Shown here: positions 1 through 64,000 of the stretch, piece by piece
Numbering within the stretch: the stretch's first letter is position 1
How the letters are laid out: each line of letters opens with the position of its first letter
Notes under the pieces: generated by a model
What the model was told of the DNA's origin: nothing
Seen by the model: only the letters and a program-made list of their open reading frames with translations
The model's database searches: none
Made by a program: the position numbers and the translations under genes
DNA from: Candidatus Latescibacterota bacterium
GTDB lineage: Bacteria > Latescibacterota > UBA2968
Length of the DNA: 64,000 bases
Direction: 5' to 3'
Assembly: GCA_965207885.1 (NCBI GenBank)
Contig: OZ242311.1
Location: forward strand, 608,001-672,000

Positions 1-67
1 CATCGCGGCATGATCCCCTGCTCAACACCACGCAGGGGCATGGTTGAGCCGCGATCCAGAAGGTTTT
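1..67 (+). repeat. REP-like palindromic repeat (catcgcggc...gccgcgatccagaaggtttt family), composite copy with internal hairpin
   Basis: Same motif recurs at 30347, 45883, 47403, 52399 and 57266, always intergenic and in the same orientation. Confidence 0.8.
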
Positions 68-89
68 TACTGATCGTGGAGAATGACAG

Positions 90-1139
90 ATGTTGAGAAA
101 AGATGTTGAGTCGGCCCTAAAGAAAGGGCAGGTGATTCCCGCACATCCGCTGGCTCTGACCGCGGAGCGGAAGTTGGATGCACGACGACAGCAGGCGTTG
201 TCGCGCTATTATATTGCTGCTGGTGCGGGGGGCCTGGCCGTGGGGGTGCATACCACGCAATTTGAAATTCGCGATCCCAAATGGGATTTGTACCGGCCCG
301 TTCTGGAACTGGCTGCGTGTGTGATGGATGCCGATGCACCGGCTGATTTTATCCGCGTGGCGGGCATTGTGGGGAATACGCGACAGGCGGTGGCAGAGGC
401 AGAGGTTGCGCGTGATTGCGGCTATGAGGTCGGGTTGGTGAGTTTGCGTGCTTTTGCCAATGCGAGTGTCGATGCGATGGTTGCACATTGCCGCGCCATA
501 GCCGATGTGATTCCGGTGATGGGGTTTTATCTGCAGCCGGCTGTGGGAGGATGTGTGTTGCCGTTTGATTTTTGGCGGCGTTTTGCAGAGATTGAGTCTG
601 TGGTGGGTATTAAGATCGCGCCTTTTAATCGGTATCAGACGCTGGATGTGATTCGCGGGGTTGTGGCGGCGGGACGGGTGGAGGATATTACGCTTTATAC
701 GGGGAATGACGATAATATTGTGATGGATTTGCTGACGTCGCATCGGTTTGTGTGCGATGGCGCGTGTGTGGATGTGCGTATTGTGGGTGGGCTTTTGGGG
801 CATTGGGCGGTGTGGACAAAGAAGGCGGTGGAAATTTTGAGGGCGTGTCACGAGATTGCGAAACTGGATGCTGTGCCGCAAGAGATGCTGACGCGGGCGA
901 TTGAGGTGACGGATTGCAATGCGGCGCTTTTTGATGTGGCAAATGATTTTCACGGATGTATTGCCGGCGTTCACGAGGTGTTGCGAAGGCAGGGGCTTTT
1001 GGAGGGTGTGTGGTGTTTGAATCCGGAAGAGGGTCTGTCGCCGGGACAAATGGAGGAGATTGACCGCGTGTATGCCGCTTATCCGCATTTGAACGACGAC
1101 GATTTTGTGGCGGAGCATTTAGATGCGTGGTTGCGGTGA
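90..1139 (+). CDS. Dihydrodipicolinate synthase (DapA)-like class I aldolase/dehydratase
   Basis: IPAHPLAL, VGVHTTQFEIR, GFYLQPAVGG, Schiff-base GIKIAPF, LYTGNDD motifs. Confidence 0.85.
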   Translation: MLRKDVESALKKGQVIPAHPLALTAERKLDARRQQALSRYYIAAGAGGLAVGVHTTQFEIRDPKWDLYRPVLELAACVMDADAPADFIRVAGIVGNTRQAVAEAEVARDCGYEVGLVSLRAFANASVDAMVAHCRAIADVIPVMGFYLQPAVGGCVLPFDFWRRFAEIESVVGIKIAPFNRYQTLDVIRGVVAAGRVEDITLYTGNDDNIVMDLLTSHRFVCDGACVDVRIVGGLLGHWAVWTKKAVEILRACHEIAKLDAVPQEMLTRAIEVTDCNAALFDVANDFHGCIAGVHEVLRRQGLLEGVWCLNPEEGLSPGQMEEIDRVYAAYPHLNDDDFVAEHLDAWLR

Positions 1140-1247
1140 GGCGAGGGCTGAATTTTGTTGACTTGCAAGGTGTCGCTGTGCATGATGAGTGATCTGAGAT
1201 GAAATTGAAGTTCGAGAATGGTAATTTTTAATTGAAGGAGGTTTGCC

Positions 1248-2657
1248 GTGAAGATGCATATTGGTGGTCAATGGGTGGATAAGGCCGAGAAGATCGATGT
1301 GATCAATCCATTTGACAATTCGGTGGTGGATACGGTGCCAAAAGGCGATGCAGCAGATGCGGAGGTGGCGATTGCGACGGCTGTGCGCGGTGCCAAAGCG
1401 ATGGCGGCTTTGACGGCTTATGAGCGGTATGAGATTTTGCATCGGGCTGTGAATTTGATGCAGGATCGGGTTGAGGATTTGGGGCGCACGATTACGCTGG
1501 AAGAGGGCAAGGTTCTGGCTGAGGGTATCGGCGAGGCCGGGCGGGCGATTGAGACGATGACGCTGTCTGCTGAGGAGGCGAAGCGGTTGTACGGCGAGAC
1601 CATTCCGCTGGATGGCGGTTCGGGTGTGCGCGATCAGTTTGGTTTTACGCTGCGCGTGCCGTGTGGGGTGGTGCTGGCGATTACGCCGTTTAATTTTCCC
1701 CTGAATCTGGTGTGTCACAAGGTGGGTCCTGCACTGGCTGCGGGCAATGCCGTGATTGTGAAGCCGGCTACGGATACGCCGCTTTCGGCGCTGAAGCTGG
1801 TGGAGATTCTGGTGGAGGCCGGTGTGCCTGCCGAGGCTGTGCAGTGTATTACGGGTCCGGGGAATGAATTGGGCCATGCGCTGTGTTCGGATACCCGCGT
1901 GCGCAAGATCAGTTTTACGGGTAGCCGCGATGTGGGGGAAGAGATTTGCAATATGGCGGGGTTGAAGAAGGTGACGATGGAACTCGGGTCCAATGCGCCT
2001 TTGATTGTGATGCCCGATGCGGATCTGGATCAGGTGGCTGCTGCGACGGCGACGACGGGTTTTGCCAATGCCGGGCAGGTATGCATTTCAGCGCAGCGGG
2101 TGATTGTCAATGATGCGGTTTACGGCGATTTTATCGATGCATTGACGCCAAAGGTCGAGGCGCTGACGACGGGCGATCCCATTGCTGATGGCGTGACGAT
2201 GGGTCCGATGGTGAGGGAGCGCGATGCCGTGCGCGTGCAGGCGTGGATTCAGGATGCGGTGGGGGCTGGCGCGCGTCTGGTAACGGGCGGCGATCGCGAT
2301 GGTGCGATTTATCAGCCGACGATTCTCGCCGATGTGGATCCGAGTATGAAGATTTCATGCGATGAGTTGTTTGGGCCTGCGGTGGGTATTACGCGGTTTG
2401 ACGATATCGACGCTGCTATTGAGATGGCCAATGATACGAATTACGGTTTGAGTGCGGCACTGTTTACAGAGAATATCCACTGGGCGATGCGGTTTGCGCG
2501 GGAAGTCCATTCGGGCAATATTCACGTCAATTGGGGTACGCAGTGGCGCGCGGATTTGATGCCCTATGGCGGTCTGAAGGATAGTGGGATGGGCAAGGAG
2601 GGACCGAAGTACGCGGTGGAGGAGATGACGGAGACGAAGATGGTGGTGTTTCATTAA
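1248..2657 (+). CDS. NAD(P)-dependent aldehyde dehydrogenase
   Basis: ITPFNFP, FTGS, MELGSN, catalytic GQVC, ELFGP, YGGLKDSG; SD GGAGG upstream. Confidence 0.95.
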   Translation: MKMHIGGQWVDKAEKIDVINPFDNSVVDTVPKGDAADAEVAIATAVRGAKAMAALTAYERYEILHRAVNLMQDRVEDLGRTITLEEGKVLAEGIGEAGRAIETMTLSAEEAKRLYGETIPLDGGSGVRDQFGFTLRVPCGVVLAITPFNFPLNLVCHKVGPALAAGNAVIVKPATDTPLSALKLVEILVEAGVPAEAVQCITGPGNELGHALCSDTRVRKISFTGSRDVGEEICNMAGLKKVTMELGSNAPLIVMPDADLDQVAAATATTGFANAGQVCISAQRVIVNDAVYGDFIDALTPKVEALTTGDPIADGVTMGPMVRERDAVRVQAWIQDAVGAGARLVTGGDRDGAIYQPTILADVDPSMKISCDELFGPAVGITRFDDIDAAIEMANDTNYGLSAALFTENIHWAMRFAREVHSGNIHVNWGTQWRADLMPYGGLKDSGMGKEGPKYAVEEMTETKMVVFH

Positions 2658-2672
2658 AGTTGTTTGTAAGAG

Positions 2673-2699
2673 GGGTGCGTACTTGAGGTACGCACCTCA
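2673..2699 (+). terminator. Hairpin downstream of aldehyde dehydrogenase
   Basis: ggtgcgtac-ttgag-gtacgcacc stem; no clear U-tract. Confidence 0.45.
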
Positions 2700-2717
2700 T
2701 TAAAAGGACGGTTTGGA

Positions 2718-3056
2718 ATGGCTCTTACGGATCGAGATTTGAGCATCGCAAATGAATTAAAAAATAGGCTGCTCTCGATAGATGAGGAACATCGAATCCG
2801 CAAGGTTATTTTGTACGGTTCTCGCGCTCGGGGAACGGCCAATGTCAATAGTGATTATGACATTCTGGTGATTGAAAAAGATCCGGTGGCAAAACGAGAT
2901 GAAATGTATCGTTTCCGCCAGGCATTGCGTTCTTTACCCTGCGAATTGGACTTGTGGGTTATGGGAAGTCGAGAATTTGAAGAAACCAAAGAAATTATCG
3001 GCGGAATGGCATTCCCTGCTCACAAATACGGTCAGGTTCTTTATGAGATCTCCTGA
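2718..3056 (+). CDS. Minimal nucleotidyltransferase (MNT) antitoxin
   Basis: LYGSRARG...SDYDI motif; overlaps HEPN gene. Confidence 0.9.
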   Translation: MALTDRDLSIANELKNRLLSIDEEHRIRKVILYGSRARGTANVNSDYDILVIEKDPVAKRDEMYRFRQALRSLPCELDLWVMGSREFEETKEIIGGMAFPAHKYGQVLYEIS

Positions 3057-3480
3057 GCAAGTTCAATGGGATTTTGTACAGCAGTGGCTGGATAAGGCGG
3101 AGAATGATCTGAAAGCAACGGAAATACTTTTGAAGAGTGATCTGAAAAGTTTTGAGACTATAGGATTTCACGCACAACAGTCAGCAGAGAAATTCATCAA
3201 AGCCTTCTTGGTGCGTCATCAAGTAGAATTTCCCAAAACACACGATATTTCGAAATTGAGAAATCTGGTACTCAAAATTGATCAGTCAATATCTCTAAAA
3301 TTAGAACCCGCAGATGCACTAACGCCTTATGGTGTCGAATTTCGCTATCCTGGAGATTTCGATCTTAACCACCAACAGGCTGCAACAGCTTTTCAACTTG
3401 CAAAACGGGTTAAGCGGGTCATTATGAACCATTTAAAATCATACCTGGCGCAAGGAAGACCAATTGATCCAGAAGAATGA
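3043..3480 (+). CDS. HEPN domain protein (MNT-HEPN toxin-antitoxin pair)
   Basis: WLDKAENDL, FHAQQSAEK, PKTHDI, RYP; ATG at 3043 overlaps MNT end (track ORF starts at 2872). Confidence 0.9.
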   Translation: MRSPEQVQWDFVQQWLDKAENDLKATEILLKSDLKSFETIGFHAQQSAEKFIKAFLVRHQVEFPKTHDISKLRNLVLKIDQSISLKLEPADALTPYGVEFRYPGDFDLNHQQAATAFQLAKRVKRVIMNHLKSYLAQGRPIDPEE

Positions 3481-3610
3481 AACTAAAACTCAGGGAAATT
3501 CGCGGGATGAACTCGCCCGGGATATTAAAGAGGCGAATCGAGAGTTTCGAGAGGGAAAGGCTCTGCCAACAACGCCCGATGATCTCATGAAAGAGATTAC
3601 ATCGCGATGA
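3464..3610 (+). pseudogene. Truncated antitoxin-like ORF
   Basis: RDELARDIKEANREFREGKALPTTPDDLMKEI resembles C-termini of small type II antitoxins; no toxin follows. Confidence 0.45.
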
Positions 3611-3707
3611 GATATATTGATATGGAAAACGGCTCCTTTATTAAGGAGCCGTTTTTTTGCTATGGAACATTTGGATTCAACTGCTAATCCGGCATACACG
3701 TATGCCA

Positions 3708-5015
3708 TCACCAGACCTGTCTCATTACCAGACCGTCGCACGGTGCTCCGCAGTGTTGTGCGAGCAGGCCGAACTGAAGATGGAAACCGGCGGCGCGTGC
3801 CTTCTCCCAGGCCGCTGGCGACCACAGGCCCTCGGGCCAGGAAAACCAGGGAATGTGGTCCCGATCCTCAACTGCTTCGGCAAGGTCCGTCAGTTCCTCT
3901 CCAAGCCTATCCCGTTTTGTCAAATCCTCGTGGTGGTGGCCATGTGTCGCAATAATCCAACCTTCGGACTTCATATATTTGATGTCCCCGGCGTTCAGCA
4001 ACCACTCCGGGTCCCGCATTGAGGCGACGCCGAGTCCATCCAAAGCGGCGTGTTGATCTGCCTCGGGCAATGTCTTCAATCCCGTTCGGGTCACGCCGCT
4101 GAGTGCTGATCCGCTTTCAGGATCAAGACCGTGTTCAGCACAGTGCTGGTAGAGGCGCTGCAACGGCAGGGGGCGTACGGATTCACCAAAATGGTTCTCG
4201 CCCACGAACAGGACCGGGCACAGGTAGGCTAAATTTTTAAAGGTGTCCGAGAGGTGCATCACGTCCTTCCAGCCATCATCGAATGTGACCAGGGCTACGG
4301 TCTCGGCATTCTTTTTGCGGTTCCACGCCTCAACCCTGCTATTCAATTGCGCCAGACGCCGTATAAGGTCGGATTTTTCAATAGACATGCCATAGCGAAG
4401 ATGTACTTGATGTGATTCGGTGAGTGCGCCATCGTGTACGCGATGCAACGCCGGTACTCCATGGGGATAAAAACCGCTGTTCGCCCGGCCCGCGAAGACG
4501 CCTTTGGGCCGAAGGCGCGTTGCCCACGCCACCACTTCATCTACTGTATCACATCCCGTAATGGTGAATTTTCCACGGCGATGGTCCAGGGCGGCACCAG
4601 CCAGTTTCTCGCTCCAACCGCCCGAAGTTTGTAGCGAGGCGATTGGCTTTCCCTCTTGCCAAGCCACCGCCATCTCGCTCAAGGTGCCCGAGCCGCCCGA
4701 TACAGCGACGATGAGGTCGGCAGAACGCACCACCAGATGATTTCTCATTGAGCCGAGGCCGGTGCGAACGATGCTCGCCGGATGCGGATTTCGCTCCCAA
4801 GCGCGTCCCCAGCCAGGCTCAATGTGAATGAGATTTGTGGAGCCTGTCGAATGTCCGTGGCCCCTCGCCGCGGCGCGCATGACACCATCCATCCCGCCCG
4901 TTACAATATCGAAGCCAGCGTTTCCGAGCGCACATGTCAGTGCCTCCACCATATGTCGGAGTTCGGGTGATATGACGCCCGCCGAGCCAATGATCGCAAC
5001 GATGTTCCGCCTCAT
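3708..5015 (-). CDS. SLOG/LOG-family (TIGR00725-like) domain fused to NodB-type polysaccharide deacetylase
   Basis: N-term VTGGMDGVMRAA, RNHLVV, GGSGTLSE; C-term LVTFDDG, HGHHH, SWPEG; 4-bp overlap with upstream gene. Confidence 0.85.
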   Translation of the reverse strand: MRRNIVAIIGSAGVISPELRHMVEALTCALGNAGFDIVTGGMDGVMRAAARGHGHSTGSTNLIHIEPGWGRAWERNPHPASIVRTGLGSMRNHLVVRSADLIVAVSGGSGTLSEMAVAWQEGKPIASLQTSGGWSEKLAGAALDHRRGKFTITGCDTVDEVVAWATRLRPKGVFAGRANSGFYPHGVPALHRVHDGALTESHQVHLRYGMSIEKSDLIRRLAQLNSRVEAWNRKKNAETVALVTFDDGWKDVMHLSDTFKNLAYLCPVLFVGENHFGESVRPLPLQRLYQHCAEHGLDPESGSALSGVTRTGLKTLPEADQHAALDGLGVASMRDPEWLLNAGDIKYMKSEGWIIATHGHHHEDLTKRDRLGEELTDLAEAVEDRDHIPWFSWPEGLWSPAAWEKARAAGFHLQFGLLAQHCGAPCDGLVMRQVW

Positions 5016-8000
5016 CGCCGCCTCCCGGCCAGTGATGGCTTGGCGACAATGCGTGCGATAATTGCCTCGCGAACCTCTCGATCATTCCCTTTTCCCACGC
5101 CCGATGGCTCGTACAGATAGAGGGGTTCTGAGATGTGTACGGGTTTCTCGGCCATCTCTACAATCGGCAACATGTACGCCCAATCGTTGGGAATATCGAT
5201 GTATTCCCCGTCGAGCCGCAAGGCGTCGTCCGGAATGGCATCGAAAAGATATTTCTTGAATGATCGCAGATGCTGCCAGACATTGCCGCCACCCCGCCGC
5301 TCGCGTGACCGGTCAAAACATACGGGATAGTCCTTTGCCTTGTCGGTTCGCAACATCGATCCGACAGTCACATCAGCCCCTCTTGCGTATTCCGTCGCCA
5401 GTCGCGCCAAGACTCGGTCACCGATCAAGGCGTCGTCCGCGTCGAGCGTAACGATGACTGAGTCAGGATTCGTGCATACTGTCCTGATGGCGGTCACCAT
5501 ATTGGCCAGCAATCCCCGGCGATGCCGGTTGCGAATGATCGTGCAACGCTCCCTGAGTGCTTCCCAGGCACTGTCCAAATGTTCGGCGAATATCACATCC
5601 GAGGCGTCGTCAAAAACTACCGTCCCCCATCGTTCGTCTTTTTGCCGGAGCATAGATTCGATACAACGACGAAGCCTGCCCGCCGGTACATTACGCCCCG
5701 AGACCACAAAGACGAATGGCTCGCGTCGGTTCGGTTTCATCCAATCAGCATAGGTTCCGGTCAAATCACACTTGCCTTTCTGAACATCCGGCACTGCACC
5801 ATGTTCGACGCGATCGAGCACGGCGAACCACTCCTCAATGTTGCGCTTGCGCGTATTGGGCGGATGGATATAGAAAGTCCGACGATCACCGCCGCGATAA
5901 GATCTACCTGCGCCGGTACGAATTGCCAGATCCAAAGCCCTGTACCAGGTGCGTGCCAAACGACCTTCATGGAGCCAGTTTGGCAATGGCCGTGCATCGC
6001 GGAGTCTATCGAGATTGATCAGTCCGGCGCGTACTTCTGTACGCCAGGGGGCAGACTGATCACTCGCGGTGTTGGTGTAGGGTCGGTCATGCGCCATCGC
6101 AATGTTAAACGATACGGTAAGTGCCTTGGGATCATCTGCCATCACTGCCAGAATGTCGGCCAGATAATCGTGGGTACGATCCAGTCTGCCGATCAGGACA
6201 TCGGCATCCAACTGAAGAACGTATCGCGTCTTGCAGGCCTCGAATCCCTTGAGTGTCGAAGCGATTTGAGGCCCACTTGCTACATGCGCTTTTGGACAGG
6301 GAACCCCGAACCATCTCTGGTGCAAAAGGGCTGTCGTCTCGCCATCATCAGGGCCATTGACGATTCGGTCAATCCACCCGGCTTCAACCAGGCGGTGCGC
6401 CGCGTTACGCAGATCGCGCAGGTTTCCATTGGCGTATTGTCGGAGGAATCCGTTCTCGCGGGAGTCAAGCACCAGAAGTCGCTCTGAAAACGCCCTCGGT
6501 TCTTCCAGTTGCGAAATGATATGGCGAACCTGTATATCGAGCGTATCTGCTTCCATGGCACACGCCTTGATCATCAAGGTGACTTCGCCGGAGAGTGGTG
6601 CCATAGGCCTGAGTTCGTATGCCAACTGCTCTGAAGCGGGTTCGAATCGCTCCAAATCAACCGTTGGTACTTCCACTCGTCGGCAGATCGCCAGACCCGC
6701 ACGAGCAAATTCGCGCCGTAACGTCCGTTCGGGCCGATGTGCGTGGCGGCGCACCCGACCCGTTGCGCGTAGTTTTTTTTCATATACGAAAGTGCTCTCG
6801 TATTGGGCACCGTCCGGCAGATCGTGATCGGCCTCCGGAGTCGAGCCTCCAAATTTGAAATGCGGATCGCACATTGTCACGATAACCCGACCGCGCTCGG
6901 TTACCAGGGTCCGCAGATCACCGAGAATTGTTTGCAATTCTGTATCATTCTCAATGGTGCATAACACGCGACGACACACCGCGATATCGAACAGTTCAGC
7001 TTTCAGCAGGTCGCTCCGCTCATGCGTAAACCGCAGATTGTCTTTTCCCTGGCAAAGCAAATTCCAGTGTGGTCGGCGCGTGTAATCGGGATCGTAGCCC
7101 AAAATCTGCATCCCCCGATCTGCGAACTCTTTGGACAGCCACCCGTTCCCACAACCATAGTCGAGGACGCGCCCAGCCTGTCCAACCATTTCGAGAACGA
7201 CGTCTTCTTGGGCTTTATGTTGCCCCGTCACTCTGCGAACCGCTTCGTAAAACCAATCAAATCCGTCAAGTTCAGGTATTTCTGGATTATCCAATGCTCT
7301 GCGTGCAATTTTTTTGAAATTGGTGGAGCCGCGGTTCGCCCAGCGATACGATAGATAAGCTCGCTGACACATCTTTACAAATTCGCGCTTCCTGTCAAAC
7401 TTTTCACCTTCTGGAGGGTGGATGTCCGAATGGATGTCTGAGCCGTAATCGATTAATCGCACCCGCCCATCTACTACCCGCAGATTGTTGGGATCAATGT
7501 TGCGGTGGAAAATGCCATGCCGCCAACATTCAGCGAGGAGTGTGACCATGCCCGGTCCATATCCACCGGCGTACGGTTCACTCTCCTCGAATGGATAGAT
7601 CAGTACCGCACGATGTCCAGATTCATGGAAACTGAGGATTGGATATAGACAGTGCGTATCATTATAGGCACCAACGAGGGTACGCAGAAAGGCGGGGGCA
7701 GTAACTTCAGGCGACGATTTCCACCAGTAATCGAATACTTTAAAAACGTGCTTCCCATCGCTGAGGGCCACGCCTTCCTTACCTGATCCCAATACTTTGA
7801 GCGATCCAGCGGGTGCGGCCAGCCGCGCAGCGATGGCCTTGGCATTTGCTCTTCGCTCGCCCTCGAGTCCGCGGCTGGCCAGGGTTTCATAGTTCGAGAG
7901 CCTTTTCCGATGTTGTTTAATCTCTATCGGCAGTTGCCGCAAAAACTTACAGATTTGGCGAATATTCAGTGCTCTGGCTTCGCGTTCGATGCGGTTCAAC

Positions 8001-10288
8001 TTATCCACTTCGTAGCAATCAGTTAGGTGATCAGAGAACGTTCGGAGTTGCTTGATCGCGGCTCGATACTTCTTGTCTTCTCTCCACCAGACCTCCTTTT
8101 TATCCGCGAGGCATCGCAGGATACGCGTTAGGCCGCGGATGCGATGAAAAGAAAGGCGAAACGCCGACAACCGTTCTTCGACATATTTGCCCACGCATGC
8201 GACGAAGTCTTCGGTCATTTCCTCAGACAGTACGAGGCTCAGGTCATCTGTTTTTGTAAAAATGCCTGGAAAATCCTGGAGTGCCGAGAACATCCCATAG
8301 CCGCGAATATCATCAACGATACGCTCGATATCCAACTCGCCAACGGGTAGGTGGGATCGGTCGTGATACAGGGCAATCGGCACGGTGACGATATGGCGAT
8401 TGAAATAGTGTTTTTGTAGCAGTGCCCATATCATGTCAGAGCGACGGCTCGGCCGCTCGTCAATGGTTGGTGAGGAGTTGGGTGCCAGTCTCAGTGCTTC
8501 GACGTCAAACACGAAGGTATTACCGCCACGCTGAAGATCGTCACTGATCGATTCTAAGGGATTGATACCATTCTCAATCGCAAGGGGCCGGAAGACTTGT
8601 TCACCGGCCAGTATGCGCTCGGCTGCGCTGGCGATGCGAGTGAATGCCTCTGCAACGGTTTCTTTGGGAAATGCTGGAGTAATCCAGAACGGCATTTCTA
8701 ACTGATCGGTTTTTTTGCGCGACAGATCGTAATAGTAGTCGCACTGACCGACTCGCAGTGTCGCGTTCTCCAAGCCGCGGTCCGGCAAGACAGCCTGCGA
8801 ATCCTGGGTCGCCAGCCAATGCAGCGATGCAACCAGATCAACGAGTTGAACCCGTACGGTCGCCGCAAACGGTAGCGGAGGCGCACCAGTGTACGCTCCG
8901 AAGACAATATCGACAACACGGCTGGCGCGAAGCCGCCGAAGCTCCCGTAGCAATGGTACGAGTTCTTGGGCACGCCGCTGCAACTCGCCGTTTTCGTCAA
9001 TGACGAGCGGATCTAAGCGCATATCGTCATCCACGATCCACACTATTGATCCGGGCCGGTTCTTGCCGAACGCATACAGATACGTCTGTAGCACCGTTCG
9101 GGCGTCGGCTATGAACAATTTTCTACCATGGCTTGCGCCGCGGTCAAGAACCAGTCCACTCCTGGAATCTTCAATATGCTGTTCGCGATCTACAAGATGG
9201 ATACGCAGGCCAAGATTGCGCTCATTCTCGACGAGGTTCCGCAAATCTTCACAGGATGTCTGATCGCAACCGTTCTCTAAAATCAGGACATCAAGGCCCG
9301 ACAGCCCGGGATCCTCGGCGAGTCCGCGAAGGTCGACGAGTAGATGGCGAATCGCTTCGGGTTGCGCCGTGTCGACGATCATGCCGACGATCAGATGGGG
9401 TGGAGATTGGCGTGGTGCTGCCCCCTCTATACGAGATGACGCAACGCGGCGTGCTGGCATATTTATGGTAAGCTCAAACGCCGATTCGTTTATCCCGAAC
9501 AATCGCTCAGCGCGCGTCCAGAACTCTGTACGCTGAGCATTGGACATGCGGCCGCGGTACTTGCGGAAGAATCGGATGAGTCCCCCGGTTTTTGCTGGCG
9601 ATCCCGGTGTTGACAACCGAGGCCGCGACTGGGAGGCGAAATGATGAACCGTTGGCTCGGTAGTAATGCCGTAGCGCACGCCGGGCAATTCTGCGATGCG
9701 GATGCACAGATCGCGGTCCGTACAACTCGGCAACGATTCGTCGAACAGGCCAGCTTCGAGTAGGACGCTCAACCGGCACACGAGGTTGCTGCCCTGGATT
9801 CCCGGATTTCCCACCAGAAAACTCGCCACTTCGAGTGATCGCGGCGGAACTATCAACTGCGCCTCGGCGTTCTCCTCAATCCGCTGGAACGGTGCCGCTA
9901 CCATGTCGAGACCATGGTTTTTGGCGGCTTCCAAACATCTCTTCAGATGGCGCGGGTCCCAACGGTCATCGTCGTCCAGGATCGCAACATAGAGTTGTGT
10001 GGGGTCGTTGCACGTCCGAAGCAGATGATCCAGGCCGGAGTTCCACGCCCCAGCCGCTCCTTTCGTGCGACGGTTGCGAAGAAAATCCACGTTGATGCCA
10101 GCCGGTTGCCAATTGCGTACCAATTGTTCAGACCGCTCAGCGTCATCGTCACCCGAGTCATCAACCACGATTACCCGCGATGGCGTCCGGTATTGGTTTT
10201 TGATAGAGGGAAGAGCCCGAGCCTTCAAGAGGTCGGTTCGGTGGGCTGTGGCGACAAGAACTGCCACGGTACTTTTTGAAGAATACAT
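5012..10288 (-). CDS. Giant multidomain protein: GT2 + GT-A-like + kinase-like + SAM methyltransferase + GT-A-like + GT2
   Basis: VVDDS/ILDDDD; WIVDDD; LGSGKEG..FK..HRNIDPNN..IDYG; LDYGCGNG; LQLDAD; VFDDAS/TLDADD; SD AGGAGG. Confidence 0.85.
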   Translation of the reverse strand: MYSSKSTVAVLVATAHRTDLLKARALPSIKNQYRTPSRVIVVDDSGDDDAERSEQLVRNWQPAGINVDFLRNRRTKGAAGAWNSGLDHLLRTCNDPTQLYVAILDDDDRWDPRHLKRCLEAAKNHGLDMVAAPFQRIEENAEAQLIVPPRSLEVASFLVGNPGIQGSNLVCRLSVLLEAGLFDESLPSCTDRDLCIRIAELPGVRYGITTEPTVHHFASQSRPRLSTPGSPAKTGGLIRFFRKYRGRMSNAQRTEFWTRAERLFGINESAFELTINMPARRVASSRIEGAAPRQSPPHLIVGMIVDTAQPEAIRHLLVDLRGLAEDPGLSGLDVLILENGCDQTSCEDLRNLVENERNLGLRIHLVDREQHIEDSRSGLVLDRGASHGRKLFIADARTVLQTYLYAFGKNRPGSIVWIVDDDMRLDPLVIDENGELQRRAQELVPLLRELRRLRASRVVDIVFGAYTGAPPLPFAATVRVQLVDLVASLHWLATQDSQAVLPDRGLENATLRVGQCDYYYDLSRKKTDQLEMPFWITPAFPKETVAEAFTRIASAAERILAGEQVFRPLAIENGINPLESISDDLQRGGNTFVFDVEALRLAPNSSPTIDERPSRRSDMIWALLQKHYFNRHIVTVPIALYHDRSHLPVGELDIERIVDDIRGYGMFSALQDFPGIFTKTDDLSLVLSEEMTEDFVACVGKYVEERLSAFRLSFHRIRGLTRILRCLADKKEVWWREDKKYRAAIKQLRTFSDHLTDCYEVDKLNRIEREARALNIRQICKFLRQLPIEIKQHRKRLSNYETLASRGLEGERRANAKAIAARLAAPAGSLKVLGSGKEGVALSDGKHVFKVFDYWWKSSPEVTAPAFLRTLVGAYNDTHCLYPILSFHESGHRAVLIYPFEESEPYAGGYGPGMVTLLAECWRHGIFHRNIDPNNLRVVDGRVRLIDYGSDIHSDIHPPEGEKFDRKREFVKMCQRAYLSYRWANRGSTNFKKIARRALDNPEIPELDGFDWFYEAVRRVTGQHKAQEDVVLEMVGQAGRVLDYGCGNGWLSKEFADRGMQILGYDPDYTRRPHWNLLCQGKDNLRFTHERSDLLKAELFDIAVCRRVLCTIENDTELQTILGDLRTLVTERGRVIVTMCDPHFKFGGSTPEADHDLPDGAQYESTFVYEKKLRATGRVRRHAHRPERTLRREFARAGLAICRRVEVPTVDLERFEPASEQLAYELRPMAPLSGEVTLMIKACAMEADTLDIQVRHIISQLEEPRAFSERLLVLDSRENGFLRQYANGNLRDLRNAAHRLVEAGWIDRIVNGPDDGETTALLHQRWFGVPCPKAHVASGPQIASTLKGFEACKTRYVLQLDADVLIGRLDRTHDYLADILAVMADDPKALTVSFNIAMAHDRPYTNTASDQSAPWRTEVRAGLINLDRLRDARPLPNWLHEGRLARTWYRALDLAIRTGAGRSYRGGDRRTFYIHPPNTRKRNIEEWFAVLDRVEHGAVPDVQKGKCDLTGTYADWMKPNRREPFVFVVSGRNVPAGRLRRCIESMLRQKDERWGTVVFDDASDVIFAEHLDSAWEALRERCTIIRNRHRRGLLANMVTAIRTVCTNPDSVIVTLDADDALIGDRVLARLATEYARGADVTVGSMLRTDKAKDYPVCFDRSRERRGGGNVWQHLRSFKKYLFDAIPDDALRLDGEYIDIPNDWAYMLPIVEMAEKPVHISEPLYLYEPSGVGKGNDREVREAIIARIVAKPSLAGRRR

Positions 10289-10516
10289 CTTTTCCTCCTA
10301 TGATGTCAAGGAGTGATTAACTACATATCATCCGTCCACCAAGAGCAGAAGAGCTTTCGACTGGCGTCGAGTCTGGAGGAAATATCTACATCATAAGAAT
10401 CTCTTTCAGGCCACACTCAACCGTCTCGTGCGGTTAGATGATATGACGAATGAAAAAAGAATAGAGAAAGCCAGGTAGATTGGCAAGTGTTTTTTAGATT
10501 ATATGCATATCTGCGC

Positions 10517-12055
10517 TCAATCTTCCACGGGTCCAGCATAAGGCGCGTGTTCGAATCGACAGGGCGATTCGACGAGGCGTGGGTCGCTTTGTTCGCGCAG
10601 GATTTGCATGAGTGTGGTGGAGAGTTCTTTGCGGATGGGGTCGTATTCGGGGTCGGCGGCGATGTTGTTCATGTAGTGCGGGTCCACGCGCAGGTCGTAG
10701 AGTTCTTCCTGGGGACGTTTGCCAAAGCCGATTTCGAATAGTTCCTGTACGTCTTGTTCTGCGCGGTGGAGGATCATATAGGATTTTGTGGGGCTGGCAT
10801 CCATGTCGGGATAGGCGATGAAGGTTTTCCCTGTCAGGTCTTCAGCCGAGGGGGCTTCTGCATGGAGGTCGTCGAGTCCTTGAGGATCGCCCATGGGCCA
10901 GCGGTCGGGTGCAAAGTTGTGGATGTAGAGAAAGTCGGCCGTGCGGATGGCGCGTTGCGGGTAGGGTAGCTGGCCTTCTCTTGCGGTGCCAACGTGCCGT
11001 TCCCGGCCGGTGATGACAAAGGTGCGGTCGGGATCGACCAGGCCGCTCTGGTCGCTTTTGAGAACGGGGAGCAGGCTTTTGCCGGTCATGGTATCGGGGA
11101 TGTCTGCGCCTGCGGCTTCGAGGAATGTGGGGGCGAGGTCCATGAGGTTGACAAAGTCTTCAACGGTGCGTCCCGCAGGGATGTTGTTGGGCCAGCGCGC
11201 GGCGAGGGTGACTTCACAGCCGATGTCGTAGAGGTTGCATTTGCCGCGTGGAAAGCCCGGTATGCCGTGGTCGCCGCTGACGACGATGAGGGTGTTGTCG
11301 AGTTCGCCGATTTCTTCGAGGCGCTGGATCAAGACGCCCAGGCCAGCGTCAACGGCCTGACATTCGCCCAGGTAGTCGGCTACGTCTTCGCGGATGTCGT
11401 GTACATCGGGGAGGAAGTCGGGTAAGCGGCCTTTGAGGTCGTCGGGTTCTAAACCCCACACAGCTTTGCCGGAGCCGCGTTCCCAGGAGCGGTGGGTGTT
11501 GGTGGGTCCCCACCAGTAGCAGAAGGGTGTGTTCTCTGGACGGGCGTCGAGGAATGCGTTGAAGTTGTCGCGGGTTTCGTTCAGGAGGGCTTGTTTGGCG
11601 CCTTCAACGCCCAGTTCATCGGCGTTTTTGGTTACCCAGTGGGAGAATCTGCGGTAGTTGTTGCCGGCAGATTCATAGCGGGTTCGGTCGGCGCCATACG
11701 GTGCGTTGGCGGCTTTTCCGGGGGACCAGACTTTGTAGGTATAGCCGATGTGGTATCCGGCTTTTTCGAGTTCGAGGGGGTAGGTGGGGATGCTTTCGTC
11801 CCATATCGCACCTTGTAAGATGGCGCCGAGGCCGGTTTGCCAGAAGTATTGTCCAGAGAGGATGGCGCTTCGGCAGGGGGTGCAACTCGGCGCGGGTACA
11901 AAGGCGTTGGTGAATAACGCGCCTTCGCGGGCGATGCGGTCAAAGTTGGGGGTGTCGATGAGGTGATTGAGAGAGTTGGGGCCTTCAATGCGCTGATAAG
12001 CACTGGCATAACGCCCCCAGTCGTCGGCAAAAGCAAAGAGGATGTTGGGTTGCAT
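10517..12055 (-). CDS. Formylglycine-dependent sulfatase
   Basis: PNILFAFADD, CTPCR (CxPxR), GDHG, ELYDLRVDP. Confidence 0.95.
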   Translation of the reverse strand: MQPNILFAFADDWGRYASAYQRIEGPNSLNHLIDTPNFDRIAREGALFTNAFVPAPSCTPCRSAILSGQYFWQTGLGAILQGAIWDESIPTYPLELEKAGYHIGYTYKVWSPGKAANAPYGADRTRYESAGNNYRRFSHWVTKNADELGVEGAKQALLNETRDNFNAFLDARPENTPFCYWWGPTNTHRSWERGSGKAVWGLEPDDLKGRLPDFLPDVHDIREDVADYLGECQAVDAGLGVLIQRLEEIGELDNTLIVVSGDHGIPGFPRGKCNLYDIGCEVTLAARWPNNIPAGRTVEDFVNLMDLAPTFLEAAGADIPDTMTGKSLLPVLKSDQSGLVDPDRTFVITGRERHVGTAREGQLPYPQRAIRTADFLYIHNFAPDRWPMGDPQGLDDLHAEAPSAEDLTGKTFIAYPDMDASPTKSYMILHRAEQDVQELFEIGFGKRPQEELYDLRVDPHYMNNIAADPEYDPIRKELSTTLMQILREQSDPRLVESPCRFEHAPYAGPVED

Positions 12056-12088
12056 GGGTTCTCCATTTTTGGTGTGGATGTTGAAAGT

Positions 12089-13435
12089 CTATTTCAGTGT
12101 CGCGTATTTGGCCGCGCCTTCGCCTGCGATGAGGCCATACGCGAGGCCCATGCACAGGCCGCCTGTGTAGCCCCGGGTGTAGATGCCGCCGCAATCGGCA
12201 CCGGCTGCGTAGAGGCCCGGGATGGGGTGGTCGTTTTTGTTCAGGACTTGTGCCTGGGCATTGACTTTGGCTCCGCCGTAGGTAAAGGTGATGCCGGGGC
12301 GTGTGCGGATGGCGTAATAGGGCGGTGTGTTGAGGGGGATGAGGCCGCCGGTTTTTGGTATTGAGAGGGTTTGGCCGTTGCCTGTGGCGCATGCGGTTGC
12401 GTATTCGGCCATTGTTTTTTCGAATGTGTGGGCAGGGATGTGCCAGCGATTGGTCAATGCGCGGGTGAGTTCTTCAAGGGATGGTGTTTCGATGACTTCG
12501 CCGCCTGCTTCGCGGATGTTTTTGACGCGGTCGTTGTCCGGGGTGGGCCATTGGGAGAGTGCGTTCTGGTTGTCGCGGATGTGCTGGTCAAAGATGAGTA
12601 TGGCGGTGGCCTGGGGTTGTTGGACGAGGGTGTGGCAGGTGACTTCGTCGCCGAGATATTCGTCGTCGAATCGCTGGCCTTTGAGGTTGATTAAGATGGC
12701 GTATTCGCTGAAGTCGGGTTTGACTTTGAGGAAGTTGTGCAGGCCGACTCGTGCGGGTGGTGCGGGAAGGAGGTGGCCGTAGAAGCGGTTGAGGGGTCCT
12801 GTGGATTGCGCCCCTGCTTCGAGTGCGCTTTGAAAGCCGCCGCCGGTGTTTTGGGGTACGCCGCGGACGATCATGTGATCGGATTCTGCGCCGAAGTATT
12901 GCGCGCGCAATTTGGGGTTGGCCTGATATCCGCCGGTTGATAGGATGACGGATTGGGCTGTTATTTCTTTATGTGTGGTTTTGACGCCTGTGATAGGTTT
13001 GCCGCTGCCGCCGATGAGGCCGGTCAGGCCAGTGTGTGTGAGGATGGTACCGCCCCTGTGCTGGAACTGATAGCCGAGGATTTCCATTGCGGTGCGCGCA
13101 TCGGGTGTGAACTGGTAGATGGTGCGTTGAAATTTGTACGGTTTGTCTTCGCGCGCTTGTAGGGATACGCCCTGTTTGCGGAGCCATTCGATGCCTGTGT
13201 CGAAGCGGTCGATGAGCGCGGTGCCGAGTGCGGTGTCGCCATTGGGCTGCACTTTGAGCCATTCGTCGATGTTTTTTGCACACCAGATGGTGCCGCCCGA
13301 TGCGGCTGCAGATCCGCCGATTGTTTCGGCTTTTTCGATGATGGCTACGGATGCGCCTTTTTCCCGAGCGCGCAACGCCGCACACAATCCACCTATGCCC
13401 GCGCCCGCTACTATGACGTCGTAATGGTCAGACAT
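12089..13435 (-). CDS. FAD-binding oxidoreductase (FAD_binding_2; TcuA/KstD/fumarate reductase-like)
   Basis: GAGIGG, STGGY, TFTYGG, GLYAAG; start set at MSDHYDV after an SD. Confidence 0.85.
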   Translation of the reverse strand: MSDHYDVIVAGAGIGGLCAALRAREKGASVAIIEKAETIGGSAAASGGTIWCAKNIDEWLKVQPNGDTALGTALIDRFDTGIEWLRKQGVSLQAREDKPYKFQRTIYQFTPDARTAMEILGYQFQHRGGTILTHTGLTGLIGGSGKPITGVKTTHKEITAQSVILSTGGYQANPKLRAQYFGAESDHMIVRGVPQNTGGGFQSALEAGAQSTGPLNRFYGHLLPAPPARVGLHNFLKVKPDFSEYAILINLKGQRFDDEYLGDEVTCHTLVQQPQATAILIFDQHIRDNQNALSQWPTPDNDRVKNIREAGGEVIETPSLEELTRALTNRWHIPAHTFEKTMAEYATACATGNGQTLSIPKTGGLIPLNTPPYYAIRTRPGITFTYGGAKVNAQAQVLNKNDHPIPGLYAAGADCGGIYTRGYTGGLCMGLAYGLIAGEGAAKYATLK

Positions 13436-13595
13436 CCTATTTCTCCTGTGAATATCAGGATGCATCCTATTGAGAGGAAGAAGATAATATTACCATTCGA
13501 GTAGCGGAATAGTTTCCTCTTCTCTTATAAGTGGAACATGAGTACGCACATCCCAGGGAAGAATCTGATGATCCGAAATATATGAAGCCCGGAAA

Positions 13596-15146
13596 CTAGG
13601 CCAATTCAAAACTTTTAACTGCGCTGTGTTCCTCGTCAGTGGCATTTGCGCGAATGATTACATCCCCGAGTTTGTGTTTATTGCCAGTGTAAAGGTGAGG
13701 CAGAGTGATTTCAGATACCCAGATATGTTCCGGCATATTCTCGAATCTCTGTTCAATTTCTGGAGTTAATGTTGTATGGCCATCTTGAACCAGACTATCA
13801 ATATATTGTCTATAGGATTCTTTTGTTTGAAGCAGCGTTCGACTTACGATTTTGCCGGATTGTTGAGCTAATCTTTTAAGCCAAATAGGGGGATGTTGTA
13901 TTTTTGTGATTTTGATAAGAAATTGGGTAATCCTTACCGCTATCCCTTCTGCCCAAAGGCCCGAGAACTGCACACCAGAAGGTACTATGGCAACTGCTAT
14001 TCTGGCGTGTAAGTTCGGATTTTTTGACGGAACAAGGAAATTTCTCAACATATCAGATGGCAAAGTCAAGTACATACCAAAATTATCATCATTGATGATA
14101 TAGTGTCCAGTCCATCCAGTAGCTGGGATATAAGGTTGCGCTTGCAATCCACTATATCCGACTCGGGCTTCAGGTTCCCACCGGTCGGAATTGAGTGTAT
14201 GTCCTAAAACGGAAACCACATGGTTAATTATTTCATTACGAGAATCCCGACCTTCTATTCCCAATATCACGGGACAGGCAGACTCGACAAATGGATAGAT
14301 AAATTGGTCGTATTCCACGGAAGTGTCTTGTACAAAATCTGCTGATATTGTTCTCCCACCCAATTGGCTAACAACGTCTTCTAACTCTTGTTGACCCAAG
14401 CCTCTTTTGGTTCTTGGGGGATCACTGTCTATATGGCCTACGCATTTTTCAGGGCTGCTGAAGTCAATTCCCAGAATCTCATTGATCTTTCGATTTGTGA
14501 GCTTTTCAGAGGTAACCGTATCTGAGCTATTTATGGCCATTCGCAAGGCGGCATGAGCACAGACATGGGTAAGGTTATTTTGTTGGGCAAAAAAACTGCC
14601 CGGCAGAGTAAAGGTTCTCGATTTTTCTTTTGTGCCGATGTGTGTTTCAAAATTTCTTCTGTTATGTACGTAGTAATTTGTGATGGGTTCAATGGAAATC
14701 CGGTCTTCTGTATCTCGCACCCAGATGGAGGGGGGACGAACCACGGATTCCAATAGGTATGTTGTATATTTGTCACCCGGTAGTTCAAGCGTTGCTATCA
14801 CAGCGTAACCCAGGAGATGGTCGTCCAGTAACTTATCTGGATCGTTCCATTTTAGGGGAGAAGGCAATGACCGAAAGAATGTCAGGCGTGTCGCAGTGAG
14901 GCTTACCTTTTGTTTACATCGCTCAGCGGCCATATCCTGTTCTTCTAACAATTCCTCGTTTAATTCCAATTCCTCTCTGATAAACGATTTGACCTTCATC
15001 TTTCTCATTAGCGTACATAGACGGTTCATAGGGTCTGATCCGATATTGCTTTTCGGATGCCAGATATCTTCCACAAGTTGATAAAACGAGAAGGGTACTT
15101 GGCATGATTCCAGTAGTTTTTGTTCTTTTGCGAAGGCGTCTTTCAT
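13596..15146 (-). CDS. Papain-fold (C39-like) cysteine peptidase, possibly C-terminally degraded
   Basis: QQNNLTHVCAHAAL (Gln/Cys), HVVSVLGH (His), INDDNFG (Asp); AT-richer than backbone. Confidence 0.65.
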   Translation of the reverse strand: MKDAFAKEQKLLESCQVPFSFYQLVEDIWHPKSNIGSDPMNRLCTLMRKMKVKSFIREELELNEELLEEQDMAAERCKQKVSLTATRLTFFRSLPSPLKWNDPDKLLDDHLLGYAVIATLELPGDKYTTYLLESVVRPPSIWVRDTEDRISIEPITNYYVHNRRNFETHIGTKEKSRTFTLPGSFFAQQNNLTHVCAHAALRMAINSSDTVTSEKLTNRKINEILGIDFSSPEKCVGHIDSDPPRTKRGLGQQELEDVVSQLGGRTISADFVQDTSVEYDQFIYPFVESACPVILGIEGRDSRNEIINHVVSVLGHTLNSDRWEPEARVGYSGLQAQPYIPATGWTGHYIINDDNFGMYLTLPSDMLRNFLVPSKNPNLHARIAVAIVPSGVQFSGLWAEGIAVRITQFLIKITKIQHPPIWLKRLAQQSGKIVSRTLLQTKESYRQYIDSLVQDGHTTLTPEIEQRFENMPEHIWVSEITLPHLYTGNKHKLGDVIIRANATDEEHSAVKSFELA

Positions 15147-15171
15147 AGGCGGATCCTTATTTTTTCACATC

Positions 15172-15201
15172 AAAAAAGCCTCGTAAACACACGAGGCTTT
15201 T
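15172..15201. terminator. Bidirectional intrinsic terminator
   Basis: aaaaagcctcgt-aaacac-acgaggcttttt. Confidence 0.8.
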
Positions 15202-15228
15202 GATTTTTGGCTATAAGTTAATAATGAC

Positions 15229-15417
15229 TCATCTTCCCACCGGTTGCCCCAGGATCCAATGCGTTTTTGCAGACCTTTTTTCCCAATCCAAAAAATTCTT
15301 AAGAGCCTGTTTTTCTTCGGGGGTCAACTCAAGGTCTTCGGGTTTGGGAGTGCGAAGAAATATGGTTTGAGGTGTCTGTTGTGTAACGGGTTCATTTTGG
15401 GACTGGCTTTGGGACAT
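15229..15417 (-). CDS. 62-aa hypothetical peptide upstream of the peptidase
   Basis: SD GGAGGAG before ATG 15417; MSQSQSQNEP...HWILGQPVGR. Confidence 0.6.
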   Translation of the reverse strand: MSQSQSQNEPVTQQTPQTIFLRTPKPEDLELTPEEKQALKNFLDWEKRSAKTHWILGQPVGR

Positions 15418-15572
15418 AACTCTCCTCCGGTTACAATGAAAAACAGAACTACTCAAACAAGATGATTTTGAAACAATGTCAACATAAACTTGACAAATAT
15501 AAGCAAAAAATTCGCTTGAACAAACCAAAAGTTATAATAAAAAAAATAATTCCACAGAAATTGATTGCTAAG

Positions 15573-15836
15573 CTACAACCCTGCTTCCTTTTTGACCTTT
15601 TCCCATGGAATGGGCTTTTTCCCTATTTGTTCCATTTCTTTTACCGCTTGGTCTGCTGCTCGGTTGTCAATCACGTTTTCCAAAAATTGAAAAATTTCTT
15701 CTTCCGGAATACCCTGCTTTTGAGCTTTCACAATAGCAGTTTCAAATGCTTCCCAGAGTTCTCTTTGTACATTTTCGGGTTTCTTGGCGATTGTTGGGCA
15801 AGATTCTGGCACATCAATGGGGGTCGAAATGGCCAT
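15573..15836 (-). CDS. Orphan antitoxin-like small protein
   Basis: SD AAGGAG; C-terminal PIPWEKVKKEAGL typical of type II antitoxins. Confidence 0.55.
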   Translation of the reverse strand: MAISTPIDVPESCPTIAKKPENVQRELWEAFETAIVKAQKQGIPEEEIFQFLENVIDNRAADQAVKEMEQIGKKPIPWEKVKKEAGL

Positions 15837-15910
15837 TGAGATACTCCTTCAGAGCACAAACAAATTTATTGGCCTTACTACGCAAATTTCGCTGTCTGAA
15901 GTTCAAGATT

Positions 15911-16984
15911 TCATGGCGAGTTTCCCCCAGCTCTGCGTAGAAGCTCTTTCGCGATCCAGTTTGTGACATTAGGGGAGCAAGACATTTCGCAAAAGACACT
16001 GCCACTGCGAGGGAGTCCGTAGCCGAACTTCTCATTGACTTCCCTCTGTGTGACAACCTCATCATCGGCTACTATTGTCTCCCACGTGACTCTTACATGG
16101 TACTCAAGACTCTGCTTAAAGACCGTATTGCCAGGTATAACCTGACCGTCAACGATACGTCCGACGGCCATCAATCCTCTGCCACTGACATAAGCGAAAA
16201 CTCGCTGATCTGCGGCACTTCCTTCCAGAATCGATGGTCCGTTCGCATATCCATAGATAGCAATTACGCCTTGATCAAACATTTTTTTATATGCGCCCGG
16301 TGCGTTCTTTTCATTCGTATTAAAAAACCGATCTCTCTCCTCGGATACAACATTTCTTTCTTCCGTCTGAATCTCAGGCAGAGGATCCATCTCCAGTAGA
16401 ATATCCTCATCATCGTCATCTGTGTAGAGCGTAAAAGGCACGAAGCTAATCGGCACATCATACATCTTCAGCCATTCTACAATTCGACATAGACCCTCGT
16501 CAGAACGGGGGGCCACGATACAAATTCGATGACCGTTTGGAATATGATTTTTAGTAGCCTCCGAGTCGTCAGTCAGTTCTTGAAACCGTTCGAGCAAGGA
16601 GACATACTGACCTTCCCCGTGGTGCCGATCCCAGTAGGACCGGTTCAGTCTTTCCAGGTCCTCATAGCTGTTCCCAATTCTATTAGCAGCATATTCGAGC
16701 AATTGGCCAACTGTCGCTCTGTCAGACCAGTCCCGCTTTATCTCGACGATGACCAAACGCCCGTAGGCGTCCAAAGCCAGTATGTCGGCCATGCGCTGAC
16801 CGCTGACAGATTGACTGATCACCAATACCTGTTGAGTTCCAAACAACAACTCTGGATTTTTTGCCATCCAGTTCTCCAAATCCTTCTCCTTGAGATTCAA
16901 AGCTGAAGCCTCCCGTCTCATAAATGGCTGAAATGCGGTTTGTTGCTCCTCACGAATCAGTTTGAATAACATCGGTGCCCCCAT
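15911..16984 (-). CDS. NucS/Mrr-like PD-(D/E)XK endonuclease with C-terminal EVE/PUA-like domain
   Basis: EKDLE..ADILALD..VEIKR..GQLLEY; C-term VFAYVSGRGLMAVGRI. Confidence 0.75.
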   Translation of the reverse strand: MGAPMLFKLIREEQQTAFQPFMRREASALNLKEKDLENWMAKNPELLFGTQQVLVISQSVSGQRMADILALDAYGRLVIVEIKRDWSDRATVGQLLEYAANRIGNSYEDLERLNRSYWDRHHGEGQYVSLLERFQELTDDSEATKNHIPNGHRICIVAPRSDEGLCRIVEWLKMYDVPISFVPFTLYTDDDDEDILLEMDPLPEIQTEERNVVSEERDRFFNTNEKNAPGAYKKMFDQGVIAIYGYANGPSILEGSAADQRVFAYVSGRGLMAVGRIVDGQVIPGNTVFKQSLEYHVRVTWETIVADDEVVTQREVNEKFGYGLPRSGSVFCEMSCSPNVTNWIAKELLRRAGGNSP

Positions 16985-17077
16985 TTTTTGTAATCACTGT
17001 TCAAACAACACTTTTTTTATAATATAATTTTCCCCTCACAAGATCAAGCCTGACCTGGAGATTTTGTGAGCATTTTC

Positions 17078-17267
17078 TTAAAACCAGACCAGAGTCTTGA
17101 TAAGCATGTTTCTGGTCCTATTTCTCGAGGCTCTTCGGGAAGCATGCCCTCCCACTCCCTCAGCGTCGAACGCACTGCCCAGGCCGCCAAAAGATCAAGG
17201 TGGCCCCCGCCGCGAACAAGGCGAGAATTCCTGCAATGAGAGCGATGGTTCCTCCAATTTTTTGCAT
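17078..17267 (-). pseudogene. Frameshifted small membrane protein remnant
   Basis: SD, then MQKIGGTIALIAGILALFAAGATLIF continuing in another frame as GGLGSAFDAEG. Confidence 0.5.
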
Positions 17268-17386
17268 GTTATCTTTCCTTTCCTTCAACGATCCACAATA
17301 AATCATTACCACTCCTTTCTACTGATACGTCAGACAAGATTATAACAAATGCGCTGTTGGTTTTTGCCGACAAATTACGAATATGA

Positions 17387-18745
17387 TCAGGGAAATTCGC
17401 GATAGATTTCGAGGGGGTTTTCAAACTGGAGACACTCAGCCACAAAGGTCAAAGAGACGCAGCCAATCGGACCGTTGCGTTGCTTGCCCAATATGATCTC
17501 GGCTCTGCCTTCTTGCGTATTGCCCTCTTCATCTACAATGCCATATACTTCGGGGCGAAAGAGAAACATCACCACATCCGCGTCCTGTTCCAGCGAGCCG
17601 CTCTCGCGCAAATCGGCCAATTGCGGTCGTTTATCCGTGCGACTTTCCACAGCCCGCGACAATTGCGCGCAGGCAACGATCGGAATATCGAGTTCTTTGG
17701 CGAGGGCTTTCAGGGACCGCGAGATATAGGCGATTTCCTGTTCGCGGCTACCAAAATTTTCAGATGTGGTCATCAGTTGTAGATAATCGAAAATGATTAA
17801 TCCGATATTGTATTCGGATTTAGCGCGGCGCGCTTTGGCTCGCAGTTCCCTGACGGAAATAGCAGGTGTGTCATCGATGTATAGTGGTGCTTCCATTAGT
17901 TTTCCGATCCAGTTGGCTAAACGGTGCCAGTCCTCTTCGGAGAGATTGCCTGTTCGAAAGATGTGCGAATTCACGCGCGCTTCACTACATAAGAGTCGCT
18001 GCGCGAGTTGCCCTGTTGACATTTCCAGGGAAAAATACAGTACGGGTACACGGTTCACAGCGGCATTGCGCGCCATGCACAATGTGAGTGCTGTTTTGCC
18101 CATTGAGGGACGCGATGCGAGGATGACCAGGTCCGAAGGTTGAAAGCCGGCTGTCATCTGATCCAGGTCCGTATAGCCCGTGTTCACGCCAGCAAGCGCG
18201 CCGCGTTGCGCAATTTCAATGGCTTTCTCAATTGTAGAGGAAATGGGTGTCACGCCTTTGCCCAATTCGCGTTCGGCAATTTGAAAGACCCGTTGTTCGG
18301 CGCGGTCGATGAGTTCGCGCACATCCTCGGTTTCTTCATAGCTTTCGGTAAGCGTTTGGGGCGCTGCGGCAATCAAGCGTCGCCTCTGCGCTTTTTCCAG
18401 AACGATCTGCGCGTGGTATTCGGCATTGGCTGCTGTCGCCATTTCACTGGCTAACTCGGCAATGAAAACCGCACCGCCGATATCGTCGAGTTGTCCTCGT
18501 CGCACGAGTTCTTCGGTCAGTGTGACTTGATCGACGGGATCACCGCGCTCTGACATTTTTTGGATTGCTGCATAGACTTTTCGGTGTGGGGTATGGTAAA
18601 AGGTCGTTTCATCCCCCAGTACTTCGACCACGCGATTGATAGTCATATTGTCAATCAACATGGCACCCAACACAGCGCGCTCGACTTCGAATGCCTGAGG
18701 CAGTGCGCGTTCAGCCGTGTTTGATGTCGGATTTTGGGAGGCCAT
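17387..18745 (-). CDS. dnaB: Replicative DNA helicase DnaB
   Basis: ERAVLGAML, Walker A SRPSMGKT, FSLEM, DYLQL, QLSR, DLRESGSLEQDAD, KQRNGP. Confidence 0.95.
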   Translation of the reverse strand: MASQNPTSNTAERALPQAFEVERAVLGAMLIDNMTINRVVEVLGDETTFYHTPHRKVYAAIQKMSERGDPVDQVTLTEELVRRGQLDDIGGAVFIAELASEMATAANAEYHAQIVLEKAQRRRLIAAAPQTLTESYEETEDVRELIDRAEQRVFQIAERELGKGVTPISSTIEKAIEIAQRGALAGVNTGYTDLDQMTAGFQPSDLVILASRPSMGKTALTLCMARNAAVNRVPVLYFSLEMSTGQLAQRLLCSEARVNSHIFRTGNLSEEDWHRLANWIGKLMEAPLYIDDTPAISVRELRAKARRAKSEYNIGLIIFDYLQLMTTSENFGSREQEIAYISRSLKALAKELDIPIVACAQLSRAVESRTDKRPQLADLRESGSLEQDADVVMFLFRPEVYGIVDEEGNTQEGRAEIILGKQRNGPIGCVSLTFVAECLQFENPLEIYREFP

Positions 18746-18791
18746 CAGATTTTAGTTATAGGTTTTAGTTTTTTGTGATTTTTTTCAAAAA

Positions 18792-18860
18792 AAAAGAGAC
18801 GCATTGCAAGGAATGCGTCTCTAAGATAAATAAGAAGTATGACAGGGTATGTCGTAGGTG
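18792..18860 (-). promoter_or_regulatory. 69-bp repeat copy 1: putative WYL operator/promoter plus hairpin, upstream of dnaB
   Basis: 66/69 identical to 25906-25974; GACA-N5-TGTC palindrome; 10-bp stem gagacgcatt/aatgcgtctc. Confidence 0.75.
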
Positions 18861-18930
18861 ATTAAATTTTTTTCGCATGCACCCTATTTTTGGGCAGGAT
18901 TAAGACCGAAATGGCTTACCTTCAGGCCAC

Positions 18931-19344
18931 CTATGTAGCTATGACGGTTAGTAAATCTTGTGTAGTAATAGTTTGAATGTCTTCAATGTCTATAAGATCG
19001 AGATCCTGAGTCCACAATGGCGTCCCGAGATGATATGTGAGAGCGAGAATATCTACGTCTTTTGGATCGCGAAGTCCAATTTTATTTCTTGCTCGACTAA
19101 GAGCAGAGCTATACAGACCTGATTGATAAGCAACTAATGGAAAGTCTTCAAATGTCTCCAGTATTTCAATTTCTGAGATTTCAAGACGCTCTGCTATTTC
19201 TGGTATATATTTTTTGACTTCCCAGGTTGTGCGTTCTGTTGTAGCAAATAAAAATAACGGACTGTATAGCAATTTTAATGCTTGCCCTCCCAGGAGTGCA
19301 GAAATCAGTGGGCTTGCATCAACAACAAGCTCAAGTCGCGGCAT
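18931..19344 (-). CDS. PIN-domain (VapC-like) toxin
   Basis: VVDASPLISAL, RDPKDVDILAL, LWTQD. Confidence 0.9.
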   Translation of the reverse strand: MPRLELVVDASPLISALLGGQALKLLYSPLFLFATTERTTWEVKKYIPEIAERLEISEIEILETFEDFPLVAYQSGLYSSALSRARNKIGLRDPKDVDILALTYHLGTPLWTQDLDLIDIEDIQTITTQDLLTVIAT

Positions 19345-19588
19345 TCCCCTGCCTCAAATTCTCTCGAAATATTTCAAAGTCTTTGAGAATTTCATCCTCT
19401 GTCAAATTTTTTTCTTGTAATTTTTTTCTTATCTTTTTTCCTCTTTTTTCTGCTTTTTGACGGCGCAGTTCTAAAAGATGATGGTCAACGGCATGTTCCA
19501 AACCTTGCGCGATGGTTTCGTACCCGCCAGCTTGACATAGTTTGCCGAGTTTTTCCAAAATCTCATTGGACAATCGGATCGTTTCCAT
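19331..19588 (-). CDS. Cognate antitoxin (RHH-like)
   Basis: Small gene overlapping the PIN start; N-terminal TIRLS strand; C-term LTEDEIL. Confidence 0.7.
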   Translation of the reverse strand: METIRLSNEILEKLGKLCQAGGYETIAQGLEHAVDHHLLELRRQKAEKRGKKIRKKLQEKNLTEDEILKDFEIFRENLRQGNAAT

Positions 19589-19704
19589 AGGATCAATACC
19601 ACCTTATCTGATGTTTGAAATCCTTTGTGTTAAGCTATAGTCTCGCTTTTTCATTAATAAAATGTAGCCAATGCAAACAGATTCTTCAAGAGAATTCACC
19701 TGGA

Positions 19705-21159
19705 TTATTTCGAAAGATACTTCACGAGTTCCACCATTCCCAGGGTGTCGTGCTTGCAATAAGCCAGCAACTCGCGTGTCAAACGTTCGCGCTCGGCGGC
19801 ATCAGTCGCGGAGTTGATGATTTGTAAATAGGTCGTGCCTGCCGCGCTTCCATCCTGCACATCACCGAGCGATCCATATCCGAGATGCGGTGCTATCGTG
19901 GGTAACACGTTCTTGATTGACCACGAGCCGCGCATGTCGGGGTGATAATAAGTTTTCCGCACGATGGAGAGGAGATCCTCGAGTCGTTCCATCAATTTTT
20001 GAAGTTCCTCGGCGAGATCGGGGTAGCGGTTTGCCAGATCATTCAAGACTCTCTTTTCATAGCTACCGTATGCGAAGATCGGCCCTTCCTTTCCTATGGC
20101 CTCTATCAGCGATTCCGCACAGGTACGCATCGGCGCATTGCCGCTGGTGTCAAGGTATTCCTCGTGCTGAAATTCTCCGCTGGCAAGCTCAATGTGACAG
20201 GACCATTGAAATGGCAATGGCTTGTAAGGGCCTGTACCTTCCCAGATGGGAACTGCGAATTGGATGGTCTCGAAGTCGAGGTAGTAACGCGGATAACCAT
20301 ATTCGCCGACCTCAGCAGCCTCTGGTCTCAGTTCTGGCTTTCCCGTTATCGTGACACGTCGTACCCTTTCTTGTGTAGCACTGCTCAAGCGGCCTTCAGG
20401 TATGTCGCGGATGTCTTCAATGCCTTCAGCGGTCAGGGCGTCTATGAGTTGGCGGGAAATACGAGGCAGATATCGCAGCGGATACTTGGTCTCTTCGCCG
20501 CGGCAATAATCGATAAAGGGACAGGTATAGGGATCCGTACACTGGTCCCCCATTTCGATTTCGGGTTCGCCATCGTTGAGCATTTCTCTATAGCGTTGCA
20601 CCCATTGCGGGACTGCGCGGCTCAGTTCCCGCACTTCTTCTGTGATGTCTTTATAGTGGAACAGACCCCGGTAATCGCCGTTGCCGGGGTACACGAATTG
20701 CCTATTGATGTGACAAAGATAGATTGCTTTGACCGGTATGCCCGCGGATTCCAGAACCCAGGTTTGCACTGCACTGTCTGCGTAATGATGATCTTTGACC
20801 GAGGTGCTGGATTTTACTTCGATGATTTCAAAGCCACCGCTGCACGGCTTGAGGATATCTACACAGACCAGAACATCATGCGCTTTGAAGGTGGCTTCGA
20901 AGATCGGCTTACCGGGCTGTTCTGACAGCAGACGCTGGGTCTCCTCTACAGCAGCCTTCGCTCCGTGATCGTAGGAGACGAGGACCCCGTCCAGATATTG
21001 GGCGTGAGCCACCTCATTGACGTTATCGCCCGCAGCAAAGCGCTGCTCAACGTCGGAGCCGTATTCGATGAGATGGGACCGATACATCTCCAGCCACAGA
21101 CGCTTTTCACACTGACGACCTGCCATGATTTTCGATTTGGAGAGATAATGTCTGTTCAT
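19705..21159 (-). CDS. DUF2779 protein: Cas4-like PD-(D/E)XK nuclease plus RNase H-like exonuclease
   Basis: LSKS..QC.KRLWL, DIL..IEVKSST, CxxxxxCPFxxYC, YLDFET, PFQWS, YCKHDT. Confidence 0.85.
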   Translation of the reverse strand: MNRHYLSKSKIMAGRQCEKRLWLEMYRSHLIEYGSDVEQRFAAGDNVNEVAHAQYLDGVLVSYDHGAKAAVEETQRLLSEQPGKPIFEATFKAHDVLVCVDILKPCSGGFEIIEVKSSTSVKDHHYADSAVQTWVLESAGIPVKAIYLCHINRQFVYPGNGDYRGLFHYKDITEEVRELSRAVPQWVQRYREMLNDGEPEIEMGDQCTDPYTCPFIDYCRGEETKYPLRYLPRISRQLIDALTAEGIEDIRDIPEGRLSSATQERVRRVTITGKPELRPEAAEVGEYGYPRYYLDFETIQFAVPIWEGTGPYKPLPFQWSCHIELASGEFQHEEYLDTSGNAPMRTCAESLIEAIGKEGPIFAYGSYEKRVLNDLANRYPDLAEELQKLMERLEDLLSIVRKTYYHPDMRGSWSIKNVLPTIAPHLGYGSLGDVQDGSAAGTTYLQIINSATDAAERERLTRELLAYCKHDTLGMVELVKYLSK

Positions 21160-21249
21160 GGTTTATTTTTTTAAGTGGCTTGTTTGTAAACGATAGCGCA
21201 TCCAGTTCTCAAACCATTGAGGTGGCTTTGAGTCCGGTACAACGGCAGA

Positions 21250-22341
21250 TTAATCACCCTGTAATGTACTCTGTTGGGCATCGTACATGGCACGCGTAAG
21301 TTTGTTCAACTTCTCTTTGTGAGTCTCCCAATCAGCCGCGGTCAACTGGAATCCAATCTCCAGGTAGTTTTCCAGCGCAGCGTCGAGGTCTTTCAGCGCA
21401 TCATCCTCACGGTTTGGCGGATATGTTTTGAATGGAATCTCTTTTATGAGCAGCTTAAATTCATCCAGGCACAACTTGATAGCATTCCGAAAGAAAACGA
21501 CCACTACCATCTTTTCTCGCGGGTCAATGCGAGCGTAAGTGTTTCTGACACGTCTTCCTGTGTTACTCCGCTTTTGGAGACGAAAGTTGAGACCATGCCT
21601 ATTACTGCTTTCGAGAGAGCTGGGCCAATTTTCACGGAACTTTTTTGCTACAGTGTCGAACAAGTCAGATATGCCGTGTTTCTTGTTGCGGCTATCCAAC
21701 AACTCCCTGAATTCTTCCTGGCTCCGTCTTGTCCGCCTGACCTGCCGGGAATCGTCGTCATCGCCTTCAACGTGCATCTGCCGCGCGAGGAGTACCTTCC
21801 CTTCTTGTTCAAAGCCGTAAAAGGTCAACAGGGATATGTCCATGCCGTTTTTGGCGAGATAGTTCACCATTCGCTCGGTCGTGTCATCAACGCCCAATCC
21901 GACCAAGAACATACGCAGTGGTCTCAGAGAGTCCAGATTGTCCACATCTAAATTTTCGTTTTCGATGTACCATCTTTCAAAGTCGTTGATCTTATCAATC
22001 CCATGTGCGCCTGACTTATTGGAGATGTGATTAACCAGGGCATCCAGATCCATATCTTCAAGATAGGATACGTAGTCTATAATCTGTGCTATAGCATCTC
22101 GAGATAAGGTGCCGCGTTTTAACTCGAATACAACCAGACTGCCATCGCTATCGACGCCGAGTAGATCCAGTGGGCCTCCTTCTGTCTGTGTTTGTCGTCC
22201 TACGAGCGTTAATCCTGGCATCAGTAGTTCGGGATTTTTGACCAATATTTCCTCCAGAAGCCTCTCAGAATCCATTCGGTTTGTCTGTTGTACCGGTGAT
22301 ACTTGAGAGCTTTCAATTGTCCATATCTTGATTTCGTCCAT
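21250..22341 (-). CDS. Second NucS-like PD-(D/E)XK endonuclease with a different C-terminal domain
   Basis: ERLLEE..NPELL..LDLLGVD..FELKR..AQIIDY. Confidence 0.75.
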   Translation of the reverse strand: MDEIKIWTIESSQVSPVQQTNRMDSERLLEEILVKNPELLMPGLTLVGRQTQTEGGPLDLLGVDSDGSLVVFELKRGTLSRDAIAQIIDYVSYLEDMDLDALVNHISNKSGAHGIDKINDFERWYIENENLDVDNLDSLRPLRMFLVGLGVDDTTERMVNYLAKNGMDISLLTFYGFEQEGKVLLARQMHVEGDDDDSRQVRRTRRSQEEFRELLDSRNKKHGISDLFDTVAKKFRENWPSSLESSNRHGLNFRLQKRSNTGRRVRNTYARIDPREKMVVVVFFRNAIKLCLDEFKLLIKEIPFKTYPPNREDDALKDLDAALENYLEIGFQLTAADWETHKEKLNKLTRAMYDAQQSTLQGD

Positions 22342-22770
22342 TTATCTTCCCTTTTTTAGAAGCGGTGAGAAATAAAAAATCACTTGACCAATGATTACGT
22401 CCCTTGTTGTGTATAAAAACTGTAAATATCTACAAAGATCAGAAAATTGGAAAAATCTACTGTTCCGTCATTAAGGGGGTTATACCCTTAATAGGAAATA
22501 CGCCCTTAGCTGCTTTTTTAAGATGAAGGAAGGACCCGCCCGACATAAAAAGAGACTTTATAGTATAGCGGTCGTATTTTGTGCGTTTTATCTTGGCTCT
22601 CCTTTTGGTCTGAACAACTCCATTTTAATGGCTTCCGGTAGTGTCTCAGTTTGAAAATTTGCGGTTTTCTGTTGACAGGGGTACGGTGCGTACTTTATTA
22701 TTCAACTTAACCCGCAGATTTCGTTCGTTCACAAGAGAAATACATTCAGGATTCAGGAGGGCAACCGACT

Positions 22771-22986
22771 ATGCCAAAGGGACCAAACGGAGAAAAGCGC
22801 CCTGGCGATGTCGTATCTTGTGCTGTAACAGTAGCACGTATTGCAACCGGTGAAATAGAAGATACGAAATACAAACAGCCAGGCAAACGAAAAGGAGGGG
22901 TCGCAGGTGGGCGTGCCCGTGCAAAAGCACTCTCGCCAAAGCGACGCAAAGAAATAGCGAAAAAAGCTGCCGCCGCAAGGTGGTAG
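22771..22986 (+). CDS. Small basic IS-associated protein
   Basis: MPKGPNGEKRPGD...GGRARAKALSPKRRKEIAKKAAAARW; SD; followed by a terminator at ~23004-23033. Confidence 0.85.
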   Translation: MPKGPNGEKRPGDVVSCAVTVARIATGEIEDTKYKQPGKRKGGVAGGRARAKALSPKRRKEIAKKAAAARW

Positions 22987-23091
22987 CTATCAGAGCAAGG
23001 AATAAGCCGAGGTCTATACGATCTCGGCTTTTTTGTTTTCAAAAACCACTCTATCCTTGACAATGGCTTTTTGCAGTGGTACATTTCTTAT

Positions 23092-23250
23092 GCTTCAGAT
23101 TAGTCACACTCAGTAGAGGCCCCGCTTGGTCGGGTAGCCTGCTGAATAGAATAGCCAAATTGTGGAGCGGATTAGCTACCCGTCCCCGGTGAATAGGTAG
23201 GGCCCTCCTCGCATCTCTCTGCGTGAGTGTGACTACTACCCGGCATCCTT
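23092..23250 (+). ncRNA. Putative structured ncRNA, copy A
   Basis: Promoter TTGACA(23057)-17-TACATT; stems tagtcacactca/tgagtgtgacta and cgggtagc/gctacccg; homologous to 58340-59420. Confidence 0.65.
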
Positions 23251-23280
23251 GCGCAATCTTTTCCACACACATTCATACAC

Positions 23281-23385
23281 AAAAAAGAGCCGGAAGACTC
23301 TGGCGGAGCCTCCCGGCAAAGGCAGACACGCGAACCACCCGTTGAAAGTTTATCGCTGCATCCACCTGATTCGTAAATGAGTGGA
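23281..23385 (-). ncRNA. Putative ~100-nt sRNA convergent on ncRNA A
   Basis: Minus-strand TTGACA (~23418) with TACTTT -10; GC hairpin then U6 ending at 23281. Confidence 0.4.
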
Positions 23386-23465
23386 TTTCAAAGTAAGTAA
23401 AAACCTGCTTTGTGTCAATTCTGTTACAGGTGGATGTGGCGACTCACCACACAGAGGAGGTTTAA

Positions 23466-24098
23466 ATGTATAGGTTCATTCTTGCTGTTTTGTCGGTACT
23501 TGTGTACTCTGCTGGCTCGCCAATGCTCGCTACTGAGCGGCCTTATTTACGGACTGATAGCGGCCAAGCCCGTCAGTTGCGCTATTCGGAGATCTATGCA
23601 ACGGCCTGGTACGGAACAGAGGGCACCATTAACCTTCATATAATAATGTCATGGACTCCTAGCAATTCCATGACCTTCGTGAAATGGTTAGTAGTCAACG
23701 ATACGGCTCGGGATCTGTATTCTGTGACCATTGGAGACAGGGAGTACGAGTGTTCTAATGGAAATGTGATAACCGTCAAGGGGAATTGGTGGACTGATCC
23801 CTTGGAGGGCAGAAGGGTAGATGACACCGTGGTCATTGGAGGCAGGGAGTACGAATTGCCGCGGGGGTGGATGCGGCGTGTTGGTGGGACCAACCCCGAC
23901 ATCATACTCCACAAGAAGTCTCCGCGCGGCCAGAAGGAGTGTCCGCGCATCACAAGCATCCGCCTGAAGGGAGACCCTAAATCTCTTGTTAAATACCTCA
24001 TCAACAAAGGTGACAAAGATGTGCATGGCTGGGGAGAGGGCGGGCGAGTTGAGGTTTACCGGAAGGTATCCCGTCGCTGGAAATTGGAGATTAAATAG
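23466..24098 (+). CDS. Secreted hypothetical passenger protein
   Basis: SD GAGGAGG; signal peptide MYRFILAVLSVLVYSAGSPMLA. Confidence 0.8.
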   Translation: MYRFILAVLSVLVYSAGSPMLATERPYLRTDSGQARQLRYSEIYATAWYGTEGTINLHIIMSWTPSNSMTFVKWLVVNDTARDLYSVTIGDREYECSNGNVITVKGNWWTDPLEGRRVDDTVVIGGREYELPRGWMRRVGGTNPDIILHKKSPRGQKECPRITSIRLKGDPKSLVKYLINKGDKDVHGWGEGGRVEVYRKVSRRWKLEIK

Positions 24099-24116
24099 GC
24101 CACATAGCTTTAGTCG

Positions 24117-24302
24117 CTATCGCGGGATCTGATAATCCTCAATGACCGTGATTTCCTCCAAGGTGACGCCTGGTGCTGGTCTGATGGTTTTTACCAATAT
24201 CTGACGCTTCTTCTGCTGTTCGGCCCGATTCTGCCTTTCAGGGCAGATTCTGGTGCATAGCACATAATAGCCAAGATACGGGCATTGCTGACACTTTACC
24301 AT
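24117..24302 (-). CDS. Cys4 micro-protein, copy A (61 aa)
   Basis: CxxCPYLGYYVLCTRxC; SD AGAGGAG; homologue at 60683-60862. Confidence 0.75.
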   Translation of the reverse strand: MVKCQQCPYLGYYVLCTRICPERQNRAEQQKKRQILVKTIRPAPGVTLEEITVIEDYQIPR

Positions 24303-24362
24303 GACAGAGGTCTCCTCTAACTAAAGACTTGACCTCAGTACACAAATTTAGTATAATCTAAG

Positions 24363-24412
24363 TGTCTGGTGCCAAGGCATTCTTTTGGGGCGTGCTCATA
24401 ACACGCCCTTTT
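24363..24412 (+). ncRNA. Putative antisense sRNA to the Cys4 mRNA leader (A)
   Basis: TTGACC(24329)-17-TATAAT(24352), then hairpin gggcgtg/cacgccc and TTTT. Confidence 0.55.
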
Positions 24413-24553
24413 CCTTGCCCACCTCATTTTCGGCAGGCTCGTTGCGCTCTGCAACTATTCAATATTAACCGTTTTTCCCCACCCTGTCAACCATTCCCAC
24501 TTAGTTTGACATAAATGCTTGACAAACAGCACCTTAATCGCTAAATTTAAGGT

Positions 24554-25393
24554 ATGAATAAGTTAAGCAAAAACAAGCGGATACAGATACTTGCGATGTT
24601 GTGTGAGGGCATGTCGATGCGGTCGGTAAGCCGTGTTGTCGGGTGTTCTATCAACTCCGTATTGAAGTTGTTGGTAGATGCAGGACAGGTGTGTGCGTTT
24701 TACCATGATGAGCATGTGCGCGGTATAGAAGCAGCCCATATCCAGTGTGATGAGATATGGGCTTTTTGTTATTGTAAGCAGAAAACGGTAGAAAACGGGA
24801 ATGTGGATCAATACGGTGCGGGTGATGTGTGGACGTGGACGGCATTAGAGCGAGACACAAAGTTGATCATTGCCTATGAGGTCGGAGATCGGTCTGCTGT
24901 GACCGCAATGGAGTTTATATCGAATCTCCGTGCGAGATTGGTGACCCGGGTACAATTGACGACGGATGGCCTGAGGGCGTATCTCGAAGCGGTCGAGGGC
25001 GCGTTTGGTGATGATATAGACTTTGCCCAATTGGTGAAGATTTACGATACTGAGACGAACCAGTTGAAACGTGTGGTGATTGGAAACCCTGTTGAGAGCG
25101 ATATTTCAACATCCCACGTTGAGCGTCAGAATCTCAATATGCGAATGGGGATGCGCCGGTTTACGCGACTGACGAATGCGTTTTCAAAGAAGTTGGAAAA
25201 CCACATTCACATGCTGAGTCTCTACTTTCTGTATTACAATTTCGTGCGGATGCATTTGACGTTGGAGACAACGCCAGCAGTCGCGGCAGGGTTGGCAGAC
25301 GAAGCCTACACAATGGGCTGGATCGTTGACCTGGTGGATGCTCACGCACCCAAACCCAATCGACCAAAAACGTACCGCAAAATTTCAAACTGA
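24554..25393 (+). CDS. IS1-family DDE transposase
   Basis: N-term HTH (EGMSMRSVSR), QCDEIW, TTDG, VERQN, RRFTRLTNAFSKK; stop codon inside the IR. Confidence 0.9.
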   Translation: MNKLSKNKRIQILAMLCEGMSMRSVSRVVGCSINSVLKLLVDAGQVCAFYHDEHVRGIEAAHIQCDEIWAFCYCKQKTVENGNVDQYGAGDVWTWTALERDTKLIIAYEVGDRSAVTAMEFISNLRARLVTRVQLTTDGLRAYLEAVEGAFGDDIDFAQLVKIYDTETNQLKRVVIGNPVESDISTSHVERQNLNMRMGMRRFTRLTNAFSKKLENHIHMLSLYFLYYNFVRMHLTLETTPAVAAGLADEAYTMGWIVDLVDAHAPKPNRPKTYRKISN

Positions 25394-25402
25394 GACACTA
25401 CC

Positions 25403-25640
25403 TGGCTTCCCCAAAAGTAGGCTGTTTCATTACTCTTGTAATTTTGTCCCGTATGCGAAAACTCAGGACATAAGGAGGGAACAGGAAATGTGTGTAATAG
25501 AATTCATACGTGGCGCAGAACTTCTCTCCCAACTGCATAACTTCGGCCCCGAGGTAGTTCGCTAATCCGTATTCCTTCGCTCTAACGGCGGCATTGTATC
25601 GCTTGCATACTTCGAGGATTTTTTTCTTTGGATTTTTCAT
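25403..25640 (-). pseudogene. Phage-like small gene split by the IS1 element (3' end at ~22588-22636)
   Basis: Removing the IS and one TSD gives ...QPTFGEAIKMELFRPKGEPR*. Confidence 0.65.
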
Positions 25641-25905
25641 TGGCTTGCTCTTGCGTCTTTCAACTGCTCGGCGATTGTTCTGCGGCGGGAGATAATCTCT
25701 TTTGCGTTGGCTCGATCAATTTTCTTTCGCGCTTGGTTGCGGACGTATCTGAGAATTTCGTTGGGGTCTTGGTTCAGATAGTTCCCGACTACGCGGCAGA
25801 ACTCTGTGAGGTTGCGATTCCGCGGGAGGAATTGCATTTGTGACAGGCAGTCACTAAGTTAGATTCGTCATTGCTCCCGCCTTTGCTGTATGATCTAACG
25901 TGATC
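25637..25905 (-). pseudogene. 5'-truncated, frameshifted HNH endonuclease
   Basis: DHVRSYSKGGSNDESNLVTACHKCNSSRG, continuing after a frameshift as NRNLTEFCRVV. Confidence 0.8.
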
Positions 25906-25974
25906 AAAAGAGACGCATTGCAAGGAATGCGTCTCAAAGATAAATAAGAGGTATGACAGGGTATGTCGTGGGTG
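25906..25974 (-). promoter_or_regulatory. 69-bp repeat copy 2: putative WYL operator/promoter, immediately after the WYL stop
   Basis: Minus strand CGACAtacccTGTCAT-N10-TA-N3-T followed by a hairpin and T4. Confidence 0.75.
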
Positions 25975-25975
25975 G

Positions 25976-26953
25976 TCAGGTTTTTTTATAAGAATCTAGA
26001 TTTTTTTTGAGTTCCTCAATTATTTCTTCGCGTAGGGCGGGTGGTTCGAGGACTTCTGCATCTGCGCCATGGCTGAGTATCCAAGATTTTATTTCGTAAA
26101 AACCGCCGGCTTGAAAGGAGAGTATTATCTCGCCAGTGTCCAGTTCTTCAATTTTTTCTGAGGGGTGCCAGATCCGCTGTTTGATGTATCGAGCTTGCCA
26201 GGCGGAGAATCGGATTTTGACGTCTATTGGGTCTTCGAGTGTGATGCCGAATGCCTGCTGGATGCGGTTTTCGATGTCCAGATCATCGGGTGGCTCAAAG
26301 GTTTGGGATGTGATTTCGAGGTCTTGAATGCGTTCTGCTGCGAGTGTGAGTAAGTCGGCGTAATTTGGATTGCGGCAGAGTAGATAATATCCGTTGTGAT
26401 AATACAATAATCTAAAGGGTGTAATGGGATAGGTTTTGGTTTGTCCGGTTGTGATGGCGTGATAGGTGATGTTGCAAATTTTACGTTCTTTGATTGCGCG
26501 ATGAGCGGTTTCGAGTACTTCAGGAGATATCAGCGCTTTTTGCCCGCGATGATGGGGGTAATAAGCTGCGCCCGCCTTTTCTAAAAATGCTTGCATCGGC
26601 TCTGGGAGCGTTGTTCTGATTCTGTTCAGGGTTTTCTGAAATGCTTCTTTGTATGGCGTGCCTTCAAGCGGGCTGACGATTCCTTCGATGAAGGTCAGTG
26701 CGATGATTTCGTCGGTGGGAAAGTTCAGGGGTGGCAGGTTGTTTTTTTCGAGTTTAAAGTATTTTTTTCCGCGGTCTCCCACTTCTTCATTGATACTGAA
26801 GCCCACTTCTCGGAGATCATCGAGATCCCTTTGTATGGTGCGCTTGTCAACGCCCGATTCGTCGGCGAGTTTTCGATAAGGCACACCATAAGTCTGGGCG
26901 AGGAGTGTGCGGAGGATGTCCAGTTGACGGACGATTTGTTTGTTGTCTGACAT
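25976..26953 (-). CDS. HTH-WYL-WCX transcriptional regulator (PafBC/DriD-like)
   Basis: KRTIQRDLDDL HTH; YYLLC..ERI WYL; WHPS..EIKSWILSHG..VLEP..LRE WCX. Confidence 0.93.
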   Translation of the reverse strand: MSDNKQIVRQLDILRTLLAQTYGVPYRKLADESGVDKRTIQRDLDDLREVGFSINEEVGDRGKKYFKLEKNNLPPLNFPTDEIIALTFIEGIVSPLEGTPYKEAFQKTLNRIRTTLPEPMQAFLEKAGAAYYPHHRGQKALISPEVLETAHRAIKERKICNITYHAITTGQTKTYPITPFRLLYYHNGYYLLCRNPNYADLLTLAAERIQDLEITSQTFEPPDDLDIENRIQQAFGITLEDPIDVKIRFSAWQARYIKQRIWHPSEKIEELDTGEIILSFQAGGFYEIKSWILSHGADAEVLEPPALREEIIEELKKNLDSYKKT

Positions 26954-26967
26954 GGCTATTTTGCAAA

Positions 26968-27002
26968 TAAAAAGGGCTTACGCCATCCCGACGTAAGCCC
27001 TT
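26968..27002 (-). terminator. tRNA-Leu terminator
   Basis: aagggcttacg/cgtaagccctt stem with T-run on the minus strand. Confidence 0.7.
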
Positions 27003-27011
27003 GTGTTTTTA

Positions 27012-27098
27012 TGGTGCCGAAGGTGGGACTCGAACCCACACGGCCTTGCGGCCACTGGATTTTGAGTCCAGCGCGTCTACCAATTCCACCACTTCGGC
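27012..27098 (-). tRNA. tRNA-Leu(CAA)
   Basis: Cloverleaf GCCGAAG...TTCGGCACCA, long variable arm, anticodon CAA. Confidence 0.97.
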
Positions 27099-27144
27099 AC
27101 CTGAAGTCCTGTGGTCAAGAATATCCCAAACGCCGTATTGCGTG

Positions 27145-27717
27145 TCAAGGGTTTTTGAAGTGATCTGTTTCAGCGCGTGGCGGTCCGATGATTTCGTTGT
27201 AGATGATGGCTTTTCGGATGGTGTTGGGTTCAAAATCGAGTTTTATACGGCGTTTTTTGCGTTTGGGGCGCAGGAGTGTTTGGGTTTCAGATGCGCGTGT
27301 AAATAGGGTTTTGCCTTCGATGTAAGACGATTCATCGGAGACAGGGCGCTTGACCTCAACTTCCTGGAATTCTGGTCCGGTATCAGCTTCGGAGACGGGA
27401 CGTTTGCCGTGTACCTCCTGAAATTCTGGTCCTGTGTCCGCTTCAGAGACGGGACGTTTGCCATGCACTTCCTGAAACTCTGAAGGGGGTTTGGGTTCTG
27501 GTTTGGGTTCTGGTTCGGGAGGTCCGAAGAGGACTTCCCATTCAGAGAGGTCGATTTCCTCTTCAAAGGGATCGTCGGCACCTGCGTCGCGGGACGTTTG
27601 CCTGCGCTGGAGTTTGGTTTCGTCGGGTTCTCTGGTGCCTCGCAGCCTTTTTATGAGCGGCGAGATAAGGCTGAAGAAGAGAAACACGATTATCGGTATG
27701 AGTACTTCCAGTTCCAT
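27145..27717 (-). CDS. YqfB-like membrane-anchored protein (third gene of floA operon) with 18-aa tandem repeats
   Basis: N-term TM helix; C-term KAIIYNEIIGPPRA. Confidence 0.75.
   Translation of the reverse strand: MELEVLIPIIVFLFFSLISPLIKRLRGTREPDETKLQRRQTSRDAGADDPFEEEIDLSEWEVLFGPPEPEPKPEPKPPSEFQEVHGKRPVSEADTGPEFQEVHGKRPVSEADTGPEFQEVEVKRPVSDESSYIEGKTLFTRASETQTLLRPKRKKRRIKLDFEPNTIRKAIIYNEIIGPPRAETDHFKNP
27337..27480 (-). repeat. 54-bp coding tandem repeat, about 2.7 copies
   Basis: EFQEVHGKRPVSEADTGP twice, then EFQEVEVKRPVS. Confidence 0.9.
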
Positions 27718-27746
27718 GATGTAAGACCATTTGTTATGGGGTTATG

Positions 27747-27846
27747 GTACGGGCGACCACAGGGGGTCGCCCCTACAAGTCACAATATCATCGTAGGGGA
27801 CGGTCCCCGTATAGAGACATTACGGGGCAGGCCCTGTGCCGTCCCT
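27747..27846. repeat. GTAG-type REP-like palindromes
   Basis: gggcgacc/ggtcgccc-ctac, gtaggggacgg; a similar element lies at ~45827-45880. Confidence 0.6.
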
Positions 27847-28830
27847 TTATTGGTTGTTGTCTTCGTCTTCTTCGGTTTCACCAGCGATGCCTTCGCGCAT
27901 TTGCGTGTCGGCTTCGATGTTGCGCATGCGGTAGTAGTCCATAATGCCCATGTTGCCACTGCGAAATGCGTCGGACATTGCGAGGGGTACTTCGGCTTCG
28001 GCTTCGACGACGCGGGCGCGCATTTCTTCAACGCGGGCTGCCATTTCTTGTTCTAGTGCAACGGCCATTGCTCTGCGTTCTTCGGCGCGCGCCTGTGCGA
28101 TGTTTTTGTCGGCTTCGGCCTGGTCTGTCTGGAGTTTTGCACCGATGTTGTCGCCCACATCCACGTCGGCGATGTCGATGGAGAGGATTTCGTAGGCGGT
28201 GCCCGAGTCGAGGCCCTTGTCCAGTACGGTTTTGGAGATCATGTCGGGATTTTCGAGTACGTCTTTGTGGGTTTCCGAGGAGCCGATGGTGGTGACGATG
28301 CCTTCGCCTACGCGGGCCATGATGGTTTCTTCACCTGCGCCACCGACCAGGCGTTCTATGTTGGCGCGAACCGTGACGCGAGAGGTGGCTTTGACCTGTA
28401 TGCCGTCTTTGGCAACGGCGGTGACCATGGGGGTGGAGATGACTTTGGGGTTGACGCTGACCTGTACGGCTTCGAGGACGTCGCGCCCAGCAAGGTCGAT
28501 GGCGGCGGCGCGTTCGCCGGTCAGACCAATGCCAGCTTTGTCTGCGGCGATGAGGGCGTTGACGACATTTTCGACATGACCCCCGGCGAGGAAGTGGGCT
28601 TCGAGAAATGCAGTGGGTATGTCGAGACCCGCTTTGGTTGCGTTGATTTGCGAGCCGAGGATGATGCGCGGGGGTACGCGACGCAAGCGCATGCCGACGA
28701 GTTCGATGATGCCGATGCGCACGCGCGCGGCAAGGGCGGAGATCCAGAGTCCGACGGGAATGAAGTAGAAAAAGAGGGAGAGTAGCAGAATGCCACCTAC
28801 AACAAAGAGGAGGAGGATAATAGCGTCCAT
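27847..28830 (-). CDS. floA: Flotillin-like protein FloA (YqfA)
   Basis: [38 protein letters not shown]. Confidence 0.95.
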
Positions 28831-28856
28831 GAAAAGCTCCTTAAAAATGGTCGGTC

Positions 28857-30194
28857 TTATGTGTCTTCTGTTTTTCGCACAATGACGCGACTGCCTTCGA
28901 TTTCGATGATTGTGACGGGTGTGTCTTTGGTTAAGTATTCTCCTTCGGTCGATACGCTGATGCGGCGACCGTCAAATACGCCGGTGCCGCCGGGGCGCAG
29001 GTCTGTAAATGCGATACCCGATGTGCCTAAGAGGTCGCTGTAGGGTGCCGCAACATATCCTTCGGAGGATTTTTCTTCGGTGTCGAGTACGAGGCGGTTC
29101 CACATTCTGGATTTTGGGAGGGAACGCAAAATGAGAATGGCGAGGACACCGGTGAGGATCACAGAGAGGAGCAAGGGGGTGAGCGCGGCGTTAATGTCGT
29201 CCCAGGTCCAGAGGTCATAGCGACCCATGAGGCTTAAAAATAGGCTGGTTAAGACCAGGATTGCGCCGGGAATGGCGAGGAGGCCAAAGCCCATGACAAA
29301 AAACAGGTCGAGGAGGATGAGGGCGATGCCGATCAGGAAGATGAGGATTTCAGACCAGTCGGCGAGGTTGACGAGCAGGTGGCTGCCGAAAAATAGGCCC
29401 AGGCAGATTAAGCCGATGGTGCCGCCGATGCCCCAGCCCGGGCTCTGGATTTCGAAGATCAGGCCCAGAAATCCCAGGGTCATGAGCAACGAGGCCAGGT
29501 AGGGGTTGGTGAGATAGCGCACGACTTGTTCGGCCCAGTTGGTCGATTGGTGGATGACGCTGGCCTGCACGAGGTCGTAGTATTTGAGTACGGCGATGAG
29601 TTTTTCCGATTCGTTTTTTTCGGCGATTTTGTGGTCGGCGATGTCGTTTTCAATAGCTTCTTCAGTGGTGAGGGTGAGTAGCTTGCCTTTGGGTGCCAGG
29701 CCCTCGACATTGACGTCTTCATCGACCATGGCTTCGGCCAGTTTGGAGGAGCGGCCGGTTTTTTCTGCTGTAGCTTTCATTTCGTTGCGGAAGTACGAGA
29801 TGATTTTTTCACTGGCTTTGTTGCCCTGCATATCAACGGCTGTGGCCGCGCCAATGGTTCCGCCTTCGACCATGATGATGTGGTCGGTAGATAGCGCGAT
29901 GAGGGCGCCTGCAGATATTGCGCGGGGGTTGATGAAGGCGATGGTTTTGGTTTCGCTGTAGAGGATGGCGTCCCGGATGGTGAGTGCGGCGTCGAGGGCA
30001 CCGCCAGGGGTGTCGATTTCAAAGATGACGGCTTTGACGCCCGCGTCTTCTGCGTCGTTCATGACGCGCGTGACAAAAGCTGCAACACCGCCTTCAATGG
30101 TGCCGTTGATTTTGGCGACGTGTACTTCTTCTGCCCGGGTGGGCAAACCGAGTCCCAGAAGGAGTACGAGGAATGTGAGTACGGGTTTCATCAA
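28857..30194 (-). CDS. nfeD: NfeD-family membrane serine protease (YqeZ-like)
   Basis: [25 protein letters not shown]-term DLRPGG OB fold. Confidence 0.92.
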
Positions 30195-30346
30195 TAAGAT
30201 CCTCCAGAATATATTTTCATGAATACCTTATATTGAGGTGGTTGTCAATGGTTTTGAGGTTTGATGCGTGGTAAGGAGGATAGGTTGCAGATGGAGAGAG
30301 ATAGAAGGGCAATGGAAGCGCCCATCATCGCAGCAGGCTCCCGTTT

Positions 30347-30386
30347 GTCATCGCGGCAAGGTGTAAGCCGCGATCCAGAAGGTTTT
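30347..30386 (+). repeat. REP-like repeat copy
   Basis: gtcatcgcggc..gccgcgatccagaaggtttt. Confidence 0.8.
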
Positions 30387-30462
30387 GATCGCTGATCGCT
30401 TGTTTTGCCAATGCTTGACACTATAAGCGTTTTCCTGTATTTTTCTCGCCCTGATATCATGT

Positions 30463-30535
30463 GGCGGCATAGCTCAGCTGGTAGAGCAGTGGAATCATAA
30501 TCCATGGGTCGGGGGTTCGAGTCCCTCTGCCGCTA
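30463..30535 (+). tRNA. tRNA-Met(CAT), probably elongator
   Basis: GGCGGCATAGCTCAG...anticodon CAT...GGTTCGAGTCC; CCA not encoded. Confidence 0.93.
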
Positions 30536-30892
30536 CTACAAAAATCTTTTCGCTGAACTTTCTTCAAAGGTCGTAAGTTTTTGCTCCCTGAGCAACGCTT
30601 ACGGCCTTTTGTTTTGGCTCTGCCCAAGTTGCTTCACTGCGTAATAATCACAATAAAGGCTCTGTAAGCCCTAAGTACTCCACCAAAGCGGGGTAACTCC
30701 AGATGTGATGATGGAAGGCGAGTTTGAGGCCGATAATTTGGTTTTGATGCGAGATATTGTTGCAAGGTTGGGCGTGTCAGATGTTGCTGCTTTCGGCTTG
30801 ACGTGGGAAGAGGCCAGGTCAATGTTGGAAGCTCTTGGCTATCGCCCAAAGTTAGCGTTTGAAATGATTTAGCAATAGGCCACATTGCTACC

Positions 30893-30925
30893 TAAAAAGC
30901 CCGTCGGTTTTTCCGGCGGGCTTTG
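30893..30925. terminator. Terminator after serS
   Basis: aaaaagcccgtcgg-tttt-ccggcgggcttt. Confidence 0.75.
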
Positions 30926-30947
30926 TTTGTTTTTTGGCGGATGGGAA

Positions 30948-32231
30948 TTAATCCACGGGTTCAAAAATCTTTTTTCCCCCCAGATAGGATCTCAGGATTT
31001 CGGGGATAGTGACGCTGCCGTCACTGTTTTGATTTTGTTCGACGATTGCGGGGATGATGCGGCTGGTCGCCAGGCCCGAGGCGTTGAGGGTGTGTACGAG
31101 TTCGTTTTTGCCGGTTTCTGTGCGTTTGAATCGGATGCTGCCGCGTCTTGCCTGATAGTCGCTGGCATTGGATGCAGAGCTGACTTCTTTGTATTCGTTC
31201 ATGCTGGGGATCCAGACTTCAATGTCATAAGTTTTGGCCATGGATGCGCTGACGTCTTTTGCGGCGAGCATGGAGACGCGGTGATGCAGGCCCAGGTCCC
31301 GGGTGAGTTTTTCGGCTTTGTCGATGAGTTCTTCGAGCGCGTCTTCGGAATCTTCGGGGCGGGTGAATTGGAACATTTCGATTTTGTTGAATTGGTGACC
31401 GCGAATCATGCCCCTTTCCTGTGCCCGATAACTGCCGGCTTCTTTGCGATAACAGGGGGTGTAGGAGAAGAATTTTTTGGGCAGGTCTTGTTCGGGGATG
31501 ATTTCGTCCCGGTAGAAGTTGATCAATGCGGTTTCAGAGGTGGGCAAGAGGAATTGCACTTTGTCGTCGCCGGTTTTGAGGTGGAATACGTCGTCGGCAA
31601 ATTTGGGGAATTGTCCGGCGGTAAAGCCACATGCTTCGTTGAGTATGTGTGGGGGCAATACAAATTCGTAGCCGTCGTCAATGTGGCTGTCGATGAAGTA
31701 GTTGAGCAAGGCCCATTCGAGGTGTGCGCCGTCGCCGATGTAAAGCCAGAATCCGGTTCCGCCCATTTTGACGCCGCGTTCGTAGTCGATCAGGCGCAGA
31801 TGGGTGACGAGTTCGACGTGGTCCTGGGGATCAAAGTCGGGTGCGGGTTTTTCGCCCCAGGTGCGTACGACGCGGTTGTTTTCTTTGTCTCCGGGGGGTA
31901 CGTCGTCTGCGGGTATGTTGGGGAGGCTTTCGATAAATAGATGGATGTTTTGCTCGATTTCCGCGAGTTCGGTTTCAATGGTTTTGATGCGGTTCGAGAC
32001 GTCGCGCATTTCTGTTTGTATCTGGGCGATGTCTCCGCCCGCTTTTTTTATTTGGGGGATTTGGGCGGAGACGCTGTTGCGTTTTGCGCGTAGCTGTCCG
32101 GCTTCTGCGATGTGCGCGCGGCGCTTTTCATCCCAGACGAGCAGGTCCGTGAAGTCGATGTCGTCCATGCGTTTTTTTAATGCCCGGATGACGTATTCGG
32201 GGTTTTTGCGGATGAGGTTGATGTCGAGCAT
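30948..32231 (-). CDS. serS: Serine--tRNA ligase
   Basis: MLDINLIR, LLPTSE, CYRKEAG, HQFNKIE, EVSSASN, HTLNASGLA. Confidence 0.97.
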   Translation of the reverse strand: MLDINLIRKNPEYVIRALKKRMDDIDFTDLLVWDEKRRAHIAEAGQLRAKRNSVSAQIPQIKKAGGDIAQIQTEMRDVSNRIKTIETELAEIEQNIHLFIESLPNIPADDVPPGDKENNRVVRTWGEKPAPDFDPQDHVELVTHLRLIDYERGVKMGGTGFWLYIGDGAHLEWALLNYFIDSHIDDGYEFVLPPHILNEACGFTAGQFPKFADDVFHLKTGDDKVQFLLPTSETALINFYRDEIIPEQDLPKKFFSYTPCYRKEAGSYRAQERGMIRGHQFNKIEMFQFTRPEDSEDALEELIDKAEKLTRDLGLHHRVSMLAAKDVSASMAKTYDIEVWIPSMNEYKEVSSASNASDYQARRGSIRFKRTETGKNELVHTLNASGLATSRIIPAIVEQNQNSDGSVTIPEILRSYLGGKKIFEPVD

Positions 32232-32408
32232 GAAGGATTACTCCTGAAGAGAATAGGAAAAAATGTGCCAATTTGTTGGGTTACAGGTGGTCATTTTGAC
32301 CATAATGTTCCATTTTTGCCACATGAATTTTTCAGCTATATATGAGCGTTTTAGGATAAGTTCTGTAAAATCAGCTATTAAAAAAAATAATATGAAAAAT
32401 AATAAAAG

Positions 32409-32424
32409 TGGCACGGGATTTGCT
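32409..32424 (+). promoter_or_regulatory. Sigma-54 (-24/-12) promoter
   Basis: TGGCACGGGATTTGCT matches TGGCAC-N5-TTGC; AT-rich tract and palindromes upstream. Confidence 0.75.
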
Positions 32425-32472
32425 TATAGATAAAGGTAAAGAAAAACTGTCACCCATAGAAGGAGATATTCC

Positions 32473-32640
32473 ATGATGTGCATCGATCTGGAAAAACGCG
32501 ACCAAATGGCTTATCGCGCGCTGTTTTATGCGATTCACGGTGATGTTGACCGGTCTGAAAAAATTCGGACAGTGCTGCGCCAGGATCGCGAGACACGGGA
32601 ACGGGTTCCCGTTGCCACTCGTGAATTTGTTCCGGTTTAA
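32473..32640 (+). CDS. 55-aa small protein under a sigma-54 promoter
   Basis: SD AAGGAG; MMCIDLEKRDQMAYRALFYAIHGDVDRSEKIR...; below the ORF-track cutoff. Confidence 0.65.
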   Translation: MMCIDLEKRDQMAYRALFYAIHGDVDRSEKIRTVLRQDRETRERVPVATREFVPV

Positions 32641-33761
32641 ATGAGACCTCTTTGCTGTAGTGAGGCTTGCGCTTTTGCAAAGCCGTCTATGGCTTCGCGG
32701 TCTCGTCCCCATTCGACGAGTTCTTCCATGCCGTGTTGAAAACTGACACTGGGCTTTAAGCCCAGTGTTTTTTTTATGCGCGAGATGTCGGCAATGCTGT
32801 GGCGGGTGTCGCCCTGGCGATAGGTGCCGGGGATGTGGGGCGCGAGGTGTTCAGTGCCCAGGATATTGGACAGGGTCAAGGCGATGTGTTCAATGGATGT
32901 GCCGATTCCGCTGCCGACGTTGAAGGCCTGATAATCTCCTTCAGATTTTTCCATGGCGAGGATGTTGGCCCGTACGATGTCGTGGACGGAGATGAAGTCG
33001 CGCGATTGTTTGCCGTCTTCGTAGATGACGGGTCTTTTGTTGTTTTTGAGGCGGCTCATGAAGATGGCAGTGACACCCGTATAGGGGTTGGAGAGCGATT
33101 GCCGGGGTCCAAAGATGTTGAAGTAGCGCAGGGCTACTGAGGGTATTTTGTAGGCGCGACCTATGTTGAGGACCATGTCTTCTTGATGCGTTTTGGTTTG
33201 TGCGTAGATGGTGTGGCATAAGCGTTCGGTGTCTTCGGGTACAGGTGCTGGAAGCATGTCCTTTTTGCATACGGGACACTTGTGTTCCCAGTTGGCTCTT
33301 TTTAGCTGGTTTTCTGGACGGAGACCAGGGTGTTGTGGACCGTGTTCTGCACATGTGTAGCGGCCCTCGCCATAGCTGGTTTGCGAGGCTGCGACGATGA
33401 GTTTTTCAATGTTGTGTTTGTTGTTGACGAGGATGTCGAGCAGGTTCGCCGTGCCTCCGGTGTTGACGTCAACGTATTTTTTAATTTCGTATTGCGATTG
33501 TCCCACGCCAACGGCGGCGGCTTTGTGGAAGATGATTTCAATGCCTTGAAGGGCTTTTTTCAAGGCGTCGTAATCGCGGATGTCGGCCTGGATAAATTCG
33601 GCATGGGGGTTGGCGTAATCCGGCAATTCGCGGTTGGGGTGTACCTGTGGGTCCAGGTTGTCAAAGATGCGTACGCGGTGCCCGCGCTGTACGAGTTTAT
33701 CGACGAGGTAAGAGCCTACAAATCCCATGCCGCCGGTTACGAGGATGTTTTTGGTGGTCAT
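32637..33761 (-). CDS. NAD-dependent nucleotide-sugar epimerase/dehydratase
   Basis: TGGMGFVG, YAQTK, LRYFNIFGP. Confidence 0.92.
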   Translation of the reverse strand: MTTKNILVTGGMGFVGSYLVDKLVQRGHRVRIFDNLDPQVHPNRELPDYANPHAEFIQADIRDYDALKKALQGIEIIFHKAAAVGVGQSQYEIKKYVDVNTGGTANLLDILVNNKHNIEKLIVAASQTSYGEGRYTCAEHGPQHPGLRPENQLKRANWEHKCPVCKKDMLPAPVPEDTERLCHTIYAQTKTHQEDMVLNIGRAYKIPSVALRYFNIFGPRQSLSNPYTGVTAIFMSRLKNNKRPVIYEDGKQSRDFISVHDIVRANILAMEKSEGDYQAFNVGSGIGTSIEHIALTLSNILGTEHLAPHIPGTYRQGDTRHSIADISRIKKTLGLKPSVSFQHGMEELVEWGRDREAIDGFAKAQASLQQRGLI

Positions 33762-34691
33762 TTATTCAAGAATTTTTCGAATGTTGAATTTTTCATTGGG
33801 CTGTGGTCCCCGGGTCAGCATGTCGGCGAGCAGGCCCGTGCAGACGAATTGCACACCGAGTACGGTGAGAAAGACCCCGAGCATCAGGAGGGGATACCGG
33901 TATTGAATGGTGCCGGTTTGGAGCCATAGGGATGCGATGTATGCGTTGATGAGCATGCCTATGGTGCCAAAGATGAGGCCCACTGTGCCAAAGAGGTGGA
34001 GGGGACGGCCCATGTATTTGCCGATGTACATGACGGTGAGGAGGTCTAAAAATCCTTTGAGCAGGCGCCCCCAGCCGTATTTGGTTACGCCGTATTGTCG
34101 CGGGTGGTGCTGGACGGGAATTTCACCGATGCGATATCCTTCCATGTGGGCGAGTACGGGGATGTAGCGGTGGAGTTCGCCGAGTACGCGTATGTCTTTT
34201 GTGACTTCACTGCGATAGATTTTGAGGCCGCAGTTAAAGTCGTGTATGTCAATGCCCGATACAAAGCCCGTGACCCAGTTGAAGAATTTGGAGGGCAGGG
34301 TTTTGCCCAGTGGGTCAAAGCGTTTTTTCTTCCATCCAGAGACGAGGTCATAGCCTTCTTCGATTTTGGCCAGCAGGTTGGGGATTTCTGCCGGGTCGTC
34401 TTGCAGGTCGGCGTCCATGGTGATGATGTATGTGCCGCGTGCGCGTTGAAATCCAGCGGTATAAGCTGCGGCTTTGCCAAAGTTGCGTCGGAATTGGATG
34501 ACTTTGACTTCGGGGTAGGTGTTGTGCAGGTCTTCCAATACGGCGATTGACCCGTCGGTGCTGCCGTCGTCAATGAAGATGACTTCGTAGGTACGGTCCT
34601 GGGTGGCGAGCACGCCGCGGATTTGTTCCATGAGCGGGCGCAGGCTTTCTTCTTCGTTGAGCAGGGGTATGACGAGGCTGAGGTCGGGCAT
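33762..34691 (-). CDS. GT2 polyprenyl-phosphate glycosyltransferase (ArnC/DPM1-like)
   Basis: IDDGSTD, RNFGK, MDADLQDDP, two C-term TM helices. Confidence 0.92.
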   Translation of the reverse strand: MPDLSLVIPLLNEEESLRPLMEQIRGVLATQDRTYEVIFIDDGSTDGSIAVLEDLHNTYPEVKVIQFRRNFGKAAAYTAGFQRARGTYIITMDADLQDDPAEIPNLLAKIEEGYDLVSGWKKKRFDPLGKTLPSKFFNWVTGFVSGIDIHDFNCGLKIYRSEVTKDIRVLGELHRYIPVLAHMEGYRIGEIPVQHHPRQYGVTKYGWGRLLKGFLDLLTVMYIGKYMGRPLHLFGTVGLIFGTIGMLINAYIASLWLQTGTIQYRYPLLMLGVFLTVLGVQFVCTGLLADMLTRGPQPNEKFNIRKILE

Positions 34692-34778
34692 GGGGCGCGT
34701 GTTGTTGAGGTTAGAGGATTAGAGTTAAAAGACAAAGATAGCAAAGGGCGCGTTTTTTTACAAATGTGAATCGGGTGT

Positions 34779-36308
34779 TCATTTAAATTTTAAGACGTAG
34801 GTGTTGGGATTGCGTGCGATGTGGATGATTTTAAAGCGGTTTTCATGTGTCTGGATGGCGGGGACGAGAAATTCGGGTGTGGACTGATATCCAATCCGGT
34901 CGATGACGACGATGTCGATGTTTTTTTGTTCAAATTCGGCAATCACCTCATCTGGTGTTTTCCAGGCGTAGCCCGTGGCTTTGCGGTTGGCTATTGCGTT
35001 CATGAGATACGGCTTGCGGCAGGCGATTTTGACATCTGGATCGGTGTTGTCTTTAATCCATTCTGCAGCGGCAAAGTAAGTGTCCCAGTTGGGTGGTAAC
35101 CACCCGATGCGTTCGGCGAGATAGTTGGTCTCATAGATATTTGAGCCGAGGAGAAAGAGAAAAAAGAGTACGGTGCCCGCGCGCGAGGCGGTTTTTTTGA
35201 GTGCTCGGGCGAGAAGTCGGAGCAGTTCGTCCATGCTGGTGAGGATGGCGTAGAAGAGGATGGGTATGGCCGGGACGAGAAAGCGCGTGTCGGACCACGT
35301 ATCAGGCCAGAGGATGTAGAGGCCCAGATAGCAGGTGAGGTACACGATGAGCAAGTGCCGTTTTATGAGTCCGACGATCAGGGCGTATAGGATCAGGGCG
35401 GAGAAGAAGATTCCGACGCCGAAGAAAGAGTCGGTGTCGATAGAAAAGGGTAGCAAGATGTAGGGGATGACGAGTTGGCTGTAGAGTTCGAGATTTGCGA
35501 GGATGCGTTCGATCAGGGCGGTGAATGTGAGCATGCCCTCTTCCGGGCGATAGGGGTTTATGCTGAGTAGTTGTTCGATGTAGGGCGTGCCGCCGAGTGA
35601 TGCGTTGCGGATTTGATAGGGCAGGGCGAGGAGGACGCTGCCTATGGCGATGAGTCCCGCTTCTTTCCATTTTTTGTGCAGGGCAAAGAAGAAGATGCCG
35701 GTGCCGATGAGGATGAGTCCCGCGCTGCGAATGTAGTAGGCAGCGATTATGGCGATGATTGCAGGGGCGAGTGCGGATAGGGTATCGGACTTGTGTGCGC
35801 GGTGGAGGAGGAGGAGTGCTATGAGAGAAAATAGGAGAAAGGGGATTTCGGACATGACCTGGTGCGAGTAATCCAACAGGAGAGGGGAGGCGAGACATAG
35901 CGCGCTTACGCCGAGTGCCATGGGGGGACTGGCAAAGCGGCGGATGAGGAGATAGGTGAGGGGGATTGAGATGGCGTAGAGGAGGAGGACGAGGCTTTTG
36001 AGTGCGATGAGGTTGCTCGGAAAGATGATGTGGGTGATGGCGAGGAGGAGCGGAAATCCAAAGGGGTATTTGGTGTGTGGGATGGGTTCGCCTTCTATGG
36101 TTTCCGAGAGTCCATACCCATCGGCAAGGGATCGCCCCAGGTTGATGAATTGGGCATTGTCGCCAGTGAGGGATAGGTTGGCGTCGAAGAGGAGAATGCC
36201 CATGAACAAACCGCACAGGCCCAGCGCGGGCAAGAAATAGGGTTTGTTTTCGTGCTGCGCGAGGTTAAAGAGGGGAGAGGATGTCTTTTGTTGGCGTTTT
36301 TTGTTCAT
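34779..36308 (-). CDS. GT-C membrane glycosyltransferase (ArnT/PMT-like)
   Basis: GDNAQFI, YPFGFP, VMSEIPF, RFLVP; polytopic. Confidence 0.8.
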   Translation of the reverse strand: MNKKRQQKTSSPLFNLAQHENKPYFLPALGLCGLFMGILLFDANLSLTGDNAQFINLGRSLADGYGLSETIEGEPIPHTKYPFGFPLLLAITHIIFPSNLIALKSLVLLLYAISIPLTYLLIRRFASPPMALGVSALCLASPLLLDYSHQVMSEIPFLLFSLIALLLLHRAHKSDTLSALAPAIIAIIAAYYIRSAGLILIGTGIFFFALHKKWKEAGLIAIGSVLLALPYQIRNASLGGTPYIEQLLSINPYRPEEGMLTFTALIERILANLELYSQLVIPYILLPFSIDTDSFFGVGIFFSALILYALIVGLIKRHLLIVYLTCYLGLYILWPDTWSDTRFLVPAIPILFYAILTSMDELLRLLARALKKTASRAGTVLFFLFLLGSNIYETNYLAERIGWLPPNWDTYFAAAEWIKDNTDPDVKIACRKPYLMNAIANRKATGYAWKTPDEVIAEFEQKNIDIVVIDRIGYQSTPEFLVPAIQTHENRFKIIHIARNPNTYVLKFK

Positions 36309-36436
36309 GATAGGTAACTTTTTATTTGTTATTTTTATATAAAGCGTTTGATTGAGAATTCACAGGTTTTAGAATATGCTACCGGAAAATTCAATACCTA
36401 AAATTATTCACACGATTGGAAAAGGAGAATGCCGTT

Positions 36437-37516
36437 TTGAAAATTGCCATTACCGTTGAGGCACTAAAAAATGAATATTTCGCGGGGGTTGAGCAGTATA
36501 TCTCCAATCTCACTTACCAGCTTTTAAATCGTAGTGAGCTTGCTTTGACGCTTATTGCACCATCAGGTCTTCCTCATTCTCTTTTTCCTGCTCATACCCG
36601 TGTGATCTACCATGATCCGACTCTGGTATTGGGGAGCGGTCTTTTTTCGGCTGTTTTTTTTCCACCCAAAAATCTTTCAAATTTCGATCTGGTTCATTGT
36701 CCCACAGTGACTGCGCCATTTTTTTTTCGTCCCAATGCCAGGGTCGTTATGACCGTTCACGACCTGATTCCCCTTCTTTTTCCCAGGTGGCAGACTACCA
36801 GAAGGGTCCTTTATTTTAAATATTTTTTGAAGTATCGATTCCGGTTTGTGGATCGTTTTATTGCCGTTAGCAACACCACCAAACAGGATCTCATTGATCT
36901 CTTCGAGATACCTGATCACAAGATTGATGTGGTCTATGAAGGGGTTTCTGAGCGGTTTAGACCAATAGAAAAAAAAAGGGAAGACTTTATCCTAACTGTT
37001 GGTACTCTGGAGCCGAGAAAAAATTTCAAGAGAATCATTGAAGCCTATATCTCCCTTCGGACAGAAGAAAAGATCAGTGACAAACTGATTATTGTAGGAA
37101 AAAAAGGGTGGCTTTTCGACGATATTTTGGCCATTCCAGGAGCGTTCCAGGATGACATTATCTTCAAAGGCTATGTATCTGAAGATGAGTTGATTCGCCT
37201 ATTTCAGACCGCACGGTTTTTTATTTATCCTTCAATGTACGAAGGGTTCGGCCTTCCTATTCTCGAGGCCATGGCTTGTGGATGCCCTGTCATAACGAGT
37301 AATACATCGAGTATGCCCGAAGTGGCGGGCGACGCAGCCTCTCTCGTAGATCCTTACCGGATAGAAGAGATAAAGAACGCTATGTACACTCTGACAAATG
37401 ATGCAGGATTGTGTACTAAAATGAGTGCTGAAGGAATTCGCAGAGCTTCACAGTTTTCATGGCAGCGTGCCGCCGAGCAAACCTCTCAAGTGTATGAAGA
37501 GGTACTGGCTCTTTGA
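36437..37516 (+). CDS. GT4 glycosyltransferase, AT-rich and opposite to the cluster
   Basis: TVHDLIP, GTLEPRKN, YEGFGLPILEAMACG; TTG start after AAGGAG. Confidence 0.92.
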   Translation: MKIAITVEALKNEYFAGVEQYISNLTYQLLNRSELALTLIAPSGLPHSLFPAHTRVIYHDPTLVLGSGLFSAVFFPPKNLSNFDLVHCPTVTAPFFFRPNARVVMTVHDLIPLLFPRWQTTRRVLYFKYFLKYRFRFVDRFIAVSNTTKQDLIDLFEIPDHKIDVVYEGVSERFRPIEKKREDFILTVGTLEPRKNFKRIIEAYISLRTEEKISDKLIIVGKKGWLFDDILAIPGAFQDDIIFKGYVSEDELIRLFQTARFFIYPSMYEGFGLPILEAMACGCPVITSNTSSMPEVAGDAASLVDPYRIEEIKNAMYTLTNDAGLCTKMSAEGIRRASQFSWQRAAEQTSQVYEEVLAL

Positions 37517-37521
37517 ACGCC

Positions 37522-38475
37522 CTATGATACGCTATTAAAAAATTCTTCATACTGCGATGCCACGAGCCGGTGATCGCATTTGGCCAGTACGTTTTCGCGC
37601 GCTTTGCGGCCTATTTTCGGGTTGACGGGTGTGCTGGTGAGTTGGAGTATTTGTTTGGCAAAGGCGTCGGTGTCGTAACGGGGAATGAGGTACCCGCTTT
37701 TTCCGTGTTCTATGACTTCGTGCAGGGATGGGAGATCAAATGCGACGATGTTGCGCCCGAGTGCCATTGCGCCCAATAGCGAGTGCGGGATGAGGTTGAA
37801 GGTGGTGGTGATTACGACGCACCGCGCTCTGGCCTGGTAGTCGGGCATTTCGTTTTGGGGGAGGGCGCGTTTGGAGACATTGGGATAGTTGTTAGGGTCG
37901 ATTTCGGGATTGACGCCCAGGAATTCGAAGTGTACTTCGGGGTCTTGTTCATAGACTTTGTGCATGATGGGTTCCAGGTATTCCCATCCCATGATGTCGC
38001 GCGATGCAAAGTGATTGCCCACGCATAAGACGCGCTTGGGGTCGGGGTCTTCTTCTCTTAAGGTGAAGATGTCGGCATCGACCGGACAGTACATGACTGC
38101 TGAGTCTATGTTCCAGCGTTTCAGGAGATATTCGCGGCCCCATTCGCATACGCTGACTTGATGTGCGAATTTGTAAACGGTTCCCGCAAATCGCTTGATT
38201 GACGGAATCCACCAGTGGGTGAGTACTATGGGAATACCGGGGCGGAATTTTTTCCATTTGTACAAAAAGGCCTGTCCCACGTCCTGCGTTGAGCCGACCC
38301 ATAAGACATCGGGATTTTTCGGCCATTCGCGTTTGACGCCCTGGGCTACTGGTGCGCGTGTTTCATCCCATTTTCCAACGCCTTCGGTGAGATAGATTTC
38401 ATGTCCGCGTGCAACCCATTCGCGCAACAAACTTTCCTGTACGCCTTCATGGCAGGCATAGACCTGGATTTTCAT
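37522..38475 (-). CDS. GT4 glycosyltransferase
   Basis: LLGAMALG..VAFD..EVIEHGKSG. Confidence 0.8.
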   Translation of the reverse strand: MKIQVYACHEGVQESLLREWVARGHEIYLTEGVGKWDETRAPVAQGVKREWPKNPDVLWVGSTQDVGQAFLYKWKKFRPGIPIVLTHWWIPSIKRFAGTVYKFAHQVSVCEWGREYLLKRWNIDSAVMYCPVDADIFTLREEDPDPKRVLCVGNHFASRDIMGWEYLEPIMHKVYEQDPEVHFEFLGVNPEIDPNNYPNVSKRALPQNEMPDYQARARCVVITTTFNLIPHSLLGAMALGRNIVAFDLPSLHEVIEHGKSGYLIPRYDTDAFAKQILQLTSTPVNPKIGRKARENVLAKCDHRLVASQYEEFFNSVS

Positions 38476-38491
38476 AATAAAGTTCTCCGGA

Positions 38492-39544
38492 TTATATGAG
38501 CCGTTTCTGCCAGCTTGAGACAATTTCGGCAAAGGTGTCTTCGAGTGTTTTTGTGATGTCCCAGTTGGGGTAGTGCGATTTCATTTTGCGAAGGTCGCTG
38601 TAATAGCATATATGGTCGCCTTCGCGGTTCTGGTCGGTATAGGTGTATTGCATTTTTTTTCCGGAATACCGGGCGACGAGGTCAAATGCTTCGAGGATGG
38701 AGCAACTGTTGTTTTTTCCGCCGCCGAGGTTATAGACCTCGCCGCATTGGGGGGATTGGACAAAGGCCCACATGAAACGGGCAACGTCGAGGGCGTGGAT
38801 ATTGTCGCGTACCTGTTTGCCTTTGTAACCGAAGATGGTGTACGTGCGGCCCTCCATGTTGCATTTGACCAGGTAGCTCAAGAAGCCGTGTAGTTCAACG
38901 CCGCTGTGATTGGGTCCGGTGAGGCATCCGCCGCGCAGGCAACAGGTGGGCATGTCAAAATAACGCCCGTATTCCTGTACCATGATGTCGGCGGCGACTT
39001 TGGATGCGCCAAAGAGCGAGTGTTTGGATTGGTCAATGGTAAATGTTTCGGGGATGCCGTGTTTGTACGCGGGGTCGTCGTAATCCCATCGGGTGTCCAG
39101 TTCTTTTAAGGGGATGTGGTTGGGGGCATCGCCATAGACTTTGTTGGTGGACATGTGGATAAAGGGGGATTCGGGACAGGTTTGACGCGCGGCTTCGAGG
39201 AGGTTGAGCGTGCCGACGGCGTTGGTGTCAAAGTCGTCAAAGGGGATGCGTGCGGCGAGGTCGTGCGAGGGTTGGGCGGCTGCGTGTACGATGGCGCTGG
39301 GTTTTATATGGGATAGGAGTTCGCAAATGCCCGTGCGGTCACGGATGTCTATTTCGTGATGGTGGAAGTGTTTTAAGACGCTGTTCAGGCGCTTTTGATT
39401 CCAGCGCGTGTCTCCTTGGGGACCAAAAAAGACGGCGCGCTGGTTGTTGTCAATGCCGTGGATAATATATCCCTGTTCGGCAAAATAGACGCAGACTTCT
39501 GAGCCGATGAGGCCCGATGAACCAGTGACGAGAAGGGTTTTCAT
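38492..39544 (-). CDS. NAD-dependent epimerase (CDP-paratose 2-epimerase-like)
   Basis: [32 protein letters not shown]. Confidence 0.9.
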
Positions 39545-39663
39545 GGATGCGCTTTTAGTCCGTGACTTGGTCGATGGATAGTAAGATTGAGAGGAAAAAC
39601 ATAGGGTTTTGAGGGAGAAAGGTCAAGCGATCAAATGGTGGGGGCGAACCTATGTGTTCGTCC

Positions 39664-41184
39664 CTATTTTTTTGTAATAGCGCGGATGACGGTTTTGATT
39701 TCGTCGATGAGTGTTTTGCGTTCGACGATGAGGAGGCCCGAACCATAACCCGTGGTGAAGATCGCGCTGCCTGCGAGGACGCCTATTGGGATTGGCAATG
39801 TGTTGAGCCATTCGGCACAGGCAATGTGCATGCCCGTGCCGATGGTTGCGGCGATGAGCGGGGGCGCGAATGTTTTGGCGATGGGGATATCGACATATGC
39901 GCGTACGAGGATGAGTGCGAGGATGAGGCCGACAATGGCGATGGCGTTCATGCTTATGGCGATGCCTACGGCTCCCATGTGATGGGCGAGATAGGGGGCG
40001 AGGATGAGGAGGATGAGGGCTTGCGCCGCAGAGAATTTTGCAATGCTTTTGGGGCTGCCTGCGCTGTAGAATAGGGCGTGTACATCGTCGAGGATAGGAC
40101 GGCAGAGGGAGTAGATGATGAGCCATTGGAGCAGGGGAGCGGCAGGTGCCCAGTCGGGTTTGAAGATGTGTATCCATCGGTTGGCTTCAAGCGCGAGGAC
40201 GAGGGAGATGGGGACTGTAGTGCGGAGGATGAGGCGCGAGGTTCGGCGGTATGCTGCGGAGAGTTGGTCGCGGTTGTTCTGGTAGCGCGCGTACACTGTG
40301 GCGGTGATGCGTACGATGACCATGGTGATGGCCCCGCTGGGTATTTGTGCAAAATTGTGTGCGGCGTCGTATATGCCGCGCAGGCTTAGTCCGAAGAACA
40401 GGCTGATGATGAGTTTGTCGTAGTGTTGAATGAATATTTTGGGTATGCCGCCGATCCAGAACCAGACGCCGTAGCGGATCATGCGCCGCGCGGCTTGCGC
40501 GTTGAAGGTGTGTAGCTGGTTCAGGGGAGGGGGATGGCGGAGCCAGACGACGGTGCAATAGAAGAGGATATAGGTGACGCTGTATGGGAAAAATCCGAGG
40601 ATGAGTGCCCATTTGCCATATCCGAGGTAGGCAACGGCGAGGCCGACGAGGGCTGCGAGGATGGTTCCTCCTGCATGTGCAAAGGCGAGGCGTCCAAATT
40701 CGAGGTTGCGCTGTAGCTGGGTTTCGGCGGTGAGTGCGGCTGTTCGGAGGAGGTCGAATGCGCCCAGTATGCCCAGGGCTATGGCGACTTTGGGGTAGTT
40801 TTGAGTGTCTGTAAAGCCGAGGTAGGTGTTGAAGAGTTCAAAGAGGTGTTCGGAATAGAGGGCGATGCAGAGGGCGAGGAGTGTGCTGATACTGCCCAGG
40901 CTAATGCTGAGTACAAAGTGCGTGGGTGCGAATTCATGGACGTTGTCGTGTTCGTGCAAGAGGGCGAAGTGTAAGCCGAGGTCTCGAATGGCGATGACAA
41001 GGGCGAGGATCGAATAGGCTGTGGTGATGGCGCCAAAGTCTTCGGGGACGAGAATCTGGTAGAGCAGGAGGAGGACCGCGAAGTTGATGAGGCGCGCGGG
41101 ATAGGTGCTGCCGAAGGTTTGTATCGCGCCGTGCGCTATGCGCTGGATGGCGGATGCTTCAGTTGGTGTTGTCGGTTTTTTCAT
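39664..41184 (-). CDS. wzx: Wzx-like oligosaccharide flippase
   Basis: LVPEDFG, DLGL, DKLII; polytopic MOP-family pattern. Confidence 0.8.
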   Translation of the reverse strand: MKKPTTPTEASAIQRIAHGAIQTFGSTYPARLINFAVLLLLYQILVPEDFGAITTAYSILALVIAIRDLGLHFALLHEHDNVHEFAPTHFVLSISLGSISTLLALCIALYSEHLFELFNTYLGFTDTQNYPKVAIALGILGAFDLLRTAALTAETQLQRNLEFGRLAFAHAGGTILAALVGLAVAYLGYGKWALILGFFPYSVTYILFYCTVVWLRHPPPLNQLHTFNAQAARRMIRYGVWFWIGGIPKIFIQHYDKLIISLFFGLSLRGIYDAAHNFAQIPSGAITMVIVRITATVYARYQNNRDQLSAAYRRTSRLILRTTVPISLVLALEANRWIHIFKPDWAPAAPLLQWLIIYSLCRPILDDVHALFYSAGSPKSIAKFSAAQALILLILAPYLAHHMGAVGIAISMNAIAIVGLILALILVRAYVDIPIAKTFAPPLIAATIGTGMHIACAEWLNTLPIPIGVLAGSAIFTTGYGSGLLIVERKTLIDEIKTVIRAITKK

Positions 41185-43534
41185 TGTATATGCACAGCGC
41201 GATTGCGATGAGGAGGATGGCGATACCGCCGAGTGTGATCCACCGCGTGGTGGCTACGATGGGGTCGCGGTAGGTGAGTTCGACGATGTGTTCGCCGGGT
41301 TCAAGTGCGACTGCGGTCCAGAGGTAGTTGGCGCGTATGAGGGGTTTGGGTTCGCCGTTGACGGTGGTAGTCCAGTTGGGATGGTGGTTTTGCGAGATGA
41401 CGAGGATGCGGGGTCCCGGGGCTGTTGTGCCGAGTTTGAGATGGCCCTGGTGTTCGTTGTATTCGAGGCGTTTGACGCTGCCTGTTTCACTGGTGTTGGT
41501 GTCGGGGGTGATGCCGGGGTTTTCTTCGATGAGTGCTGTCTGCATGGGATTGGTGTTGGGGTCGGTCAGTTTTTGGAGGATCTGATTTTCATCGGGGATG
41601 ATTTCGTATTGGGGCGCGAGATAAAACCAGGGTAATGCACCGGGGTTGCGGTAGATGTGCAGGCCCTGACGTCCGGCAATTTTTTGGAGATATGGATCAC
41701 CCAGTTCAGATGGGGCGACGATGTATCTGGTGTTGAGGAGGTTGCGGATCGCGGGGTTGGGGTTGTAGAGTGCGTCGGATTTGAGGATGTTGTCGTAGCG
41801 CCTGATGGCGAAGTCGTGAAACCCGGTTACGAGGTCTATGCCGGGCAAGGGCATCTGGTTGTGGTCGGGTAGGGCGAGTACGCGGAAGAGGCTGTTGTCG
41901 CGTTTGAGGAAGGCAACGGCGTCGGCGTTGACGCGCTCCTGTGGTGGAACGCGGTTGGGGTTGACGTAGTTGAGAAATAGTTTGTCAATGCGCCAGGTGT
42001 CGATGAGGAGGACGGTGAGGAGCACAAGGGCAAAGGTGTGGATTTGGAGTTTATTTTGTGCGCGGAGATACGAGATGACGGTGAGTATGCCGACGAAGAG
42101 CGCGGCGAGCAATGCGCCCTGTCCTGCGATGGGAAGGTTATTCTGGGCGATTTGGAGGCGGGGGGCAGGTATGTCCGTCCAGACGATGTTTTGCCAGATG
42201 GATAGAAGTGCGGAAGGGGCAAAGGCAAATAGGAGGAGGATGGCGGTGCATATTCCGCCTGCGATGCCGATTTTTTTTGCTGCTTCGGGGGTGATGTCGT
42301 CGGTTATGAGGCGGTGGAGACTGTACGCACCAAGGGCGCACAGTGCAAAAGCAAAGAGGAAGGCGATCATGCCGGGTGCGCGCAGTACGCTGACGCCCGG
42401 GACGATGTGAAAGAGGAGTTTGTGCAGGGGGGTGTGGGGTCCGAGTGCATAGGCGACGGCGAGTATGAAGAGGCCGAGGAGGAATGCGATGTGGGTTTTT
42501 TTGCGTATGCGCGAGAGGGCGAGGATGGCGAAGAAGAGGGGGACGATGCCGATGTATTCGGAGTTGATTTTGAAGGCGTTGCGCCCCCAGTATTTGTGGG
42601 TTGTTGTGTTTGTGTCAAAGGCGACAAATTCGGGGATGACGAGGGCGAATATTTCTTCGGGATGGAGCGACCAGGATGAGGCAAATTCATATCCGTCTTC
42701 TTGTGCGGTAGCGGCGCGTTTTGACGATGTTGTTGTGTTCCAGTATTGTGGGATGACGCCTTCTGCGCCTATGGCGAGGCCCAGGCAGATCGCGCCTGCC
42801 GATAGGAGGGTTTGATAGAGGGCGGTTTTTGTGTTTTTGGTACGGGACAGGCTTCGTATGAGTTTGTAGAGAAAGAGCAGGCCCAGTGCCCAGAGGGCGA
42901 AGTAGGCCATCTGGAGGTGCGGGCTGTAGATGGCGATGCCAACGGTGCCGCCGAGGATTAAAAAGTAGATGATGCGCCGCGTGTCCATGCCCCGGTTGAG
43001 TGCCCAGTACATGAGGGGGAAGAGGCCGATGACGGTCATTTTTGCATAGTGCCCGGCCTGCGAGAAGGAGAGGAATGCAGGGGCAGAGGCGTAGGCCGCA
43101 CCCGCGATGAGGGCTGCGAGGGGATGGAGGCCAAAGCTGCGTGTGCAGAGGTACATGAAGTAACCTGCTGTGAACATGGCGAAGATGTAACGCCAGCCAA
43201 AATAACGGTGTTGGCTGGTGAAGAGGTCGATGATGATGAGGGGATAGTATTGGGCGCGCAGCGCGGCGGATTCTGGCATGCCGCCCATGTATCGGCTCCA
43301 GTTTTTTGGTGGCAATTTGCTCAGGGCTTCTGTAAAGGGCTCGTTGCCGCTGTGAAATTCTGTACCGGTGTCGCTGCCGAGGATCACATCGCCCGTGATG
43401 AGAAGGTGATAGAAATAGCCAGCCGTGAGCAGGGCAAAAAAGACTATGGGTACCCAGGGGCGGGATAGGAAGCGGGTGAAGTCAAACGCCGATTTGGTCT
43501 GGGTGGATGGACTACGCCTGCGTCGTTTGCTCAT
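41159..43534 (-). CDS. YfhO-family GT-C membrane protein
   Basis: YFGW, HLQMAYF, EYIG, LRAP; C-term HPNW..VNG..RANY..PGEH. Confidence 0.85.
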   Translation of the reverse strand: MSKRRRRSPSTQTKSAFDFTRFLSRPWVPIVFFALLTAGYFYHLLITGDVILGSDTGTEFHSGNEPFTEALSKLPPKNWSRYMGGMPESAALRAQYYPLIIIDLFTSQHRYFGWRYIFAMFTAGYFMYLCTRSFGLHPLAALIAGAAYASAPAFLSFSQAGHYAKMTVIGLFPLMYWALNRGMDTRRIIYFLILGGTVGIAIYSPHLQMAYFALWALGLLFLYKLIRSLSRTKNTKTALYQTLLSAGAICLGLAIGAEGVIPQYWNTTTSSKRAATAQEDGYEFASSWSLHPEEIFALVIPEFVAFDTNTTTHKYWGRNAFKINSEYIGIVPLFFAILALSRIRKKTHIAFLLGLFILAVAYALGPHTPLHKLLFHIVPGVSVLRAPGMIAFLFAFALCALGAYSLHRLITDDITPEAAKKIGIAGGICTAILLLFAFAPSALLSIWQNIVWTDIPAPRLQIAQNNLPIAGQGALLAALFVGILTVISYLRAQNKLQIHTFALVLLTVLLIDTWRIDKLFLNYVNPNRVPPQERVNADAVAFLKRDNSLFRVLALPDHNQMPLPGIDLVTGFHDFAIRRYDNILKSDALYNPNPAIRNLLNTRYIVAPSELGDPYLQKIAGRQGLHIYRNPGALPWFYLAPQYEIIPDENQILQKLTDPNTNPMQTALIEENPGITPDTNTSETGSVKRLEYNEHQGHLKLGTTAPGPRILVISQNHHPNWTTTVNGEPKPLIRANYLWTAVALEPGEHIVELTYRDPIVATTRWITLGGIAILLIAIALCIYNEKTDNTN

Positions 43535-44652
43535 TGTTGGGGTTCCTGTGGTGAGTTATTGGCAACTTTCAGATAGACATCTTCTTGCGCCTGTGCTGTG
43601 CGGTCCCAGGTGAATTGGGCGGCCCATTTGCGGCCCGCTGTTCCCAGGCGTTTGCGCAGGAAGGCGTCGCTGAGCAGGCGGTTCATGGCACTGGCGAGTG
43701 CCTGGGGATTTTCCGCTGGGACGAGGAGGCCGGTTTCATCGGCGCGGATGGCATCTGCCAGTCCGGGGATGTCGGTGCCTATGACGGCTTTGGCTGCGGC
43801 TGCGGCTTCAATGGCGACAATGCCCCAGCCTTCGTAGCGCGAGGGGGTGCAGACGAAGAGGGCATGGCCCATGAGGATGTTTTTTTGTTCGGGTGTGACA
43901 GCGCCGGTAAATTCGACGCGGTTTGCGATGTTGAGCTGATTGGCGATAGATCGTATTTCGCGCTTGCTTTGGGGGGTTCCGCGACCTGAGAGGATGAGGC
44001 GGATGTCGGGTGCGTTGAGTTTGGCAAAGGCGGATAAGAGGATGTCGATGCCTTTGTTGTGGATGTCCGTGCGCCCAAAATAGAGGATGTAGTTCTCTTC
44101 TGCCCAGGGTGCTTCAAAACAGATTTGATCAATGCCGTTATAGACGAGATAGAATTGTGCGTGGGGTGCGCGTTTTTCAAGCTGGCGCGTGACTGTGGGC
44201 GAGACGGTCTGGATGTGCGGATGAAGGCGCAGGGCGCGCTGTTCGGCTTTGCGGGCAATGTGGCCGAGCAGGGGATATTTTGCGATGGCGTGATCGCCCA
44301 TGAAATGGGAAAATTCGAGGAGGCTGTCGCGCCTTTTTTTTGCGGAGACGTAGAGGGGGGCAAAGGCTGAGAATTGATGGACCCACAGGTCGGTATTGGC
44401 GCGGGTGATTTCGCGGGAGGCGTGGTAGGCAAAACTCATTCGGCTGAGGAGGTACGAACGGTCCGATCCCACGCGGCGGATGTGTACGCCTTCTACGGTT
44501 TCTTCTCTGAGGGCGTCGGGATATGCGCCTGTCAGGATGGTGATCTGATGTTTGTGCGATAGACGACGGGCTATTTCCCATGTGCGCAGGGCACCGCCCC
44601 CACCACACCAGGGGTTGTCGATGTCGTCGTATAGGGTGTGTAAGATGTTCAT
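43531..44652 (-). CDS. GT4 glycosyltransferase
   Basis: KGIDIL, YEGWGIVAIEA, ETGLLVP. Confidence 0.92.
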   Translation of the reverse strand: MNILHTLYDDIDNPWCGGGGALRTWEIARRLSHKHQITILTGAYPDALREETVEGVHIRRVGSDRSYLLSRMSFAYHASREITRANTDLWVHQFSAFAPLYVSAKKRRDSLLEFSHFMGDHAIAKYPLLGHIARKAEQRALRLHPHIQTVSPTVTRQLEKRAPHAQFYLVYNGIDQICFEAPWAEENYILYFGRTDIHNKGIDILLSAFAKLNAPDIRLILSGRGTPQSKREIRSIANQLNIANRVEFTGAVTPEQKNILMGHALFVCTPSRYEGWGIVAIEAAAAAKAVIGTDIPGLADAIRADETGLLVPAENPQALASAMNRLLSDAFLRKRLGTAGRKWAAQFTWDRTAQAQEDVYLKVANNSPQEPQQ

Positions 44653-44663
44653 TTATAGATGGT

Positions 44664-45221
44664 TCATTCCCAGAGCATCTGGTCTATGACGTCGAATAAG
44701 TCGCGGCCGATGTAGCTTATGCGGTTGCGCGTTTGCTGGTCGATTTCTGCAAGGGCGTTTTCACCAGAGCCGGTGCGCACGAGGGCTGCGCGACATCCGG
44801 CATTCCACCCGGCTTCGAGGTCGGTTGCGTTGTCGCCTATCATGATAGAACCCGCGAGGTCGATGTTGTGTTCACTGGCGGCGCGCAAGATCATGCCCGG
44901 CGCGGGTTTGCGGCAGGTGCAGTTGTCTCTCCCATCGGGGTGATGGGGGCAGTGGTAGATGGCATGGATGGAGGCGTTGTGCGCGGACAATTGGTGTTTG
45001 AGTTCGCGGTGGATCTCAGAGAGTCCAGGTTCTGTGAGTAGGCCGCGCGCAATGGCGGATTGGTTGGTGATGACGATGACGGGATAACCGGCCTGGTTGA
45101 GACGCGCAATAGCTTCTCCCGCGCGCGGTATAAGCTGGAGTTGTTCCACGCGGTTGAGGTCGTGGACCTCGATGTTGATTGTGCCGTCGCGGTCGATGAA
45201 TGCTGCGGGTTGTGCGTTCAC
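44664..45221 (-). CDS. HAD IIIA phosphatase (GmhB / histidinol-phosphatase-like)
   Basis: DRDGTIN, ITNQS, CPHH, CRKP, IGD. Confidence 0.9.
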   Translation of the reverse strand: MNAQPAAFIDRDGTINIEVHDLNRVEQLQLIPRAGEAIARLNQAGYPVIVITNQSAIARGLLTEPGLSEIHRELKHQLSAHNASIHAIYHCPHHPDGRDNCTCRKPAPGMILRAASEHNIDLAGSIMIGDNATDLEAGWNAGCRAALVRTGSGENALAEIDQQTRNRISYIGRDLFDVIDQMLWE

Positions 45222-45808
45222 AGGCTTCCTTTGGTCGAGGGTATGCCGCTGATCCTATTGTCGAGGGTGACGGCTTGTCGCAGGGATCGGGCGACGGCTT
45301 TGAAGATGGCTTCCATGCCGTGGTGCGCGTTGTTGCCGCGGATGAGGTCGATGTGCAGGTTCAGGCGGGCGTTGTGCGCGAGTGCGGTGAAAAATTCGAG
45401 GCCGAGTGCCGTGGGAAATGCGCCGATGCGTTCTTCGGCGAATGCGGCGTTATAGATCAGGTGCGCGCGTCCAGAGAGATCGACCACGGCGCGGGCAAGG
45501 GCTTCGTCCATGGGGACGTACGCAGAGCCGAATCGCGCGATGCCGGCTTTGTCGCCCAGTGCGTTAGATAGTGCTTGACCGAGGCAGATGCCGACGTCTT
45601 CGACGGTGTGGTGGGCATCGACTTCGAGGTCGCCTTTGCAGGTGACGGTGAGGTCGAATAAGCCGTGGCGGGCAAGGGCTGTGAGCATGTGGTCAAAAAA
45701 ACCGATGCCCGTGTCGATGTGCGATTCTCCCGTGCCCGTGAGGTTGAGGGTGAGGTCTATGTCGGTTTCAGAGGTTTTGCGCTGGATGTGTGCCGTGCGA
45801 GAGGACAT
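45218..45808 (-). CDS. hisB: Imidazoleglycerol-phosphate dehydratase
   Basis: DHML, DAHHTVED, PMDE, NAHH..E, PSTKG. Confidence 0.97.
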   Translation of the reverse strand: MSSRTAHIQRKTSETDIDLTLNLTGTGESHIDTGIGFFDHMLTALARHGLFDLTVTCKGDLEVDAHHTVEDVGICLGQALSNALGDKAGIARFGSAYVPMDEALARAVVDLSGRAHLIYNAAFAEERIGAFPTALGLEFFTALAHNARLNLHIDLIRGNNAHHGMEAIFKAVARSLRQAVTLDNRISGIPSTKGSL

Positions 45809-45882
45809 TGGGATGTGCCTTTTTGTGTAGGGGACGGTTCCCGTGCTCCCGTATAGAAGCACTACGGGACAGGCTTCCGTGT

Positions 45883-45924
45883 GTCATCGCGGCATGTTTT
45901 TGAGCCGCGATCCAGAAGGTTTTT
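45883..45924 (+). repeat. REP-like repeat, identical to 47403-47444
   Basis: 42-bp exact direct repeat. Confidence 0.9.
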
Positions 45925-45929
45925 GTTTT

Positions 45930-47336
45930 TTAATTTCCATCAGCAGGTTCGGGGAGTATGCGTTTTATTAAGTGATGTTTGTATCCAAAGCCGGGACCTT
46001 CGACTGTGGAGATGTCGATGTGGCCGTTTTGCCGGCGATAGACGCCGGGGTGTACGGCGGCTTCGGGGATTGAGGCTTCGGGGTAAAATTGCATGGCGTT
46101 GGTTTCAAAGCCCATGACGGTGCCAGCATAGGCGGTGAGCAAGGCGTGGGGGATTTGCGCGAGCATGGGATTTGTGAGGTCCTGTACCATGAGTGTCATG
46201 CCGTGTGCGCGTGCCCAGCAGAGGGAGAGCAGGGCGCCGGTCTGGGTTTTGCAGGTTTTGAGTGCGACGCCGGTCCAGCCGAGTTGCCGCCCCAGGCGTA
46301 TGACGCGCCAGTCGTGCGCGCTTTCGTCCATGAAGAGGGGTTTGCGTGCGGAGATGCTGTGGACGTGGAGGGGATTTTCAGAGAGTTCATAGGCAAAGGG
46401 CTGTTCGACATAGAGGATCATTTGATAGATGCGCGGGTGGTCGGTGAGGAGGCGGTCCAGGATGTCGTTGACGTAATCGACTTGTTGGACGGTGCAGTTG
46501 AAGTCTGTACACAACCACATGGCGTTGTTTTCGATGCCGATTTGTCCGATGCGGACGATGCGGTCGTAATCCCATCCGGGTTCTTGTCCGGTGAGTTTGA
46601 TTTTGAGGCAGGTGATGCCGTCGCGTTGTATCCAGTTGGGGAGGACTACGGGATAGCCGTCGTCGGGTTCATCGCCTGTGCGTTCAGAGTCGTCGAGGAG
46701 GTCGTTGCCGCCTACGGCGTGCCATGCGGGCAGGCGGTTTGGTCGCGGGCGGATGAGATAGTTTTCGGGATAGCGACCGGCGAAGTTGTCGTCGATGTCG
46801 TCGGCGGTGTCGAGGTAGTGCGAGAGGTCGGCGTTCATGAATTCTGCGTTGTACGTGTCGTAGATGTCGATGTTGTGGCACATGCCATAAGCGTCGTGCA
46901 GGGCGAGGTCATAAGCCGAGGCGCAGACGAGCGCGGATAGGCGGGGCATGTCTCCCGTGGTGTTTTGTTGTTCGATGTTGAAGGCCGACAGGAGGTTGGG
47001 GAGGATGTTTTCCTGGACTATGTGGCCGATTTCGATGGGGTGACCGGCGGTGTCGATGCCTGCATAGGCGCGTCCGATTTTGAGGCAGAAGTTTTTCATG
47101 GCCGTTTCCCGGATGGCATAAGTGAGGTGCGGCGATGGCCATGCCCAGGGCGCGCTTAAAGGTGTTTCTCCCCAGCCAGAAGCGGTGTTGCCGCGCTGGT
47201 CTTCGACGTCGATGCGGACTCTGACGCAGGTGACGCTGTCGAGTTGTTCGGTGCCAAAGCGGTAGGGTATGCGCGTTTGTACGGGGAGGAAGTAGGTGGC
47301 GACGGATTTGATTTTTATGTCTGTTGGTTTGGGCAT
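45930..47336 (-). CDS. Enolase-superfamily (mandelate racemase/MLE-like) protein
   Basis: GWGE, LKIK, DFN, EQP, DES, PGFG. Confidence 0.85.
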   Translation of the reverse strand: MPKPTDIKIKSVATYFLPVQTRIPYRFGTEQLDSVTCVRVRIDVEDQRGNTASGWGETPLSAPWAWPSPHLTYAIRETAMKNFCLKIGRAYAGIDTAGHPIEIGHIVQENILPNLLSAFNIEQQNTTGDMPRLSALVCASAYDLALHDAYGMCHNIDIYDTYNAEFMNADLSHYLDTADDIDDNFAGRYPENYLIRPRPNRLPAWHAVGGNDLLDDSERTGDEPDDGYPVVLPNWIQRDGITCLKIKLTGQEPGWDYDRIVRIGQIGIENNAMWLCTDFNCTVQQVDYVNDILDRLLTDHPRIYQMILYVEQPFAYELSENPLHVHSISARKPLFMDESAHDWRVIRLGRQLGWTGVALKTCKTQTGALLSLCWARAHGMTLMVQDLTNPMLAQIPHALLTAYAGTVMGFETNAMQFYPEASIPEAAVHPGVYRRQNGHIDISTVEGPGFGYKHHLIKRILPEPADGN

Positions 47337-47402
47337 GGGTTTGTCTTTCGTGAAAACAAGCTATCAGCAGTCAGCAGTCAGCAAAACAAGGGTATTAGAG
47401 CC

Positions 47403-47444
47403 GTCATCGCGGCATGTTTTTGAGCCGCGATCCAGAAGGTTTTT
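47403..47444 (+). repeat. REP-like repeat
   Basis: 42-bp exact direct repeat of 45883-45924. Confidence 0.9.
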
Positions 47445-48506
47445 TTATTTTAATGTCCATTCAAGTGCCTCCAAAAAGCGGTCGTTTTCTCGTTCGGTGC
47501 CGATGGATACGCGCAGCGCCCTGTCGAGCATAGGATAGGATGTGACGTTGCGGATGAGTACGCCTTGTTCGATTAGTCCGGTGAAGACGAGGTCCGGGTC
47601 GGCGACTTCAAAGAGGATGAGGTTGGCGTGTGATGGATAGGGTGTGACGCCTTCTATTTTGGCGAGGGCCTGGAAGACGCGCTCGCGTTCTGAGCAGATG
47701 AATGCGATGCGTTTTTGTATGAGGTCTTTGTGGTTGAGGATGGCCATGGCCGCTGTGTGCGAGAAGATGTTGATGTCAAAGGGGATTTTGCCTTTGATGA
47801 TTTCGTCGCGCAAGTCGGGGTGGGCGATGAGATATCCAATGCGGATGCCCGCGGCGCCAAATGCTTTGGAGAGGGTTTTGAGTACGATGAGGTTGGGGTG
47901 TTTGGGCAAGAGGTCGATGGCGGTCTGATCGTAGAATTCGCCGTAGGCTTCATCGACCATGACGAGGGCGCTGGTGCTGGATAAGAGTTTGTCGAGGTCT
48001 GTGTTTGAGATGGCGCATCCCGTGGGGTTGTTGGGGGAGCAGAGGATGATGAGGCGCACGTTTTTTTCGCTGGCAGCGCGACATAGAGCCGGGATGTCGA
48101 AGCCGTAGTTTTCTGTGAGGGGAATGTCGAGGACGCGTCCGCTGAATATGTCGGTGTAGAGGCCGTAGAGGGAGAATGAGGGCGAGGGGATGACGACCTG
48201 GACACCGGGTGCGGATACGACGCCGAGGACGAGTTGTACGAGGGTGTTCGATCCGTTGCAGACGATGAGTCCACCGGGTTGGACGCCTGCGTGGTCGGCG
48301 AGTGCTTCGACGAGGTCCATTTGCATGGGTTCGGGATAGCGCGACCAGGATTTGTCCCGGACGGCGCGCAAGATGTCGTCTTTCAAGCTGTCGGGTACGT
48401 CAAACGGGCTTTCGTTTTGATTGAGCTTGATGGGACAATCGTAGGCGGTGAGATGGTACCCGTGCAGGGCGCGGACTTCGGGTTTTATGTTTTGGAGGTA
48501 GGTCAT
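47445..48506 (-). CDS. hisC: Histidinol-phosphate aminotransferase
   Basis: LNQNESP, PNNPTG, DEAY, TLSKAFG..RIG. Confidence 0.95.
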   Translation of the reverse strand: MTYLQNIKPEVRALHGYHLTAYDCPIKLNQNESPFDVPDSLKDDILRAVRDKSWSRYPEPMQMDLVEALADHAGVQPGGLIVCNGSNTLVQLVLGVVSAPGVQVVIPSPSFSLYGLYTDIFSGRVLDIPLTENYGFDIPALCRAASEKNVRLIILCSPNNPTGCAISNTDLDKLLSSTSALVMVDEAYGEFYDQTAIDLLPKHPNLIVLKTLSKAFGAAGIRIGYLIAHPDLRDEIIKGKIPFDINIFSHTAAMAILNHKDLIQKRIAFICSERERVFQALAKIEGVTPYPSHANLILFEVADPDLVFTGLIEQGVLIRNVTSYPMLDRALRVSIGTERENDRFLEALEWTLK

Positions 48507-48558
48507 TGTGAAGTGTGAAGGTTGAAGTGTGAAGGGGGAAGGGTGGCCTTCTCACTTC

Positions 48559-49866
48559 TCACTTCTTCCTTCTTCCTTGTCTTATCCTGATGGCATTGGC
48601 ATGGGCGTCGAGGCCCTCGGTTTCGGCCATGCTGATGATGTGGCCCGCGGTTTTTTGCAGGCGTTGGTCGGTGTATTGTAAGATGCTGATGTTTTTGGTG
48701 AAGGTGTCAACGCCAACGGATGACGCGAATCGGGCGGCACCGGCCGTGGGCAGGATGTGGTTGGTGCCCGCATAGTAGTCGCCCACGGGTTCGGATGATG
48801 CCGCGCCGAGGAACACGGCGCCGGCATGGCGAACGGTTTGCAGGTGTGCCCAGGGATCGGCGACGATGAGTTCGAGGTGTTCGGGTGCGATGCGATTGGC
48901 GAGGTCAATGCCTTCGGCAAGGTCGCGCACGACGACGATTGCGCCAAAGCGGTCGAGTGCTTTTTGTATGGCTTCGCGGTGTGTCAGGTCGGCGGCTTGA
49001 TGGGCGATTTCGTCGGCGATTTGCGTTGCGAGGTCGGCATAGGGTGTGATGCAGACCGCGGCTTCATATCCGCTGCCGTGTTCGGCCTGTGAGAGGAGGT
49101 CGGCGGCGACGTGTTTGGCGTTTGCGGTGCGGTCGGCGATGACGACGATTTCGCTGGGTCCGGCGATCATGTCGATGTCAACGGTTCCGAAGACGAGTTT
49201 TTTTGCGATTTGTACATAGGGGTTGCCGGGTCCGACGAGTTTGTCAACGCGGGGTATGGTGTCGGTGCCATAAGCGAGCGCGGCGATGGCTTGTGCGCCA
49301 AAGATTTTGTAGATTTCGCGTATGCCTATGTGATGGGCTGTGGCGAGGACGGCGGGGTGTATGGCGCCGTTTGGCTGCGGGGGCGTGGCGATGCAGAGGT
49401 GCGGGACGCCTGCGATTTGCGCGGGGATGGCGGCCATGAGCAGGGTGGAGAATAAGGGGGCACTTGCGCCGGGGATGAGCAGGGCAACGCGTTCGATGGG
49501 TAAGATGCGTTTGCCGAGGATGACGCCGTCACCGTCTTCGATGAAGTAGGATGTTTGTCGCTGTATTTCGTGAAATTTGCGGATGTTTGCCGCGGCTGCG
49601 TCTATGATTTCGATGAATTTGGGGTCGGCGTTGCGATGGGCTGCTTTGATTTCGGTTTCGGGCACGCGTATGTCGGCGGCTTTTATGGCAATGCCGTCGT
49701 ATTTTTTGGTGTACGCGAGGAGGGCGCGGTCCCCCTGTTCTCTTACGGTGCTGACGATTTCTCGCACGGTTGCTTCCTGTTCGGCGGAGAAATCAGGGGT
49801 GCGCGAGAGTATGGCGTCGAGCTTGGGGGGTGTCTCTTCGGGGTTGTATTTGATGATTTCGATCAT
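48559..49866 (-). CDS. hisD: Histidinol dehydrogenase
   Basis: GPGN, DMIAGPSE, QAEH, APEHL, NHILPT. Confidence 0.97.
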   Translation of the reverse strand: MIEIIKYNPEETPPKLDAILSRTPDFSAEQEATVREIVSTVREQGDRALLAYTKKYDGIAIKAADIRVPETEIKAAHRNADPKFIEIIDAAAANIRKFHEIQRQTSYFIEDGDGVILGKRILPIERVALLIPGASAPLFSTLLMAAIPAQIAGVPHLCIATPPQPNGAIHPAVLATAHHIGIREIYKIFGAQAIAALAYGTDTIPRVDKLVGPGNPYVQIAKKLVFGTVDIDMIAGPSEIVVIADRTANAKHVAADLLSQAEHGSGYEAAVCITPYADLATQIADEIAHQAADLTHREAIQKALDRFGAIVVVRDLAEGIDLANRIAPEHLELIVADPWAHLQTVRHAGAVFLGAASSEPVGDYYAGTNHILPTAGAARFASSVGVDTFTKNISILQYTDQRLQKTAGHIISMAETEGLDAHANAIRIRQGRRKK

Positions 49867-49881
49867 TTTATTGCTTCTCGT

Positions 49882-52278
49882 TTAATTTATCCATCCGGAT
49901 AGATCAGCCTCTAATTTGGGATCCAGTTCAAGTGCCCTTTGAAAGTGGTACAGAGCTTTGGGCTGGTCGTTCAGAAATCGGGCCGTGATTTTCCCTATAG
50001 TGGCGTGTACACCAGCTTGTTTATCGTCTAATTGTAACGATTGATCGAGATACTCTACTGCCTGTTTGTAGTCTTCTCCCTCAACAGCAATATTTGCCAG
50101 AGAATTATAAGCCACAGGTAGTGGGTGAATTTGGGTTGAATACAAGAGGACTTTCGCGGCTTCTTCTTTTTCCTGGCGTTCGTATAGACGATAGGCGAGA
50201 ACGATATACAGATTGGCTGCCTCGACTTCCTTTCCTGAGACGATTCGCTGAGTCCCTTCCTCAAGCACGGACAAAAATAGATCGGTCAGACCCAATTCCA
50301 ATAAACTCTGCCCGCTTCCCCAGAGCAGCCAATGCGAATTCAGATTGCGTGCTATCTCTGTCCAGTATGCCTGGGATAGTTTCAGGGCCTCTTCCCCTCG
50401 TTGCTTGTGTATTTCTGATGCAATGAGATAGACAATTTTCGATTGGGGAAATTGCGCTATCGCCCGTCTGGCCGCCAGCAGACTCTGGTCGAGATCTCCT
50501 GCCTGAAGCGCGGAACAGGCTGTCTCCAACAGAGGATCGACACAATGGGGATTTGTCGAGGATTGTTTCTGCAGGTTTGCCATGCCCTGCTGATAGGCGG
50601 CGTTTTTTCTGAAAATCATGACAGTTGGGTGCTCAAAGCCTACAAATGTCGGTTCACTGCCTTCATCTTTGAACGCTATACTACCCAGAGAGGGATAGTG
50701 CCTGAAGCGCTGGACCAAATCAAAACCCAACTTACCATCTACCAATGTTCGGTAGAAAGCTGCACCCCCCGGAACCAGTTCGGGGGCGGCAGTGAATTGT
50801 TGGTAGCGGTTGACGTCTGTTATGGCTATGTAATCCAGGGGGCGTAGCTGATCCTGTGCAAAAATGAACTCTGCTTTACAGGTCGCAAATCCACGTAATG
50901 CAAAGAGCGCTCCCATCCTGATCGGACGAACGGAATATTGCTCTGAATTGATCATTCCGCGCATAGAGAACCCACCCCTTTCGACACCGATCCGGCTATT
51001 GGCGGGGATGTGTTTGTCTATCCAGCGTGCGGCCTGGATGCGGCTGTCTTCTCTGGTATAGAGGCTGGCAAAAGCAACGCCGTATATGGTGCTGTACATA
51101 AATATTGCAGCGCAAATTCCTATGGCCAATTTTCGCACCCGTGCAAATTGAAGGGACCGGATGAACCAGACGCAAAAATCCGCCGACAAAAGAGCCAGGA
51201 AGGGCAGCAGAGGCAGAAGGTACCTTATGGGCTTGGCCTGCAAACCGCCGATTGCGTAAAAATAGATCCCGATCCAGAGCAAGATCAATCCTTTTTGATG
51301 GTCTATTTTCCAGAGGCTATAAGATAATCCAAATATGAAGAGGATGGTGAGAGGCCAACCCACTCCCAGAGGCCACAGATGGCTCCAGTGATACAGATAA
51401 GGGATGGTGTGGATATCTACCAGGCTCCAGATTGTGAGGAATTCTCCTCGCGCCCAGTCCATCGCAAAACCCAGACCGTAAGGATTTGTTTCCTGAAAAA
51501 TCAGGTCTCTGTCCAGGACGAGAAAAGGCTGGAGCGCGACCAGACACAACACGGTTGATAGACCCGCCAGCCAAATAGAGGGGGTCAGGACTGCTTTTAA
51601 TTGCCGCTGGTGGATGACATGGCCGACCAGCAATATAAATCCCGCTGATAAGCCTATCAGGCGCACGGCGGCACTGAGTCCGATCAATATGCCCGTCAAT
51701 ACAAACCACCGCCAATCAGGCCGTTCCAATGTTCTTAAAAGGACATACACGGTGGCCAGAATCAGCAGTGTGAACAATCCATCTACGGTATAGAAATGGG
51801 CCAGTTGAATTGCTATTGGGGCTACGGCTACGATGCAGACAGCGAGCAGACCTGTCAGGTCACTGAACCACCGGGTACCCAATAACCAGACCAGATACAG
51901 GGTCAGACAAGAAACCAGTACCGATAGGATACGAGCGGTGAAATATACATATCTGACCCTATCGGGTGATTTCTGGTTTGTAAAGTCCTGGCCCAAAATA
52001 ATTCTGTTAAAATTCAGTACACCTTTTAAAAAATAGATGGGCAGCATACCATAGCTGGTGATTTTGGGGGCGAGGGGATCAATGGGATCTAAAGCGGCCT
52101 GGATGAGGGCCGTTTCGTCGGGATGGAAATGGTAAAATGCCCTCTCAGATTGGCTTGCCCCGTCTATTACAAACGAACTGTCCCCTCTGGTCAATCCCAC
52201 AAAGCGCAGCGAACAGCCCAGTATGATGCATAATACTACACAGTGAGAAATTTTGATCTGCTTCCTGATCCCACGCAT
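49882..52278 (-). CDS. GT-C (PMT/ArnT-like) glycosyltransferase with C-terminal TPRs
   Basis: FHPDE, AHFYTVD, RYLLP; TPR-like C-terminus. Confidence 0.8.
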   Translation of the reverse strand: MRGIRKQIKISHCVVLCIILGCSLRFVGLTRGDSSFVIDGASQSERAFYHFHPDETALIQAALDPIDPLAPKITSYGMLPIYFLKGVLNFNRIILGQDFTNQKSPDRVRYVYFTARILSVLVSCLTLYLVWLLGTRWFSDLTGLLAVCIVAVAPIAIQLAHFYTVDGLFTLLILATVYVLLRTLERPDWRWFVLTGILIGLSAAVRLIGLSAGFILLVGHVIHQRQLKAVLTPSIWLAGLSTVLCLVALQPFLVLDRDLIFQETNPYGLGFAMDWARGEFLTIWSLVDIHTIPYLYHWSHLWPLGVGWPLTILFIFGLSYSLWKIDHQKGLILLWIGIYFYAIGGLQAKPIRYLLPLLPFLALLSADFCVWFIRSLQFARVRKLAIGICAAIFMYSTIYGVAFASLYTREDSRIQAARWIDKHIPANSRIGVERGGFSMRGMINSEQYSVRPIRMGALFALRGFATCKAEFIFAQDQLRPLDYIAITDVNRYQQFTAAPELVPGGAAFYRTLVDGKLGFDLVQRFRHYPSLGSIAFKDEGSEPTFVGFEHPTVMIFRKNAAYQQGMANLQKQSSTNPHCVDPLLETACSALQAGDLDQSLLAARRAIAQFPQSKIVYLIASEIHKQRGEEALKLSQAYWTEIARNLNSHWLLWGSGQSLLELGLTDLFLSVLEEGTQRIVSGKEVEAANLYIVLAYRLYERQEKEEAAKVLLYSTQIHPLPVAYNSLANIAVEGEDYKQAVEYLDQSLQLDDKQAGVHATIGKITARFLNDQPKALYHFQRALELDPKLEADLSGWIN

Positions 52279-52398
52279 GGGTTAGGTTCCTGAATGGTCT
52301 TTCAAATAAGTTTCTTGGCTGAATCCACTGGACGCCTGCTTAAAACATGCAGAGCCTGCCCCTGTATGCTCTAAGCAGGGGCGTGACGAACGGGAGTT

Positions 52399-52433
52399 GT
52401 CATTGCGGCAGGGTTTTAGCCGCAGAAGGTTTT
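52399..52433 (+). repeat. Degenerate REP-like repeat
   Basis: gtcattgcggc..gccgcagaaggtttt. Confidence 0.6.
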
Positions 52434-52528
52434 GCTTTTGTTTTTATCCTGCCCATCCTTTCATCCTGCCCATCCTGATGAACTGGTCTGGAAAACGACC
52501 AGTTGTACACCGCTTCAGACAGAGGTTT

Positions 52529-53407
52529 TCAATAGATCACTTTGTTTAAGGGATATTCGATGATGCCTTCGGCGCCCGATTTTTTGAGTTTTGGTATGAG
52601 GTCGCGCACGATGCGTTCATCGACGATGACTTCGATGGCGACCCAGTTTTCGTCGAGTAAGTTGGCGATGGTGGGGTTGTTGAGCGCGGGTAAGTTTTTG
52701 ACGATTTGAGCGAGATCGGCGCGGCGTACGTTCATTTTGAGGCCGACTTTGTCTTCGGCGTTGAATGCGCCGATGAGCAAGGTGGCGATGTGTTGCGCTT
52801 TTTCGCGTTTCCACGCATCGTTATAGGCATTTTTGTTGGCGATGAGTCTGGGGGTGGTTTCAAACATGGTGTCTATGACGCGCAGGTTGTTGGCGCGCAG
52901 AGAGGATCCGGTTTCGGTGAGTTCGGCGATGGCATCGACGAGGCCGGGTACGCGGACTTTGGCTTCGGTAGATCCCCAGGAGTATTCGACTTCGGCGGTT
53001 ATGCCGTGGTTTTTGAGGTGGTTGCGCGTGGCTGTGACGAGTTCGGTGGCGATGCGTTTGCCCTGCAGGTCCTGGATGGTCTGAATGTCCGAGTCTTCGG
53101 GTACCGCGATGATCCAGCGCGCGGGTTGCGATGTGGTTTTGCTGTAGGCAAATTCGGCGATTTCGATGATGTCGGCTTCGTTTTCCAGGATCCAGTCAAT
53201 GCCGGTGAGTCCAATGTCGAGGACGCCGCGTTCGACGTAGTGCGCGATTTCCTGGGCGCGCAGAAATAAGCCCTCGAGTTCGGGGTCGTCGATGACGGGC
53301 GTGTAGGACCGGTGGCTGGTGCGGATGCGATAACCGGCTTTGGCAAATAGGGTGAGCGTAGATTCCTGAAGGCTTCCGGAGGGAAGGCCGATTTTTAATA
53401 TGGGCAT
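52529..53407 (-). CDS. hisG: ATP phosphoribosyltransferase (long form)
   Basis: LPSGSL, RAQEI, GSTE, ETGSSL; C-term regulatory domain. Confidence 0.97.
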   Translation of the reverse strand: MPILKIGLPSGSLQESTLTLFAKAGYRIRTSHRSYTPVIDDPELEGLFLRAQEIAHYVERGVLDIGLTGIDWILENEADIIEIAEFAYSKTTSQPARWIIAVPEDSDIQTIQDLQGKRIATELVTATRNHLKNHGITAEVEYSWGSTEAKVRVPGLVDAIAELTETGSSLRANNLRVIDTMFETTPRLIANKNAYNDAWKREKAQHIATLLIGAFNAEDKVGLKMNVRRADLAQIVKNLPALNNPTIANLLDENWVAIEVIVDERIVRDLIPKLKKSGAEGIIEYPLNKVIY

Positions 53408-53610
53408 AAGGGGTCTGCTCCTGTATTAACACATAAATCAAATGTACTAAAACAAATGAATTATACACACCCTCATTTATTTTTTTCATTTACTACTTTA
53501 TCTACATCTGTATAAGATAAGATTTTTTGTTTTTTTTGGGAAATTTAATGCCTATAATTATGAAAATCGAGTTCCTCCAGAAGAATTGACCTGACAACAG
53601 GAGTCTAATC

Positions 53611-54105
53611 ATGGGAAAATCACATCTCGTCGGTTTGATTACGGATACACACGATAATAAACACGCGATTGAGAAGGCTATGAGGCTTTTCAATGCGCGC
53701 GATGTGGGGCTGGTGCTGCACGGGGGCGATTATATCGCGCCGTTTAATGCGCGCTGGATGGGCGATTTGACGGTGCCTTTTGTCGGGGTTTTTGGGAATA
53801 ACGATGGGGAGAAGTTCGGTTTGCGGGCACTTTTTGAAGATCTGGGACCGATTCACCGCCCGCCTTATGTACAAGAGTGGGAGGGCAAGCGCATTTTGAT
53901 GTTGCACGAGCCAGATGAGGTGGATGCTCTGGCGAATAGCGGTGCTTATGATGTGATTTTTTACGGGCATACGCACGAGATTGATGTGCGAAGAGGAGAT
54001 ACGCTGGTGATTAATCCGGGAGAGGCGTGTGGGTGGACGACGGGGCGGGAGACGGTGGGGATTCTGGATTTGAATGCGATGGATGTGGAGATTGTGGATT
54101 TGTAG
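53611..54105 (+). CDS. YfcE/MJ0936-family metallophosphoesterase
   Basis: DTHDN, GD, GNND, GHTH, NPG. Confidence 0.92.
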   Translation: MGKSHLVGLITDTHDNKHAIEKAMRLFNARDVGLVLHGGDYIAPFNARWMGDLTVPFVGVFGNNDGEKFGLRALFEDLGPIHRPPYVQEWEGKRILMLHEPDEVDALANSGAYDVIFYGHTHEIDVRRGDTLVINPGEACGWTTGRETVGILDLNAMDVEIVDL

Positions 54106-54117
54106 GGGAGGTGCAAT

Positions 54118-55932
54118 ATGAGCGCGCATATTGACGGCATAGTGGCGCTGATGCCCAGGGAGCCTGGTGTGTACATTATGAAGGGCGACGAGGGGCAGAT
54201 TATTTATATCGGCAAGGCAAAGGTGTTGCGCAGCCGGGTGCAGCAGTATTTTCGTCCGAATGCCCATGATGGGCGGCGGCAGTTTCGGGCACTGGTTCGC
54301 AATGTGCGCGATTTGGAATATATTGTTACGGATACGGAGTTGGAGGCGTTGATTTTAGAAGCGAATTTGATTAAGGCACACAAGCCGCGCTACAATATCA
54401 GTTTGAAGGACGATAAGAAGTATCCGTATATCCGCATTACAAAGGAGGCGTTTCCCCGCGTTGTGGTGACGCGCGATGTGGTGAAGGATGGGTCGCGCTA
54501 TTTGGGTCCTTATACGGATGTGCGGGCGATGCGGCGGATGGTGGAGACGATGCACCGGTTGTTTCGGATTCGGAGTTGTGATTACGATTTGCCAAAGGCC
54601 AATGTGCGGTTGTGTCTGGATTACGAGATCAAGCGGTGCGATGGGCCCTGCGAGGGGTTGATTGTGGCAGACGCGTATCAGAAGATTGTGGATGAGGCGG
54701 TGTTGTTTTTGACGGGGCGGCATACGCAGGTTATGGTGACGCTTAAAGAGCGGATGAGGCAGGCGGCAGAGGCGCTGAGGTTCGAGGAGGCGGCGATTTA
54801 TCGGGATCGCATTCAGGCGCTGGAGCAGGCTTCGAGCCGGCAAAAGGTGGTGTCCAATGATTTGACGGATTGGGATGCGATTGCGGTTGCGCGGGAAGAT
54901 GACGAGGCTTGCGGGGTGGTGATGGAGGTGCGCGATGGGCGGTTGATCGGGCGACAGAATTATTTTCTCGGCGGGGTGCTGGATGCGTCTGAAGAGGAGG
55001 TGGTTTCAAAATTTGTGCAGTTGTTTTACGCGACGGCTACATTTGTGCCGCGAGAGGTGTGCCTGCCGGGTGATATCGAGGATCGGGAGACGGTGCTCGA
55101 TTGGCTCACAGAGCGTTCAGAAGGCGGGGTTGAGATGCGCGTGCCCCAGCGGGGGGATAAGTTTCGGCTGATAAAGATGGCGGAGAATAATGCGCGGCTG
55201 TTGTTGACGGAGCGGCGGTTGAAGCGCGAGAATCGCAGGTCGCAAGCGCCGGCAGCCGTGCAGGCGCTTCAGCGCGATTTGCATCTGGAGAAGCCGCCGC
55301 GGTGGATTGAGGCGGTGGATATTTCAAATATTCAGGGGTCGGATCCGGTGGCGTCGCTGGTGTGTTTTGTGGATGGCAGGGCGCGAAAGCGCGAGTACCG
55401 GCATTTTAAAATTACGGGGATTGAAGGTCCCAATGATTTTGCGATGATGCAGCAGGTGGTGACGCGGCGGTTTAAGCGGCTGATGGAGGAGGGCAAGTCT
55501 TTTCCGGATTTGCTGTTGGTTGACGGGGGCAAGGGTCAGCTTTCGAGTGTGGTTGAGGCGCTGCGAGCGTTGGGGATTGAAGATCAACCGGTGATTGGAC
55601 TGGCGAAGCGGTTGGAGGAGGTGTTTTTGCCGGGTCTGTCCGATCCGCAGAATATTCCGAAGTCGTCGTCGTCGTTGAAGTTGTTGCAGATGTTGCGCGA
55701 TGAGTCGCACCGGTTTGCGATTGAATACCACCGCAAGTTGCGACAGAAGCGGACGCTGACGTCGGAGTTGGACGAGATTCCCGGGGTGGGTCCGTCGCGG
55801 CGCATCGCACTGTTGAAGCATTTCGGTTCGGTGAAGCGGATCCGAGAGGCAGAGGTCGAAGAGGTGGCAGAGGTCGAGGGGGTAGGGTTGCGGTTGGCTG
55901 AGGTGATTTGTGAGGGGTTGAGGAAAATGTAG
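54118..55932 (+). CDS. uvrC: Excinuclease ABC subunit C
   Basis: PGVY..YIGKA, UVR domain, DISN, DGGKGQ, HhH. Confidence 0.98.
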   Translation: MSAHIDGIVALMPREPGVYIMKGDEGQIIYIGKAKVLRSRVQQYFRPNAHDGRRQFRALVRNVRDLEYIVTDTELEALILEANLIKAHKPRYNISLKDDKKYPYIRITKEAFPRVVVTRDVVKDGSRYLGPYTDVRAMRRMVETMHRLFRIRSCDYDLPKANVRLCLDYEIKRCDGPCEGLIVADAYQKIVDEAVLFLTGRHTQVMVTLKERMRQAAEALRFEEAAIYRDRIQALEQASSRQKVVSNDLTDWDAIAVAREDDEACGVVMEVRDGRLIGRQNYFLGGVLDASEEEVVSKFVQLFYATATFVPREVCLPGDIEDRETVLDWLTERSEGGVEMRVPQRGDKFRLIKMAENNARLLLTERRLKRENRRSQAPAAVQALQRDLHLEKPPRWIEAVDISNIQGSDPVASLVCFVDGRARKREYRHFKITGIEGPNDFAMMQQVVTRRFKRLMEEGKSFPDLLLVDGGKGQLSSVVEALRALGIEDQPVIGLAKRLEEVFLPGLSDPQNIPKSSSSLKLLQMLRDESHRFAIEYHRKLRQKRTLTSELDEIPGVGPSRRIALLKHFGSVKRIREAEVEEVAEVEGVGLRLAEVICEGLRKM

Positions 55933-55959
55933 TGGCGAGGTAGGCCTCGTCCCTGAAGG

Positions 55960-56193
55960 TTAAGATTTATTCAGCGTCAAAATGATGGTGATAGCCGTTC
56001 CGATATTGGTAAGGAGAACTGTAATCAGTAAGCCGACTGTCCACTTAAAGTTGCTGTTGATTCGATTCTCGATATTCGTAAAACGGTTGTCCATGTTGTT
56101 TAATCGATTGTCGATGCTATTCAATCGGTGGTTGATCTGCTCAACGATCGCTTCAAGGGCTGCGACACGGCTTTCAATGGTGGGAACGTTCAT
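55960..56193 (-). CDS. Small coiled-coil protein with C-terminal TM helix
   Basis: Heptads IDNRLNNMDNRFTNIENRI, then KWTVGLLIT. Confidence 0.7.
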   Translation of the reverse strand: MNVPTIESRVAALEAIVEQINHRLNSIDNRLNNMDNRFTNIENRINSNFKWTVGLLITVLLTNIGTAITIILTLNKS

Positions 56194-56280
56194 AATGCGT
56201 CCTTTTTGTGTGCAAAGAGTATATTCAGTTCTATGTGTTTTGTCAACGCGATATCCTCATTTTTTCTCTGGTGATAAATC

Positions 56281-57201
56281 ATGTCTATAGACCAGATACA
56301 AATTGCCTCGGAACTTCAGCGCGCGTTGCAGAGGTTTCTCGATTCTGTGACGCTGGAGCGCGGGTTGTCGGATAATACGGCGCGTGCTTATGAGCGCGAT
56401 TTGAGCCGGTATTTGACGCTGTTGACCGATTTGGGGATCCGCGCGCCGGATGAGATTTCTCAGACAGAGGTGTCCGCGCTGTTGAATTTGCTTTCGGAGA
56501 TGGGGCTGGAGGCGTCGAGTGTGGCGCGCAATTTGACGGCGGTGCGGATGTTTCACCGGTTTTTGTTGGGGGAGGGTCTCGCGCGCCGGGATCCGACGGA
56601 GCATTTGAAGCCGCCTAAGTTGGGGCGAAAGCTGCCTTCGGTGCTGAATATTTACGAGGTTGAGCGGTTGATGCTGGCACCGGATGTGGAGACGCCCCTG
56701 GGGTTGCGCGATCGCGCGCTTATAGAGATGCTTTATGGGGCGGGGTTGCGGGTGTCGGAGTTGATCGGCTTGTCGCAGGTGGATTTGCTGTTTGATGTGG
56801 AGGTGGTTCGGGTGCTGGGCAAGGGCGGGCGCGAGCGGGTGGTGCCGATTGGGTCAGAGGGTATTGAGTGGGTGACGGCGTATTTGCATGCGGTGCGTCC
56901 TGGTCTGGTTAAGCCCCATACCGGGGTTGAGGTGTTTTTGAATTTTCGCGGTGGTCCGTTGTCGCGGATGGGCGTGTGGAAGGTGCTGAGGCAATACGTG
57001 GTGCTGGCGGGGTTGGAGAAGAAGGTGAGTCCACATACGTTGCGGCATTCTTTTGCGACGCATTTGCTGGAGGGTGGCGCAGATTTGCGGGCGGTGCAAG
57101 AGATGCTGGGGCATGCGGATATTTCAACGACGCAGATTTATACCCATGTCGATCGGGAGTATTTGAAGGAGGTGCACCGGACGTTTCATCCGAGGGCGTG
57201 A
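56281..57201 (+). CDS. xerD: Tyrosine recombinase XerD
   Basis: ERGLSDNT, RDRA..GLRVSE, SPHTLRHSFATH, LGHADISTTQIY, HPRA. Confidence 0.95.
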   Translation: MSIDQIQIASELQRALQRFLDSVTLERGLSDNTARAYERDLSRYLTLLTDLGIRAPDEISQTEVSALLNLLSEMGLEASSVARNLTAVRMFHRFLLGEGLARRDPTEHLKPPKLGRKLPSVLNIYEVERLMLAPDVETPLGLRDRALIEMLYGAGLRVSELIGLSQVDLLFDVEVVRVLGKGGRERVVPIGSEGIEWVTAYLHAVRPGLVKPHTGVEVFLNFRGGPLSRMGVWKVLRQYVVLAGLEKKVSPHTLRHSFATHLLEGGADLRAVQEMLGHADISTTQIYTHVDREYLKEVHRTFHPRA

Positions 57202-57265
57202 GGGGTGTGAAGAGGCCTCACACAAAGACATAAAGACACAAAGGTACGGAACGATAAAGGCACTC

Positions 57266-57303
57266 GTCATCGCGGCATGTTTAAAGCCGCGATCCAGAAA
57301 GTT
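57266..57303 (+). repeat. REP-like repeat copy
   Basis: gtcatcgcggcatg..gccgcgatccaga. Confidence 0.8.
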
Positions 57304-57421
57304 AGGTGCTTTCATGGCCTCTGCAAGAGGCATGGTTTTATATTGCGGGAGAAATATTTTACCTTATTTTTTCTTTATTCGCAGTTGTCATAGAAAAAAC
57401 GATTTTACAAGGGAGGTTGTT

Positions 57422-57787
57422 ATGTTTCGAGATATTTGTCGCGTGTTCGCGTTGGCACTCGTGGCTGGTGTGATATGGGGTAATGCACAGATCACGAGTT
57501 CTTCCGCGATGGCCGCCGATGATGAGGATGCGCTCACCAAAGCTTATGTAATGAAGGCCATTGAGCGTTACCAGCGCGATGGCCGGGAAGCCACACTCGC
57601 ATACTACAGTAGCCGAGAAAGTATCGAAGGCGAGCGGCTCATGCTTATCATTGACCCGCAGCAAAGCATCATACTGGCAAGTGGTTTATCCACGCGCGTC
57701 GGTGCGCCCGCGCCCGCCCTCGGTCCAGTCACTCCGGAAGGCATCTGGATGGATCATCAAGGTATTCATCCCAGAACCCGACAGTTA
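57422..57787 (+). pseudogene. 5' part of secreted multi-Cache-domain gene, split by the IS1595 element
   Basis: SD and signal peptide; joins in frame to 62736 (RTRQL|GPMRNFLIRHDDLVF). Confidence 0.9.
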
Positions 57788-57816
57788 GGGAATTATATAC
57801 AATAGTGCCGAAGTGA

Positions 57817-58281
57817 TTAAAAACGCTTGAGTGCTTCAGCAAAGTAGTCAATTTTCCGGTTGGGCACATCTTCGCCATTGTATTGCATCTCTATATACAC
57901 GCGCGGCGTTGGGTGCCTGTTTCGGTCATATTCACTGCGTAGTTCTATTGCAGTCTGTCCATTGTCCGTGATCCAGGTCGGGTTCAGGTATGCACAGTCT
58001 TTAACCGGATCCCCGTTTTTCTCTATAAGCACATTTTGGACATTCTCATATAACTTGTCACATTTCTGAAACAAGCAATAATCCAAAGATATGAGCTTAT
58101 ATATGTCTTCTTCTCGGCTAAAACGGTAGCTCAAAACACCCTCACACCTAAGGACCCACCCTTTATATGACAGTGTGAGTTGGTCTTCCTTGTGCAACTC
58201 CCACCCCGAACCTTCTTCGGATGCTTTTACTTCTTCCCGAGAAGCACCCCAGTACGTATTCAATACTTTTATTCTGGACAT
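57817..58281 (-). CDS. Hypothetical passenger protein
   Basis: SD GGAGG; WGASREEV motif; stop abuts the IR. Confidence 0.7.
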   Translation of the reverse strand: MSRIKVLNTYWGASREEVKASEEGSGWELHKEDQLTLSYKGWVLRCEGVLSYRFSREEDIYKLISLDYCLFQKCDKLYENVQNVLIEKNGDPVKDCAYLNPTWITDNGQTAIELRSEYDRNRHPTPRVYIEMQYNGEDVPNRKIDYFAEALKRF

Positions 58282-58347
58282 ATTATCCCTCCAAAAAGTT
58301 TTTCTTTGCTCTACGGCAAAGTGTAACTATATTGCTCTTGTTCATCA

Positions 58348-59218
58348 TTAGGTAGTGTCTGAAAAGTAAGCTTTGAAGAGTTGTCTGATACAGGCCAGCT
58401 TGACCATAGTGAGAAAATGAGTCGCCTTTTTTTCAAATCGGGTCACAATCCGTCGGCAGTGTTTAAGCCAACCAAAGAGACGCTCCACGATATTGCGTTT
58501 GGCATATAATCTTTTATCACACTTAGGCCGTGGTCCTCTCTTACGCCGTTTTCTGCCTTTGGGAATCGCCTTGTTTGGGATAGCAGCCTTGATACCCCGT
58601 TTGCGTAGATAGACTCTGATGCGTGAGACATCATAAGATTTATCAGCTACCAGATACTTGGGTCGGTTTCTTGGACGCCCTCGTTTGGTGGGTATGCATA
58701 CCTTTGACAGTAGCCTTTCAGCCTGTGTGGATTCTGACTGGTTACCAGGGAGAAGATCCACTGCTAAAGGATGCCCGACTGCATCGCAAAGAAGATGGAT
58801 TTTCGTGGTCAAACCGCCACGAGAGCGTCCTAAAGCGTGATCTGGGGGCTCTTCTTCACCCTTTTTGCCCTTTTTTTTTCGCTCCTGCCGCGGCTTGTGT
58901 GGCTCGAATATGGGTTGCATCCATCATCCAGGTCGCATAATCTAAAAGACCATCTTCACCCAATTTGAGATGTAGCTTTTCTACAATGCGATCAAAGGTG
59001 CCATCCTGTTTCCATTTGCAGAATCGGTCAAAGGCTGTCTGCCAAGGACCATATCGTTCTGGCAGGTCGCGCCAAGCTGCACCTGAACACAATATCCAGA
59101 AGATCCCGTTGAATAATGTACGATCATCCCGACGGGGACGACCCATCTTCTTCGGCGGTGGGAACAGGTCTTGGATCAGATGCCAAGCCTCGTCGCGCAG
59201 TTCATATCTCCGTTGCAT
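58348..59218 (-). CDS. IS5 transposase in two overlapping ORFs (58856-59218 and 58348-58920), probable programmed frameshift
   Basis: WRDLPERYG, DAT; GRSRGG.TTK, ADKSY, RNIVERLF; A9 run in the overlap. Confidence 0.9.
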
Positions 59219-59287
59219 ATCATACTCCTTGGTTTAGGGCGTATGCTGCAACTAAAATACATACTTTACGACTTTTCAGACACTACC
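58351..59287 (-). mobile_element. IS5-family (IS427-like) element, 937 bp
   Basis: 17-bp IRs ggtagtgtctgaaaagt; TA duplication. Confidence 0.93.
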
Positions 59288-59507
59288 TAGGCAAACACCC
59301 GGAGGTCGGGTGGCCTACTAAATACAAGAGCCTTACAAAGGTCGGACTTGCTACCCGACCGGTGAATAGGTAGGACTTTCCGTAGATGTGTTTGCGTAAT
59401 GGTGAACTCCGCCCGGCACCTTTTTAAGTGCCGAGAGGGGGCACAGCATCATGCTTGCACATCCCTTCTGATCGAAGATAAAATCGCCTTACGCGAGATT
59501 ATGTGCC

Positions 59508-59556
59508 AAAGCCCTGGCGGATAAACAGTTATCGTTTATTGTCCGCCGGGGCTTTT
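59508..59556 (+). terminator. Strong intrinsic terminator/attenuator
   Basis: aaagccctggcgga...tccgccggggcttttt. Confidence 0.75.
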
Positions 59557-59770
59557 TGTTTTTGCTGTGCCTCACGCACCGTGCTGTTCATCATCATTGG
59601 CATTGCGCTACCAAATGCATGAGCACTTCGGAGACAGGTTGCTAATCTGTCCAGGCAGTGGGGCACAGCTTGAACGGAAAGGAGGTGAATTAGGTTAATT
59701 CAGCCTCATTGTAGTATGCCACAAAAACAACCAATTCGCAAGTTTTTACAACAAGGAAAGGAGAAGAGTA

Positions 59771-60049
59771 ATGGCAGAAATAAAAACGGTTCAATGTCCA
59801 CATTGTAAAAAAAATGTGCGTTTTGAGAAAAGCGCATCTGGCAAATGGGTTGGAACTATTGCTGGTGGTGGCATAGGGTGGGGGATTGGGTCGGGTTTGG
59901 GCATAGCCGGGGGAATACTCGGCGCACCTATCGCTATACCCGCTGCGCTTGTGGCATTGGGTATAGGCGCACTATTGGGCAATAGAGCAGGGGCAATAGC
60001 AGATAATTCTGTAAAATGTCCAAACTGCAAGGAGCACATGTCAATATGA
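59771..60049 (+). CDS. Glycine-zipper membrane peptide with CxxC at both ends
   Basis: CPHC...GxxxG repeats...CPNC; SD AGGAG. Confidence 0.8.
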   Translation: MAEIKTVQCPHCKKNVRFEKSASGKWVGTIAGGGIGWGIGSGLGIAGGILGAPIAIPAALVALGIGALLGNRAGAIADNSVKCPNCKEHMSI

Positions 60050-60060
60050 AAGGGGCAAGT

Positions 60061-60696
60061 ATGAAGTTTCGCAACTTACTCACGGTGGCCTTTCTGATGC
60101 TGACGGTCAACATCCAAGCGAGTCCACTTGGAGAGAACCCGTTTGGCTTCAAGATGGGTATAACTCAAGACGATGTGCGCAACTTGGAAGGCGTTGTTGT
60201 CGATAGTGCCTGGGTATCGGGAAAGACAAAAGTTTTGACACTCTCCAAAGTGCCAGTGCCAGATGCAAGGTTTGTGACCTTTAACCTGTATTTCACAGAG
60301 AAGCACGGCCTTTATACACTTCAGGCCATGAGCAATTTTCTCAGGGTTGGGACAGGCGGGCAGGACATTATGCCGAAATATGTTGCGCTTCGTGAAGAAT
60401 TGGCAAAAATCTATGATAAGTACACCAAATATGGATTCACCAAATCGGCTTATGTGGATGGCATCGCCACTTGGGAGACTGGTATTGAGTGGGCATTGCA
60501 AGTCAGAAAGGGAAGCGGTCGGCACGATGGGCACGCTTTCGTTTCAAACTGGCTATTAGGCTTGGGTGGTCAAAAACAAAGCGAGCAACTCAGCATTGTT
60601 GGGCTATCAATCAGGGTGTGGGATCCCGCAAACCTTGTGCTGACATTCGGCTTTCGCAATATGCATGATGCCGGCGACTATGTTAGTAATCCTTGA
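60061..60696 (+). CDS. Secreted hypothetical passenger protein
   Basis: Signal peptide MKFRNLLTVAFLMLTVNIQA; PFGFKMG. Confidence 0.75.
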   Translation: MKFRNLLTVAFLMLTVNIQASPLGENPFGFKMGITQDDVRNLEGVVVDSAWVSGKTKVLTLSKVPVPDARFVTFNLYFTEKHGLYTLQAMSNFLRVGTGGQDIMPKYVALREELAKIYDKYTKYGFTKSAYVDGIATWETGIEWALQVRKGSGRHDGHAFVSNWLLGLGGQKQSEQLSIVGLSIRVWDPANLVLTFGFRNMHDAGDYVSNP

Positions 60697-60862
60697 TGAC
60701 CACGGTGGTCTTCCAAGTGATGCGTGGCCTGGAGTTTCTTGCCAATATCCGGTTGAGATCTTTCCTGTTCTGTTGTTCGACCCGGCTCTGCCTTTCATGA
60801 CAGGTTCTGGTGCATAGCACATAATAGCCAAGATACGGGCAGTTCTGGCATTTGAATTCCAT
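60683..60862 (-). CDS. Cys4 micro-protein, copy B (59 aa, absent from ORF track)
   Basis: MEFKCQNCPYLGYYVLCTRTCHERQSRVEQQ...VIKDY; SD AAGGAG. Confidence 0.75.
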   Translation of the reverse strand: MEFKCQNCPYLGYYVLCTRTCHERQSRVEQQNRKDLNRILARNSRPRITWKTTVVIKDY

Positions 60863-60920
60863 GTCAAGCTCCTTACAGATAATCGCTTGACAGATTTCCC
60901 CAATTCATGTAAGTTTGGGT

Positions 60921-60987
60921 ATCATCTGTCGGCGATGGTATATATGGGGCCCGCCCTTATCCCAATGGGGGCGGGCTGCTGCATTTT
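60921..60987 (+). ncRNA. Putative antisense sRNA to the Cys4 mRNA leader (B)
   Basis: TTGACA(60887)-17-TAAGTT, then hairpin gcccgcccttat/atgggggcgggc. Confidence 0.5.
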
Positions 60988-61028
60988 GCAGCAGTATGTG
61001 TACATTTTACCGTATTCGCTTATTGCTG

Positions 61029-61970
61029 TCAAGCCGTGAGGTCGCAATACCTCAGCCGTTTCCCCTCAAATCCTCGCACGATCATCTTCATCTGCTCAAT
61101 GGTGTCCTTCATCCGCATGTTCTGCCGTGCCACAAACTCTGCGATATACCTCCACAGGTGCTTCTTGCTCATCTTGTGATACACACCCATGATGGCACGT
61201 TTGATGCCCGACCAGAAAGATTCGATGCCGTTTGTGTGAGCGTCATCTCGGACATATTCTCCCCGCGAGTGAATCACCTTTTCGTGTTCGTATCCTTCCA
61301 GGTCATTATAGACGTGTGACCCGTCTGTATAGACGGTTGCACCCTTCTTGGTGCGATCTTCTATAAACGCGTGTAGGGTGTCCTCATCGGGATCGTCAAT
61401 CACAAGGGCCTGAACCTGTTTGGTCTCTCTATTCTTCACGCCAGCCACAGGGATTTTGCCCGATGTGCCTCTGCCAGCACGCAGTTTCTTCTTCGCGTGT
61501 TTGTTGCCTTCCTTGCCGCCGATATAGGTCTCATCAACTTCTACTGTGCCCTCAAACAGGAAGAGTTGCTCTTCTGCCATCGCCTCACGGATACGATGCA
61601 GAAGATGCCATGCTGTTTTCTGTGTGACACTCAAATCACGATGGATCTTCATGGATGAAATCCCTTTGAGTGTGGTGGTAAAAAGATAGACAGCAAATGC
61701 CCATATCTGATAGCCAAGGTTGGAACACGCCATAATGGTGCCCGTCTTTACAGAGAACCGTTTGTCACAGTCCCTGCATCTGTGTGGCATGGTCTTGTGC
61801 GCCGTCCTTTCATTCACATTGACACTCCCACAACACGGGCAGGCCATCCCATCAGGCCAGCGTGTGTGGATAAACCACTTCTCTGCGGTCGCGTTGTCGG
61901 GGAACATCTTGAACAACTGGATGAGGGATATGCCCTCTCGCTGATGCATGCCAGGCGCATTGCGTGCCAT
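61029..61970 (-). CDS. IS1595-family DDE transposase
   Basis: Zn ribbon CPCC..C..C, QKTAW HTH, VEVDET, YTDG, NGIESFW. Confidence 0.95.
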   Translation of the reverse strand: MARNAPGMHQREGISLIQLFKMFPDNATAEKWFIHTRWPDGMACPCCGSVNVNERTAHKTMPHRCRDCDKRFSVKTGTIMACSNLGYQIWAFAVYLFTTTLKGISSMKIHRDLSVTQKTAWHLLHRIREAMAEEQLFLFEGTVEVDETYIGGKEGNKHAKKKLRAGRGTSGKIPVAGVKNRETKQVQALVIDDPDEDTLHAFIEDRTKKGATVYTDGSHVYNDLEGYEHEKVIHSRGEYVRDDAHTNGIESFWSGIKRAIMGVYHKMSKKHLWRYIAEFVARQNMRMKDTIEQMKMIVRGFEGKRLRYCDLTA

Positions 61971-62068
61971 AGGTACACCTCACTTTTCTCTTGCAATTTG
62001 TGTGGTGACCCGTTATTTTTTATTCAAGCTAACCTAATCTCATTGTTTAGCTTTTTGGAGGGCAGTTG

Positions 62069-62106
62069 GGCGAGCCCTATGTTCCAGCATAGGGCTCGCC
62101 CTTTTT
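62069..62106 (+). terminator. Intrinsic terminator hairpin
   Basis: gggcgagccctatg/catagggctcgccc followed by T5. Confidence 0.7.
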
Positions 62107-62320
62107 ATATCTGCCCAAAAAATAATGGGTTACGATTTGAAATAAGATAACATTCCGTACGCTAAAATGCAAGTATTTTTTACTGCTCAAATGTGCAGTA
62201 AAAAAGAAAAGTGCTTGATTCTGAGAACCCGTTGGGTTAGATTTGGGCATCCATTATTAGCGCCATTTACGGTTGTATCAGCAACCGTAAATGGCTAACC
62301 CCCACATCCAAGGAGGAAAC

Positions 62321-62626
62321 ATGGGGATCTTTAATCCGGGGCGGCCATCCACCCAGGATCCGCCGGGCAGCATGGGACTGTATCGCTCAGTAGGACCCGA
62401 GGGCAATCTTAAGTATATCGGGTCGGCGAGTGACCTGAGTAGCCGTATCAATGCTCAGATCAGGTCAGGTGCTAAGGTGTCGCCTGGTGACACAATAGCT
62501 TGGCAGGCGGCCAAGCTAGGCACAACTATTCAACAAGTGAGGGCACATGAGGCCGCAAAGATAGCCCAACACAACCCACCCCTGAACCTCAGAGCGGGTG
62601 GAGGAGGACGCCTGCCAAATACGTGA
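62321..62626 (+). CDS. Stand-alone minimal GIY-YIG nuclease
   Basis: GLY..KYIGSA..L..R..HE..I....PPLN; SD AGGAGG; terminator at ~62644-62677. Confidence 0.8.
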   Translation: MGIFNPGRPSTQDPPGSMGLYRSVGPEGNLKYIGSASDLSSRINAQIRSGAKVSPGDTIAWQAAKLGTTIQQVRAHEAAKIAQHNPPLNLRAGGGGRLPNT

Positions 62627-62735
62627 TGATAATGTGTAACGAGAAAAGGGAGAACACGATCTGTGTTCTCCCTTTTTGTTTGCCAACATCTTTCTTGGTC
62701 ACTTCGGCACTATTGTATATAATTCCCGACAGTTA

Positions 62736-63977
62736 GGCCCCATGCGCAACTTCCTCATTCGGCACGATGATCTCGTTTTCATGGCCGGGCATTTCACGTT
62801 GCAAGAAAATCTGGCCGACGTCACCCGCAATTACATCGCCAAAGCGATCGCGCACTACGACCGAGAGGGCCTGGAAGCGACCATCGCGTATTACAACAGC
62901 CGGGAAAGCGTGGATGGGCATTTTTATTTGTTCCTCATCGGGGCCGATGATCTCTACCTGGCACATCCCATTTTCCCGCACCTGATCGGCACGGACATCA
63001 AGGACGTGGTGGGTTCGGACGGTTACGAACTGGGGAAGGAGATCGCCAAGGCGACCGCGGAAGGCCATTGGGTGGAATACCTGTGGCCGAACCCGGTAAC
63101 GCTGCAGGAAGAACATAAGGCGGCCTGGGTGGTGCGCCACGACGGGCTGATCTTCGCCTCGGGCTACTACACCTCGGACACCGAGGCCGGGTCGCCGCCC
63201 TGGCAGGGTGCCGATCCGAGGGAGTACACCGTGGCGTACGTGCAACGGGCCATTGACCGCTACAAGAGCGATGGCCTGGAGGCGATGAAGGCCTACTACA
63301 ACAGCGTGGCCTCCATTGAGGGCGAGTGGTATTTGTTCGCCACCGGCGCGGACGACATCTATCACGTCCACCCGCTGATTTCCAAACTGATCGGCACGGA
63401 CCTCAAGGATGTGGTGGGTTCCGATGGCTACGAACTGGGCAAGGCGCTGGTCAAGGCGGGGGACGGCGTGGGCGTTTGGGTGGAATACCTGTGGCCGCAT
63501 CCGGTGACGCTGGCGGAGGTTCCCAAGGTGGGCTATGCCATTCGGCACGATGGGATGATTTTCGCTTCGGGCTATTACCCTGCCCCGGAGAGTCCCGAAG
63601 CGGGCACCAAGGCATACGTGCAGGCTGCCATAGACAAGTACAAACAGGATGGCCTGGAAGCTACAGTCGCCTACTACAGCAGCCGGGAGAGCATTGAAGG
63701 CCAATCGTCCCTGTTCCTGATTGACGAGAATGACCGCATCGCTGTCTTCCTTGTTGCGCCCGGAGCGGTGGGTCTCAATATCGAGGCCATTAAGGTACCC
63801 AGCACCGGATTTGAACTTGGCAAAGAAATAGTGCGTGCGACCGAGGCCGGGCACTGGATTCACTACCAGCGGCCCCACGTGAGAACCGGCGTAATCCTGG
63901 ATGCACATGCATGGGTGATTCGCTACGATGGCCTGATTTTCGGGTCGAGCTACTTTGGCGAACCGGCGGGCGATTGA
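62736..63977 (+). pseudogene. 3' part of secreted multi-Cache-domain gene
   Basis: Three further repeats Y...AI..Y..DGLEA..AYY.S..S..G...HDG.IF.SGYY. Confidence 0.9.
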
Positions 63978-64000
63978 GAAGCCTTTGTCTCGCATTACTA

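Follow-up and report, generated by a model that had tools for sequence, protein, structure and literature searches.

A horizontally mobile two-gene cassette encoding a multi-domain glycosyltransferase megaprotein and a SLOG–NodB partner in a sponge-associated Candidatus Latescibacterota bacterium

Klebsiella pneumoniae O7 ORF6 and Escherichia coli O9a WbdD/WbdA are ABC-transporter-dependent polymerase-terminators of O-antigen. The WbdD/WbdA complex reportedly combines GT2-type transferases, a methyltransferase and a kinase-type domain. The genes for K4CP and PmHS2 are found in capsule loci together with exporters. O7 ORF6 is described as comprising a methyltransferase, a kinase, a coiled coil and two GT2 modules, with an activity that requires D441 (PMC11231755). 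Enzymes of family GT75 are described as using a DDD motif and a nucleophilic Arg to act on NDP-sugars, and the conserved Arg is autoglycosylated in members of this family, a reaction given in the same account as uncharacterised among bacterial members (PMC9937993).

The locus described here is an inserted two-gene cassette, self-contained and horizontally mobile, in a sponge-associated Candidatus Latescibacterota bacterium. Within the 64-kb window, the whole stretch of DNA that was analysed, the insertion spans 6.86 kb (3659..10520, no strand assigned) and comprises exactly two genes, both encoding soluble proteins, in keeping with the proposed self-contained pair. Its limits are defined by the empty site in three genomes of the same genus (G020, G002 and G012), where the sequences corresponding to window positions 70–3658 and 10521–13469 adjoin with a gap of 9–13 bp, and the flanks are otherwise collinear at 93–95% identity. 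Because the insertion consists of the two genes alone relative to all three empty sites, the sulfatase and FAD genes belong to the ordinary flank. The cassette starts immediately after the terminator hairpin of a flanking HEPN gene (3626..3658, plus strand), its GC content is 0.551 compared with 0.524 and 0.587 in the flanks, and no target-site duplication was seen at its boundaries.

The two predicted open reading frames were recovered on the minus strand: the megaprotein gene P0001 (5012..10288, 1,758 amino acids) and the SLOG–NodB fusion gene P0002 (3708..5015, 435 amino acids). At the junction (5012..5015, minus strand), which reads ...CGGCGATGAGGCGG..., the stop codon TGA and the start codon ATG overlap as ATGA, 5 nt downstream of GGGAGG, and the SLOG–NodB gene is translationally coupled to the megaprotein gene. 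Peak 19-residue hydropathy values of the two proteins are 1.26 and 1.30; since neither has a window above 1.6, the megaprotein is soluble and both proteins look cytoplasmic, as had been proposed.

The megaprotein is encoded by a single-copy gene in its own genome and has full-length homologs of 56–81% identity. Its domain order is GT2-like, GT75/MtdL-like, kinase-like, SAM methyltransferase, GT-A and GT-A. AlphaFold models of its two halves (pLDDT of 87.2 and 86.8) contain four domains of GT-A type together with a single kinase-like domain and a single methyltransferase, the inventory originally predicted, with domain 2 resembling GT75 (MtdL) and not GT2. Pfam detects GT2 in two stretches (4.7e-31) and a class I methyltransferase, with weak matches to Pkinase and GT21. 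The acidic motifs of all four GT-A domains (DDDD105–108, D420/D422, D1361/D1363 and D1616/D1618–1619) are invariant among 22 aligned homologs.

GT-A domain 1 is composed of residues 1–280 (9449..10288, minus strand), is GT2-like by Pfam, matches PDB entry 9jma at profile level (2.2e-12) and aligns by VIA-align with WrtF, AvpGT, SpsA and TarP (Z-scores of 20–22.5). GT-A domain 3, assigned by structure alignment, comprises residues 1232–1520 (5729..6595, minus strand; Foldseek 4e-16 with 2z87), and GT-A domain 4, the second Pfam GT2 stretch, comprises residues 1522–1758 (5015..5725, minus strand; VIA-align Z-score of about 20 with WrtF, RmlT and TarP). K4CP aligns across domains 3 and 4 (model residues 406–931) with a Z-score of 21.1 over 408 residues. 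The top Foldseek matches of both halves are bifunctional polymerases, namely PmHS2 (3.4e-12), K4CP (4e-16) and LARGE1. Like these enzymes, the megaprotein carries tandem GT-A domains in one chain; however, TM-scores of 0.2–0.3 with high r.m.s.d. mean that only individual domains superpose on K4CP and PmHS2, and sequence similarity is marginal (2z86, E 9e-4).

Domain 2 (residues 295–825; 7814..9406, minus strand) has a GT-A core and a helix domain with an invariant DDD420–422, and was assigned by VIA-align, with a Z-score of 22.3 and r.m.s.d. of 3.3 over 307 residues to MtdL (7xpt; model range 292–801). It shares with the GT75 enzymes MtdL, Hyg20 and plant UAM/RGP the same fold, the helix domain included, together with the DDD motif and conserved Arg, Asp and His. 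Of 64 homologs, all retain DDD and 63 retain R479. Domain 2 differs from the GT75 enzymes in a sequence identity of 14–15%, in the absence of an HMM-level match to RGP or MtdL (no Pfam family, including the RGP model PF03214, matched the domain), and in its position inside the megaprotein. The helices of the megaprotein belong to this GT75-like fold, and it therefore has no coiled-coil ruler.

The kinase-like domain (residues 826–1020; 7229..7813, minus strand) was delimited by family profile alignment, in which xRNxxPxN...DYG aligns with HRDxKPxN...DFG of MRCK and TTK (E 1e-5). This strictly conserved ATP-site domain keeps Lys850, Asn935 and Asp947. The position of the catalytic Asp is occupied by Asn930, a replacement seen in 20 of 20 and then in 41 of 41 homologs, which makes the phosphorylated product of the original prediction doubtful. 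The methyltransferase (residues 1025–1229; 6602..7216, minus strand; Pfam Methyltransf_23, 2.1e-13) is closest to small-molecule methyltransferases, with VIA-align Z-scores of 21.8 to ToxA (5jdz) and 21.7 to XrdM; WbdD matches it only at E 7e-4.

The megaprotein resembles O7 ORF6, as described, in joining GT2-type transferases, a methyltransferase and a kinase-type domain in one polypeptide, and differs in the Asn that its family carries where O7 ORF6 needs D441 (PMC11231755). It departs from both O7 ORF6 and WbdD in its domain order, in having no separate coiled coil, in its SLOG or GTP cyclohydrolase II partners and in its genomic setting: a wzm/wzt locus was found at none of 26 genome loci, nor in the window. 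In agreement with the noted lack of an adjacent ABC exporter, no ABC-2 exporter lies in the window, and over 580 kb separates the cassette from the closest PF01061 match elsewhere in the genome; ABC-2 permeases are encoded at seven other places in the genome. Neither a lipid-carrier primer nor a membrane protein travels with the megaprotein gene at the 26 loci or in the window.

The partner P0002, with near-full-length relatives in 103 clusters, was predicted to be a LOG/TIGR00725-like SLOG–NodB fusion. Both domains are confirmed: SLOG (LDcluster4, LOG-like; Pfam 1.2e-26) in residues 5–136 (4608..5003, minus strand), and a NodB/CE4 deacetylase (Polysacc_deac_1, 4.6e-8, above the cut-off) in about residues 225–435 (3711..4343, minus strand). 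Assignment to TIGR00725 itself fails, the score of 71.6 bits being below the equivalog cut-off of 106.9. The GGxGTLSE, RN and GWS motifs are the same in all 12 partners, and a GGxGTxxE-type motif and PDB profile matches (1rcu, 2.5e-26; Moco carrier protein, 3.1e-17; LOG enzymes, 9e-11) link the domain to LOG phosphoribohydrolases, TIGR00725 and the Moco carrier protein, from which it differs in its fusion to a CE4 deacetylase and in its coupling or fusion to a glycosyltransferase megaprotein. The best solved relative, 1rcu, is without known function, and the SLOG domain could be a sensor or carrier instead of an enzyme. In the NodB half, TFDDG and HxxxH are kept in seven of eight fusion partners; NodB is fused to the megaprotein in 5 of 35 representatives scanned, and is a facultative module.

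The cassette family is common to very distant microbes, across phyla, and to plasmids, proviruses and phages. SLOG directly follows the megaprotein gene at 19 of 22 informative type I metagenome loci and accompanies it in all three viral-contig homologs (in L061 as an in-frame fusion) and at 11 of 25 informative genome loci. Conservation of the partner, on which the original reading depends, holds broadly but not within the closest, sponge-type clade, about half of which has no SLOG and an intact megaprotein gene; no P0002 homolog was found anywhere in five such genomes. At 44 of 80 metagenome loci a sister operon combines a GT2–(kinase-like)–domain 2 protein with GTP cyclohydrolase II; of these 44, 36 also have an Asn-synthase-like gene and 32 an arylamine N-acetyltransferase (NAT). 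A plasmid of Pseudoalteromonas donghaensis carries an annotated copy of this operon, and in the P0258 representative domain 2 is fused to GTP cyclohydrolase II and NADAR. SLOG and GTP cyclohydrolase II never occur together (0/44 and 0/23), and the replacement of one by the other lends support to the nucleotide-centred idea of the original prediction. As the cassette in this window has neither GTP cyclohydrolase II nor NAT, its own nucleotide link comes through SLOG alone.

Our preferred reading, held tentatively and at a little under even chances, is that of a cytoplasmic line that starts from a nucleotide-derived acceptor and builds on it a glycoside, which is methylated and partly deacetylated. 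SLOG, whose solved relatives include LOG phosphoribohydrolases and the Moco carrier protein, would supply, bind or trim a purine-nucleotide-derived acceptor, with GTP cyclohydrolase II as its counterpart in the sister operon. Domain 2 would change the ring form of an NDP-sugar, or create an N-glycosidic link, via its conserved Arg/Asp site; three GT-A domains would add a short sugar run, NodB would deacetylate an N-acetylated amino sugar and the methyltransferase would cap the product. The kinase-like domain may bind ATP for a step without a general base, or regulate. The resulting soluble decorated glycoside would serve conflict with phages or competitors, or act towards the sponge host. The product is probably new, and an exported polysaccharide is probably not what the cassette builds. 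The missing sequence-level link between domain 2 and GT75 and the SLOG-less members of the closest clade count against this reading, as do the polymerase matches of both GT-A pairs and the polysaccharide-typical neighbours at homolog loci (NodB, NAD-epimerase, UDP-glucose-dehydrogenase-like and sulfotransferase genes).

The last two observations instead favour a portable polysaccharide polymerase-terminator, the main rival, which we regard as unlikely yet deserving of serious weight. Here undecaprenyl diphosphate would carry a repeat polymer made by the two K4CP-like GT-A pairs, which the methyltransferase, phosphate being optional, would cap in the manner of WbdD or O7 ORF6, while NodB would de-N-acetylate the chain and unlinked host machinery, for which the distant ABC-2 permeases are candidates, would export it; the new surface glycan would change recognition by phages or host. 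The resemblance in domain inventory to O7 ORF6, as described (PMC11231755), fits this scheme. Against it stand an insertion limited to two soluble proteins, the lack of wzm/wzt, a primer or a co-travelling membrane protein at the 26 genome loci and in the window, helices that form a GT75-like fold in place of a ruler, the missing catalytic Asp, and conserved partners that are nucleotide enzymes. The GT75-like fold also suggests protein-primed or protein-directed glycosylation, in which domain 2 would attach sugar to an Arg of its own or of a target, in the way of GT75 reversibly glycosylated polypeptides, and the other GT-A domains would then extend the glycan. The invariant DDD, several invariant Arg residues, a cassette free of lipid or exporter genes and the described Arg autoglycosylation of GT75 members are consistent with this; we nevertheless judge it improbable, as that reaction is reported as uncharacterised in bacterial members (PMC9937993), no sequence membership of domain 2 in GT75 was found, R479 is no more than a putative counterpart of MtdL Arg159, and the SLOG and GTP cyclohydrolase II partners go unexplained.

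Modification of DNA or the nucleotide pool in phage–host conflict, with sugars placed on bases or nucleotides and SLOG, a DprA relative, engaging nucleic acid, is very improbable. A megaprotein–SLOG fusion of 27% identity does occur in a temperate-phage contig, between replication/methyltransferase genes and ParB–methyltransferase, HNH and small terminase genes; the SLOG ORF of provirus L059 matches a DprA-like PHROG (1.6e-8); and defence genes are frequent neighbours. However, the cassette adjoins an integrase in proviruses L059 and L060, as cargo would, no match was found among 50,697 deposited phage genomes, and the cassette contains no base-exchange enzyme, hydroxymethylase, DNA-binding domain or paired restriction component. 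The suggested DNA substrate finds no support. As to the proposed defence role, PADLOC families are unmatched by either protein save for a weak match to the methyltransferase domain, and defence-island enrichment is borderline (raw p 0.05) and suggestive only.

Three sponge metatranscriptome libraries, all from one study, yielded contigs that cover 3806–10435 at 95–99% identity, and one of these contigs bridges the gene junction, with DNA carry-over possible in both cases. Upstream of the megaprotein gene, within the cassette, lies a promoter-like site (TTGCCA-17-TATTCT, 9/12 matches; 10458..10486, minus strand), and the RNA-library contigs stop at 10427–10439 (three runs, one study), a weak hint regarding this site.

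The two minus-strand open reading frames of the original prediction were found exactly where it had placed them: the megaprotein gene at 5012..10288, encoding 1758 residues, and the gene of its partner, a 435-residue fusion of a SLOG and a NodB domain, at 3708..5015. The stop codon of the first and the start codon of the second share an ATGA, preceded by a Shine-Dalgarno-like GGGAGG (junction in minus-strand read: ...GGGAGGCGGCGATGAGG...). A 19-residue hydrophobic window scoring above 1.6 occurs in neither protein. The megaprotein of this operon type, hereafter type I, comprises in order the GT-A domain GT1, domain 2 (residues 295-825), helices, a kinase-like domain, a methyltransferase, and the GT-A domains GT3 and GT4. 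Pfam detected GT2 in two stretches (4.7e-31) and a class I methyltransferase (2.1e-13), together with weak Pkinase and GT21 signals. Alignment of 22 homologues (34-81% identical) shows the acidic motifs of all four GT-A domains to be invariant, along with the SAM motif, an ATP-site signature and the methyltransferase residues D1043, G1045, G1047 and D1066.

The megaprotein was modelled as two halves from alignments (residues 1-830, pLDDT 87.2 and pTM 0.89; residues 826-1758, pLDDT 86.8 and pTM 0.85). For both halves the top-ranked Foldseek matches are bifunctional polymerases (PmHS2, 3.4e-12; K4CP, 1.2e-11 and 4e-16; LARGE1), with TM-scores of only 0.2-0.3, so that single domains match and the domain arrangement does not. 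VIA-align places residues 5-270 on WrtF, AvpGT, SpsA and TarP (Z 20-22.5), residues 1025-1229 on ToxA and XrdM-type methyltransferases (Z 21.8), residues 1231-1756 on K4CP (Z 21.1, 408 residues aligned) and residues 1522-1756 on WrtF, RmlT and TarP (Z about 20).

Domain 2, for which there is no Pfam model, is predicted to adopt the GT-A, core and helix-domain fold of the GT75 mutases, its residues 295-801 aligning with the NDP-pyranose mutase MtdL (Z 22.3, r.m.s.d. 3.3, 307 of 375 residues with PDB entry 7xpt; VIA-align, model range 292-801). This match spans helices 689-801, which are therefore read as the GT75 helix domain, and the interpretation of helices 689-824 as a coiled-coil ruler was set aside. 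GT75 enzymes carry a DDD motif for metal and diphosphate and an Arg nucleophile, which plant members autoglycosylate (PMC9937993). The motif is present in domain 2 as DDD420-422, kept in 64 of 64 relatives; R567, R587-G-G and R615-R616-x-D618 are likewise kept in 64/64, R479 in 63/64 and H642 in 60/64. Candidates for the counterparts of the nucleophile Arg159 and the base Asp260 of MtdL are R479 and a number of invariant Asp and Arg residues. The predicted link to GT75 is one of fold, with the DDD motif, and not of sequence family: the Pfam scan of the megaprotein gave no RGP match, PF03214 (Pfam RGP) had no match in the window's genome at E up to 10, and the domain-2 profile found no chain with E below 0.26 among PDB sequences. 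A search with the same profile recovers 655 representative clusters, of which 297 reach an E value of 1e-30 or better.

The kinase-like domain aligns to Hanks-type kinases (family profile, E 1e-5), with 'ivcRNlhPdNlrv...liDyGs' of the family placed on 'yvHRDIKPDNILM...LADFGS' of MRCK; an alignment with TTK was also obtained. The Gly-rich loop LGxGxEGV, K850, N935 and D947, all features of Hanks-type kinases, are kept in 41 of 41 homologues. The catalytic Asp of the HRD motif is replaced by Asn, at position 930, in 20 of 20 homologues from genome loci and by Asn in 41 of 41 from metagenomes, the latter covering type I and a sister operon with GTP cyclohydrolase II (type II); the Pfam Pkinase model scores 12.8 bits, below its cut-off of 31.7. 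Judged by this conservation, the site is a strictly conserved altered site and not a decayed one. The substitution does not support ordinary phosphotransfer with a general base and weakens the analogy of a methyl-phosphate cap with the O-antigen polymerase-terminators WbdD and Klebsiella O7 ORF6; the phosphorylated product of the original prediction is doubtful. In O7 ORF6 the equivalent Asp, D441, is needed for activity (PMC11231755). O7 ORF6 and WbdD resemble the cassette in composition alone, which includes the SAM methyltransferase, whereas the catalytic Asp and the wzm/wzt context are missing in the cassette and its helices are read as GT75-like.

The partner has two domains. The first matches the Pfam LDcluster4 SLOG model (1.2e-26; 93.6 bits against a cut-off of 26.3) and scores below the cut-offs of NCBIfam TIGR00725 (71.6 against 106.9 bits) and of the NCBIfam LOG equivalog (21.6 against 300). 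A GGxGTLSE motif, which conforms to GGxGTxxE, the RN upstream of it and a GWS are invariant in 12 of 12 aligned partners; PGGxGTxxE is the signature motif of LOG. The second domain matches Polysacc_deac_1 (4.6e-8; 33.5 bits against a cut-off of 23.1) and keeps TFDDG and HxxxH in seven of eight fusion partners, the one at locus L006 being degenerate; Asp-Asp and His-His are the metal and catalytic motifs of CE4/NodB deacetylases. Among solved structures, the partner profile matches 1rcu, which has no known function (2.5e-26), and 6y01 (3.6e-21), as well as the Moco carrier protein (3.1e-17) and LOG phosphoribohydrolases (9e-11 and weaker). The fusion family comprises 103 clusters, named in the source only 'polysaccharide deacetylase family' or 'TIGR00725 family'. 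The best ESM Atlas feature score (0.75) denotes a deacetylase cluster and is uninformative, and a complex prediction of domain 2 (residues 290-830) with the partner gave a score of 0.00, which speaks neither for nor against pairing.

Comparison of window positions 1-20000 with 20 genomes of the same genus revealed an empty site in three of them (G020, G002 and G012), where 70-3658 directly abuts 10521-13469 with a gap of 9-13 bp and 93-95% identity. Alignment of the filled and empty sites delimits the cassette to 3659-10520, directly adjoining the HEPN terminator hairpin, and shows no target duplication; the cassette contains neither an integrase nor a third gene. The insertion brings exactly the megaprotein and its partner, which bears out the proposal of a self-contained two-gene unit. 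The flanks encode a DHDPS-like protein, an aldehyde dehydrogenase and an MNT/HEPN pair on one side (70-3658), and a sulfatase (10517-12055) and an FAD oxidoreductase (12089-13465) on the other (10521-13469). Both the sulfatase and the FAD oxidoreductase were rejected as operon partners, each being conserved flank in same-genus genomes without the cassette (93-95% identity); neither recurs in synteny at any of the other loci. Many further relatives also lack MNT/HEPN, and the intergenic site between the aldehyde dehydrogenase and sulfatase genes is thus regarded as an indel hot spot.

Several features of this region are recorded in their own right. The toxin-antitoxin-like MNT (2718-3056)/HEPN (2872-3480) pair, at 2672-3658, is itself an indel, present in G020, G002, G012 and G015 and absent at the same site in most genomes of the genus. 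The sulfatase-family protein begins at its catalytic domain, with no signal peptide or hydrophobic N terminus, and has a 73%-identical paralogue elsewhere in the genome; a cytoplasmic sulfatase is unusual. Upstream of the sulfatase/FAD pair lies a variable island (13470-22341) comprising two PDC-S11-like genes (15911-16984 and 21250-22341, NucS-like), a second dnaB (17387-18745, 88% identical at the DNA level to the copy at G000:2131027), a PIN gene (18931-19344) with a small upstream ORF, and a DUF2779/Cas4-like gene (19705-21159). Across most of the window where the genes are on the minus strand, the plus strand has a strong and sustained GC skew, with a maximum of 0.37 (2-kb windows).

A partner-like gene is found directly downstream of the megaprotein gene in 11 of 25 informative genome loci (L008 ends too early to tell), as the full fusion in seven (60-71% identical) and as SLOG only in four. 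L016 retains a 77-residue remnant of the partner, and at L022 a transposase follows the NAT gene at the expected partner position. In none of five genomes whose megaprotein gene has no adjacent partner was a partner homologue detected anywhere. Metagenome contigs were surveyed with the domain-2 profile, which gave 80 loci, and the neighbours were typed by phmmer with a panel from our own sequences. Type I accounts for 23 of the 80, and SLOG immediately follows the megaprotein gene in 19 of the 22 that are informative; the three without it are 66-70% identical and nearest to the window's clade. SLOG is therefore taken as the ancestral, usual partner, lost repeatedly in the sponge-type clade; it is conserved across the family and absent from about half of that clade. 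The NodB domain is a facultative module, fused to SLOG in the window's cassette and to the megaprotein itself in 5 of 35 representatives scanned, which were chosen from the best 150 of the 655 domain-2 matches.

Type II accounts for 44 of the 80 metagenome loci, with 13 further loci cut by contig ends. GTP cyclohydrolase II, present in 44/44, is the defining criterion of the type. In the first protein a kinase-like domain, seen in 18 cases, stands between GT1 and domain 2, and the other genes encode an Asn-synthase-like protein (36/44), an arylamine N-acetyltransferase (32/44), an NAD-epimerase (12/44) and a UDP-glucose-dehydrogenase-like protein (3/44). The operon is recorded under metagenome loci L126-L172 and L186 and at a plasmid locus (L106:8983-15505); the same operon adjoins tra genes on a plasmid of Pseudoalteromonas donghaensis HJ51 (RefSeq annotation). 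SLOG and GTP cyclohydrolase II do not co-occur in the metagenome loci (0/44 and 0/23 for types II and I, respectively). Domain 2 is fused with GTP cyclohydrolase II and NADAR in one representative, and with Asn synthase, NAT and GT2 in two. The type II operon is widespread and apparently undescribed, and no description of the megaprotein family or of either operon was found in the literature searched, subscription journals and supplements aside.

The original prediction named homologues in ordinary wzm/wzt polysaccharide loci as one finding that would count against it, and it is sustained on this point: no wzm/wzt pair, lipid-carrier primer or co-travelling membrane protein was found in the 26 genome loci (Pfam scan of 114 + 77 ORFs) or in the window, and the nearest PF01061 match in the window's genome is more than 580 kb from the cassette. 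An ordinary Wzx-type polysaccharide cluster (32637-44652 and 49882-52278), with epimerases, GT2, GT4, a Polysacc_synt_3 flippase, YfhO and PMT_2 interleaved with his genes, lies more than 22 kb from the cassette and is kept apart from it by housekeeping and defence genes.

Defence genes are numerous among the neighbours of the megaprotein gene in the homologous loci and include Avs4, Dsr1, MkoA, BrxB, HEC-01, PrimPol, an OLD/AriA-like ATPase, and type I and type IIG restriction-modification components; defence-type genes of the window are MNT/HEPN, the two PDC-S11-like genes, PIN and, further out, WYL. A PADLOC scan of all chosen neighbours (E 1e-15 or better) matched 23 of the 175 ORFs, spread over 15 of the 26 loci, and none of the window's six nearest ORFs. 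The background, 20 random 20-kb regions taken from the window's genome only, gave matches for 7 of its 118 ORFs, in six regions. Fisher's test gave p values of 0.051 (ORFs) and 0.079 (loci), and of 0.001 and 0.011 once generic matches were dropped by our own judgement (three ABC-transporter matches among the neighbours and five generic matches in the background), with loci that are not independent, L010/L017 being one island and L018/L019 another. No defence neighbours were found in the deeper clades (L020, L021 and L023-L026). The association of the megaprotein gene with defence islands is suggestive only. Neither protein belongs to a PADLOC family: against PADLOC-DB 2.0 the megaprotein matches mad2 only, over its methyltransferase domain (1.8e-7), and the partner has no match.

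The OLD/AriA-like ABC ATPase (550-581 residues; for example, L006:7917-9647, L010:7955-9700, L017:7964-9706, L005:4691-6343 and L019:4392-6038) is near the megaprotein gene in 7 of 26 loci and is 65-83% identical across phyla. It was rejected as an obligatory third gene, given this count, its varying position and orientation, two copies that are broken or remnants, and its absence from the window. The island of L010 (Gemmatimonadota) and L017 (Latescibacterota) comprises an Avs4/PDC-M54A-like gene, the ATPase, the megaprotein gene, an HTH gene and HEC-01. In a Defluviicoccus MAG, the megaprotein gene is separated by 2.6 kb from a gene for a 1424-residue protein with NADAR and two YAcAr (YspA-type SLOG) domains (L003:17931-22205), which has a Dsr1-like SIR2 gene next to it.

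A word-index search with the megaprotein returned 571 relatives, of which the best 120 are mostly full length and 56-81% identical, and a scan of species-representative genomes gave 33 loci, 26 of them with long or full-length relatives. Relatives of 55-68% identity occur in Alpha- and Gammaproteobacteria, Latescibacterota, Poribacteria, Gemmatimonadota, Poriferihabitaceae and one unclassified bacterium; those in Roseovarius sp. A-2, a Rhodobacteraceae MAG and a Lysobacteraceae MAG are 41-42% identical, and an archaeal one 34%. In a FastTree phylogeny of 20 sequences, Gemmatimonadota fall inside Latescibacterota and Gammaproteobacteria inside Alphaproteobacteria; as far as sequence relationships tell, the family moves between phyla. 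Of 60 genomes related to that of the window, 4 carry the gene: one of the 20 from its own genus, as an N-terminal-half variant, and three of the 15 from another genus of the order. Full-length relatives are present in 3 of 47 viral-contig loci. In two (L059 and L060; 40% identity) a SLOG-only ORF lies downstream and a serine integrase is encoded 1.7 kb upstream. In the third (L061; 27% identity) SLOG is fused in frame to the megaprotein as a single 1799-residue ORF, near genes for a repressor, an integrase, an anti-repressor, a replication initiator and a DNA methyltransferase, followed by a UDP-glucose-dehydrogenase-like gene, a ParB-methyltransferase and an HNH/small-terminase gene. A tblastn search of 50,697 deposited phage genomes with the megaprotein gave no match, and relatives were found on two plasmids of cultured bacteria.

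Of 20 public runs listed for the stretch, 11 carry the label sponge metagenome and belong to 5 of the 8 studies; one sample may be the source of the DNA. The range 3806-10435 is covered, at 95-99% identity, by contigs of three metatranscriptome libraries, all from one study; one contig of 2086 nt spans the junction of the two genes, and contig ends fall at 10427-10439. These contigs are consistent with transcription of the cassette, DNA carry-over being possible. The flanks 2600-3562 and 10625-12200 are uncovered by contigs of these libraries, from which nothing is concluded, as contigs diverged by 1-5% may come from another strain with other flanks.

Domain identities, motif conservation, the autonomy of the cassette, its operon logic and its mobility are shown by the analysis, and from them we infer a substrate, an order of steps and a biological role. 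The best-supported reading, which we hold tentatively, is a cytoplasmic assembly line acting on a soluble nucleotide-derived acceptor. The main reason for placing a nucleotide-derived compound in the pathway is that two different purine-nucleotide enzymes occupy one slot beside the GT2/domain-2 core, and the fusions with GTP cyclohydrolase II and NADAR and with Asn synthase and NAT point in the same direction. SLOG would supply, bind or trim the acceptor, with GTP cyclohydrolase II in its place in type II; the GT75-like domain would reshape an NDP-sugar or form an N-glycosidic link; the three GT-A domains would add sugars; NodB would free an amine; the methyltransferase would cap the product; and the kinase-like domain would provide ATP binding without base catalysis. 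The main rival, a portable polysaccharide polymerase-terminator with unlinked export machinery, can draw on the GT-A pairs, for which K4CP and PmHS2 are the closest described systems, as the GT75 mutases are for domain 2 and LOG, TIGR00725 and the Moco carrier protein for SLOG. Sugar-nucleotide neighbours also speak for it; the altered kinase site and the missing wzm/wzt context set the cassette apart from known terminators, and we consider this rival rather unlikely. Protein-primed glycosylation appears improbable, and modification of DNA or of the nucleotide pool more improbable still.

Within the assembly-line reading, a possible though doubtful product would be a new class of soluble oligoglycosylated, methylated heterocycles derived from purine nucleotides or GTP, such as nucleoside-like or pteridine/pyrimidine glycosides. 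A LOG-like SLOG N-ribohydrolase (type I) or GTP cyclohydrolase II (type II) would provide the entry, the GT75-like domain would create or remodel the decisive glycosidic bond, and phages, plasmids and defence islands would spread the cassette, its product acting in phage-host or symbiont-host conflict. The family is large, has a central domain without a Pfam model, resides on plasmids and proviruses and is present in sponge-microbiome RNA libraries. A nucleotide-derived glycoside would imply a new biosynthetic logic, in which a transferase megaprotein includes a GT75-like domain, a kinase fold is conserved though it lacks the catalytic base, and SLOG and GTP cyclohydrolase II are interchangeable as entry steps; it could also lead to bioactive or antiviral molecules of a new family. 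A polysaccharide product would make the cassette a portable glycan module of minimal size, with two genes. The family can be tested in cultured carriers (Roseovarius sp. A-2, Pseudoalteromonas donghaensis HJ51 and Salinivibrio kushneri TGB19).

In a split variant (L005:12418-19152 and L009:6265-14068; also L022 and G018), the gene for an 811-residue N-terminal half, made up of GT1 and domain 2, precedes genes for a sulfotransferase, an M20 peptidase, a PhyH dioxygenase, an arylamine NAT, SLOG-NodB and an NAD-epimerase. The combination of deacetylase and sulfotransferase in this variant is reminiscent of N-deacetylase/N-sulfotransferase logic.

Follow-up and report, generated by a model that had tools for sequence, protein, structure and literature searches.

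A structured leader RNA precedes variable cargo genes in two transporter insertion sequences of a Latescibacterota bacterium

Two insertion sequences (ISs) in the 64,000-nucleotide stretch of Candidatus Latescibacterota DNA that we analyzed (the window) carry homologous copies of an RNA of about 150 nt, each followed by cargo genes that are not homologous. On balance, we lean toward reading both elements as transporter ISs (tISs) that carry a riboswitch-like leader and swappable exported cargo, and the regulatory part of this reading is what we infer. The IS1 and IS1595 families of elements are distantly related. In each, a similar passenger unit would have been acquired: a promoter, then the leader RNA, then a variable gene or a pair of them, whose products are mostly exported or membrane proteins. 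Such RNA and cargo units also stand alone in chromosomes.

RESULTS

Anatomy of the two elements

Element 1, present in four identical copies in the genome, is bounded by 29-nt inverted repeats (IRs) that are 97% identical (22637-22665 and 25374-25402) and by an 8-bp target site duplication (TSD), tggcttcc, at 22629-22636 and 25403-25410. Its features are as follows.

22637-25402, plus strand: element 1, IS1-family tIS, 2,766 bp
22771-22986, plus strand: small basic ORF, 71 aa, without family
23057-23085, plus strand: sigma-70-like promoter, TTGACA-17-TACATT, with TG before the -10 box, abutting the RNA 5' end
23098-23254, plus strand: structured leader RNA, IS1 copy (outer stem P1, helix H2, and conserved internal loop; 161.7 bits)
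23466-24098, plus strand: cargo gene, 210 aa, hydrophobic N terminus, without family
24117-24302, minus strand: Cys4 peptide gene, 61 aa, Shine-Dalgarno (SD) sequence GAGGAG, convergent with the cargo gene
24329-24409, plus strand: promoter-like site TTGACC-17-TATAAT (24329-24357), then terminator-like hairpin (24387-24409); consensus matches only
24462-24490, minus strand: promoter-like site, candidate driver of the peptide gene; consensus match
24554-25393, plus strand: IS1-family transposase, single ORF, 279 aa

The transposase matches Pfam DDE_Tnp_IS1 at 37.2 bits (cutoff, 24.1). The 71-aa ORF has a promoter-like site of its own (22672-22701) and a terminator-like hairpin (23004-23030). 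The RNA core contains a segment, CCTCCTC, that complements the SD sequence of the cargo gene, GAGGAGG, and a terminator-like hairpin on the minus strand lies beyond the cargo gene (23289-23317). Judging by their consensus matches, the sites at 24329-24409 would give a short transcript opposite the presumed 5' untranslated region of the peptide gene; the hairpin at 24387-24409 could also end the cargo transcript.

Element 2 has 36-nt IRs of 92% identity (57788-57823 and 62692-62727) and an 8-bp TSD, GACAGTTA. It interrupts a gene (57314-57805 plus 62676-63977) and has itself received an IS5 insertion.

57788-62727, strand not assigned: element 2, IS1595-family tIS, 4,940 bp including the nested IS5
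57817-58281, minus strand: ORF, 154 aa, without family
58341-58350, plus strand: severed 5' strand of P1, TTCATCATTA, complementary to TAATGGTGAA in the 3' part of the RNA
58351-59287, minus strand: nested IS5-family element, 19-nt IRs, TA duplication
59290-59422, plus strand: leader RNA, IS1595 copy, remaining 3' part (135.1 bits)
59771-60049, plus strand: cargo 1, 92 aa, hydrophobic, Gly-rich middle between two zinc-ribbon-like CxxC pairs, one at either end
60016-60696, plus strand: cargo 2, 226-aa ORF, hydrophobic N terminus, without family
60683-60862, minus strand: Cys4 peptide gene, 59 aa, SD AAGGAG, 3' end overlapping cargo 2 by 14 nt
60948-61032, upstream of the peptide gene: terminator-like hairpin on the plus strand (60948-60977) and promoter-like site on the minus strand (61032-61004, TTGACA-17-TAAAAT); consensus matches only
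61029-61970, minus strand: IS1595-family transposase, 313 aa
62291-62626, plus strand: ORF, 111 aa, weak GIY-YIG-like N terminus (E = 0.056, below cutoff)

Here the transposase matches Pfam DDE_Tnp_IS1595 (131.8 bits). The nested element, with two overlapping transposase ORFs (58856-59218 and 58348-58920; NCBIfam transpos_IS5_3, 158.8 bits), splits P1 of the element 2 RNA; an uninterrupted homologue is found in locus L035. Cargo 2 more likely starts at the ATG at 60061 (MKFRNLL...), and a homologue that is 48.5% identical lies behind an RNA copy in L051.

The initial annotation had proposed two IS elements with IRs and 8-bp TSDs, unrelated transposases, and a common order of parts. The IRs and both TSDs were found. 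The transposases do belong to different families, and a direct BLASTP comparison between them is not significant (E = 0.45), but each weakly matches the other's NCBIfam model (4.4e-5 and 2.8e-4), so "unrelated" is too strict. The structured RNA of element 1, with a sigma-70-like promoter before it, holds up; its counterpart, described as one long RNA at 58340-59420, is mostly the nested IS5, and what is homologous to 23098-23254 is the remainder from 59290. The cargo is indeed nonhomologous (BLASTP E = 3.3), with hydrophobic N termini in both elements, and the Cys4 peptides are homologous, with an 86-nt DNA repeat of 87% identity and a common CxxC-x8-C-x3-C motif. RNA, cargo, and convergent peptide follow one another in both elements, whereas the transposase gene takes a different place in each: it and the peptide gene point away from each other in element 1, and in element 2 the peptide gene lies on the transposase strand, downstream of the transposase gene. 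An opposing short RNA had also been proposed, and promoter- and terminator-like sites do flank both peptide genes, as consensus matches.

Structure of the leader RNA

A covarying outer stem (P1), a covarying long-range helix (H2), and a conserved internal loop characterize the RNA. Cognate 5' and 3' strands of P1 pair at a mean of -28.0 kcal/mol, compared to -13.1 kcal/mol for noncognate strands (n = 102 and 606; Mann-Whitney p = 1e-53). H2 pairs GTCGGGTxy with y'x'GCCCGRC, and its pairs 8 and 9 covary (CG 34, AT 32, TG 16, GC 9, GT 4, TA 3; n = 102). In a pairing test on 76 sequences, 97.5% of cells pair, versus 24.6 to 48.8% with a slid partner; covariation scores 0.234, versus at most 0.045, and none of 500 shuffles reached that score. 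Since T-G pairs are abundant, the fold is strand specific. The most conserved nucleotides are the unpaired ones. P1 and H2 cross each other, which means either a sterically awkward pseudoknot or alternative states. A search of Rfam 15 (4,227 families, ribozymes included) returned no match. The RNA appears to form a previously uncatalogued family.

Distribution and placement of the RNA

The RNA occurs in 63 of 151 genomes of the phylum, at 1 to 9 copies per genome, and in at least 118 stretches of genome contigs from many phyla, including metagenome-assembled genomes; the covariance model gives 76 matches in 73 of 80 listed loci. An IS1595/IS1-like transposase accompanies it in 29 of 118 genome loci (among the matches listed) and 16 of 55 metagenome loci. 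Other phyla also have complete elements (L087, L105, L159, and L175), in which RNA, cargo, and transposase lie between IRs and 8-bp TSDs. RNA with variable, mostly exported cargo is thus a recurrent passenger of IS1595-family and IS1-like elements, as had been suggested, but the RNA is not confined to them: the fetched stretch holds no such transposase in 89 of 118 genome loci (among the matches listed) and 39 of 55 metagenome loci, where the upstream neighbors are ordinary genes.

In 44 of 102 copies, the 50 nt before P1 contain a sigma-70-like site, compared to 12 of 306 shuffles, with a median of 5 nt between the end of the -10 box and P1. We looked up to 420 nt past the RNA for an ORF of 60 aa or more with an SD sequence before it and found one behind 70 of 106 copies (median gap, 42 nt) and none behind the other 36. 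An N-terminal hydrophobic run is present in 48 of these 70 ORFs by a crude test, not SignalP. Most cargo has no family; where there is one, it varies (ankyrin, WD40 in 3), and the genes downstream of the RNA share no common pathway, unlike those of most riboswitches.

The sequence behind the RNA offers candidate partners for a switch. Of 100 copies, 15 have a T-run after the best duplex between the core segment and downstream sequence, and 32 have a start codon there; at -14.8 versus -13.9 kcal/mol (p = 0.006), the difference in duplex energy is small. A downstream mimic of the P1 5' strand pairs at -18.8 kcal/mol when cognate, versus -16.6 kcal/mol, and a clear mimic is present in about a fifth of copies (21 of 100 lie beyond the 5% quantile of noncognate pairs). 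The subfamily that includes the IS1595 copy has a conserved terminator about 100 nt past the RNA and a cargo start 240 to 350 nt away, a layout that would fit a stand-alone small RNA too.

These data suggest a model in which a promoter of its own drives the RNA, P1 forms the extreme 5' end, and the RNA would act in cis on the gene behind it. In a folded core, perhaps one stabilized by a ligand or protein, the segment that links the conserved loop to the 3' strand of P1 would be occupied. With the core unfolded, this segment and the P1 3' strand would be free to pair with downstream sequences, and these would either supply the missing part of a terminator or mask the start codon together with its ribosome-binding site. 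The logic would be that of an ON switch. If this is true, the passenger unit is a self-contained, regulated expression cassette wherever the IS lands.

The Cys4 peptide

Both peptides, of about 60 aa, are hydrophilic and have a strong SD sequence; their genes share 37 identical nucleotides inside the 86-nt repeat. In both elements, the gene lies antisense within the presumed 3' end of the cargo transcript. The product is probably a small zinc-binding regulator whose expression is opposed to that of the cargo.

DISCUSSION

The initial annotation read RNA, swappable exported payload, and antisense-controlled Cys4 peptide as one transposase-independent cassette that moves between IS families and serves addiction, immunity, or cargo exchange. 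The common order in both window elements, the identical nucleotides as a possible recombination flank, and the opposing sites around both peptide genes speak for it. We nevertheless consider it very improbable, because RNA and peptide occur independently of each other, an outcome that the initial annotation itself had named as refuting it. The peptide profile has no credible match in the other 167 genomes of the phylum (three others reach E = 0.003 to 0.009, at 18 to 20 bits), and a search of 1.84 billion representative proteins gave only 5 clusters of the peptide, while a 5.8-billion index gave 3 proteins. tblastn found no peptide match in the 202 fetched RNA loci, genomic and metagenomic, outside this genome, and complete RNA-bearing elements of other phyla do not have it. 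It is also hydrophilic, unlike classic type I toxins, and no finding in this analysis connects it with addiction or immunity; an exchange of cargo between conserved flanks is speculation. The Cys4 peptide is a rare, lineage-restricted separate gene outside the RNA and cargo module.

What the RNA does allows other answers. It might be a self-cleaving ribozyme or a processing or stability element that senses no signal and cuts or insulates the passenger mRNA from transposase or chromosomal read-through. A pseudoknot-like, highly conserved core with a variable outer stem, multiple copies per genome, mobile-element linkage, and mutually unrelated cargo functions would suit this, as would L085, L097, L142, L150, and L175, where the RNA is flanked by the transposase gene and the cargo, all on one strand. 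We regard this as unlikely, though the best of the alternatives: the promoter-like site abutting P1 in 44 of 102 copies means that many copies would begin a transcript rather than sit inside one, complementarity to downstream SD or terminator strands suggests switching, and no Rfam ribozyme family matched. Less probable still is a function of the RNA for the transposon, for instance as a regulator of the transposase or a participant in transposition, with cargo incidental. Of the 9 RNA copies in this genome, 7 have an IS1/IS1595-type transposase gene no more than 6 kb away, and all 7 such genes, two only 27 to 31% identical to the window's IS1595 transposase, have an RNA that near, which is why such a function is conceivable; the linkage recurs across phyla with transposases that are 33 to 66% identical, and where the layout is convergent, transcription from the leader would enter the transposase gene in antisense. 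However, the RNA is fixed relative to cargo (median, 42 nt upstream, same strand) and variable in position and orientation relative to the transposase, and most loci have no such transposase in the fetched stretch. Of the 37 IS1595 matches in G081, not one comes closer than 9 kb to any of its 3 RNA matches, and none of the 7 RNA copies of G080 is near its single IS1595 match. We also give very little credence to the conserved element acting as DNA, in the manner of a gene-cassette-like recombination site for cargo exchange. Highly variable genes do follow it immediately, within mobile elements and in different phyla, but its many T-G pairs would be C-A mismatches on the other strand, a promoter abuts it, conservation peaks in unpaired nucleotides, and recombinases are not regular neighbors (2 of 105 upstream neighbors carry a resolvase or recombinase domain). 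A cis-acting leader remains our preferred reading.

Among known systems, IS-encoded RNAs include the omega RNA of IS200/IS605 (TnpB/IscB) and the bridge or seek RNA of IS110/IS1111, which lie at the element end and guide the element's own nuclease or recombinase. The present RNA resembles them as a conserved noncoding RNA inside an IS, but the transposases here are DDE enzymes, and the RNA tracks cargo, not transposase, and is also found without one. The peptide gene recalls type I toxin-antitoxin pairs such as hok/sok in being a small ORF with a strong SD sequence and an opposing promoter and terminator (a predicted short antisense transcript); it differs in encoding a hydrophilic product with four cysteines, not a membrane peptide, and its transcripts are predicted from consensus sites only. 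Riboswitches and other cis-acting 5' leaders, including orphan candidates, are a further comparison. Like them, the RNA is promoter proximal and covarying, has a pseudoknot-like core and conserved unpaired nucleotides, and stands close to a downstream start codon in the same orientation, with terminators after some copies and SD-covering complements after others. In contrast to them, it has no common pathway downstream and no Rfam 15 match and is often IS borne, and a ligand is hypothetical. tISs are IS1595-family and IS1-family elements with passenger genes, with the subgroups ISNwi1, ISSod11, and ISMhu11; work of Siguier, Gagnevin, and Chandler from 2009 is reportedly associated with them. 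In the part of the literature that our search reached, we found no description of a tIS passenger unit opening with a conserved structured RNA. Both window elements share with tISs a single DDE transposase, terminal IRs, an 8-bp TSD, and nontransposition genes inside; what sets them apart is a passenger unit that starts with a structured RNA common to divergent transposases and phyla.

Two insertion sequences carry homologous RNAs

Element 1 is a transporter insertion sequence (IS) of the IS1 family, and element 2 is one of the IS1595 family.

Features of the two elements (window coordinates)
22637-25402: element 1
23098-23254: RNA of element 1 (~150-nt structured leader)
24117-24302, minus strand: Cys4 peptide gene of element 1
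57314-57805 and 62676-63977: gene split by the insertion of element 2
57788-62727: element 2
58341-58350: 5' strand of P1, the outer stem of the element 2 RNA
58351-59287: IS5-family element nested in element 2
59290-59422: remaining 3' part of the element 2 RNA
60683-60862, minus strand: Cys4 peptide gene of element 2

The initial annotation had both elements bounded by inverted repeats (IRs) and 8-bp target site duplications (TSDs). Indeed, element 1 has 29-nt IRs (97%) and the TSD tggcttcc, and element 2 has 36-nt IRs (92%) and the TSD GACAGTTA (8 bp). TSDs of 8-9 bp are expected of the IS1 family. The transposase of element 1, a single ORF, scores 37.2 bits against Pfam DDE_Tnp_IS1 (cut-off, 24.1) and 74.6 bits against NCBIfam transpos_IS1; since the latter falls below its cut-off of 100, we regard element 1 as a distant member of the family. 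There are four identical copies of it in this 6.23-Mb genome, and it is therefore active now or was until recently. The transposase of element 2 has the ISXO2-like DDE domain (DDE_Tnp_IS1595, 131.8 bits; cut-off, 27) with an N-terminal zinc ribbon (Zn_ribbon_IS1595, 23.3 bits, just short of the cut-off of 25.4), and scores 198.3 bits against NCBIfam transpos_IS1595 (cut-off, 75); the IRs and TSD also accord with that family. The protein of the gene that element 2 splits has repeated ~130-aa units containing YY(N/S)SRES(I/V)(E/D)G.

The two elements had been called unrelated. Their transposases do belong to different families, and BLASTP similarity between them is not significant (E = 0.45), but the word is too strong, because each weakly matches the NCBIfam model of the other family (4.4e-5 and 2.8e-4). 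The IS1 and IS1595 families are regarded as distant relatives.

Much of what the elements were said to share holds. Their RNAs are homologous, and their cargo proteins are unrelated to each other, with hydrophobic N termini in both. The peptides are homologous as proposed: their genes have strong SD sequences and an 86-nt stretch in common (87% identity), and both proteins contain the motif C-x2-C-x8-C-x3-C and a conserved C-terminal (V/I)I(E/K)DY. The common order stands for RNA, cargo and peptide but not for the transposase; the peptide and transposase genes are divergent in element 1, and in element 2 the peptide gene lies downstream on the same strand. As a second cargo gene, window 59771-60049 encodes a small zinc-ribbon membrane protein, with CxxC pairs and a hydrophobic stretch, and so does L159:1221-1415 in an unrelated element from another genome.

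The region 58340-59420, read initially as one structured RNA, is mostly the nested IS5-family element, which has 19-nt IRs, a TA duplication and a transpos_IS5_3 match of 158.8 bits. Its two overlapping transposase ORFs suggest a frameshift. It separates the P1 5' strand (TTCATCATTA) from its partner TAATGGTGAA, and the uninterrupted version of this sequence is present in a relative (locus L035). With the 5' strand cut off, the element 2 leader has probably lost its function. The IR of the nested IS5 starts with GGTAGTGTCT, its first 10 bases identical to those of the element 1 IR.

The RNA forms a widespread family

We built a covariance model, R1, from three RNA copies of this genome. It found 9 copies here. 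Of 151 genomes in the phylum, 63 (this one included) have the RNA, with 1-9 copies each, and three genera come close to saturation (18/19, 15/15 and 18/22 genomes). Matching a known Rfam system was a check put forward at the outset, and Rfam 15 has no match for the RNA: two tRNAs alone pass the gathering threshold anywhere in the window, and a scan of 22600-24600 at E ≤ 10 gives nothing overlapping 23098-23254.

From the RNA alignment we derived a 27-letter degenerate pattern, which matched at least 118 stretches of one-genome-per-species contigs. R1 gave 76 matches on the 80 listed loci, spread over 73 of them. The pattern also matched 55 metagenome stretches, drawn from few record series, and had no match in viral contigs. 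Record titles, together with some isolate labels, suggest that the RNA-bearing MAGs may be sponge-associated.

Record titles of pattern matches (80 listed of at least 118)
Latescibacterota: 14
Binatia: 10
Alphaproteobacteria: 9
Gemmatimonadota: 8
Nitrospirales/Nitrospira: 8
Longimicrobiales: 5
Others: 26, including Acidobacteriota groups, Gammaproteobacteria groups, Rhodothermales, Dehalococcoidia and "Poriferihabitaceae"

Covariation supports the structure

The strands of P1 vary in sequence and always keep their complementarity; the mean pairing energy is -28.0 kcal/mol for cognate strands (n=102) versus -13.1 for non-cognate ones (n=606). In a long-range helix, H2, GTCGGGTxy pairs with y'x'GCCCGRC, which lies 3' of the P1 3' strand, and the two variable pairs covary (CG 34, AT 32, TG 16, GC 9, GT 4, TA 3 and non-pairs 2, of 102). 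The inner helices CCTGC:GCAGG and GCC:GGY enclose a strongly conserved internal loop, UGAAUACAAnA / GAAUAG, and a variable hairpin. Over 76 sequences, 97.5% of pairing cells are paired versus 24.6-48.8% with the partners slid, and the covariation score is 0.234 versus at most 0.045 for slid partners, a value reached in none of 500 shuffles. The RNA thus has the covariation-supported secondary structure required of a cis-regulatory leader. P1 and H2 cross each other, which may reflect either a pseudoknot or alternative states.

The helix proposed first and used in R1, GGTCGGGTAGC with GCTACCCG, found no support in the wider alignment; its 5' strand pairs with the 3' tail. R1 still recovered the family despite the superseded helix because the sequence itself is conserved.

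The RNA is placed as a leader

A sigma-70-like site lies within 50 nt 5' of P1 in 44/102 copies versus 12/306 shuffles. The median distance from the end of the -10 box to P1 is 5 nt, and element 1 is arranged likewise. In 70/106 copies the next 420 nt contain the start of an ORF of at least 60 aa that has an SD; the median gap is 42 nt, and by a crude test 48 of these 70 ORFs have a hydrophobic N-terminal run; several others look signal-peptide-like by eye. The RNA is therefore positioned as a leader should be: in a predicted 5' UTR, on the same strand, near a gene and starting at a promoter-like site. Pfam assigned one ankyrin and three WD40 proteins among 62 downstream proteins, most of which have no family.

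The segment 3' of GCAGGA, typically CCCGCAUCUC, is complementary to sequence downstream. The downstream complement is followed by a T-run in 15/100 copies and by a start codon, often covering the SD, in 32/100; in element 1, CCTCCTC of the RNA stands opposite GAGGAGG of the cargo. Putative mutually exclusive pairings are clear in single copies, and the family-wide contrast between core and downstream duplexes is small (-14.8 versus -13.9 kcal/mol). In about a fifth of copies the P1 5' strand is repeated further downstream (21/100 past the 5% quantile). In one subfamily the cargo is distant, and a conserved terminator stands ~100 nt past the RNA. In another (L039, L043, L048 and L068), the first ORF is a conserved uORF of 7-9 codons, MFMFKNxFT (MFMFKNTFT, MFMFKNAFT, MFKNVFT). 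Both the SD and the start of this uORF can pair with the RNA core, and another 250-340 nt separate it from the long gene.

Other repeats were also seen. A terminator-like element, GCCCTGGCGGA...CCAGGGCTTTT, is conserved in the genus, after RNA copies and elsewhere: at window 59510-59560, in L005 5' of its RNA, and in L035, L037, L042 and L047. Several genes of the window end in an intergenic repeat, GTCATCGCGGCATGTTT..GAGCCGCGATCCAGAAGGTTTTT, made of a hairpin and a T-run (30347-30384, 45883-45940, 47403-47460 and 57266-57303), which looks like a REP-like or terminator family. Window 27335-27496 holds three 54-nt tandem repeats, with 78% and 65% identity to the first.

Linkage to transposons is frequent and not obligatory

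RNA loci with an IS1595/IS1-like transposase homologue
8-kb genome loci: 29/118 (of at least 118 pattern matches)
Metagenome loci: 16/55
±1.5-kb loci of this phylum: 6/29 (L038, L041, L044, L046, L050, L053)
RNA copies of this genome, transposase within 6 kb: 7/9

All seven IS1/IS1595-type transposase genes of this genome lie near an RNA, and two of them are just 27-31% identical to the IS1595 transposase of the window. Other phyla have complete elements, in which perfect IRs and 8-bp TSDs surround the RNA, the cargo and the transposase.

Complete elements in other phyla
L087: 3175 bp
L105: IS1-like, with an IR close to that of element 1
L159: 2519 bp
L175: 2558 bp

The RNA accompanies ISs at many loci and also occurs outside them, so that the linkage is not obligatory. 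Two other genomes of the phylum illustrate this: the 37 IS1595 matches of G081 all lie more than 9 kb from its 3 RNA hits, and none of the 7 RNA copies of G080 is near its single IS1595 match. Upstream neighbours at transposase-less loci are ordinary genes, with resolvase or recombinase domains in 2/105; no other transposase family appears among the 25 listed of 99 matching families, a list that families matching at most 1-2 of the neighbours could escape. Around two RNA copies of this genome, C1:2467697 and C1:4766342, a search out to 5 kb found no IS-like IR, and the transposase-less 8-kb loci gave few IR pairs, unconvincing as bounds of transposase-less units.

Elsewhere on contig C1 of this genome, IS1595-like terminal repeats occur without a transposase match, as an inverted pair 1.6 kb apart (1584271-1585899), which could be a transposase-less derivative, and solo near 16388, 4068228, 4072941, 4467811 and 4972762. 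No RNA copy lies near these repeats. The IS1595 lineage is expanded in G081, of the same genus, and many of its 37 matches have one in-frame TGA, which could reflect decay, recoding or a frameshift.

The Cys4 peptide is local

A word-indexed search with the peptide gave three proteins, and of 1.84 billion representatives searched exhaustively by profile, five clusters matched. The other 167 genomes of the phylum had no credible match to the profile (three further matches, E = 0.003-0.009), and of 32 pattern matches in a metagenome scan none was confirmed. By tblastn, neither peptide matched loci L035-L181, nor did the two with their homologues P0002-P0007 match the 55 metagenome RNA loci. Pfam and NCBIfam have no family for it. 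The AlphaFold2 model from a 6-sequence alignment has a mean pLDDT of 47.8 and is therefore unusable for fold search; ESM Atlas gave no lead (best score 0.88). In P0003, P0004 and P0006, the C-terminal module (...RPxxxxxxxTVxEDY) is doubled after one Cys4 head, or the head is absent.

By consensus matches, both peptide genes have a minus-strand promoter-like site and a plus-strand terminator-like hairpin nearby, and that of element 1 also has a plus-strand promoter-like site, with a minus-strand terminator-like hairpin past the cargo. On these predictions, the transcripts of cargo and peptide would overlap in antisense. The peptide is hydrophilic, basic and Cys-rich, unlike the small hydrophobic toxin of a type I toxin-antitoxin system. 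Nothing supports the addiction or immunity role first suggested.

Discussion

The proposed cassette stands in part: the RNA with variable cargo is a real passenger of IS1/IS1595 elements, and much more widespread than first seen, but the peptide falls outside it. We lean, by a modest margin of confidence, toward the RNA being a riboswitch-like leader within a self-contained passenger cassette. The downstream complementarities would fit an ON switch, with family-wide contrasts that are small. Against it, Pfam indicated no common pathway or ligand among the genes behind the RNA (62 downstream proteins). A ribozyme or an insulator is a less likely rival reading.

It is unlikely that the RNA serves the transposon itself, a reading favoured by its company with transposases; against it, its position is fixed relative to the cargo and variable relative to the transposase. 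The conserved element is also unlikely to be a DNA recombination site: the many T-G pairs make the fold specific to one strand. The original three-part model of RNA, cargo and peptide describes both window elements but is unlikely in general, since in the searches beyond them the peptide proved local and no part of the RNA-cargo unit.

If the riboswitch-like leader is indeed a switch, it is an orphan riboswitch candidate with more than 200 examples and a clear structural model. It would reveal mobile elements delivering self-regulating secretome genes, and offer a handle on the signal by which uncultured symbionts control host-facing proteins (ankyrin, WD40, lipoproteins). A bolder proposal, which we consider rather unlikely, is a new riboswitch (or ribozyme) class within an IS1/IS1595 transporter family, whose elements would carry genes for exported and eukaryote-like proteins, regulation included, between unrelated bacteria of one habitat; the RNA would sense a host-derived or symbiosis signal and double as the upstream flank for cargo exchange. 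For annotation, the analysis tells real parts from coincidental ones (the local peptide, the nested IS5, the severed leader of element 2).

At the level of abstracts, we found no published description of this RNA, or of an RNA-led passenger in IS1595 or IS1. Passenger genes in ISs are already familiar, and so are structured leaders. What we describe here is an RNA family, absent from Rfam 15, that in at least ten lineages of phylum or class rank accompanies variable exported-protein genes inside divergent IS1595/IS1-like elements.

Follow-up and report, generated by a model that had tools for sequence, protein, structure and literature searches.

A candidate family of promoter-proximal, riboswitch-like leader RNAs in Latescibacterota, with a variable 5'-terminal helix predicted to cross its conserved core

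A short conserved sequence occurs twice in a 64,000-nucleotide stretch of the genome of a Candidatus Latescibacterota bacterium (this whole stretch is the window in what follows), and raises the question of whether it encodes a functional RNA and, if so, of what kind. The first-pass annotation of this DNA had read the two copies, A and B, as a noncoding RNA with a covarying basal stem, a possible pseudoknot and a loose likeness to phage C4-type antisense RNAs. The repetition itself is clear: the window holds two occurrences, and no more, of each of two conserved blocks quoted in that annotation (one block at 23128 and 59304, the other at 23186 and 59359), shuffles gave an expectation of 0 for the first block, and the alignment of A with B spans about 120 nt. 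Both basal stems can also be drawn as described. That of copy A joins 23101-23112 to 23224-23235 in 12 bp, extended by three further pairs (23113-23115 with 23220-23222), and that of copy B, read across the insertion of an IS5-family element, pairs 58340-58350 plus 59290-59298 with 59388-59407 at 19 of 20 positions; in the uninterrupted relative L080, the 5' strand is identical to that of copy B and folds as a stem of 11+8 bp. A functional RNA on the plus strand with a covarying basal stem is now strongly supported by about 100 homologues, and the proposed leaning of G-U pairs toward that strand holds across the family, pair 2-183 of helix P1 being U-G in 83 of 101 sequences and pair 13-123 of helix P2 being G-U in 34. 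Our reading, which we consider probable, is that these homologues form a new family of promoter-proximal structured leader RNAs, riboswitch-like two-state cis-regulators of diverse genes, mostly genes for exported proteins. The features of the window on which the argument draws are collected in Table 1.

Table 1. Leader RNA copies, their predicted helices and associated elements in the window
Feature	Position	Strand	Remarks
Copy A, conserved core (P1-P5)	23129..23247	+	Structured model R2: 111.6 bits, E 1.9e-21
Copy A, Pa 5' strand (12 nt + GUA)	23101..23115	+	Family-wide covariation of Pa
Copy A, Pa 3' strand (UGC, bulged G, 12 nt)	23220..23235	+	Abuts P1 3' strand, no linker
Copy A, P1 5' strand (GUCGGGUAG)	23129..23137	+	Partner is 23236-23244
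Copy A, P1 3' strand (CUACCCGGC)	23236..23244	+	Partner is 23129-23137
Copy A, P2-P3-P4 arm	23138..23201	+	Holds near-invariant internal loops AAUAnAAnA and RAAUA
Copy A, P2	23138-23142 x 23197-23201	+	
Copy A, P3	23154-23156 x 23188-23190	+	
Copy A, P4	23164-23170 x 23180-23186	+	
Copy A, P5 hairpin (CGCA/UGCG)	23210..23223	+	P5 3' strand can extend Pa instead
Promoter-like site of copy A	23057..23085	+	TTGACA-17-TACATT, 10/12 matches, TG before -10
First gene downstream of copy A	23466..24098	+	210 aa, hydrophobic N-terminus, no Pfam family
2768-bp repeat with 32-bp terminal inverted repeats and IS1-family transposase (24554-25393)	22635..25402	+	Four identical genome copies
Copy B, conserved core	59305..59420	+	Structured model R2: 96.1 bits
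Copy B, Pa 5' strand, inner half	59290..59298	+	Outer half, 58340-58350, lies beyond the IS
Copy B, Pa 3' strand, 20-position stem	59388..59407	+	Intact relative L080 folds alike
Terminator-like strong hairpin + U-run	59511..59562	+	91 nt past copy B; -25.3 kcal/mol; U-run from 59553
IS5-family element, 941 bp	about 58349..59289	-	Splits copy B from its promoter and outer stem half

Neither window copy is typical of the family: A travels as a passenger in a transposon, at the long distance of 218 nt from its open reading frame (ORF), and B has been severed from its promoter. The promoters that had been proposed just upstream of both were borne out for copy A, which has a TTGACA-17-TACATT site, and not for copy B, beside which the scan found none; the absence arises because the promoter of B now lies beyond the IS, where its old -10 element, TATATT, remains at 58328-58333, and the intact relative has TTGACA-16-TATATT. 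The element that carries copy A is in effect a small cargo-carrying transposon, with a 71-aa basic protein, the leader copy with its 210-aa exported-looking protein, and a small Cys-rich ORF as passengers. The IS5-family element is present in at least 22 nearly identical genome copies, has two overlapping ORFs probably joined by a frameshift, and was inserted at a TA within the basal stem of copy B. Together with an IS1595-family transposase gene close to the B cassette (61029-61970, minus strand), the IS1 and IS5 elements make the window dense in mobile elements. Among the smaller features nearby, the 71-aa lysine/arginine-rich protein (22771-22986, plus strand), which ends in KRRKEIAKKAAAARW and has its own terminator at 23004-23030, matches no family and was found only in the four transposon copies. 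The Cys-rich ORF (24117-24302 and about 60690-60860, both on the minus strand), 61 aa long in A, where it begins with MVKCQQCPYLGYYVLC, has no Pfam family and is common to the A and B cassettes only, its two versions being 87% identical over 87 nt of DNA and 54% identical as proteins; as to a possible protein partner, neither of these two small proteins adjoins any other leader copy. In the interval from copy A to its gene, a terminator-like hairpin with a T-run (23286-23317) is oriented for the minus strand, on which there is no gene for it to end, and at 27749-27845 there are sequences of about 30-95 nt, repeated at no fewer than 15 places in the genome with 86-100% identity, that may be a small interspersed repeat. 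The segment 22700-24200 of the window is present whole in four runs of one sample, and 31-78% of its sampled words recur in sponge-metagenome DNA runs of three other studies; no RNA run is among those listed for it.

Beyond the window, the motif is widespread but unevenly distributed. Nine copies of the leader RNA are found in the window's own genome, four of them identical because copy A rides the 2768-bp element. A sequence-only model (R1) found the motif in 50 of 101 relatives, and the structured model (R2) in 62 of the 151 genomes that were sampled within the phylum; the positive genomes carry 1-13 copies and are spread patchily over genera: 18/19, 15/15 and 18/22 genomes in three genera, and 0/8 and 0/5 in others (genome G015 belongs to the same genus as the window's genome). 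Outside the phylum, five genomes from three other phyla carry 1-6 copies each. A scan of 185,579 species genomes with a first pattern, which proved too loose, gave 72 loci of which R1 confirmed 7: two in Latescibacteria, two in Binatia, one in Dehalococcoidia and two in Rhodothermales records. The stricter pattern used for metagenomes and viral contigs gave 25 metagenomic loci, 25/25 of them confirmed by R2, and 0 copies in the viral contigs; BLAST returned no copy from phage or plasmid records.

The conserved core of the RNA consists of five helices, P1 to P5, that make up a three-way junction in which P2, P3 and P4 form one arm. In the R2 alignment of 101 distinct sequences, pairing over its 30 pairs reaches 93.0%, compared with 78.5% in shuffles (0/500 shuffles as high), 25 of the 30 show changes on both sides, and slid controls are 33-43% paired; these figures lean toward the fold, and the shuffle controls overstate significance, because the alignment was fitted to the model and the sequences are interrelated. 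A structure-free alignment already has P1, P2 and P3 nearly fully canonical, with several pair types each. The 9-bp P1 (GUCGGGUnn x nnRCCCGRC) is 98% paired over 101 sequences and shows up to six pair types at its inner pairs, for example at 8-177; P2 (CCURCU/GGYAGG) is 99.2% paired and covarying, and the two purine-rich internal loops between P2 and P3, AAUAnAAnA and RAAUA, are near-invariant, as are about 35 nucleotides of the motif in all. The pairing of CCURCU with GGUAGG suggested by the first-pass annotation is therefore real, as it corresponds to P2, and what falls is its interpretation as a pseudoknot: P2 is an ordinary nested helix, because the local hairpin GGGUAGC/GCUACCC that it would have crossed does not covary (71.3% paired against 70.9% in shuffles, 84/500 shuffles as high) and clashes with the well-supported P4. 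A small upstream hairpin, H0 (ACCCG x CGGGU), was also considered and is weak, at 78.9% paired against 76.4% in shuffles. A coding explanation of the conservation was rejected as well, since no frame is open in more than 50 of the 101 cores and core lengths fall in all three classes modulo 3; no frame is conserved on either strand, and the rejection includes the 73-aa antisense ORF (23051-23272).

To this core is added a sixth helix, the basal stem, which we call Pa and which is variable in sequence. It joins the first 12-17 predicted transcribed nucleotides to the stretch preceding the 3' strand of P1. When the upstream 55 nt of each copy were matched with its own and with others' 3' segments, cognate duplexes averaged -23.3 kcal/mol against -13.2 kcal/mol for non-cognate ones, and the cognate partner ranked first in 27 of 74 cases. 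In a plain MAFFT alignment of 101 rows, which omits copy B because of its IS, the 17 positions of Pa are 75.5% paired against 60.7% in shuffles, with 256 cells changed on both sides against 90. Pa and P1 cross, because the Pa strand precedes the P1 strand on the 5' side as well as on the 3' side, where the two adjoin; the crossing pair in this RNA is thus Pa with the 9-bp P1, a helix absent from the structure first proposed. In addition, the inner pairs of Pa (GCAG x CUGC) use the UGCG of P5, and the UGCG strand covaries with both of its partners. In nested folding, a forced P1 is 18 kcal/mol worse than the minimum-energy fold, so that P1 needs either coexistence with Pa as a pseudoknot or some other stabilization. 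The Pa duplex would return about -17 kcal/mol, which is close to this cost, and we therefore think, from these modeled energies, that Pa and P1 coexist as a pseudoknot. For the B-type copies, with a 20-bp Pa and a linker of about 5 nt, such coexistence looks sterically unlikely.

The context of the copies points to where such an RNA would act. A TTGnnn-16..18-TAnnnT site ends 30-39 nt before the GUCGGG of the core in 77 of 102 copies, against a mean of 3.7 and a maximum of 9 in shuffles, and given this fixed distance the predicted transcription start falls at the first nucleotides of Pa; all the starts are inferred from promoter-like sites in the sequence only. On the other side of the motif, a ribosome-binding site and start codon follow on the same strand within 130 nt in 82 of 102 copies, the start codon at a median of 49 nt. 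This leader context points to a cis-acting 5' mRNA leader rather than to an antisense RNA. The genes that follow have little in common. Of the 81 longest downstream ORFs, 52 were compared with Pfam once near-duplicates and doubtful short ORFs had been set aside, and 29 of these have matches, to unrelated families that share no common function indicating a ligand: they include Rce1-like protease, leishmanolysin-like, porin-like, LRR and WD40 families, and further Sel1, dockerin, MunI, SNase and superinfection immunity. The sole common trait of the proteins is a hydrophobic N-terminus, seen by a crude hydropathy test in 48 of 74 against 23% of 668 background ORFs. In three relatives (L117, L118 and L123) the leader stands 18-22 nt before the gene of a MunI-type restriction endonuclease (Pfam E 2e-63 for L117), which would place a restriction enzyme under the same leader as exported proteins. 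Five other loci (L086-L089 and L116) have, about 60-100 nt past the motif and about 200 nt ahead of the main gene, a conserved upstream ORF of 7-9 codons, MF(MF)KNxFT followed by a stop; its ribosome-binding site is strong and complementary to the loop of P5. Attenuation at the Phe codons of short Phe-rich upstream ORFs was considered and set aside because the length of the U-run varies between 7 and 8 among close relatives.

A leader of this kind could regulate its gene if the structured core had a competing partner downstream, and several observations are consistent with one. Directly after the motif lies a predicted hairpin, H6, which in 93 of the 99 members takes up 3 or more nucleotides from the 3' strand of P1. 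Duplexes formed with downstream sequence by the 3' half of the motif (P2/P5 joining region to Pa 3' strand) have an energy of -27.4 kcal/mol when that sequence is the copy's own and of -22.1 kcal/mol when it is non-cognate, and the cognate partner ranks among the top 10 in 43 and first in 9 of 102 copies, a moderate specificity; for the window copies the complementarity is weak (rank 68 for A, 15 for B). The ribosome-binding site lies inside this downstream pairing in 53 of 82 copies. In some subfamilies 5-8 U come directly after the duplex of the P5 region and downstream sequence, which resembles a terminator, but this form is absent from most members, in which a start codon follows instead. 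With 32 nt of upstream and 80 nt of downstream sequence included, the median gap in predicted energy between the Pa state and the downstream-paired state is 1.0 kcal/mol, and the gap is no more than 5 kcal/mol in 57 of 101 copies; of all 101, 58 have a minimum-energy fold with the 5' partner, 32 one with the downstream partner and 11 one with neither. A second copy of the Pa 5' strand downstream is clear in some subfamilies and weak overall (-12.2 against -9.9 kcal/mol, rank 1 in 5/76). Of the features by which riboswitches are recognized, we thus find a covarying structured domain, an inferred 5' UTR position on the same strand, and a predicted expression platform that excludes part of the sensor.

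These elements can be assembled into a mechanism, set out here as a model. The leader, about 150 nt long, with a core of about 120 nt and the 5' clamp strand, would lie at the very start of its mRNAs. Its shared 3' strand, consisting of UGCG, the Pa 3' strand and CUGCCCGGC, would in the ON state pair with three upstream pieces, namely the P5 5' strand, the transcript 5' end and the P1 5' strand, such that P5, Pa and P1 form together, the ribosome-binding site stays free and no terminator is made. In the OFF state the same strand would pair with a single downstream arm, made up of the H6 3' strand, the copy of the Pa 5' strand and then the ribosome-binding-site region, and the resulting long hairpin, capped by H6, would hide the ribosome-binding site or build a terminator. 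The default state should be ON because the upstream partners are made first. More speculatively, the conserved junction and loops may serve as the binding site of a small molecule or protein that settles the choice between the two states. A far-reaching version of this model, in which we place limited confidence and which we regard as doubtful, would have a new riboswitch class with a pseudoknotted ON state, in which the transcript 5' end clamps the sensor; responding to a global signal, for instance a second messenger or a molecule from the host, it would govern a large part of the secreted and surface proteome, eukaryote-like repeat proteins among them. Its bearers would be uncultured bacteria of symbiont type, from four or more phyla, that have exchanged the module horizontally.

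Other explanations have to be weighed against a two-state leader. The RNA might be a small RNA that stands alone and acts in trans or binds a protein, transcribed from its own promoter to its own terminator; the downstream genes would then be mere neighbors or be reached by read-through. Copies of the B type would suit such an RNA, as copy B itself, L081, L083 and L112 have a strong hairpin and U-run 108-132 nt past the motif and before any gene, as would the distance to the next ORF in L080 (360 nt) and in copy A; stable RNAs, moreover, typically have a 5'-terminal helix. Such an RNA would leave without a role the closely spaced translation signals of most copies, the complementarity of the motif 3' half to the ribosome-binding-site region and the overlap of H6 with P1, and no conserved single-stranded seed region is evident, so that we regard it as unlikely. 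We find it equally hard to favor a constitutive module that does not switch, that is, a portable promoter with a structured 5' cap that protects against 5'-end-dependent decay or aids translation or export of secreted-protein mRNAs. That Pa begins at the predicted +1 nucleotide, that promoter and leader travel together before unrelated and often horizontally mobile genes, even inside a transposon, and that exported proteins are enriched would all fit this reading, but a simple 5' hairpin would suffice for protection, and this reading would leave unexplained the near-invariant nucleotides, the H6/P1 overlap, the copy of the 5' strand found downstream, the U-run terminators and the fact that the two states are almost equal in energy.

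The two remaining readings are less probable still. A self-cleaving ribozyme in the 5' UTR would account for a compact fold of several helices, some of which cross, for unpaired nucleotides that do not vary, and for several copies before unrelated genes, as is the case for some bacterial ribozymes; the strand order Pa-5', P1-5', Pa-3', P1-3' is also the P1/P2 order of HDV-like ribozymes. We nonetheless consider it very improbable, given that no Rfam ribozyme model matches even at E up to 10, that P5 precedes the Pa 3' strand whereas P4 follows it in HDV-like folds, and that the downstream complementarity points to regulation. Finally, the resemblance of the Pa 5' strand and its downstream copy to short direct repeats in some members, and the IS elements adjoining the window copies, could suggest a DNA-level element, either a small mobile element or a recombination site with repeated flanks. 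Against this, compensatory changes keep RNA pairs, many of them G-U pairs, for which the opposite strand would have A-C; the repeats are not found where the conserved block begins and ends, they do not enclose the promoter, and the downstream repeat belongs to a subset only; we give this explanation next to no credence.

With the two-state leader as the preferred reading, it can be compared with known systems. A search of the whole window with the 4227 models of Rfam 15 at gathering thresholds returned only two tRNAs, and relaxing the threshold to E up to 10 over positions 22900-23400 added five weak, unrelated matches, none of which overlaps the core. The leader RNA is, on this comparison, a new RNA family with a predicted clamp-and-exchange design that is unusual. 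Riboswitches of the c-di-GMP-I (GEMM-I) type precede many unrelated genes within one genome, and in several respects their leaders are the closest parallel: a core that resembles an aptamer and lies in the 5' UTR, multiple copies in a genome, diverse downstream genes that often encode surface or exported proteins, and control by a terminator or by sequestration of the ribosome-binding site, with a basal helix P1 that competes with a downstream hairpin. In contrast to them, the present RNA has no sequence or structure match of relevance in Rfam, combines a three-way junction with a 5'-terminal clamp crossing P1, and may not have a ligand at all. The likeness to C4-type antisense RNAs proposed by the first-pass annotation did not hold up, as no Rfam match was obtained even at E up to 10 and neither viral contigs nor phage records hold a copy. 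The leader RNA does share with the C4 RNAs of phages P1 and P7 a small structured form and a nearby sigma-70-like promoter, but it stands outside a phage context, the neighbors of copy A being an IS1-family transposase and genes without a known family rather than a phage immunity region, and it would, under the model, act on its own downstream mRNA. To HDV-like ribozymes it is alike in having two crossing helices in the order 5'a, 5'b, 3'a, 3'b and in that the second crossing helix is directly followed by a further helix on the 5' side; it differs in the placement of the hairpin, in its far more numerous conserved nucleotides and in matching no model. Stabilizer hairpins at the 5' ends of mRNAs, such as that of the ompA leader, similarly include the first transcribed nucleotides, in mRNAs for envelope proteins, but the helix described here encloses a large conserved domain, and a further partner for its 3' strand lies downstream. 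Orphan structured-RNA motifs come from the comparative genomics of metagenomes (Weinberg et al. 2010, PMC2864571), and the leader RNA resembles them in being known only from covariation, in being restricted to uncultured lineages and in that a function is not established; it is not among the 4227 Rfam 15 families. A full-text literature search returned no description of the leader RNA, and the supplements of motif-discovery papers could hold one.

If the proposed reading is true, one undescribed RNA control element stands over dozens of unrelated exported-protein genes in uncultured Latescibacteria, and the same element is at work in some Binatia, Dehalococcoidia and Rhodothermales. The design itself would be novel, in that three helices formed on one strand are swapped for one long hairpin, with a clamp supplied by the transcript 5' end; we know of no riboswitch class that combines a three-helix exchange with a 5'-end clamp. 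Even without a ligand, what remains is a new RNA family that is well supported and suited to Rfam, together with a portable module of promoter and leader. Should the proposed reading hold, it would also provide a new sensor fold for ligand probing and offer a direct handle on what these bacteria regulate together.

Follow-up and report, generated by a model that had tools for sequence, protein, structure and literature searches.

The window analysed here, a stretch of 64,000 nucleotides from contig OZ242311.1 (positions 608,001 to 672,000) of a Candidatus Latescibacterota bacterium, contains two short genes that encode related micro-proteins and whose leaders each contain a promoter-like sequence on the opposite strand. 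This arrangement raises the question of what the micro-protein is and whether its synthesis is controlled by an antisense RNA. In type I toxin-antitoxin (TA) systems, such as hok/sok and tisB/istR-1, an antisense RNA acts against the leader of the toxin mRNA. The original prediction for these loci, made from the letters of the sequence, described both as hok/sok-like in architecture around a non-hydrophobic Cys4 micro-protein and proposed either a new type I TA system or an antisense-controlled metal-binding regulator. It also took a cis-antisense RNA over a long leader to define a type I TA locus. This premise is too broad: the same device controls non-TA genes, and antisense RNAs over leaders are known for traJ (FinP), repA (CopA), and the IS10 transposase (RNA-OUT). 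As a whole, the evidence assembled below, all of it from computational analysis, points to a real, new, transposon-borne micro-protein cassette that is probably antisense-controlled.

The cassette is mobile cargo of two unrelated TIR-bounded transposons, designated as elements A and B, and it adjoins the transposase gene in both of them (Table 1), a context that the original prediction had not recognised. The TIRs of element A are 29 nt long and 97% complementary, and the 8-bp target duplication TGGCTTCC is present on both flanks. The genome contains four copies of this element, which are approximately 100% identical, with perfect 8-bp duplications at three of the four, and the read depth is 231 on the element and 83 on its flanks (approximately 2.8 times). 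An empty site is seen in a source-read contig (run X1) that joins position 22628 to position 25403, with 8 letters fitting both sides. All three kinds of evidence for movement, namely the TIRs, the 8-bp duplications, and the empty-site contig, were found, and element A is an active member of the IS1 family that has three genes as cargo. Its transposase was confirmed to be of the IS1 type by Pfam DDE_Tnp_IS1 (PF03400; score 37.2 bits, cutoff 24.1), and its matches on plasmids carry the annotation IS1 family transposase. Long members of the IS1 family are listed in ISfinder under the ISMhu11 group, and a literature search on such members and on this group found no paper. The 210-aa cargo ORF of element A had no match in the family libraries searched.

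Element B has TIRs of approximately 29 nt and an 8-bp duplication. Three congeners are without it (G010, G007, and G008), joining window positions 56261–57789 directly to 62725–63978, and congeners also have related TIR-like ends. The transposase, which is present as a single copy in the genome, was confirmed to be of the IS1595 type by DDE_Tnp_IS1595 (PF12762; 131.8 bits), and Zn_ribbon_IS1595 (PF12760) matched at 23.3 bits, slightly under the cutoff of 25.4. Other cargo comprises a 154-aa ORF and a zinc-ribbon membrane-type ORF of 92 aa. The peptide gene is all that the two elements have in common: when they were compared by BLAST, a single match of 86 nt, at 87% identity, was returned. The cassette is also oriented differently, since it diverges from the transposase gene in A, whereas the two genes are in tandem in B. 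A role as shared partner of the peptide gene was considered for the convergent ORFs of 210 aa and 226 aa and was rejected because they are unrelated to each other (E 3.3).

Both elements are IS-with-cargo transposons of the transporter IS (tIS) type, from two unrelated families. The tIS have been described as IS-like elements with passenger genes (10.1101/2021.05.26.445724), and elements A and B resemble them in that each has a single transposase gene and several cargo genes between TIRs, with a target duplication of 8 bp. The passage on tIS in that source names the IS1595 and IS66 families only, whereas the transposase of element A belongs to the IS1 family, which is unnamed in that passage. 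Relative to the passage, an active IS1-family element that brings three cargo genes is a modest addition to the tIS.

Table 1. Features of the two transposons and of the micro-protein cassettes that they carry (positions are those of the window; x/12 and x/6, letters matching the promoter consensus)
Feature	Position	Strand	Remarks
Element A, cargo-bearing IS1-family transposon	22637–25402		2766 bp; TIRs, target duplication, copies
TIRs of element A	22637–22665, 25374–25402
71-aa basic cargo ORF of element A	22771–22986	plus	promoter-like site at 22672 (11/12)
Terminator-like hairpin of the 71-aa ORF	23004–23030
210-aa cargo ORF of element A	23466–24098	plus	convergent with peptide A gene, stops 18 nt apart
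Peptide A gene	24117–24302	minus	61-aa ORF
Shine-Dalgarno of peptide A, GAGGAG	24312–24317	minus	9 nt ahead of ATG
Peptide A leader and promoter	24303–24490	minus	leader approximately 150 nt
Opposing promoter in A, TTGACC-17-TATAAT	24329–24357	plus	11/12
Predicted RNA of A	approximately 24364 to hairpin and T-tail (unit 24329–24413)	plus	approximately 50 nt
Hairpin in A leader	24387–24409	plus	terminator-like, then T-tail TTTTCCTT
Peptide A promoter, TTGACA-17-TAATAT	24490–24462	minus	10/12
Transposase promoter of A, TTGACA-17-TAAATT	24519–24547	plus	directly ahead of ATG
IS1-family transposase of A	24554–25393	plus	279 aa
Element B, cargo-bearing IS1595-family transposon	57788–62727		4940 bp; exact borders
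TIRs of element B	about 57788–57816, 62699–62727
8-bp duplication of element B	57780–57787, 62728–62735		GACAGTTA
IS5-family element inside element B	58347–59290		944 bp; genome has 22 further copies, near-identical
226-aa cargo ORF of element B	60016–60696	plus	convergent, overlaps 3' end of peptide B gene by 14 nt
Peptide B gene	60683–60862	minus	59-aa ORF
Shine-Dalgarno of peptide B, AAGGAG	60869–60874	minus	6 nt ahead of ATG
Peptide B leader and promoter	60863–61032	minus	leader approximately 135 nt
Opposing -35 in B, TTGACA	60887–60892	plus	perfect hexamer
Opposing -10 in B, TAAGTT	60910–60915	plus	17-bp spacer; 3/6, fits TAnnnT only
Predicted RNA of B	within 60887–60990	plus	approximately 65 nt
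Hairpin in B leader	60948–60977	plus	no adjoining T-run
Peptide B promoter, TTGACA-17-TAAAAT	61032–61004	minus	11/12; overlaps transposase stop codon
IS1595-family transposase of B	61029–61970	minus	313 aa; upstream of peptide B, same direction

Sequence comparison identifies the peptide gene as a real gene that represents a new and very rare family of orphan micro-proteins. Family membership was taken from two exhaustive protein searches, which yielded 13 usable members among billions of sequences, together with one odd fusion (P0005); 11 of the members are metagenomic. No relatives of the peptides were found in 72,556 plasmids, in 50,697 phage records, in the IMG/VR and JGI metagenome contigs, or, with two profiles, in 167 other genomes of the phylum, and the search for the peptide in 60 relatives gave one weak match (G035; E 0.0088, 18.6 bits). 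The peptides had no match in Pfam, NCBIfam, PHROGs, or PADLOC, with zero Pfam families at E≤1 for peptides A and B, and none of the four weak matches that the 13 members gave at E≤10 was to a Hok-type family. PDB profile searches with the family returned zero matches and then one chance match, and the best score in the ESM atlas (0.89) was under the useful mark.

The members are built from a small set of parts. Peptide A consists of a Cys4 part, a basic stretch, and a C-terminal module designated as a, with the end VIEDYQIPR, and P0002 has the same layout; in peptide B and P0008, the Cys4 part and basic stretch are followed by module b, which in peptide B has the end VIKDY. P0003 and P0004 carry the two modules in tandem, and in P0007 the Cys4 part is combined with a tail of another kind. 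In six members (P0006 and P0009–P0013), which are Cys-less, the start region is fused to the end of module b and module a follows. The invariant hallmark of the family is the C-terminal module '..P.ITW.VTTV.EDYQ.P.' and not the Cys4 part with its presumed metal binding, which is absent from 6 of the 13 members. The description of the micro-protein as non-hydrophobic was borne out in all 13 members: the GRAVY value lies between -0.49 and -1.34, and the hydropathy maximum over 15 residues does not exceed 1.07; the pI ranges from 7.7 to 9.8 across the same set. Given these properties, the product is predicted to be a soluble basic micro-protein assembled from exchangeable parts: a Cys4 knuckle that may be absent, a basic stretch, and the C-terminal module in one or two copies. 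Two AlphaFold2 runs gave models of low confidence (mean pLDDT 51.4 and 53.6), and the score of a two-copy complex prediction (0.01; mark 0.42) speaks neither for nor against self-association.

In its Cys4 stretch, the family is similar to two sulfatase-maturase-like radical-SAM proteins (L014 and L015) at their C-terminal SPASM motif, with which this stretch shares an identical eight-residue run (the first Cys pair plus Pro-Tyr-Leu) and then Cys-x3-Cys-Pro. However, the spacing of the Cys pairs is 8 or 10 in the peptides and 5 in L014 and L015, and unlike the enzymes with the SPASM pattern Cx2Cx5Cx3C, the peptide family has no radical-SAM core, with the motif itself missing from six members. 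The two contig matches were therefore rejected as relatives of the peptide, being SPASM motifs of radical-SAM enzymes. An origin from a host sulfatase-maturase gene was also rejected, because a search of this genome for a protein with a SPASM-type Cys motif gave zero relevant matches. The resemblance to SPASM is one of the points in favour of regarding the peptide as a RiPP precursor, in which the Thr/Glu/Asp-rich modules (..VTTV.EDYQ..) would be graspetide-like cores or the cysteines would be radical-SAM substrates. The tandem module repeats of some members fit this idea, and graspetide precursors with repeated cores are described in a passage of PMC8939145. Nevertheless, there is no modifying enzyme among all the scanned ORFs of both elements, the genome is devoid of SPASM-type proteins as noted above, and the copies are scattered inside transposons. 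We consider a RiPP precursor very improbable.

Peptides A and B are 54% identical (32/59; E 6e-21) and have in common the motif CxxCPYLGYYVLCTRxCxERQxRxEQQ...VIxDY, which the original prediction had listed. The identical core of 37 nt that it had reported within the genes (24248–24284 in A and 60805–60841 in B; alignment columns 277–313) was likewise recovered, with the same codon at 12 of 12 positions, synonymous sites included. The synonymous identity goes weakly beyond chance (p ~0.04): none of these 12 codons differs, whereas synonymous differences occur at 4 of the 17 further codons for identical residues in the N-terminal part, which served as the reference. An identical core would also result from gene conversion between B and the four copies of A, all of which reside in the same genome. 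Full-length mRNA folds of A and B contained no shared folding partner for it.

The A/B codon comparison bears on the question of whether the ORF has a function as a protein at all, since a decaying remnant, or a nucleic-acid element with an incidental frame, might leave such a locus. Across the two genes, 24 codons are identical, 9 differ synonymously, and 22 differ by replacement, although the C-terminal halves carry different (paralogous) modules and are not compared like with like, so that the count is unfair there. The excess of replacements, the deletions, fusion (P0005), and module loss in the family, and the low AlphaFold confidence would all suit an ORF without protein function. Against this, the frame is maintained in the 13 related sequences, as are the start region and the ..EDY(Q.P.) end, and the six Cys-less members are 74–88% identical to each other with the frame unbroken. 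As for a nucleic-acid element, Rfam returned three weak matches under the gathering scores, none (E≤1) overlapping the cassette, and the core is without a shared partner in the mRNA folds. An ORF of this kind without protein function therefore appears improbable.

Both peptide loci have a strong Shine-Dalgarno sequence at 6–9 nt and a consensus promoter of their own; promoters in this study are consensus matches and thus putative. The leaders of A and B, both 135–150 nt, are unalignable with each other, and each is predicted to fold more stably than its shuffled versions (z -3.9 in A and z -5.0 in B; 0/200 shuffles equally stable in either case). In element A, the promoter pair that had been predicted, one for the mRNA and one opposing it inside the leader, is present, as are the long leader and the terminated opposing unit as sequence features, from which a short RNA is predicted. 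This RNA would be complementary to the peptide A leader, and its calculated fold has a free energy of -18 kcal/mol (z -2.1). In element B, the mRNA promoter agrees with the prediction. The opposing -35 and the hairpin predicted there are also both present, but the -10 is weak and the hairpin is without a T-run; the opposing promoter as a whole is weak (9/12), was unlisted by the promoter scan, and was read from the sequence. The fold of the RNA predicted for B has a free energy of -30.3 kcal/mol (z -1.6). The geometry of the opposing units is similar at the two loci: the distance between the ATG and the opposing -35 is 27 nt in A and 25 nt in B, a 17-bp spacer and a -10 of the form TAnnnT follow at each locus, and the GC-rich hairpin begins 58 nt (A) or 61 nt (B) past the first letter of this -35 and 23–26 nt past the predicted opposing start.

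No second frame is open at both peptide loci, apart from unrelated 50-codon frames in the leaders. The idea that the leader hides a hydrophobic ORF on its plus strand was considered and rejected: the 50-codon frames of A and B are unrelated by eye, the frame in A is without ATG and Shine-Dalgarno, and the start in B lies inside a promoter hexamer.

The same hairpins and hexamers may be read without a dedicated antisense RNA. The peptide gene would then be plain cargo, the hairpins would terminate the convergent ORFs, whose transcripts would cross the peptide gene, and the opposing hexamers would be inactive or incidental. Such a reading is consistent with the position of the leader hairpins, which at both loci are the first plus-strand terminator-like structures past the convergent 210-aa or 226-aa ORF, with the 3/6 match of the opposing -10 in B, and with an over-representation of promoter-like hexamers across both elements (8 vs 3.3 ± 1.9 in shuffles for 22600–25450, and 10 vs 3.7 ± 1.7 for 59300–62300). 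On both strands of the 6.23-Mb genome, however, sites matching at least 11/12 number 160 (75 in the shuffle), which corresponds to approximately one per 39 kb, and from this density about 0.002 such sites would be expected in the 150-nt leader of A, where one is present. For sites of at least 10/12, of which the genome has 1285 (917 in the shuffle), the 251-bp intergenic region of A contains three, far above the ~0.05 expected. In element B, for its part, the offset and the spacer recur together with an exact TTGACA, and since the convergent ORFs are unrelated, a shared design of their 3' ends would itself be a coincidence. We give plain cargo without an antisense RNA a minor but appreciable chance, equal to that of the regulatory protein considered below.

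Whether the opposing unit belongs to the cassette or to the transposase can be judged from relatives of element A. In the two loci with the closest relatives of its transposase (L041 and L042), the block before the start is kept, including the TTGACA equivalent to that at 24519, and nothing is kept further upstream; the peptide cassette is absent from all 10 related IS1-family loci. Given that these relatives keep only the transposase-proximal promoter and are without the peptide, the opposing promoter and hairpin are attributed to the cassette rather than to the transposase, and the possibility that the opposing promoter drives the transposase was rejected. This promoter is also not needed for the transposase, which has a conserved promoter of its own; the -35 hexamers of the latter and of the peptide A promoter are back-to-back, 29 bp apart. 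For the IS1595 family, the one relative compared, at 81% identity, is likewise without the cassette.

Judging from these features, we lean slightly towards antisense control of some kind. The cassette is a self-contained unit of approximately 350–375 bp, comprising a promoter, a structured leader of 135–150 nt, a strong ribosome-binding site, and an ORF of 59–61 codons. The promoter on the opposite strand inside the leader would produce a short RNA, with a predicted length of ~50 nt in A and ~65 nt in B, that could pair with the leader 60–110 nt upstream of the start codon, and this pairing would limit the synthesis of the micro-protein. If the protein is harmful to the cell, the pair would act as a selfish, type-I-TA-like stabiliser of the transposon, with a toxin that would be non-membrane and probably nucleic-acid-directed.

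Most small ORFs that are subject to cis-antisense control and reside on mobile DNA belong to TA systems. The hydrophilic character of the present protein counts against such a system, since type I toxins are, with few exceptions to our knowledge, hydrophobic. A precedent for a non-membrane type I toxin is the DNase RalR with RalA, as described in part of PMC4041452, and type II TA pairs are reported inside the transposition module of Tn3-family transposons in a section of PMC7157771. Because of the mobile-DNA pattern of small ORFs, the TA pairs in transposition modules, and the RalR precedent, we prefer a TA pair among the forms of antisense control. In full, the TA reading is the best explanation that we can offer for the predicted architecture, and we hold it tentatively. 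Its stronger version, in which the cassettes would be a new type I TA family with a soluble, basic, modular toxin, captured independently beside transposases as 'addiction' cargo and constituting the first RNA-antitoxin stabiliser of simple transposons, is a more doubtful proposal still.

The cassette shares with hok/sok, tisB/istR-1, and ralR/ralA an ORF of ~60 codons, a long folded leader, and a predicted unit of opposing promoter and hairpin, and it resembles type I TA loci in being on mobile DNA with a narrow, patchy distribution. In contrast to hok/sok, its protein is hydrophilic and basic, with neither a membrane segment nor a sequence relation to toxin families of any kind, there is no visible overlapping mok-like frame, and the ribosome-binding site is not sequestered. 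The unpaired probability of the Shine-Dalgarno sequence is 0.53 in A, at the 80th percentile of a control sample of 300 genes drawn from 858, and 0.28–0.36 in B, at the 47th–59th percentile of the same controls. Of the hok/sok-like architecture that had been proposed, the long leader, opposing promoter, and hairpin thus stand at both loci, and the hok-type toxin and hidden ribosome-binding site do not. With toxin type and mRNA fold both tested, and with no family match, no hydrophobic stretch, and an unburied ribosome-binding site, the cassette is not a member of hok/sok.

Further observations weigh against a TA pair. The domain make-up of the family varies widely, and the leader hairpins double as the first terminator-like structures past the convergent ORFs. 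In B, the better promoter match is that of the mRNA (11/12) and not the opposing one (9/12), whereas a TA pair needs the opposing promoter to be the stronger. For element A, the loss of one copy would go unpunished, since four identical copies would each supply the RNA in trans. The last two observations are more easily accommodated if the peptide is an antisense-controlled accessory or regulatory protein that would bind nucleic acids (and, in some members, metal) and modulate transposition or the expression of the element, with the antisense RNA acting in trans as a multicopy inhibitor. A strong mRNA promoter in B fits a harmless product, and element A is multicopy. The regulator would be supported by the same promoter, leader, and hairpin evidence as the TA pair, and it is also consistent with the basic pI of all 13 proteins, the accessible ribosome-binding site, and the adjoining transposase gene in both elements. 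Nevertheless, the transposase families are unrelated and the orientations differ, which makes a specific partnership with a transposase or with transposon ends unlikely. In addition, none of the 10 related loci of the IS1 family has the cassette, the relative in the IS1595 family lacks it too, and the searches of families, Pfam and PDB profiles included, gave no match to a DNA- or RNA-binding family. We give a regulator of this type a minor but appreciable chance, and the TA pair is kept as the preferred, if tentative, form of antisense control.

Comparison with antisense RNAs outside TA systems leads to a similar division. The cassette resembles RNA-OUT/IS10, FinP/traJ, and CopA/repA in its predicted short hairpin RNA, its opposed promoter, and the complementarity to the 5' part of the mRNA, and RNAs of the RNA-OUT, FinP, and CopA type can act in trans between copies, as the RNA of element A may do. 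The putative target here is, in contrast, a micro-protein, which is neither a transposase nor a known regulator, and the transposase of element A has its own promoter directly ahead of its start codon. The placement of a small cassette beside transposition genes, selfish if it is a TA pair, is also a likeness to the Tn3-family TA modules as described in the section of PMC7157771 cited above. Those are type II pairs, whereas the present cassette has a single protein gene and a putative RNA and resides in IS1 and IS1595 elements.

If the anatomy of the cassette is a true guide to its nature, small RNA-controlled selfish modules would be traded between IS of different families, and non-membrane type I toxins, or more generally antisense-controlled micro-proteins, would gain a new fold. 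The extreme rarity of the family would limit the wider impact unless the mechanism proves new. Function aside, the window provides a new family of orphan micro-proteins, an IS1-family element that is active and has three genes as cargo, and an IS1595-family element of 4.9 kb that bears cargo and whose borders are exact.

Another cargo gene of element A, the 71-aa basic ORF near its left end, has 3152 relatives at E≤1e-5, a few of which bear the source names 'RNA-binding protein' or 'histone H1', and in the ESM atlas it scored 0.94 to clusters auto-named RNA-binding protein.

In element A, the IS1-family transposon, the promoter-like site of the transposase gene has its -10 end 6 nt upstream of the ATG, no usable Shine-Dalgarno sequence precedes this start codon, and the -35 block is kept in relatives of the transposase that show 57–62% tblastn identity (loci L041, L042, L044 and L046). 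Taken together, these features suggest that the transposase mRNA would be leaderless.

The 71-aa basic ORF in the cargo of element A is equipped with a promoter-like site matching at 11/12 positions and a strong terminator-like hairpin. It belongs to a family in which it has 3152 relatives at E<=1e-5; only a few of these carry a name in their source, either "RNA-binding protein" or "histone H1". The placement of an RNA-binding cargo protein next to the putative antisense pair, namely, the peptide A gene and the predicted opposing RNA inside its leader, may not be mere coincidence. A 26-nt direct repeat lies within the 210-aa cargo ORF; its copies are 105 nt apart and 88% identical, and they also form a repeated motif at the peptide level. 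By eye, the N-terminus of this ORF resembles a signal peptide.

Copy 1 of element A (G000:C1:304525-307290, in the own genome) is the sole copy without an 8-bp target duplication, and its left and right flanks are unlike each other. The missing duplication would fit either inter-copy recombination or a flanking deletion.

Element B, the IS1595-family transposon, may have been rearranged. At locus L034 of the congener G009, the IS1595 transposase gene is 81% identical to that of element B (compared with window 61027-62727); compared with element B, its orientation to the right-end segment is reversed, and it is followed by a different small ORF. At the left border (57788), a 163-aa ORF crosses into the element, and thus its last codons have been replaced by the insertion, relative to the empty site in the congener G010. 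The 420-aa ORF adjoining element B had no family match; it exhibits internal similarity and distant paralogous similarity within its own genome, and the congeners G007 and G008 each carry it twice in tandem.

Feature coordinates in the window
Feature	Position	Remarks
71-aa basic ORF, element A cargo	22771-22986	Shine-Dalgarno present; unit spans 22672-23030
Direct repeat in 210-aa ORF	23724-23854	
Transposase promoter-like site through start codon, element A	24519-24556	
Dispersed repeat-like sequence	57252-57304	directly 3' of integrase-like gene
163-aa ORF	57314-57805	
420-aa ORF	62733-63995	

Most genomes of the genus contain many copies, 80–97% identical, of the ~45–50-nt sequence beyond the integrase-like gene, and this sequence looks like a REP-like dispersed repeat. 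The plus-strand GC skew is strongly positive across the window (1-64000), reaching 0.37 in 2-kb windows, and at 26–53 kb the minus strand carries most of the long genes; in this part the coding strand is therefore C-rich, which is unusual.
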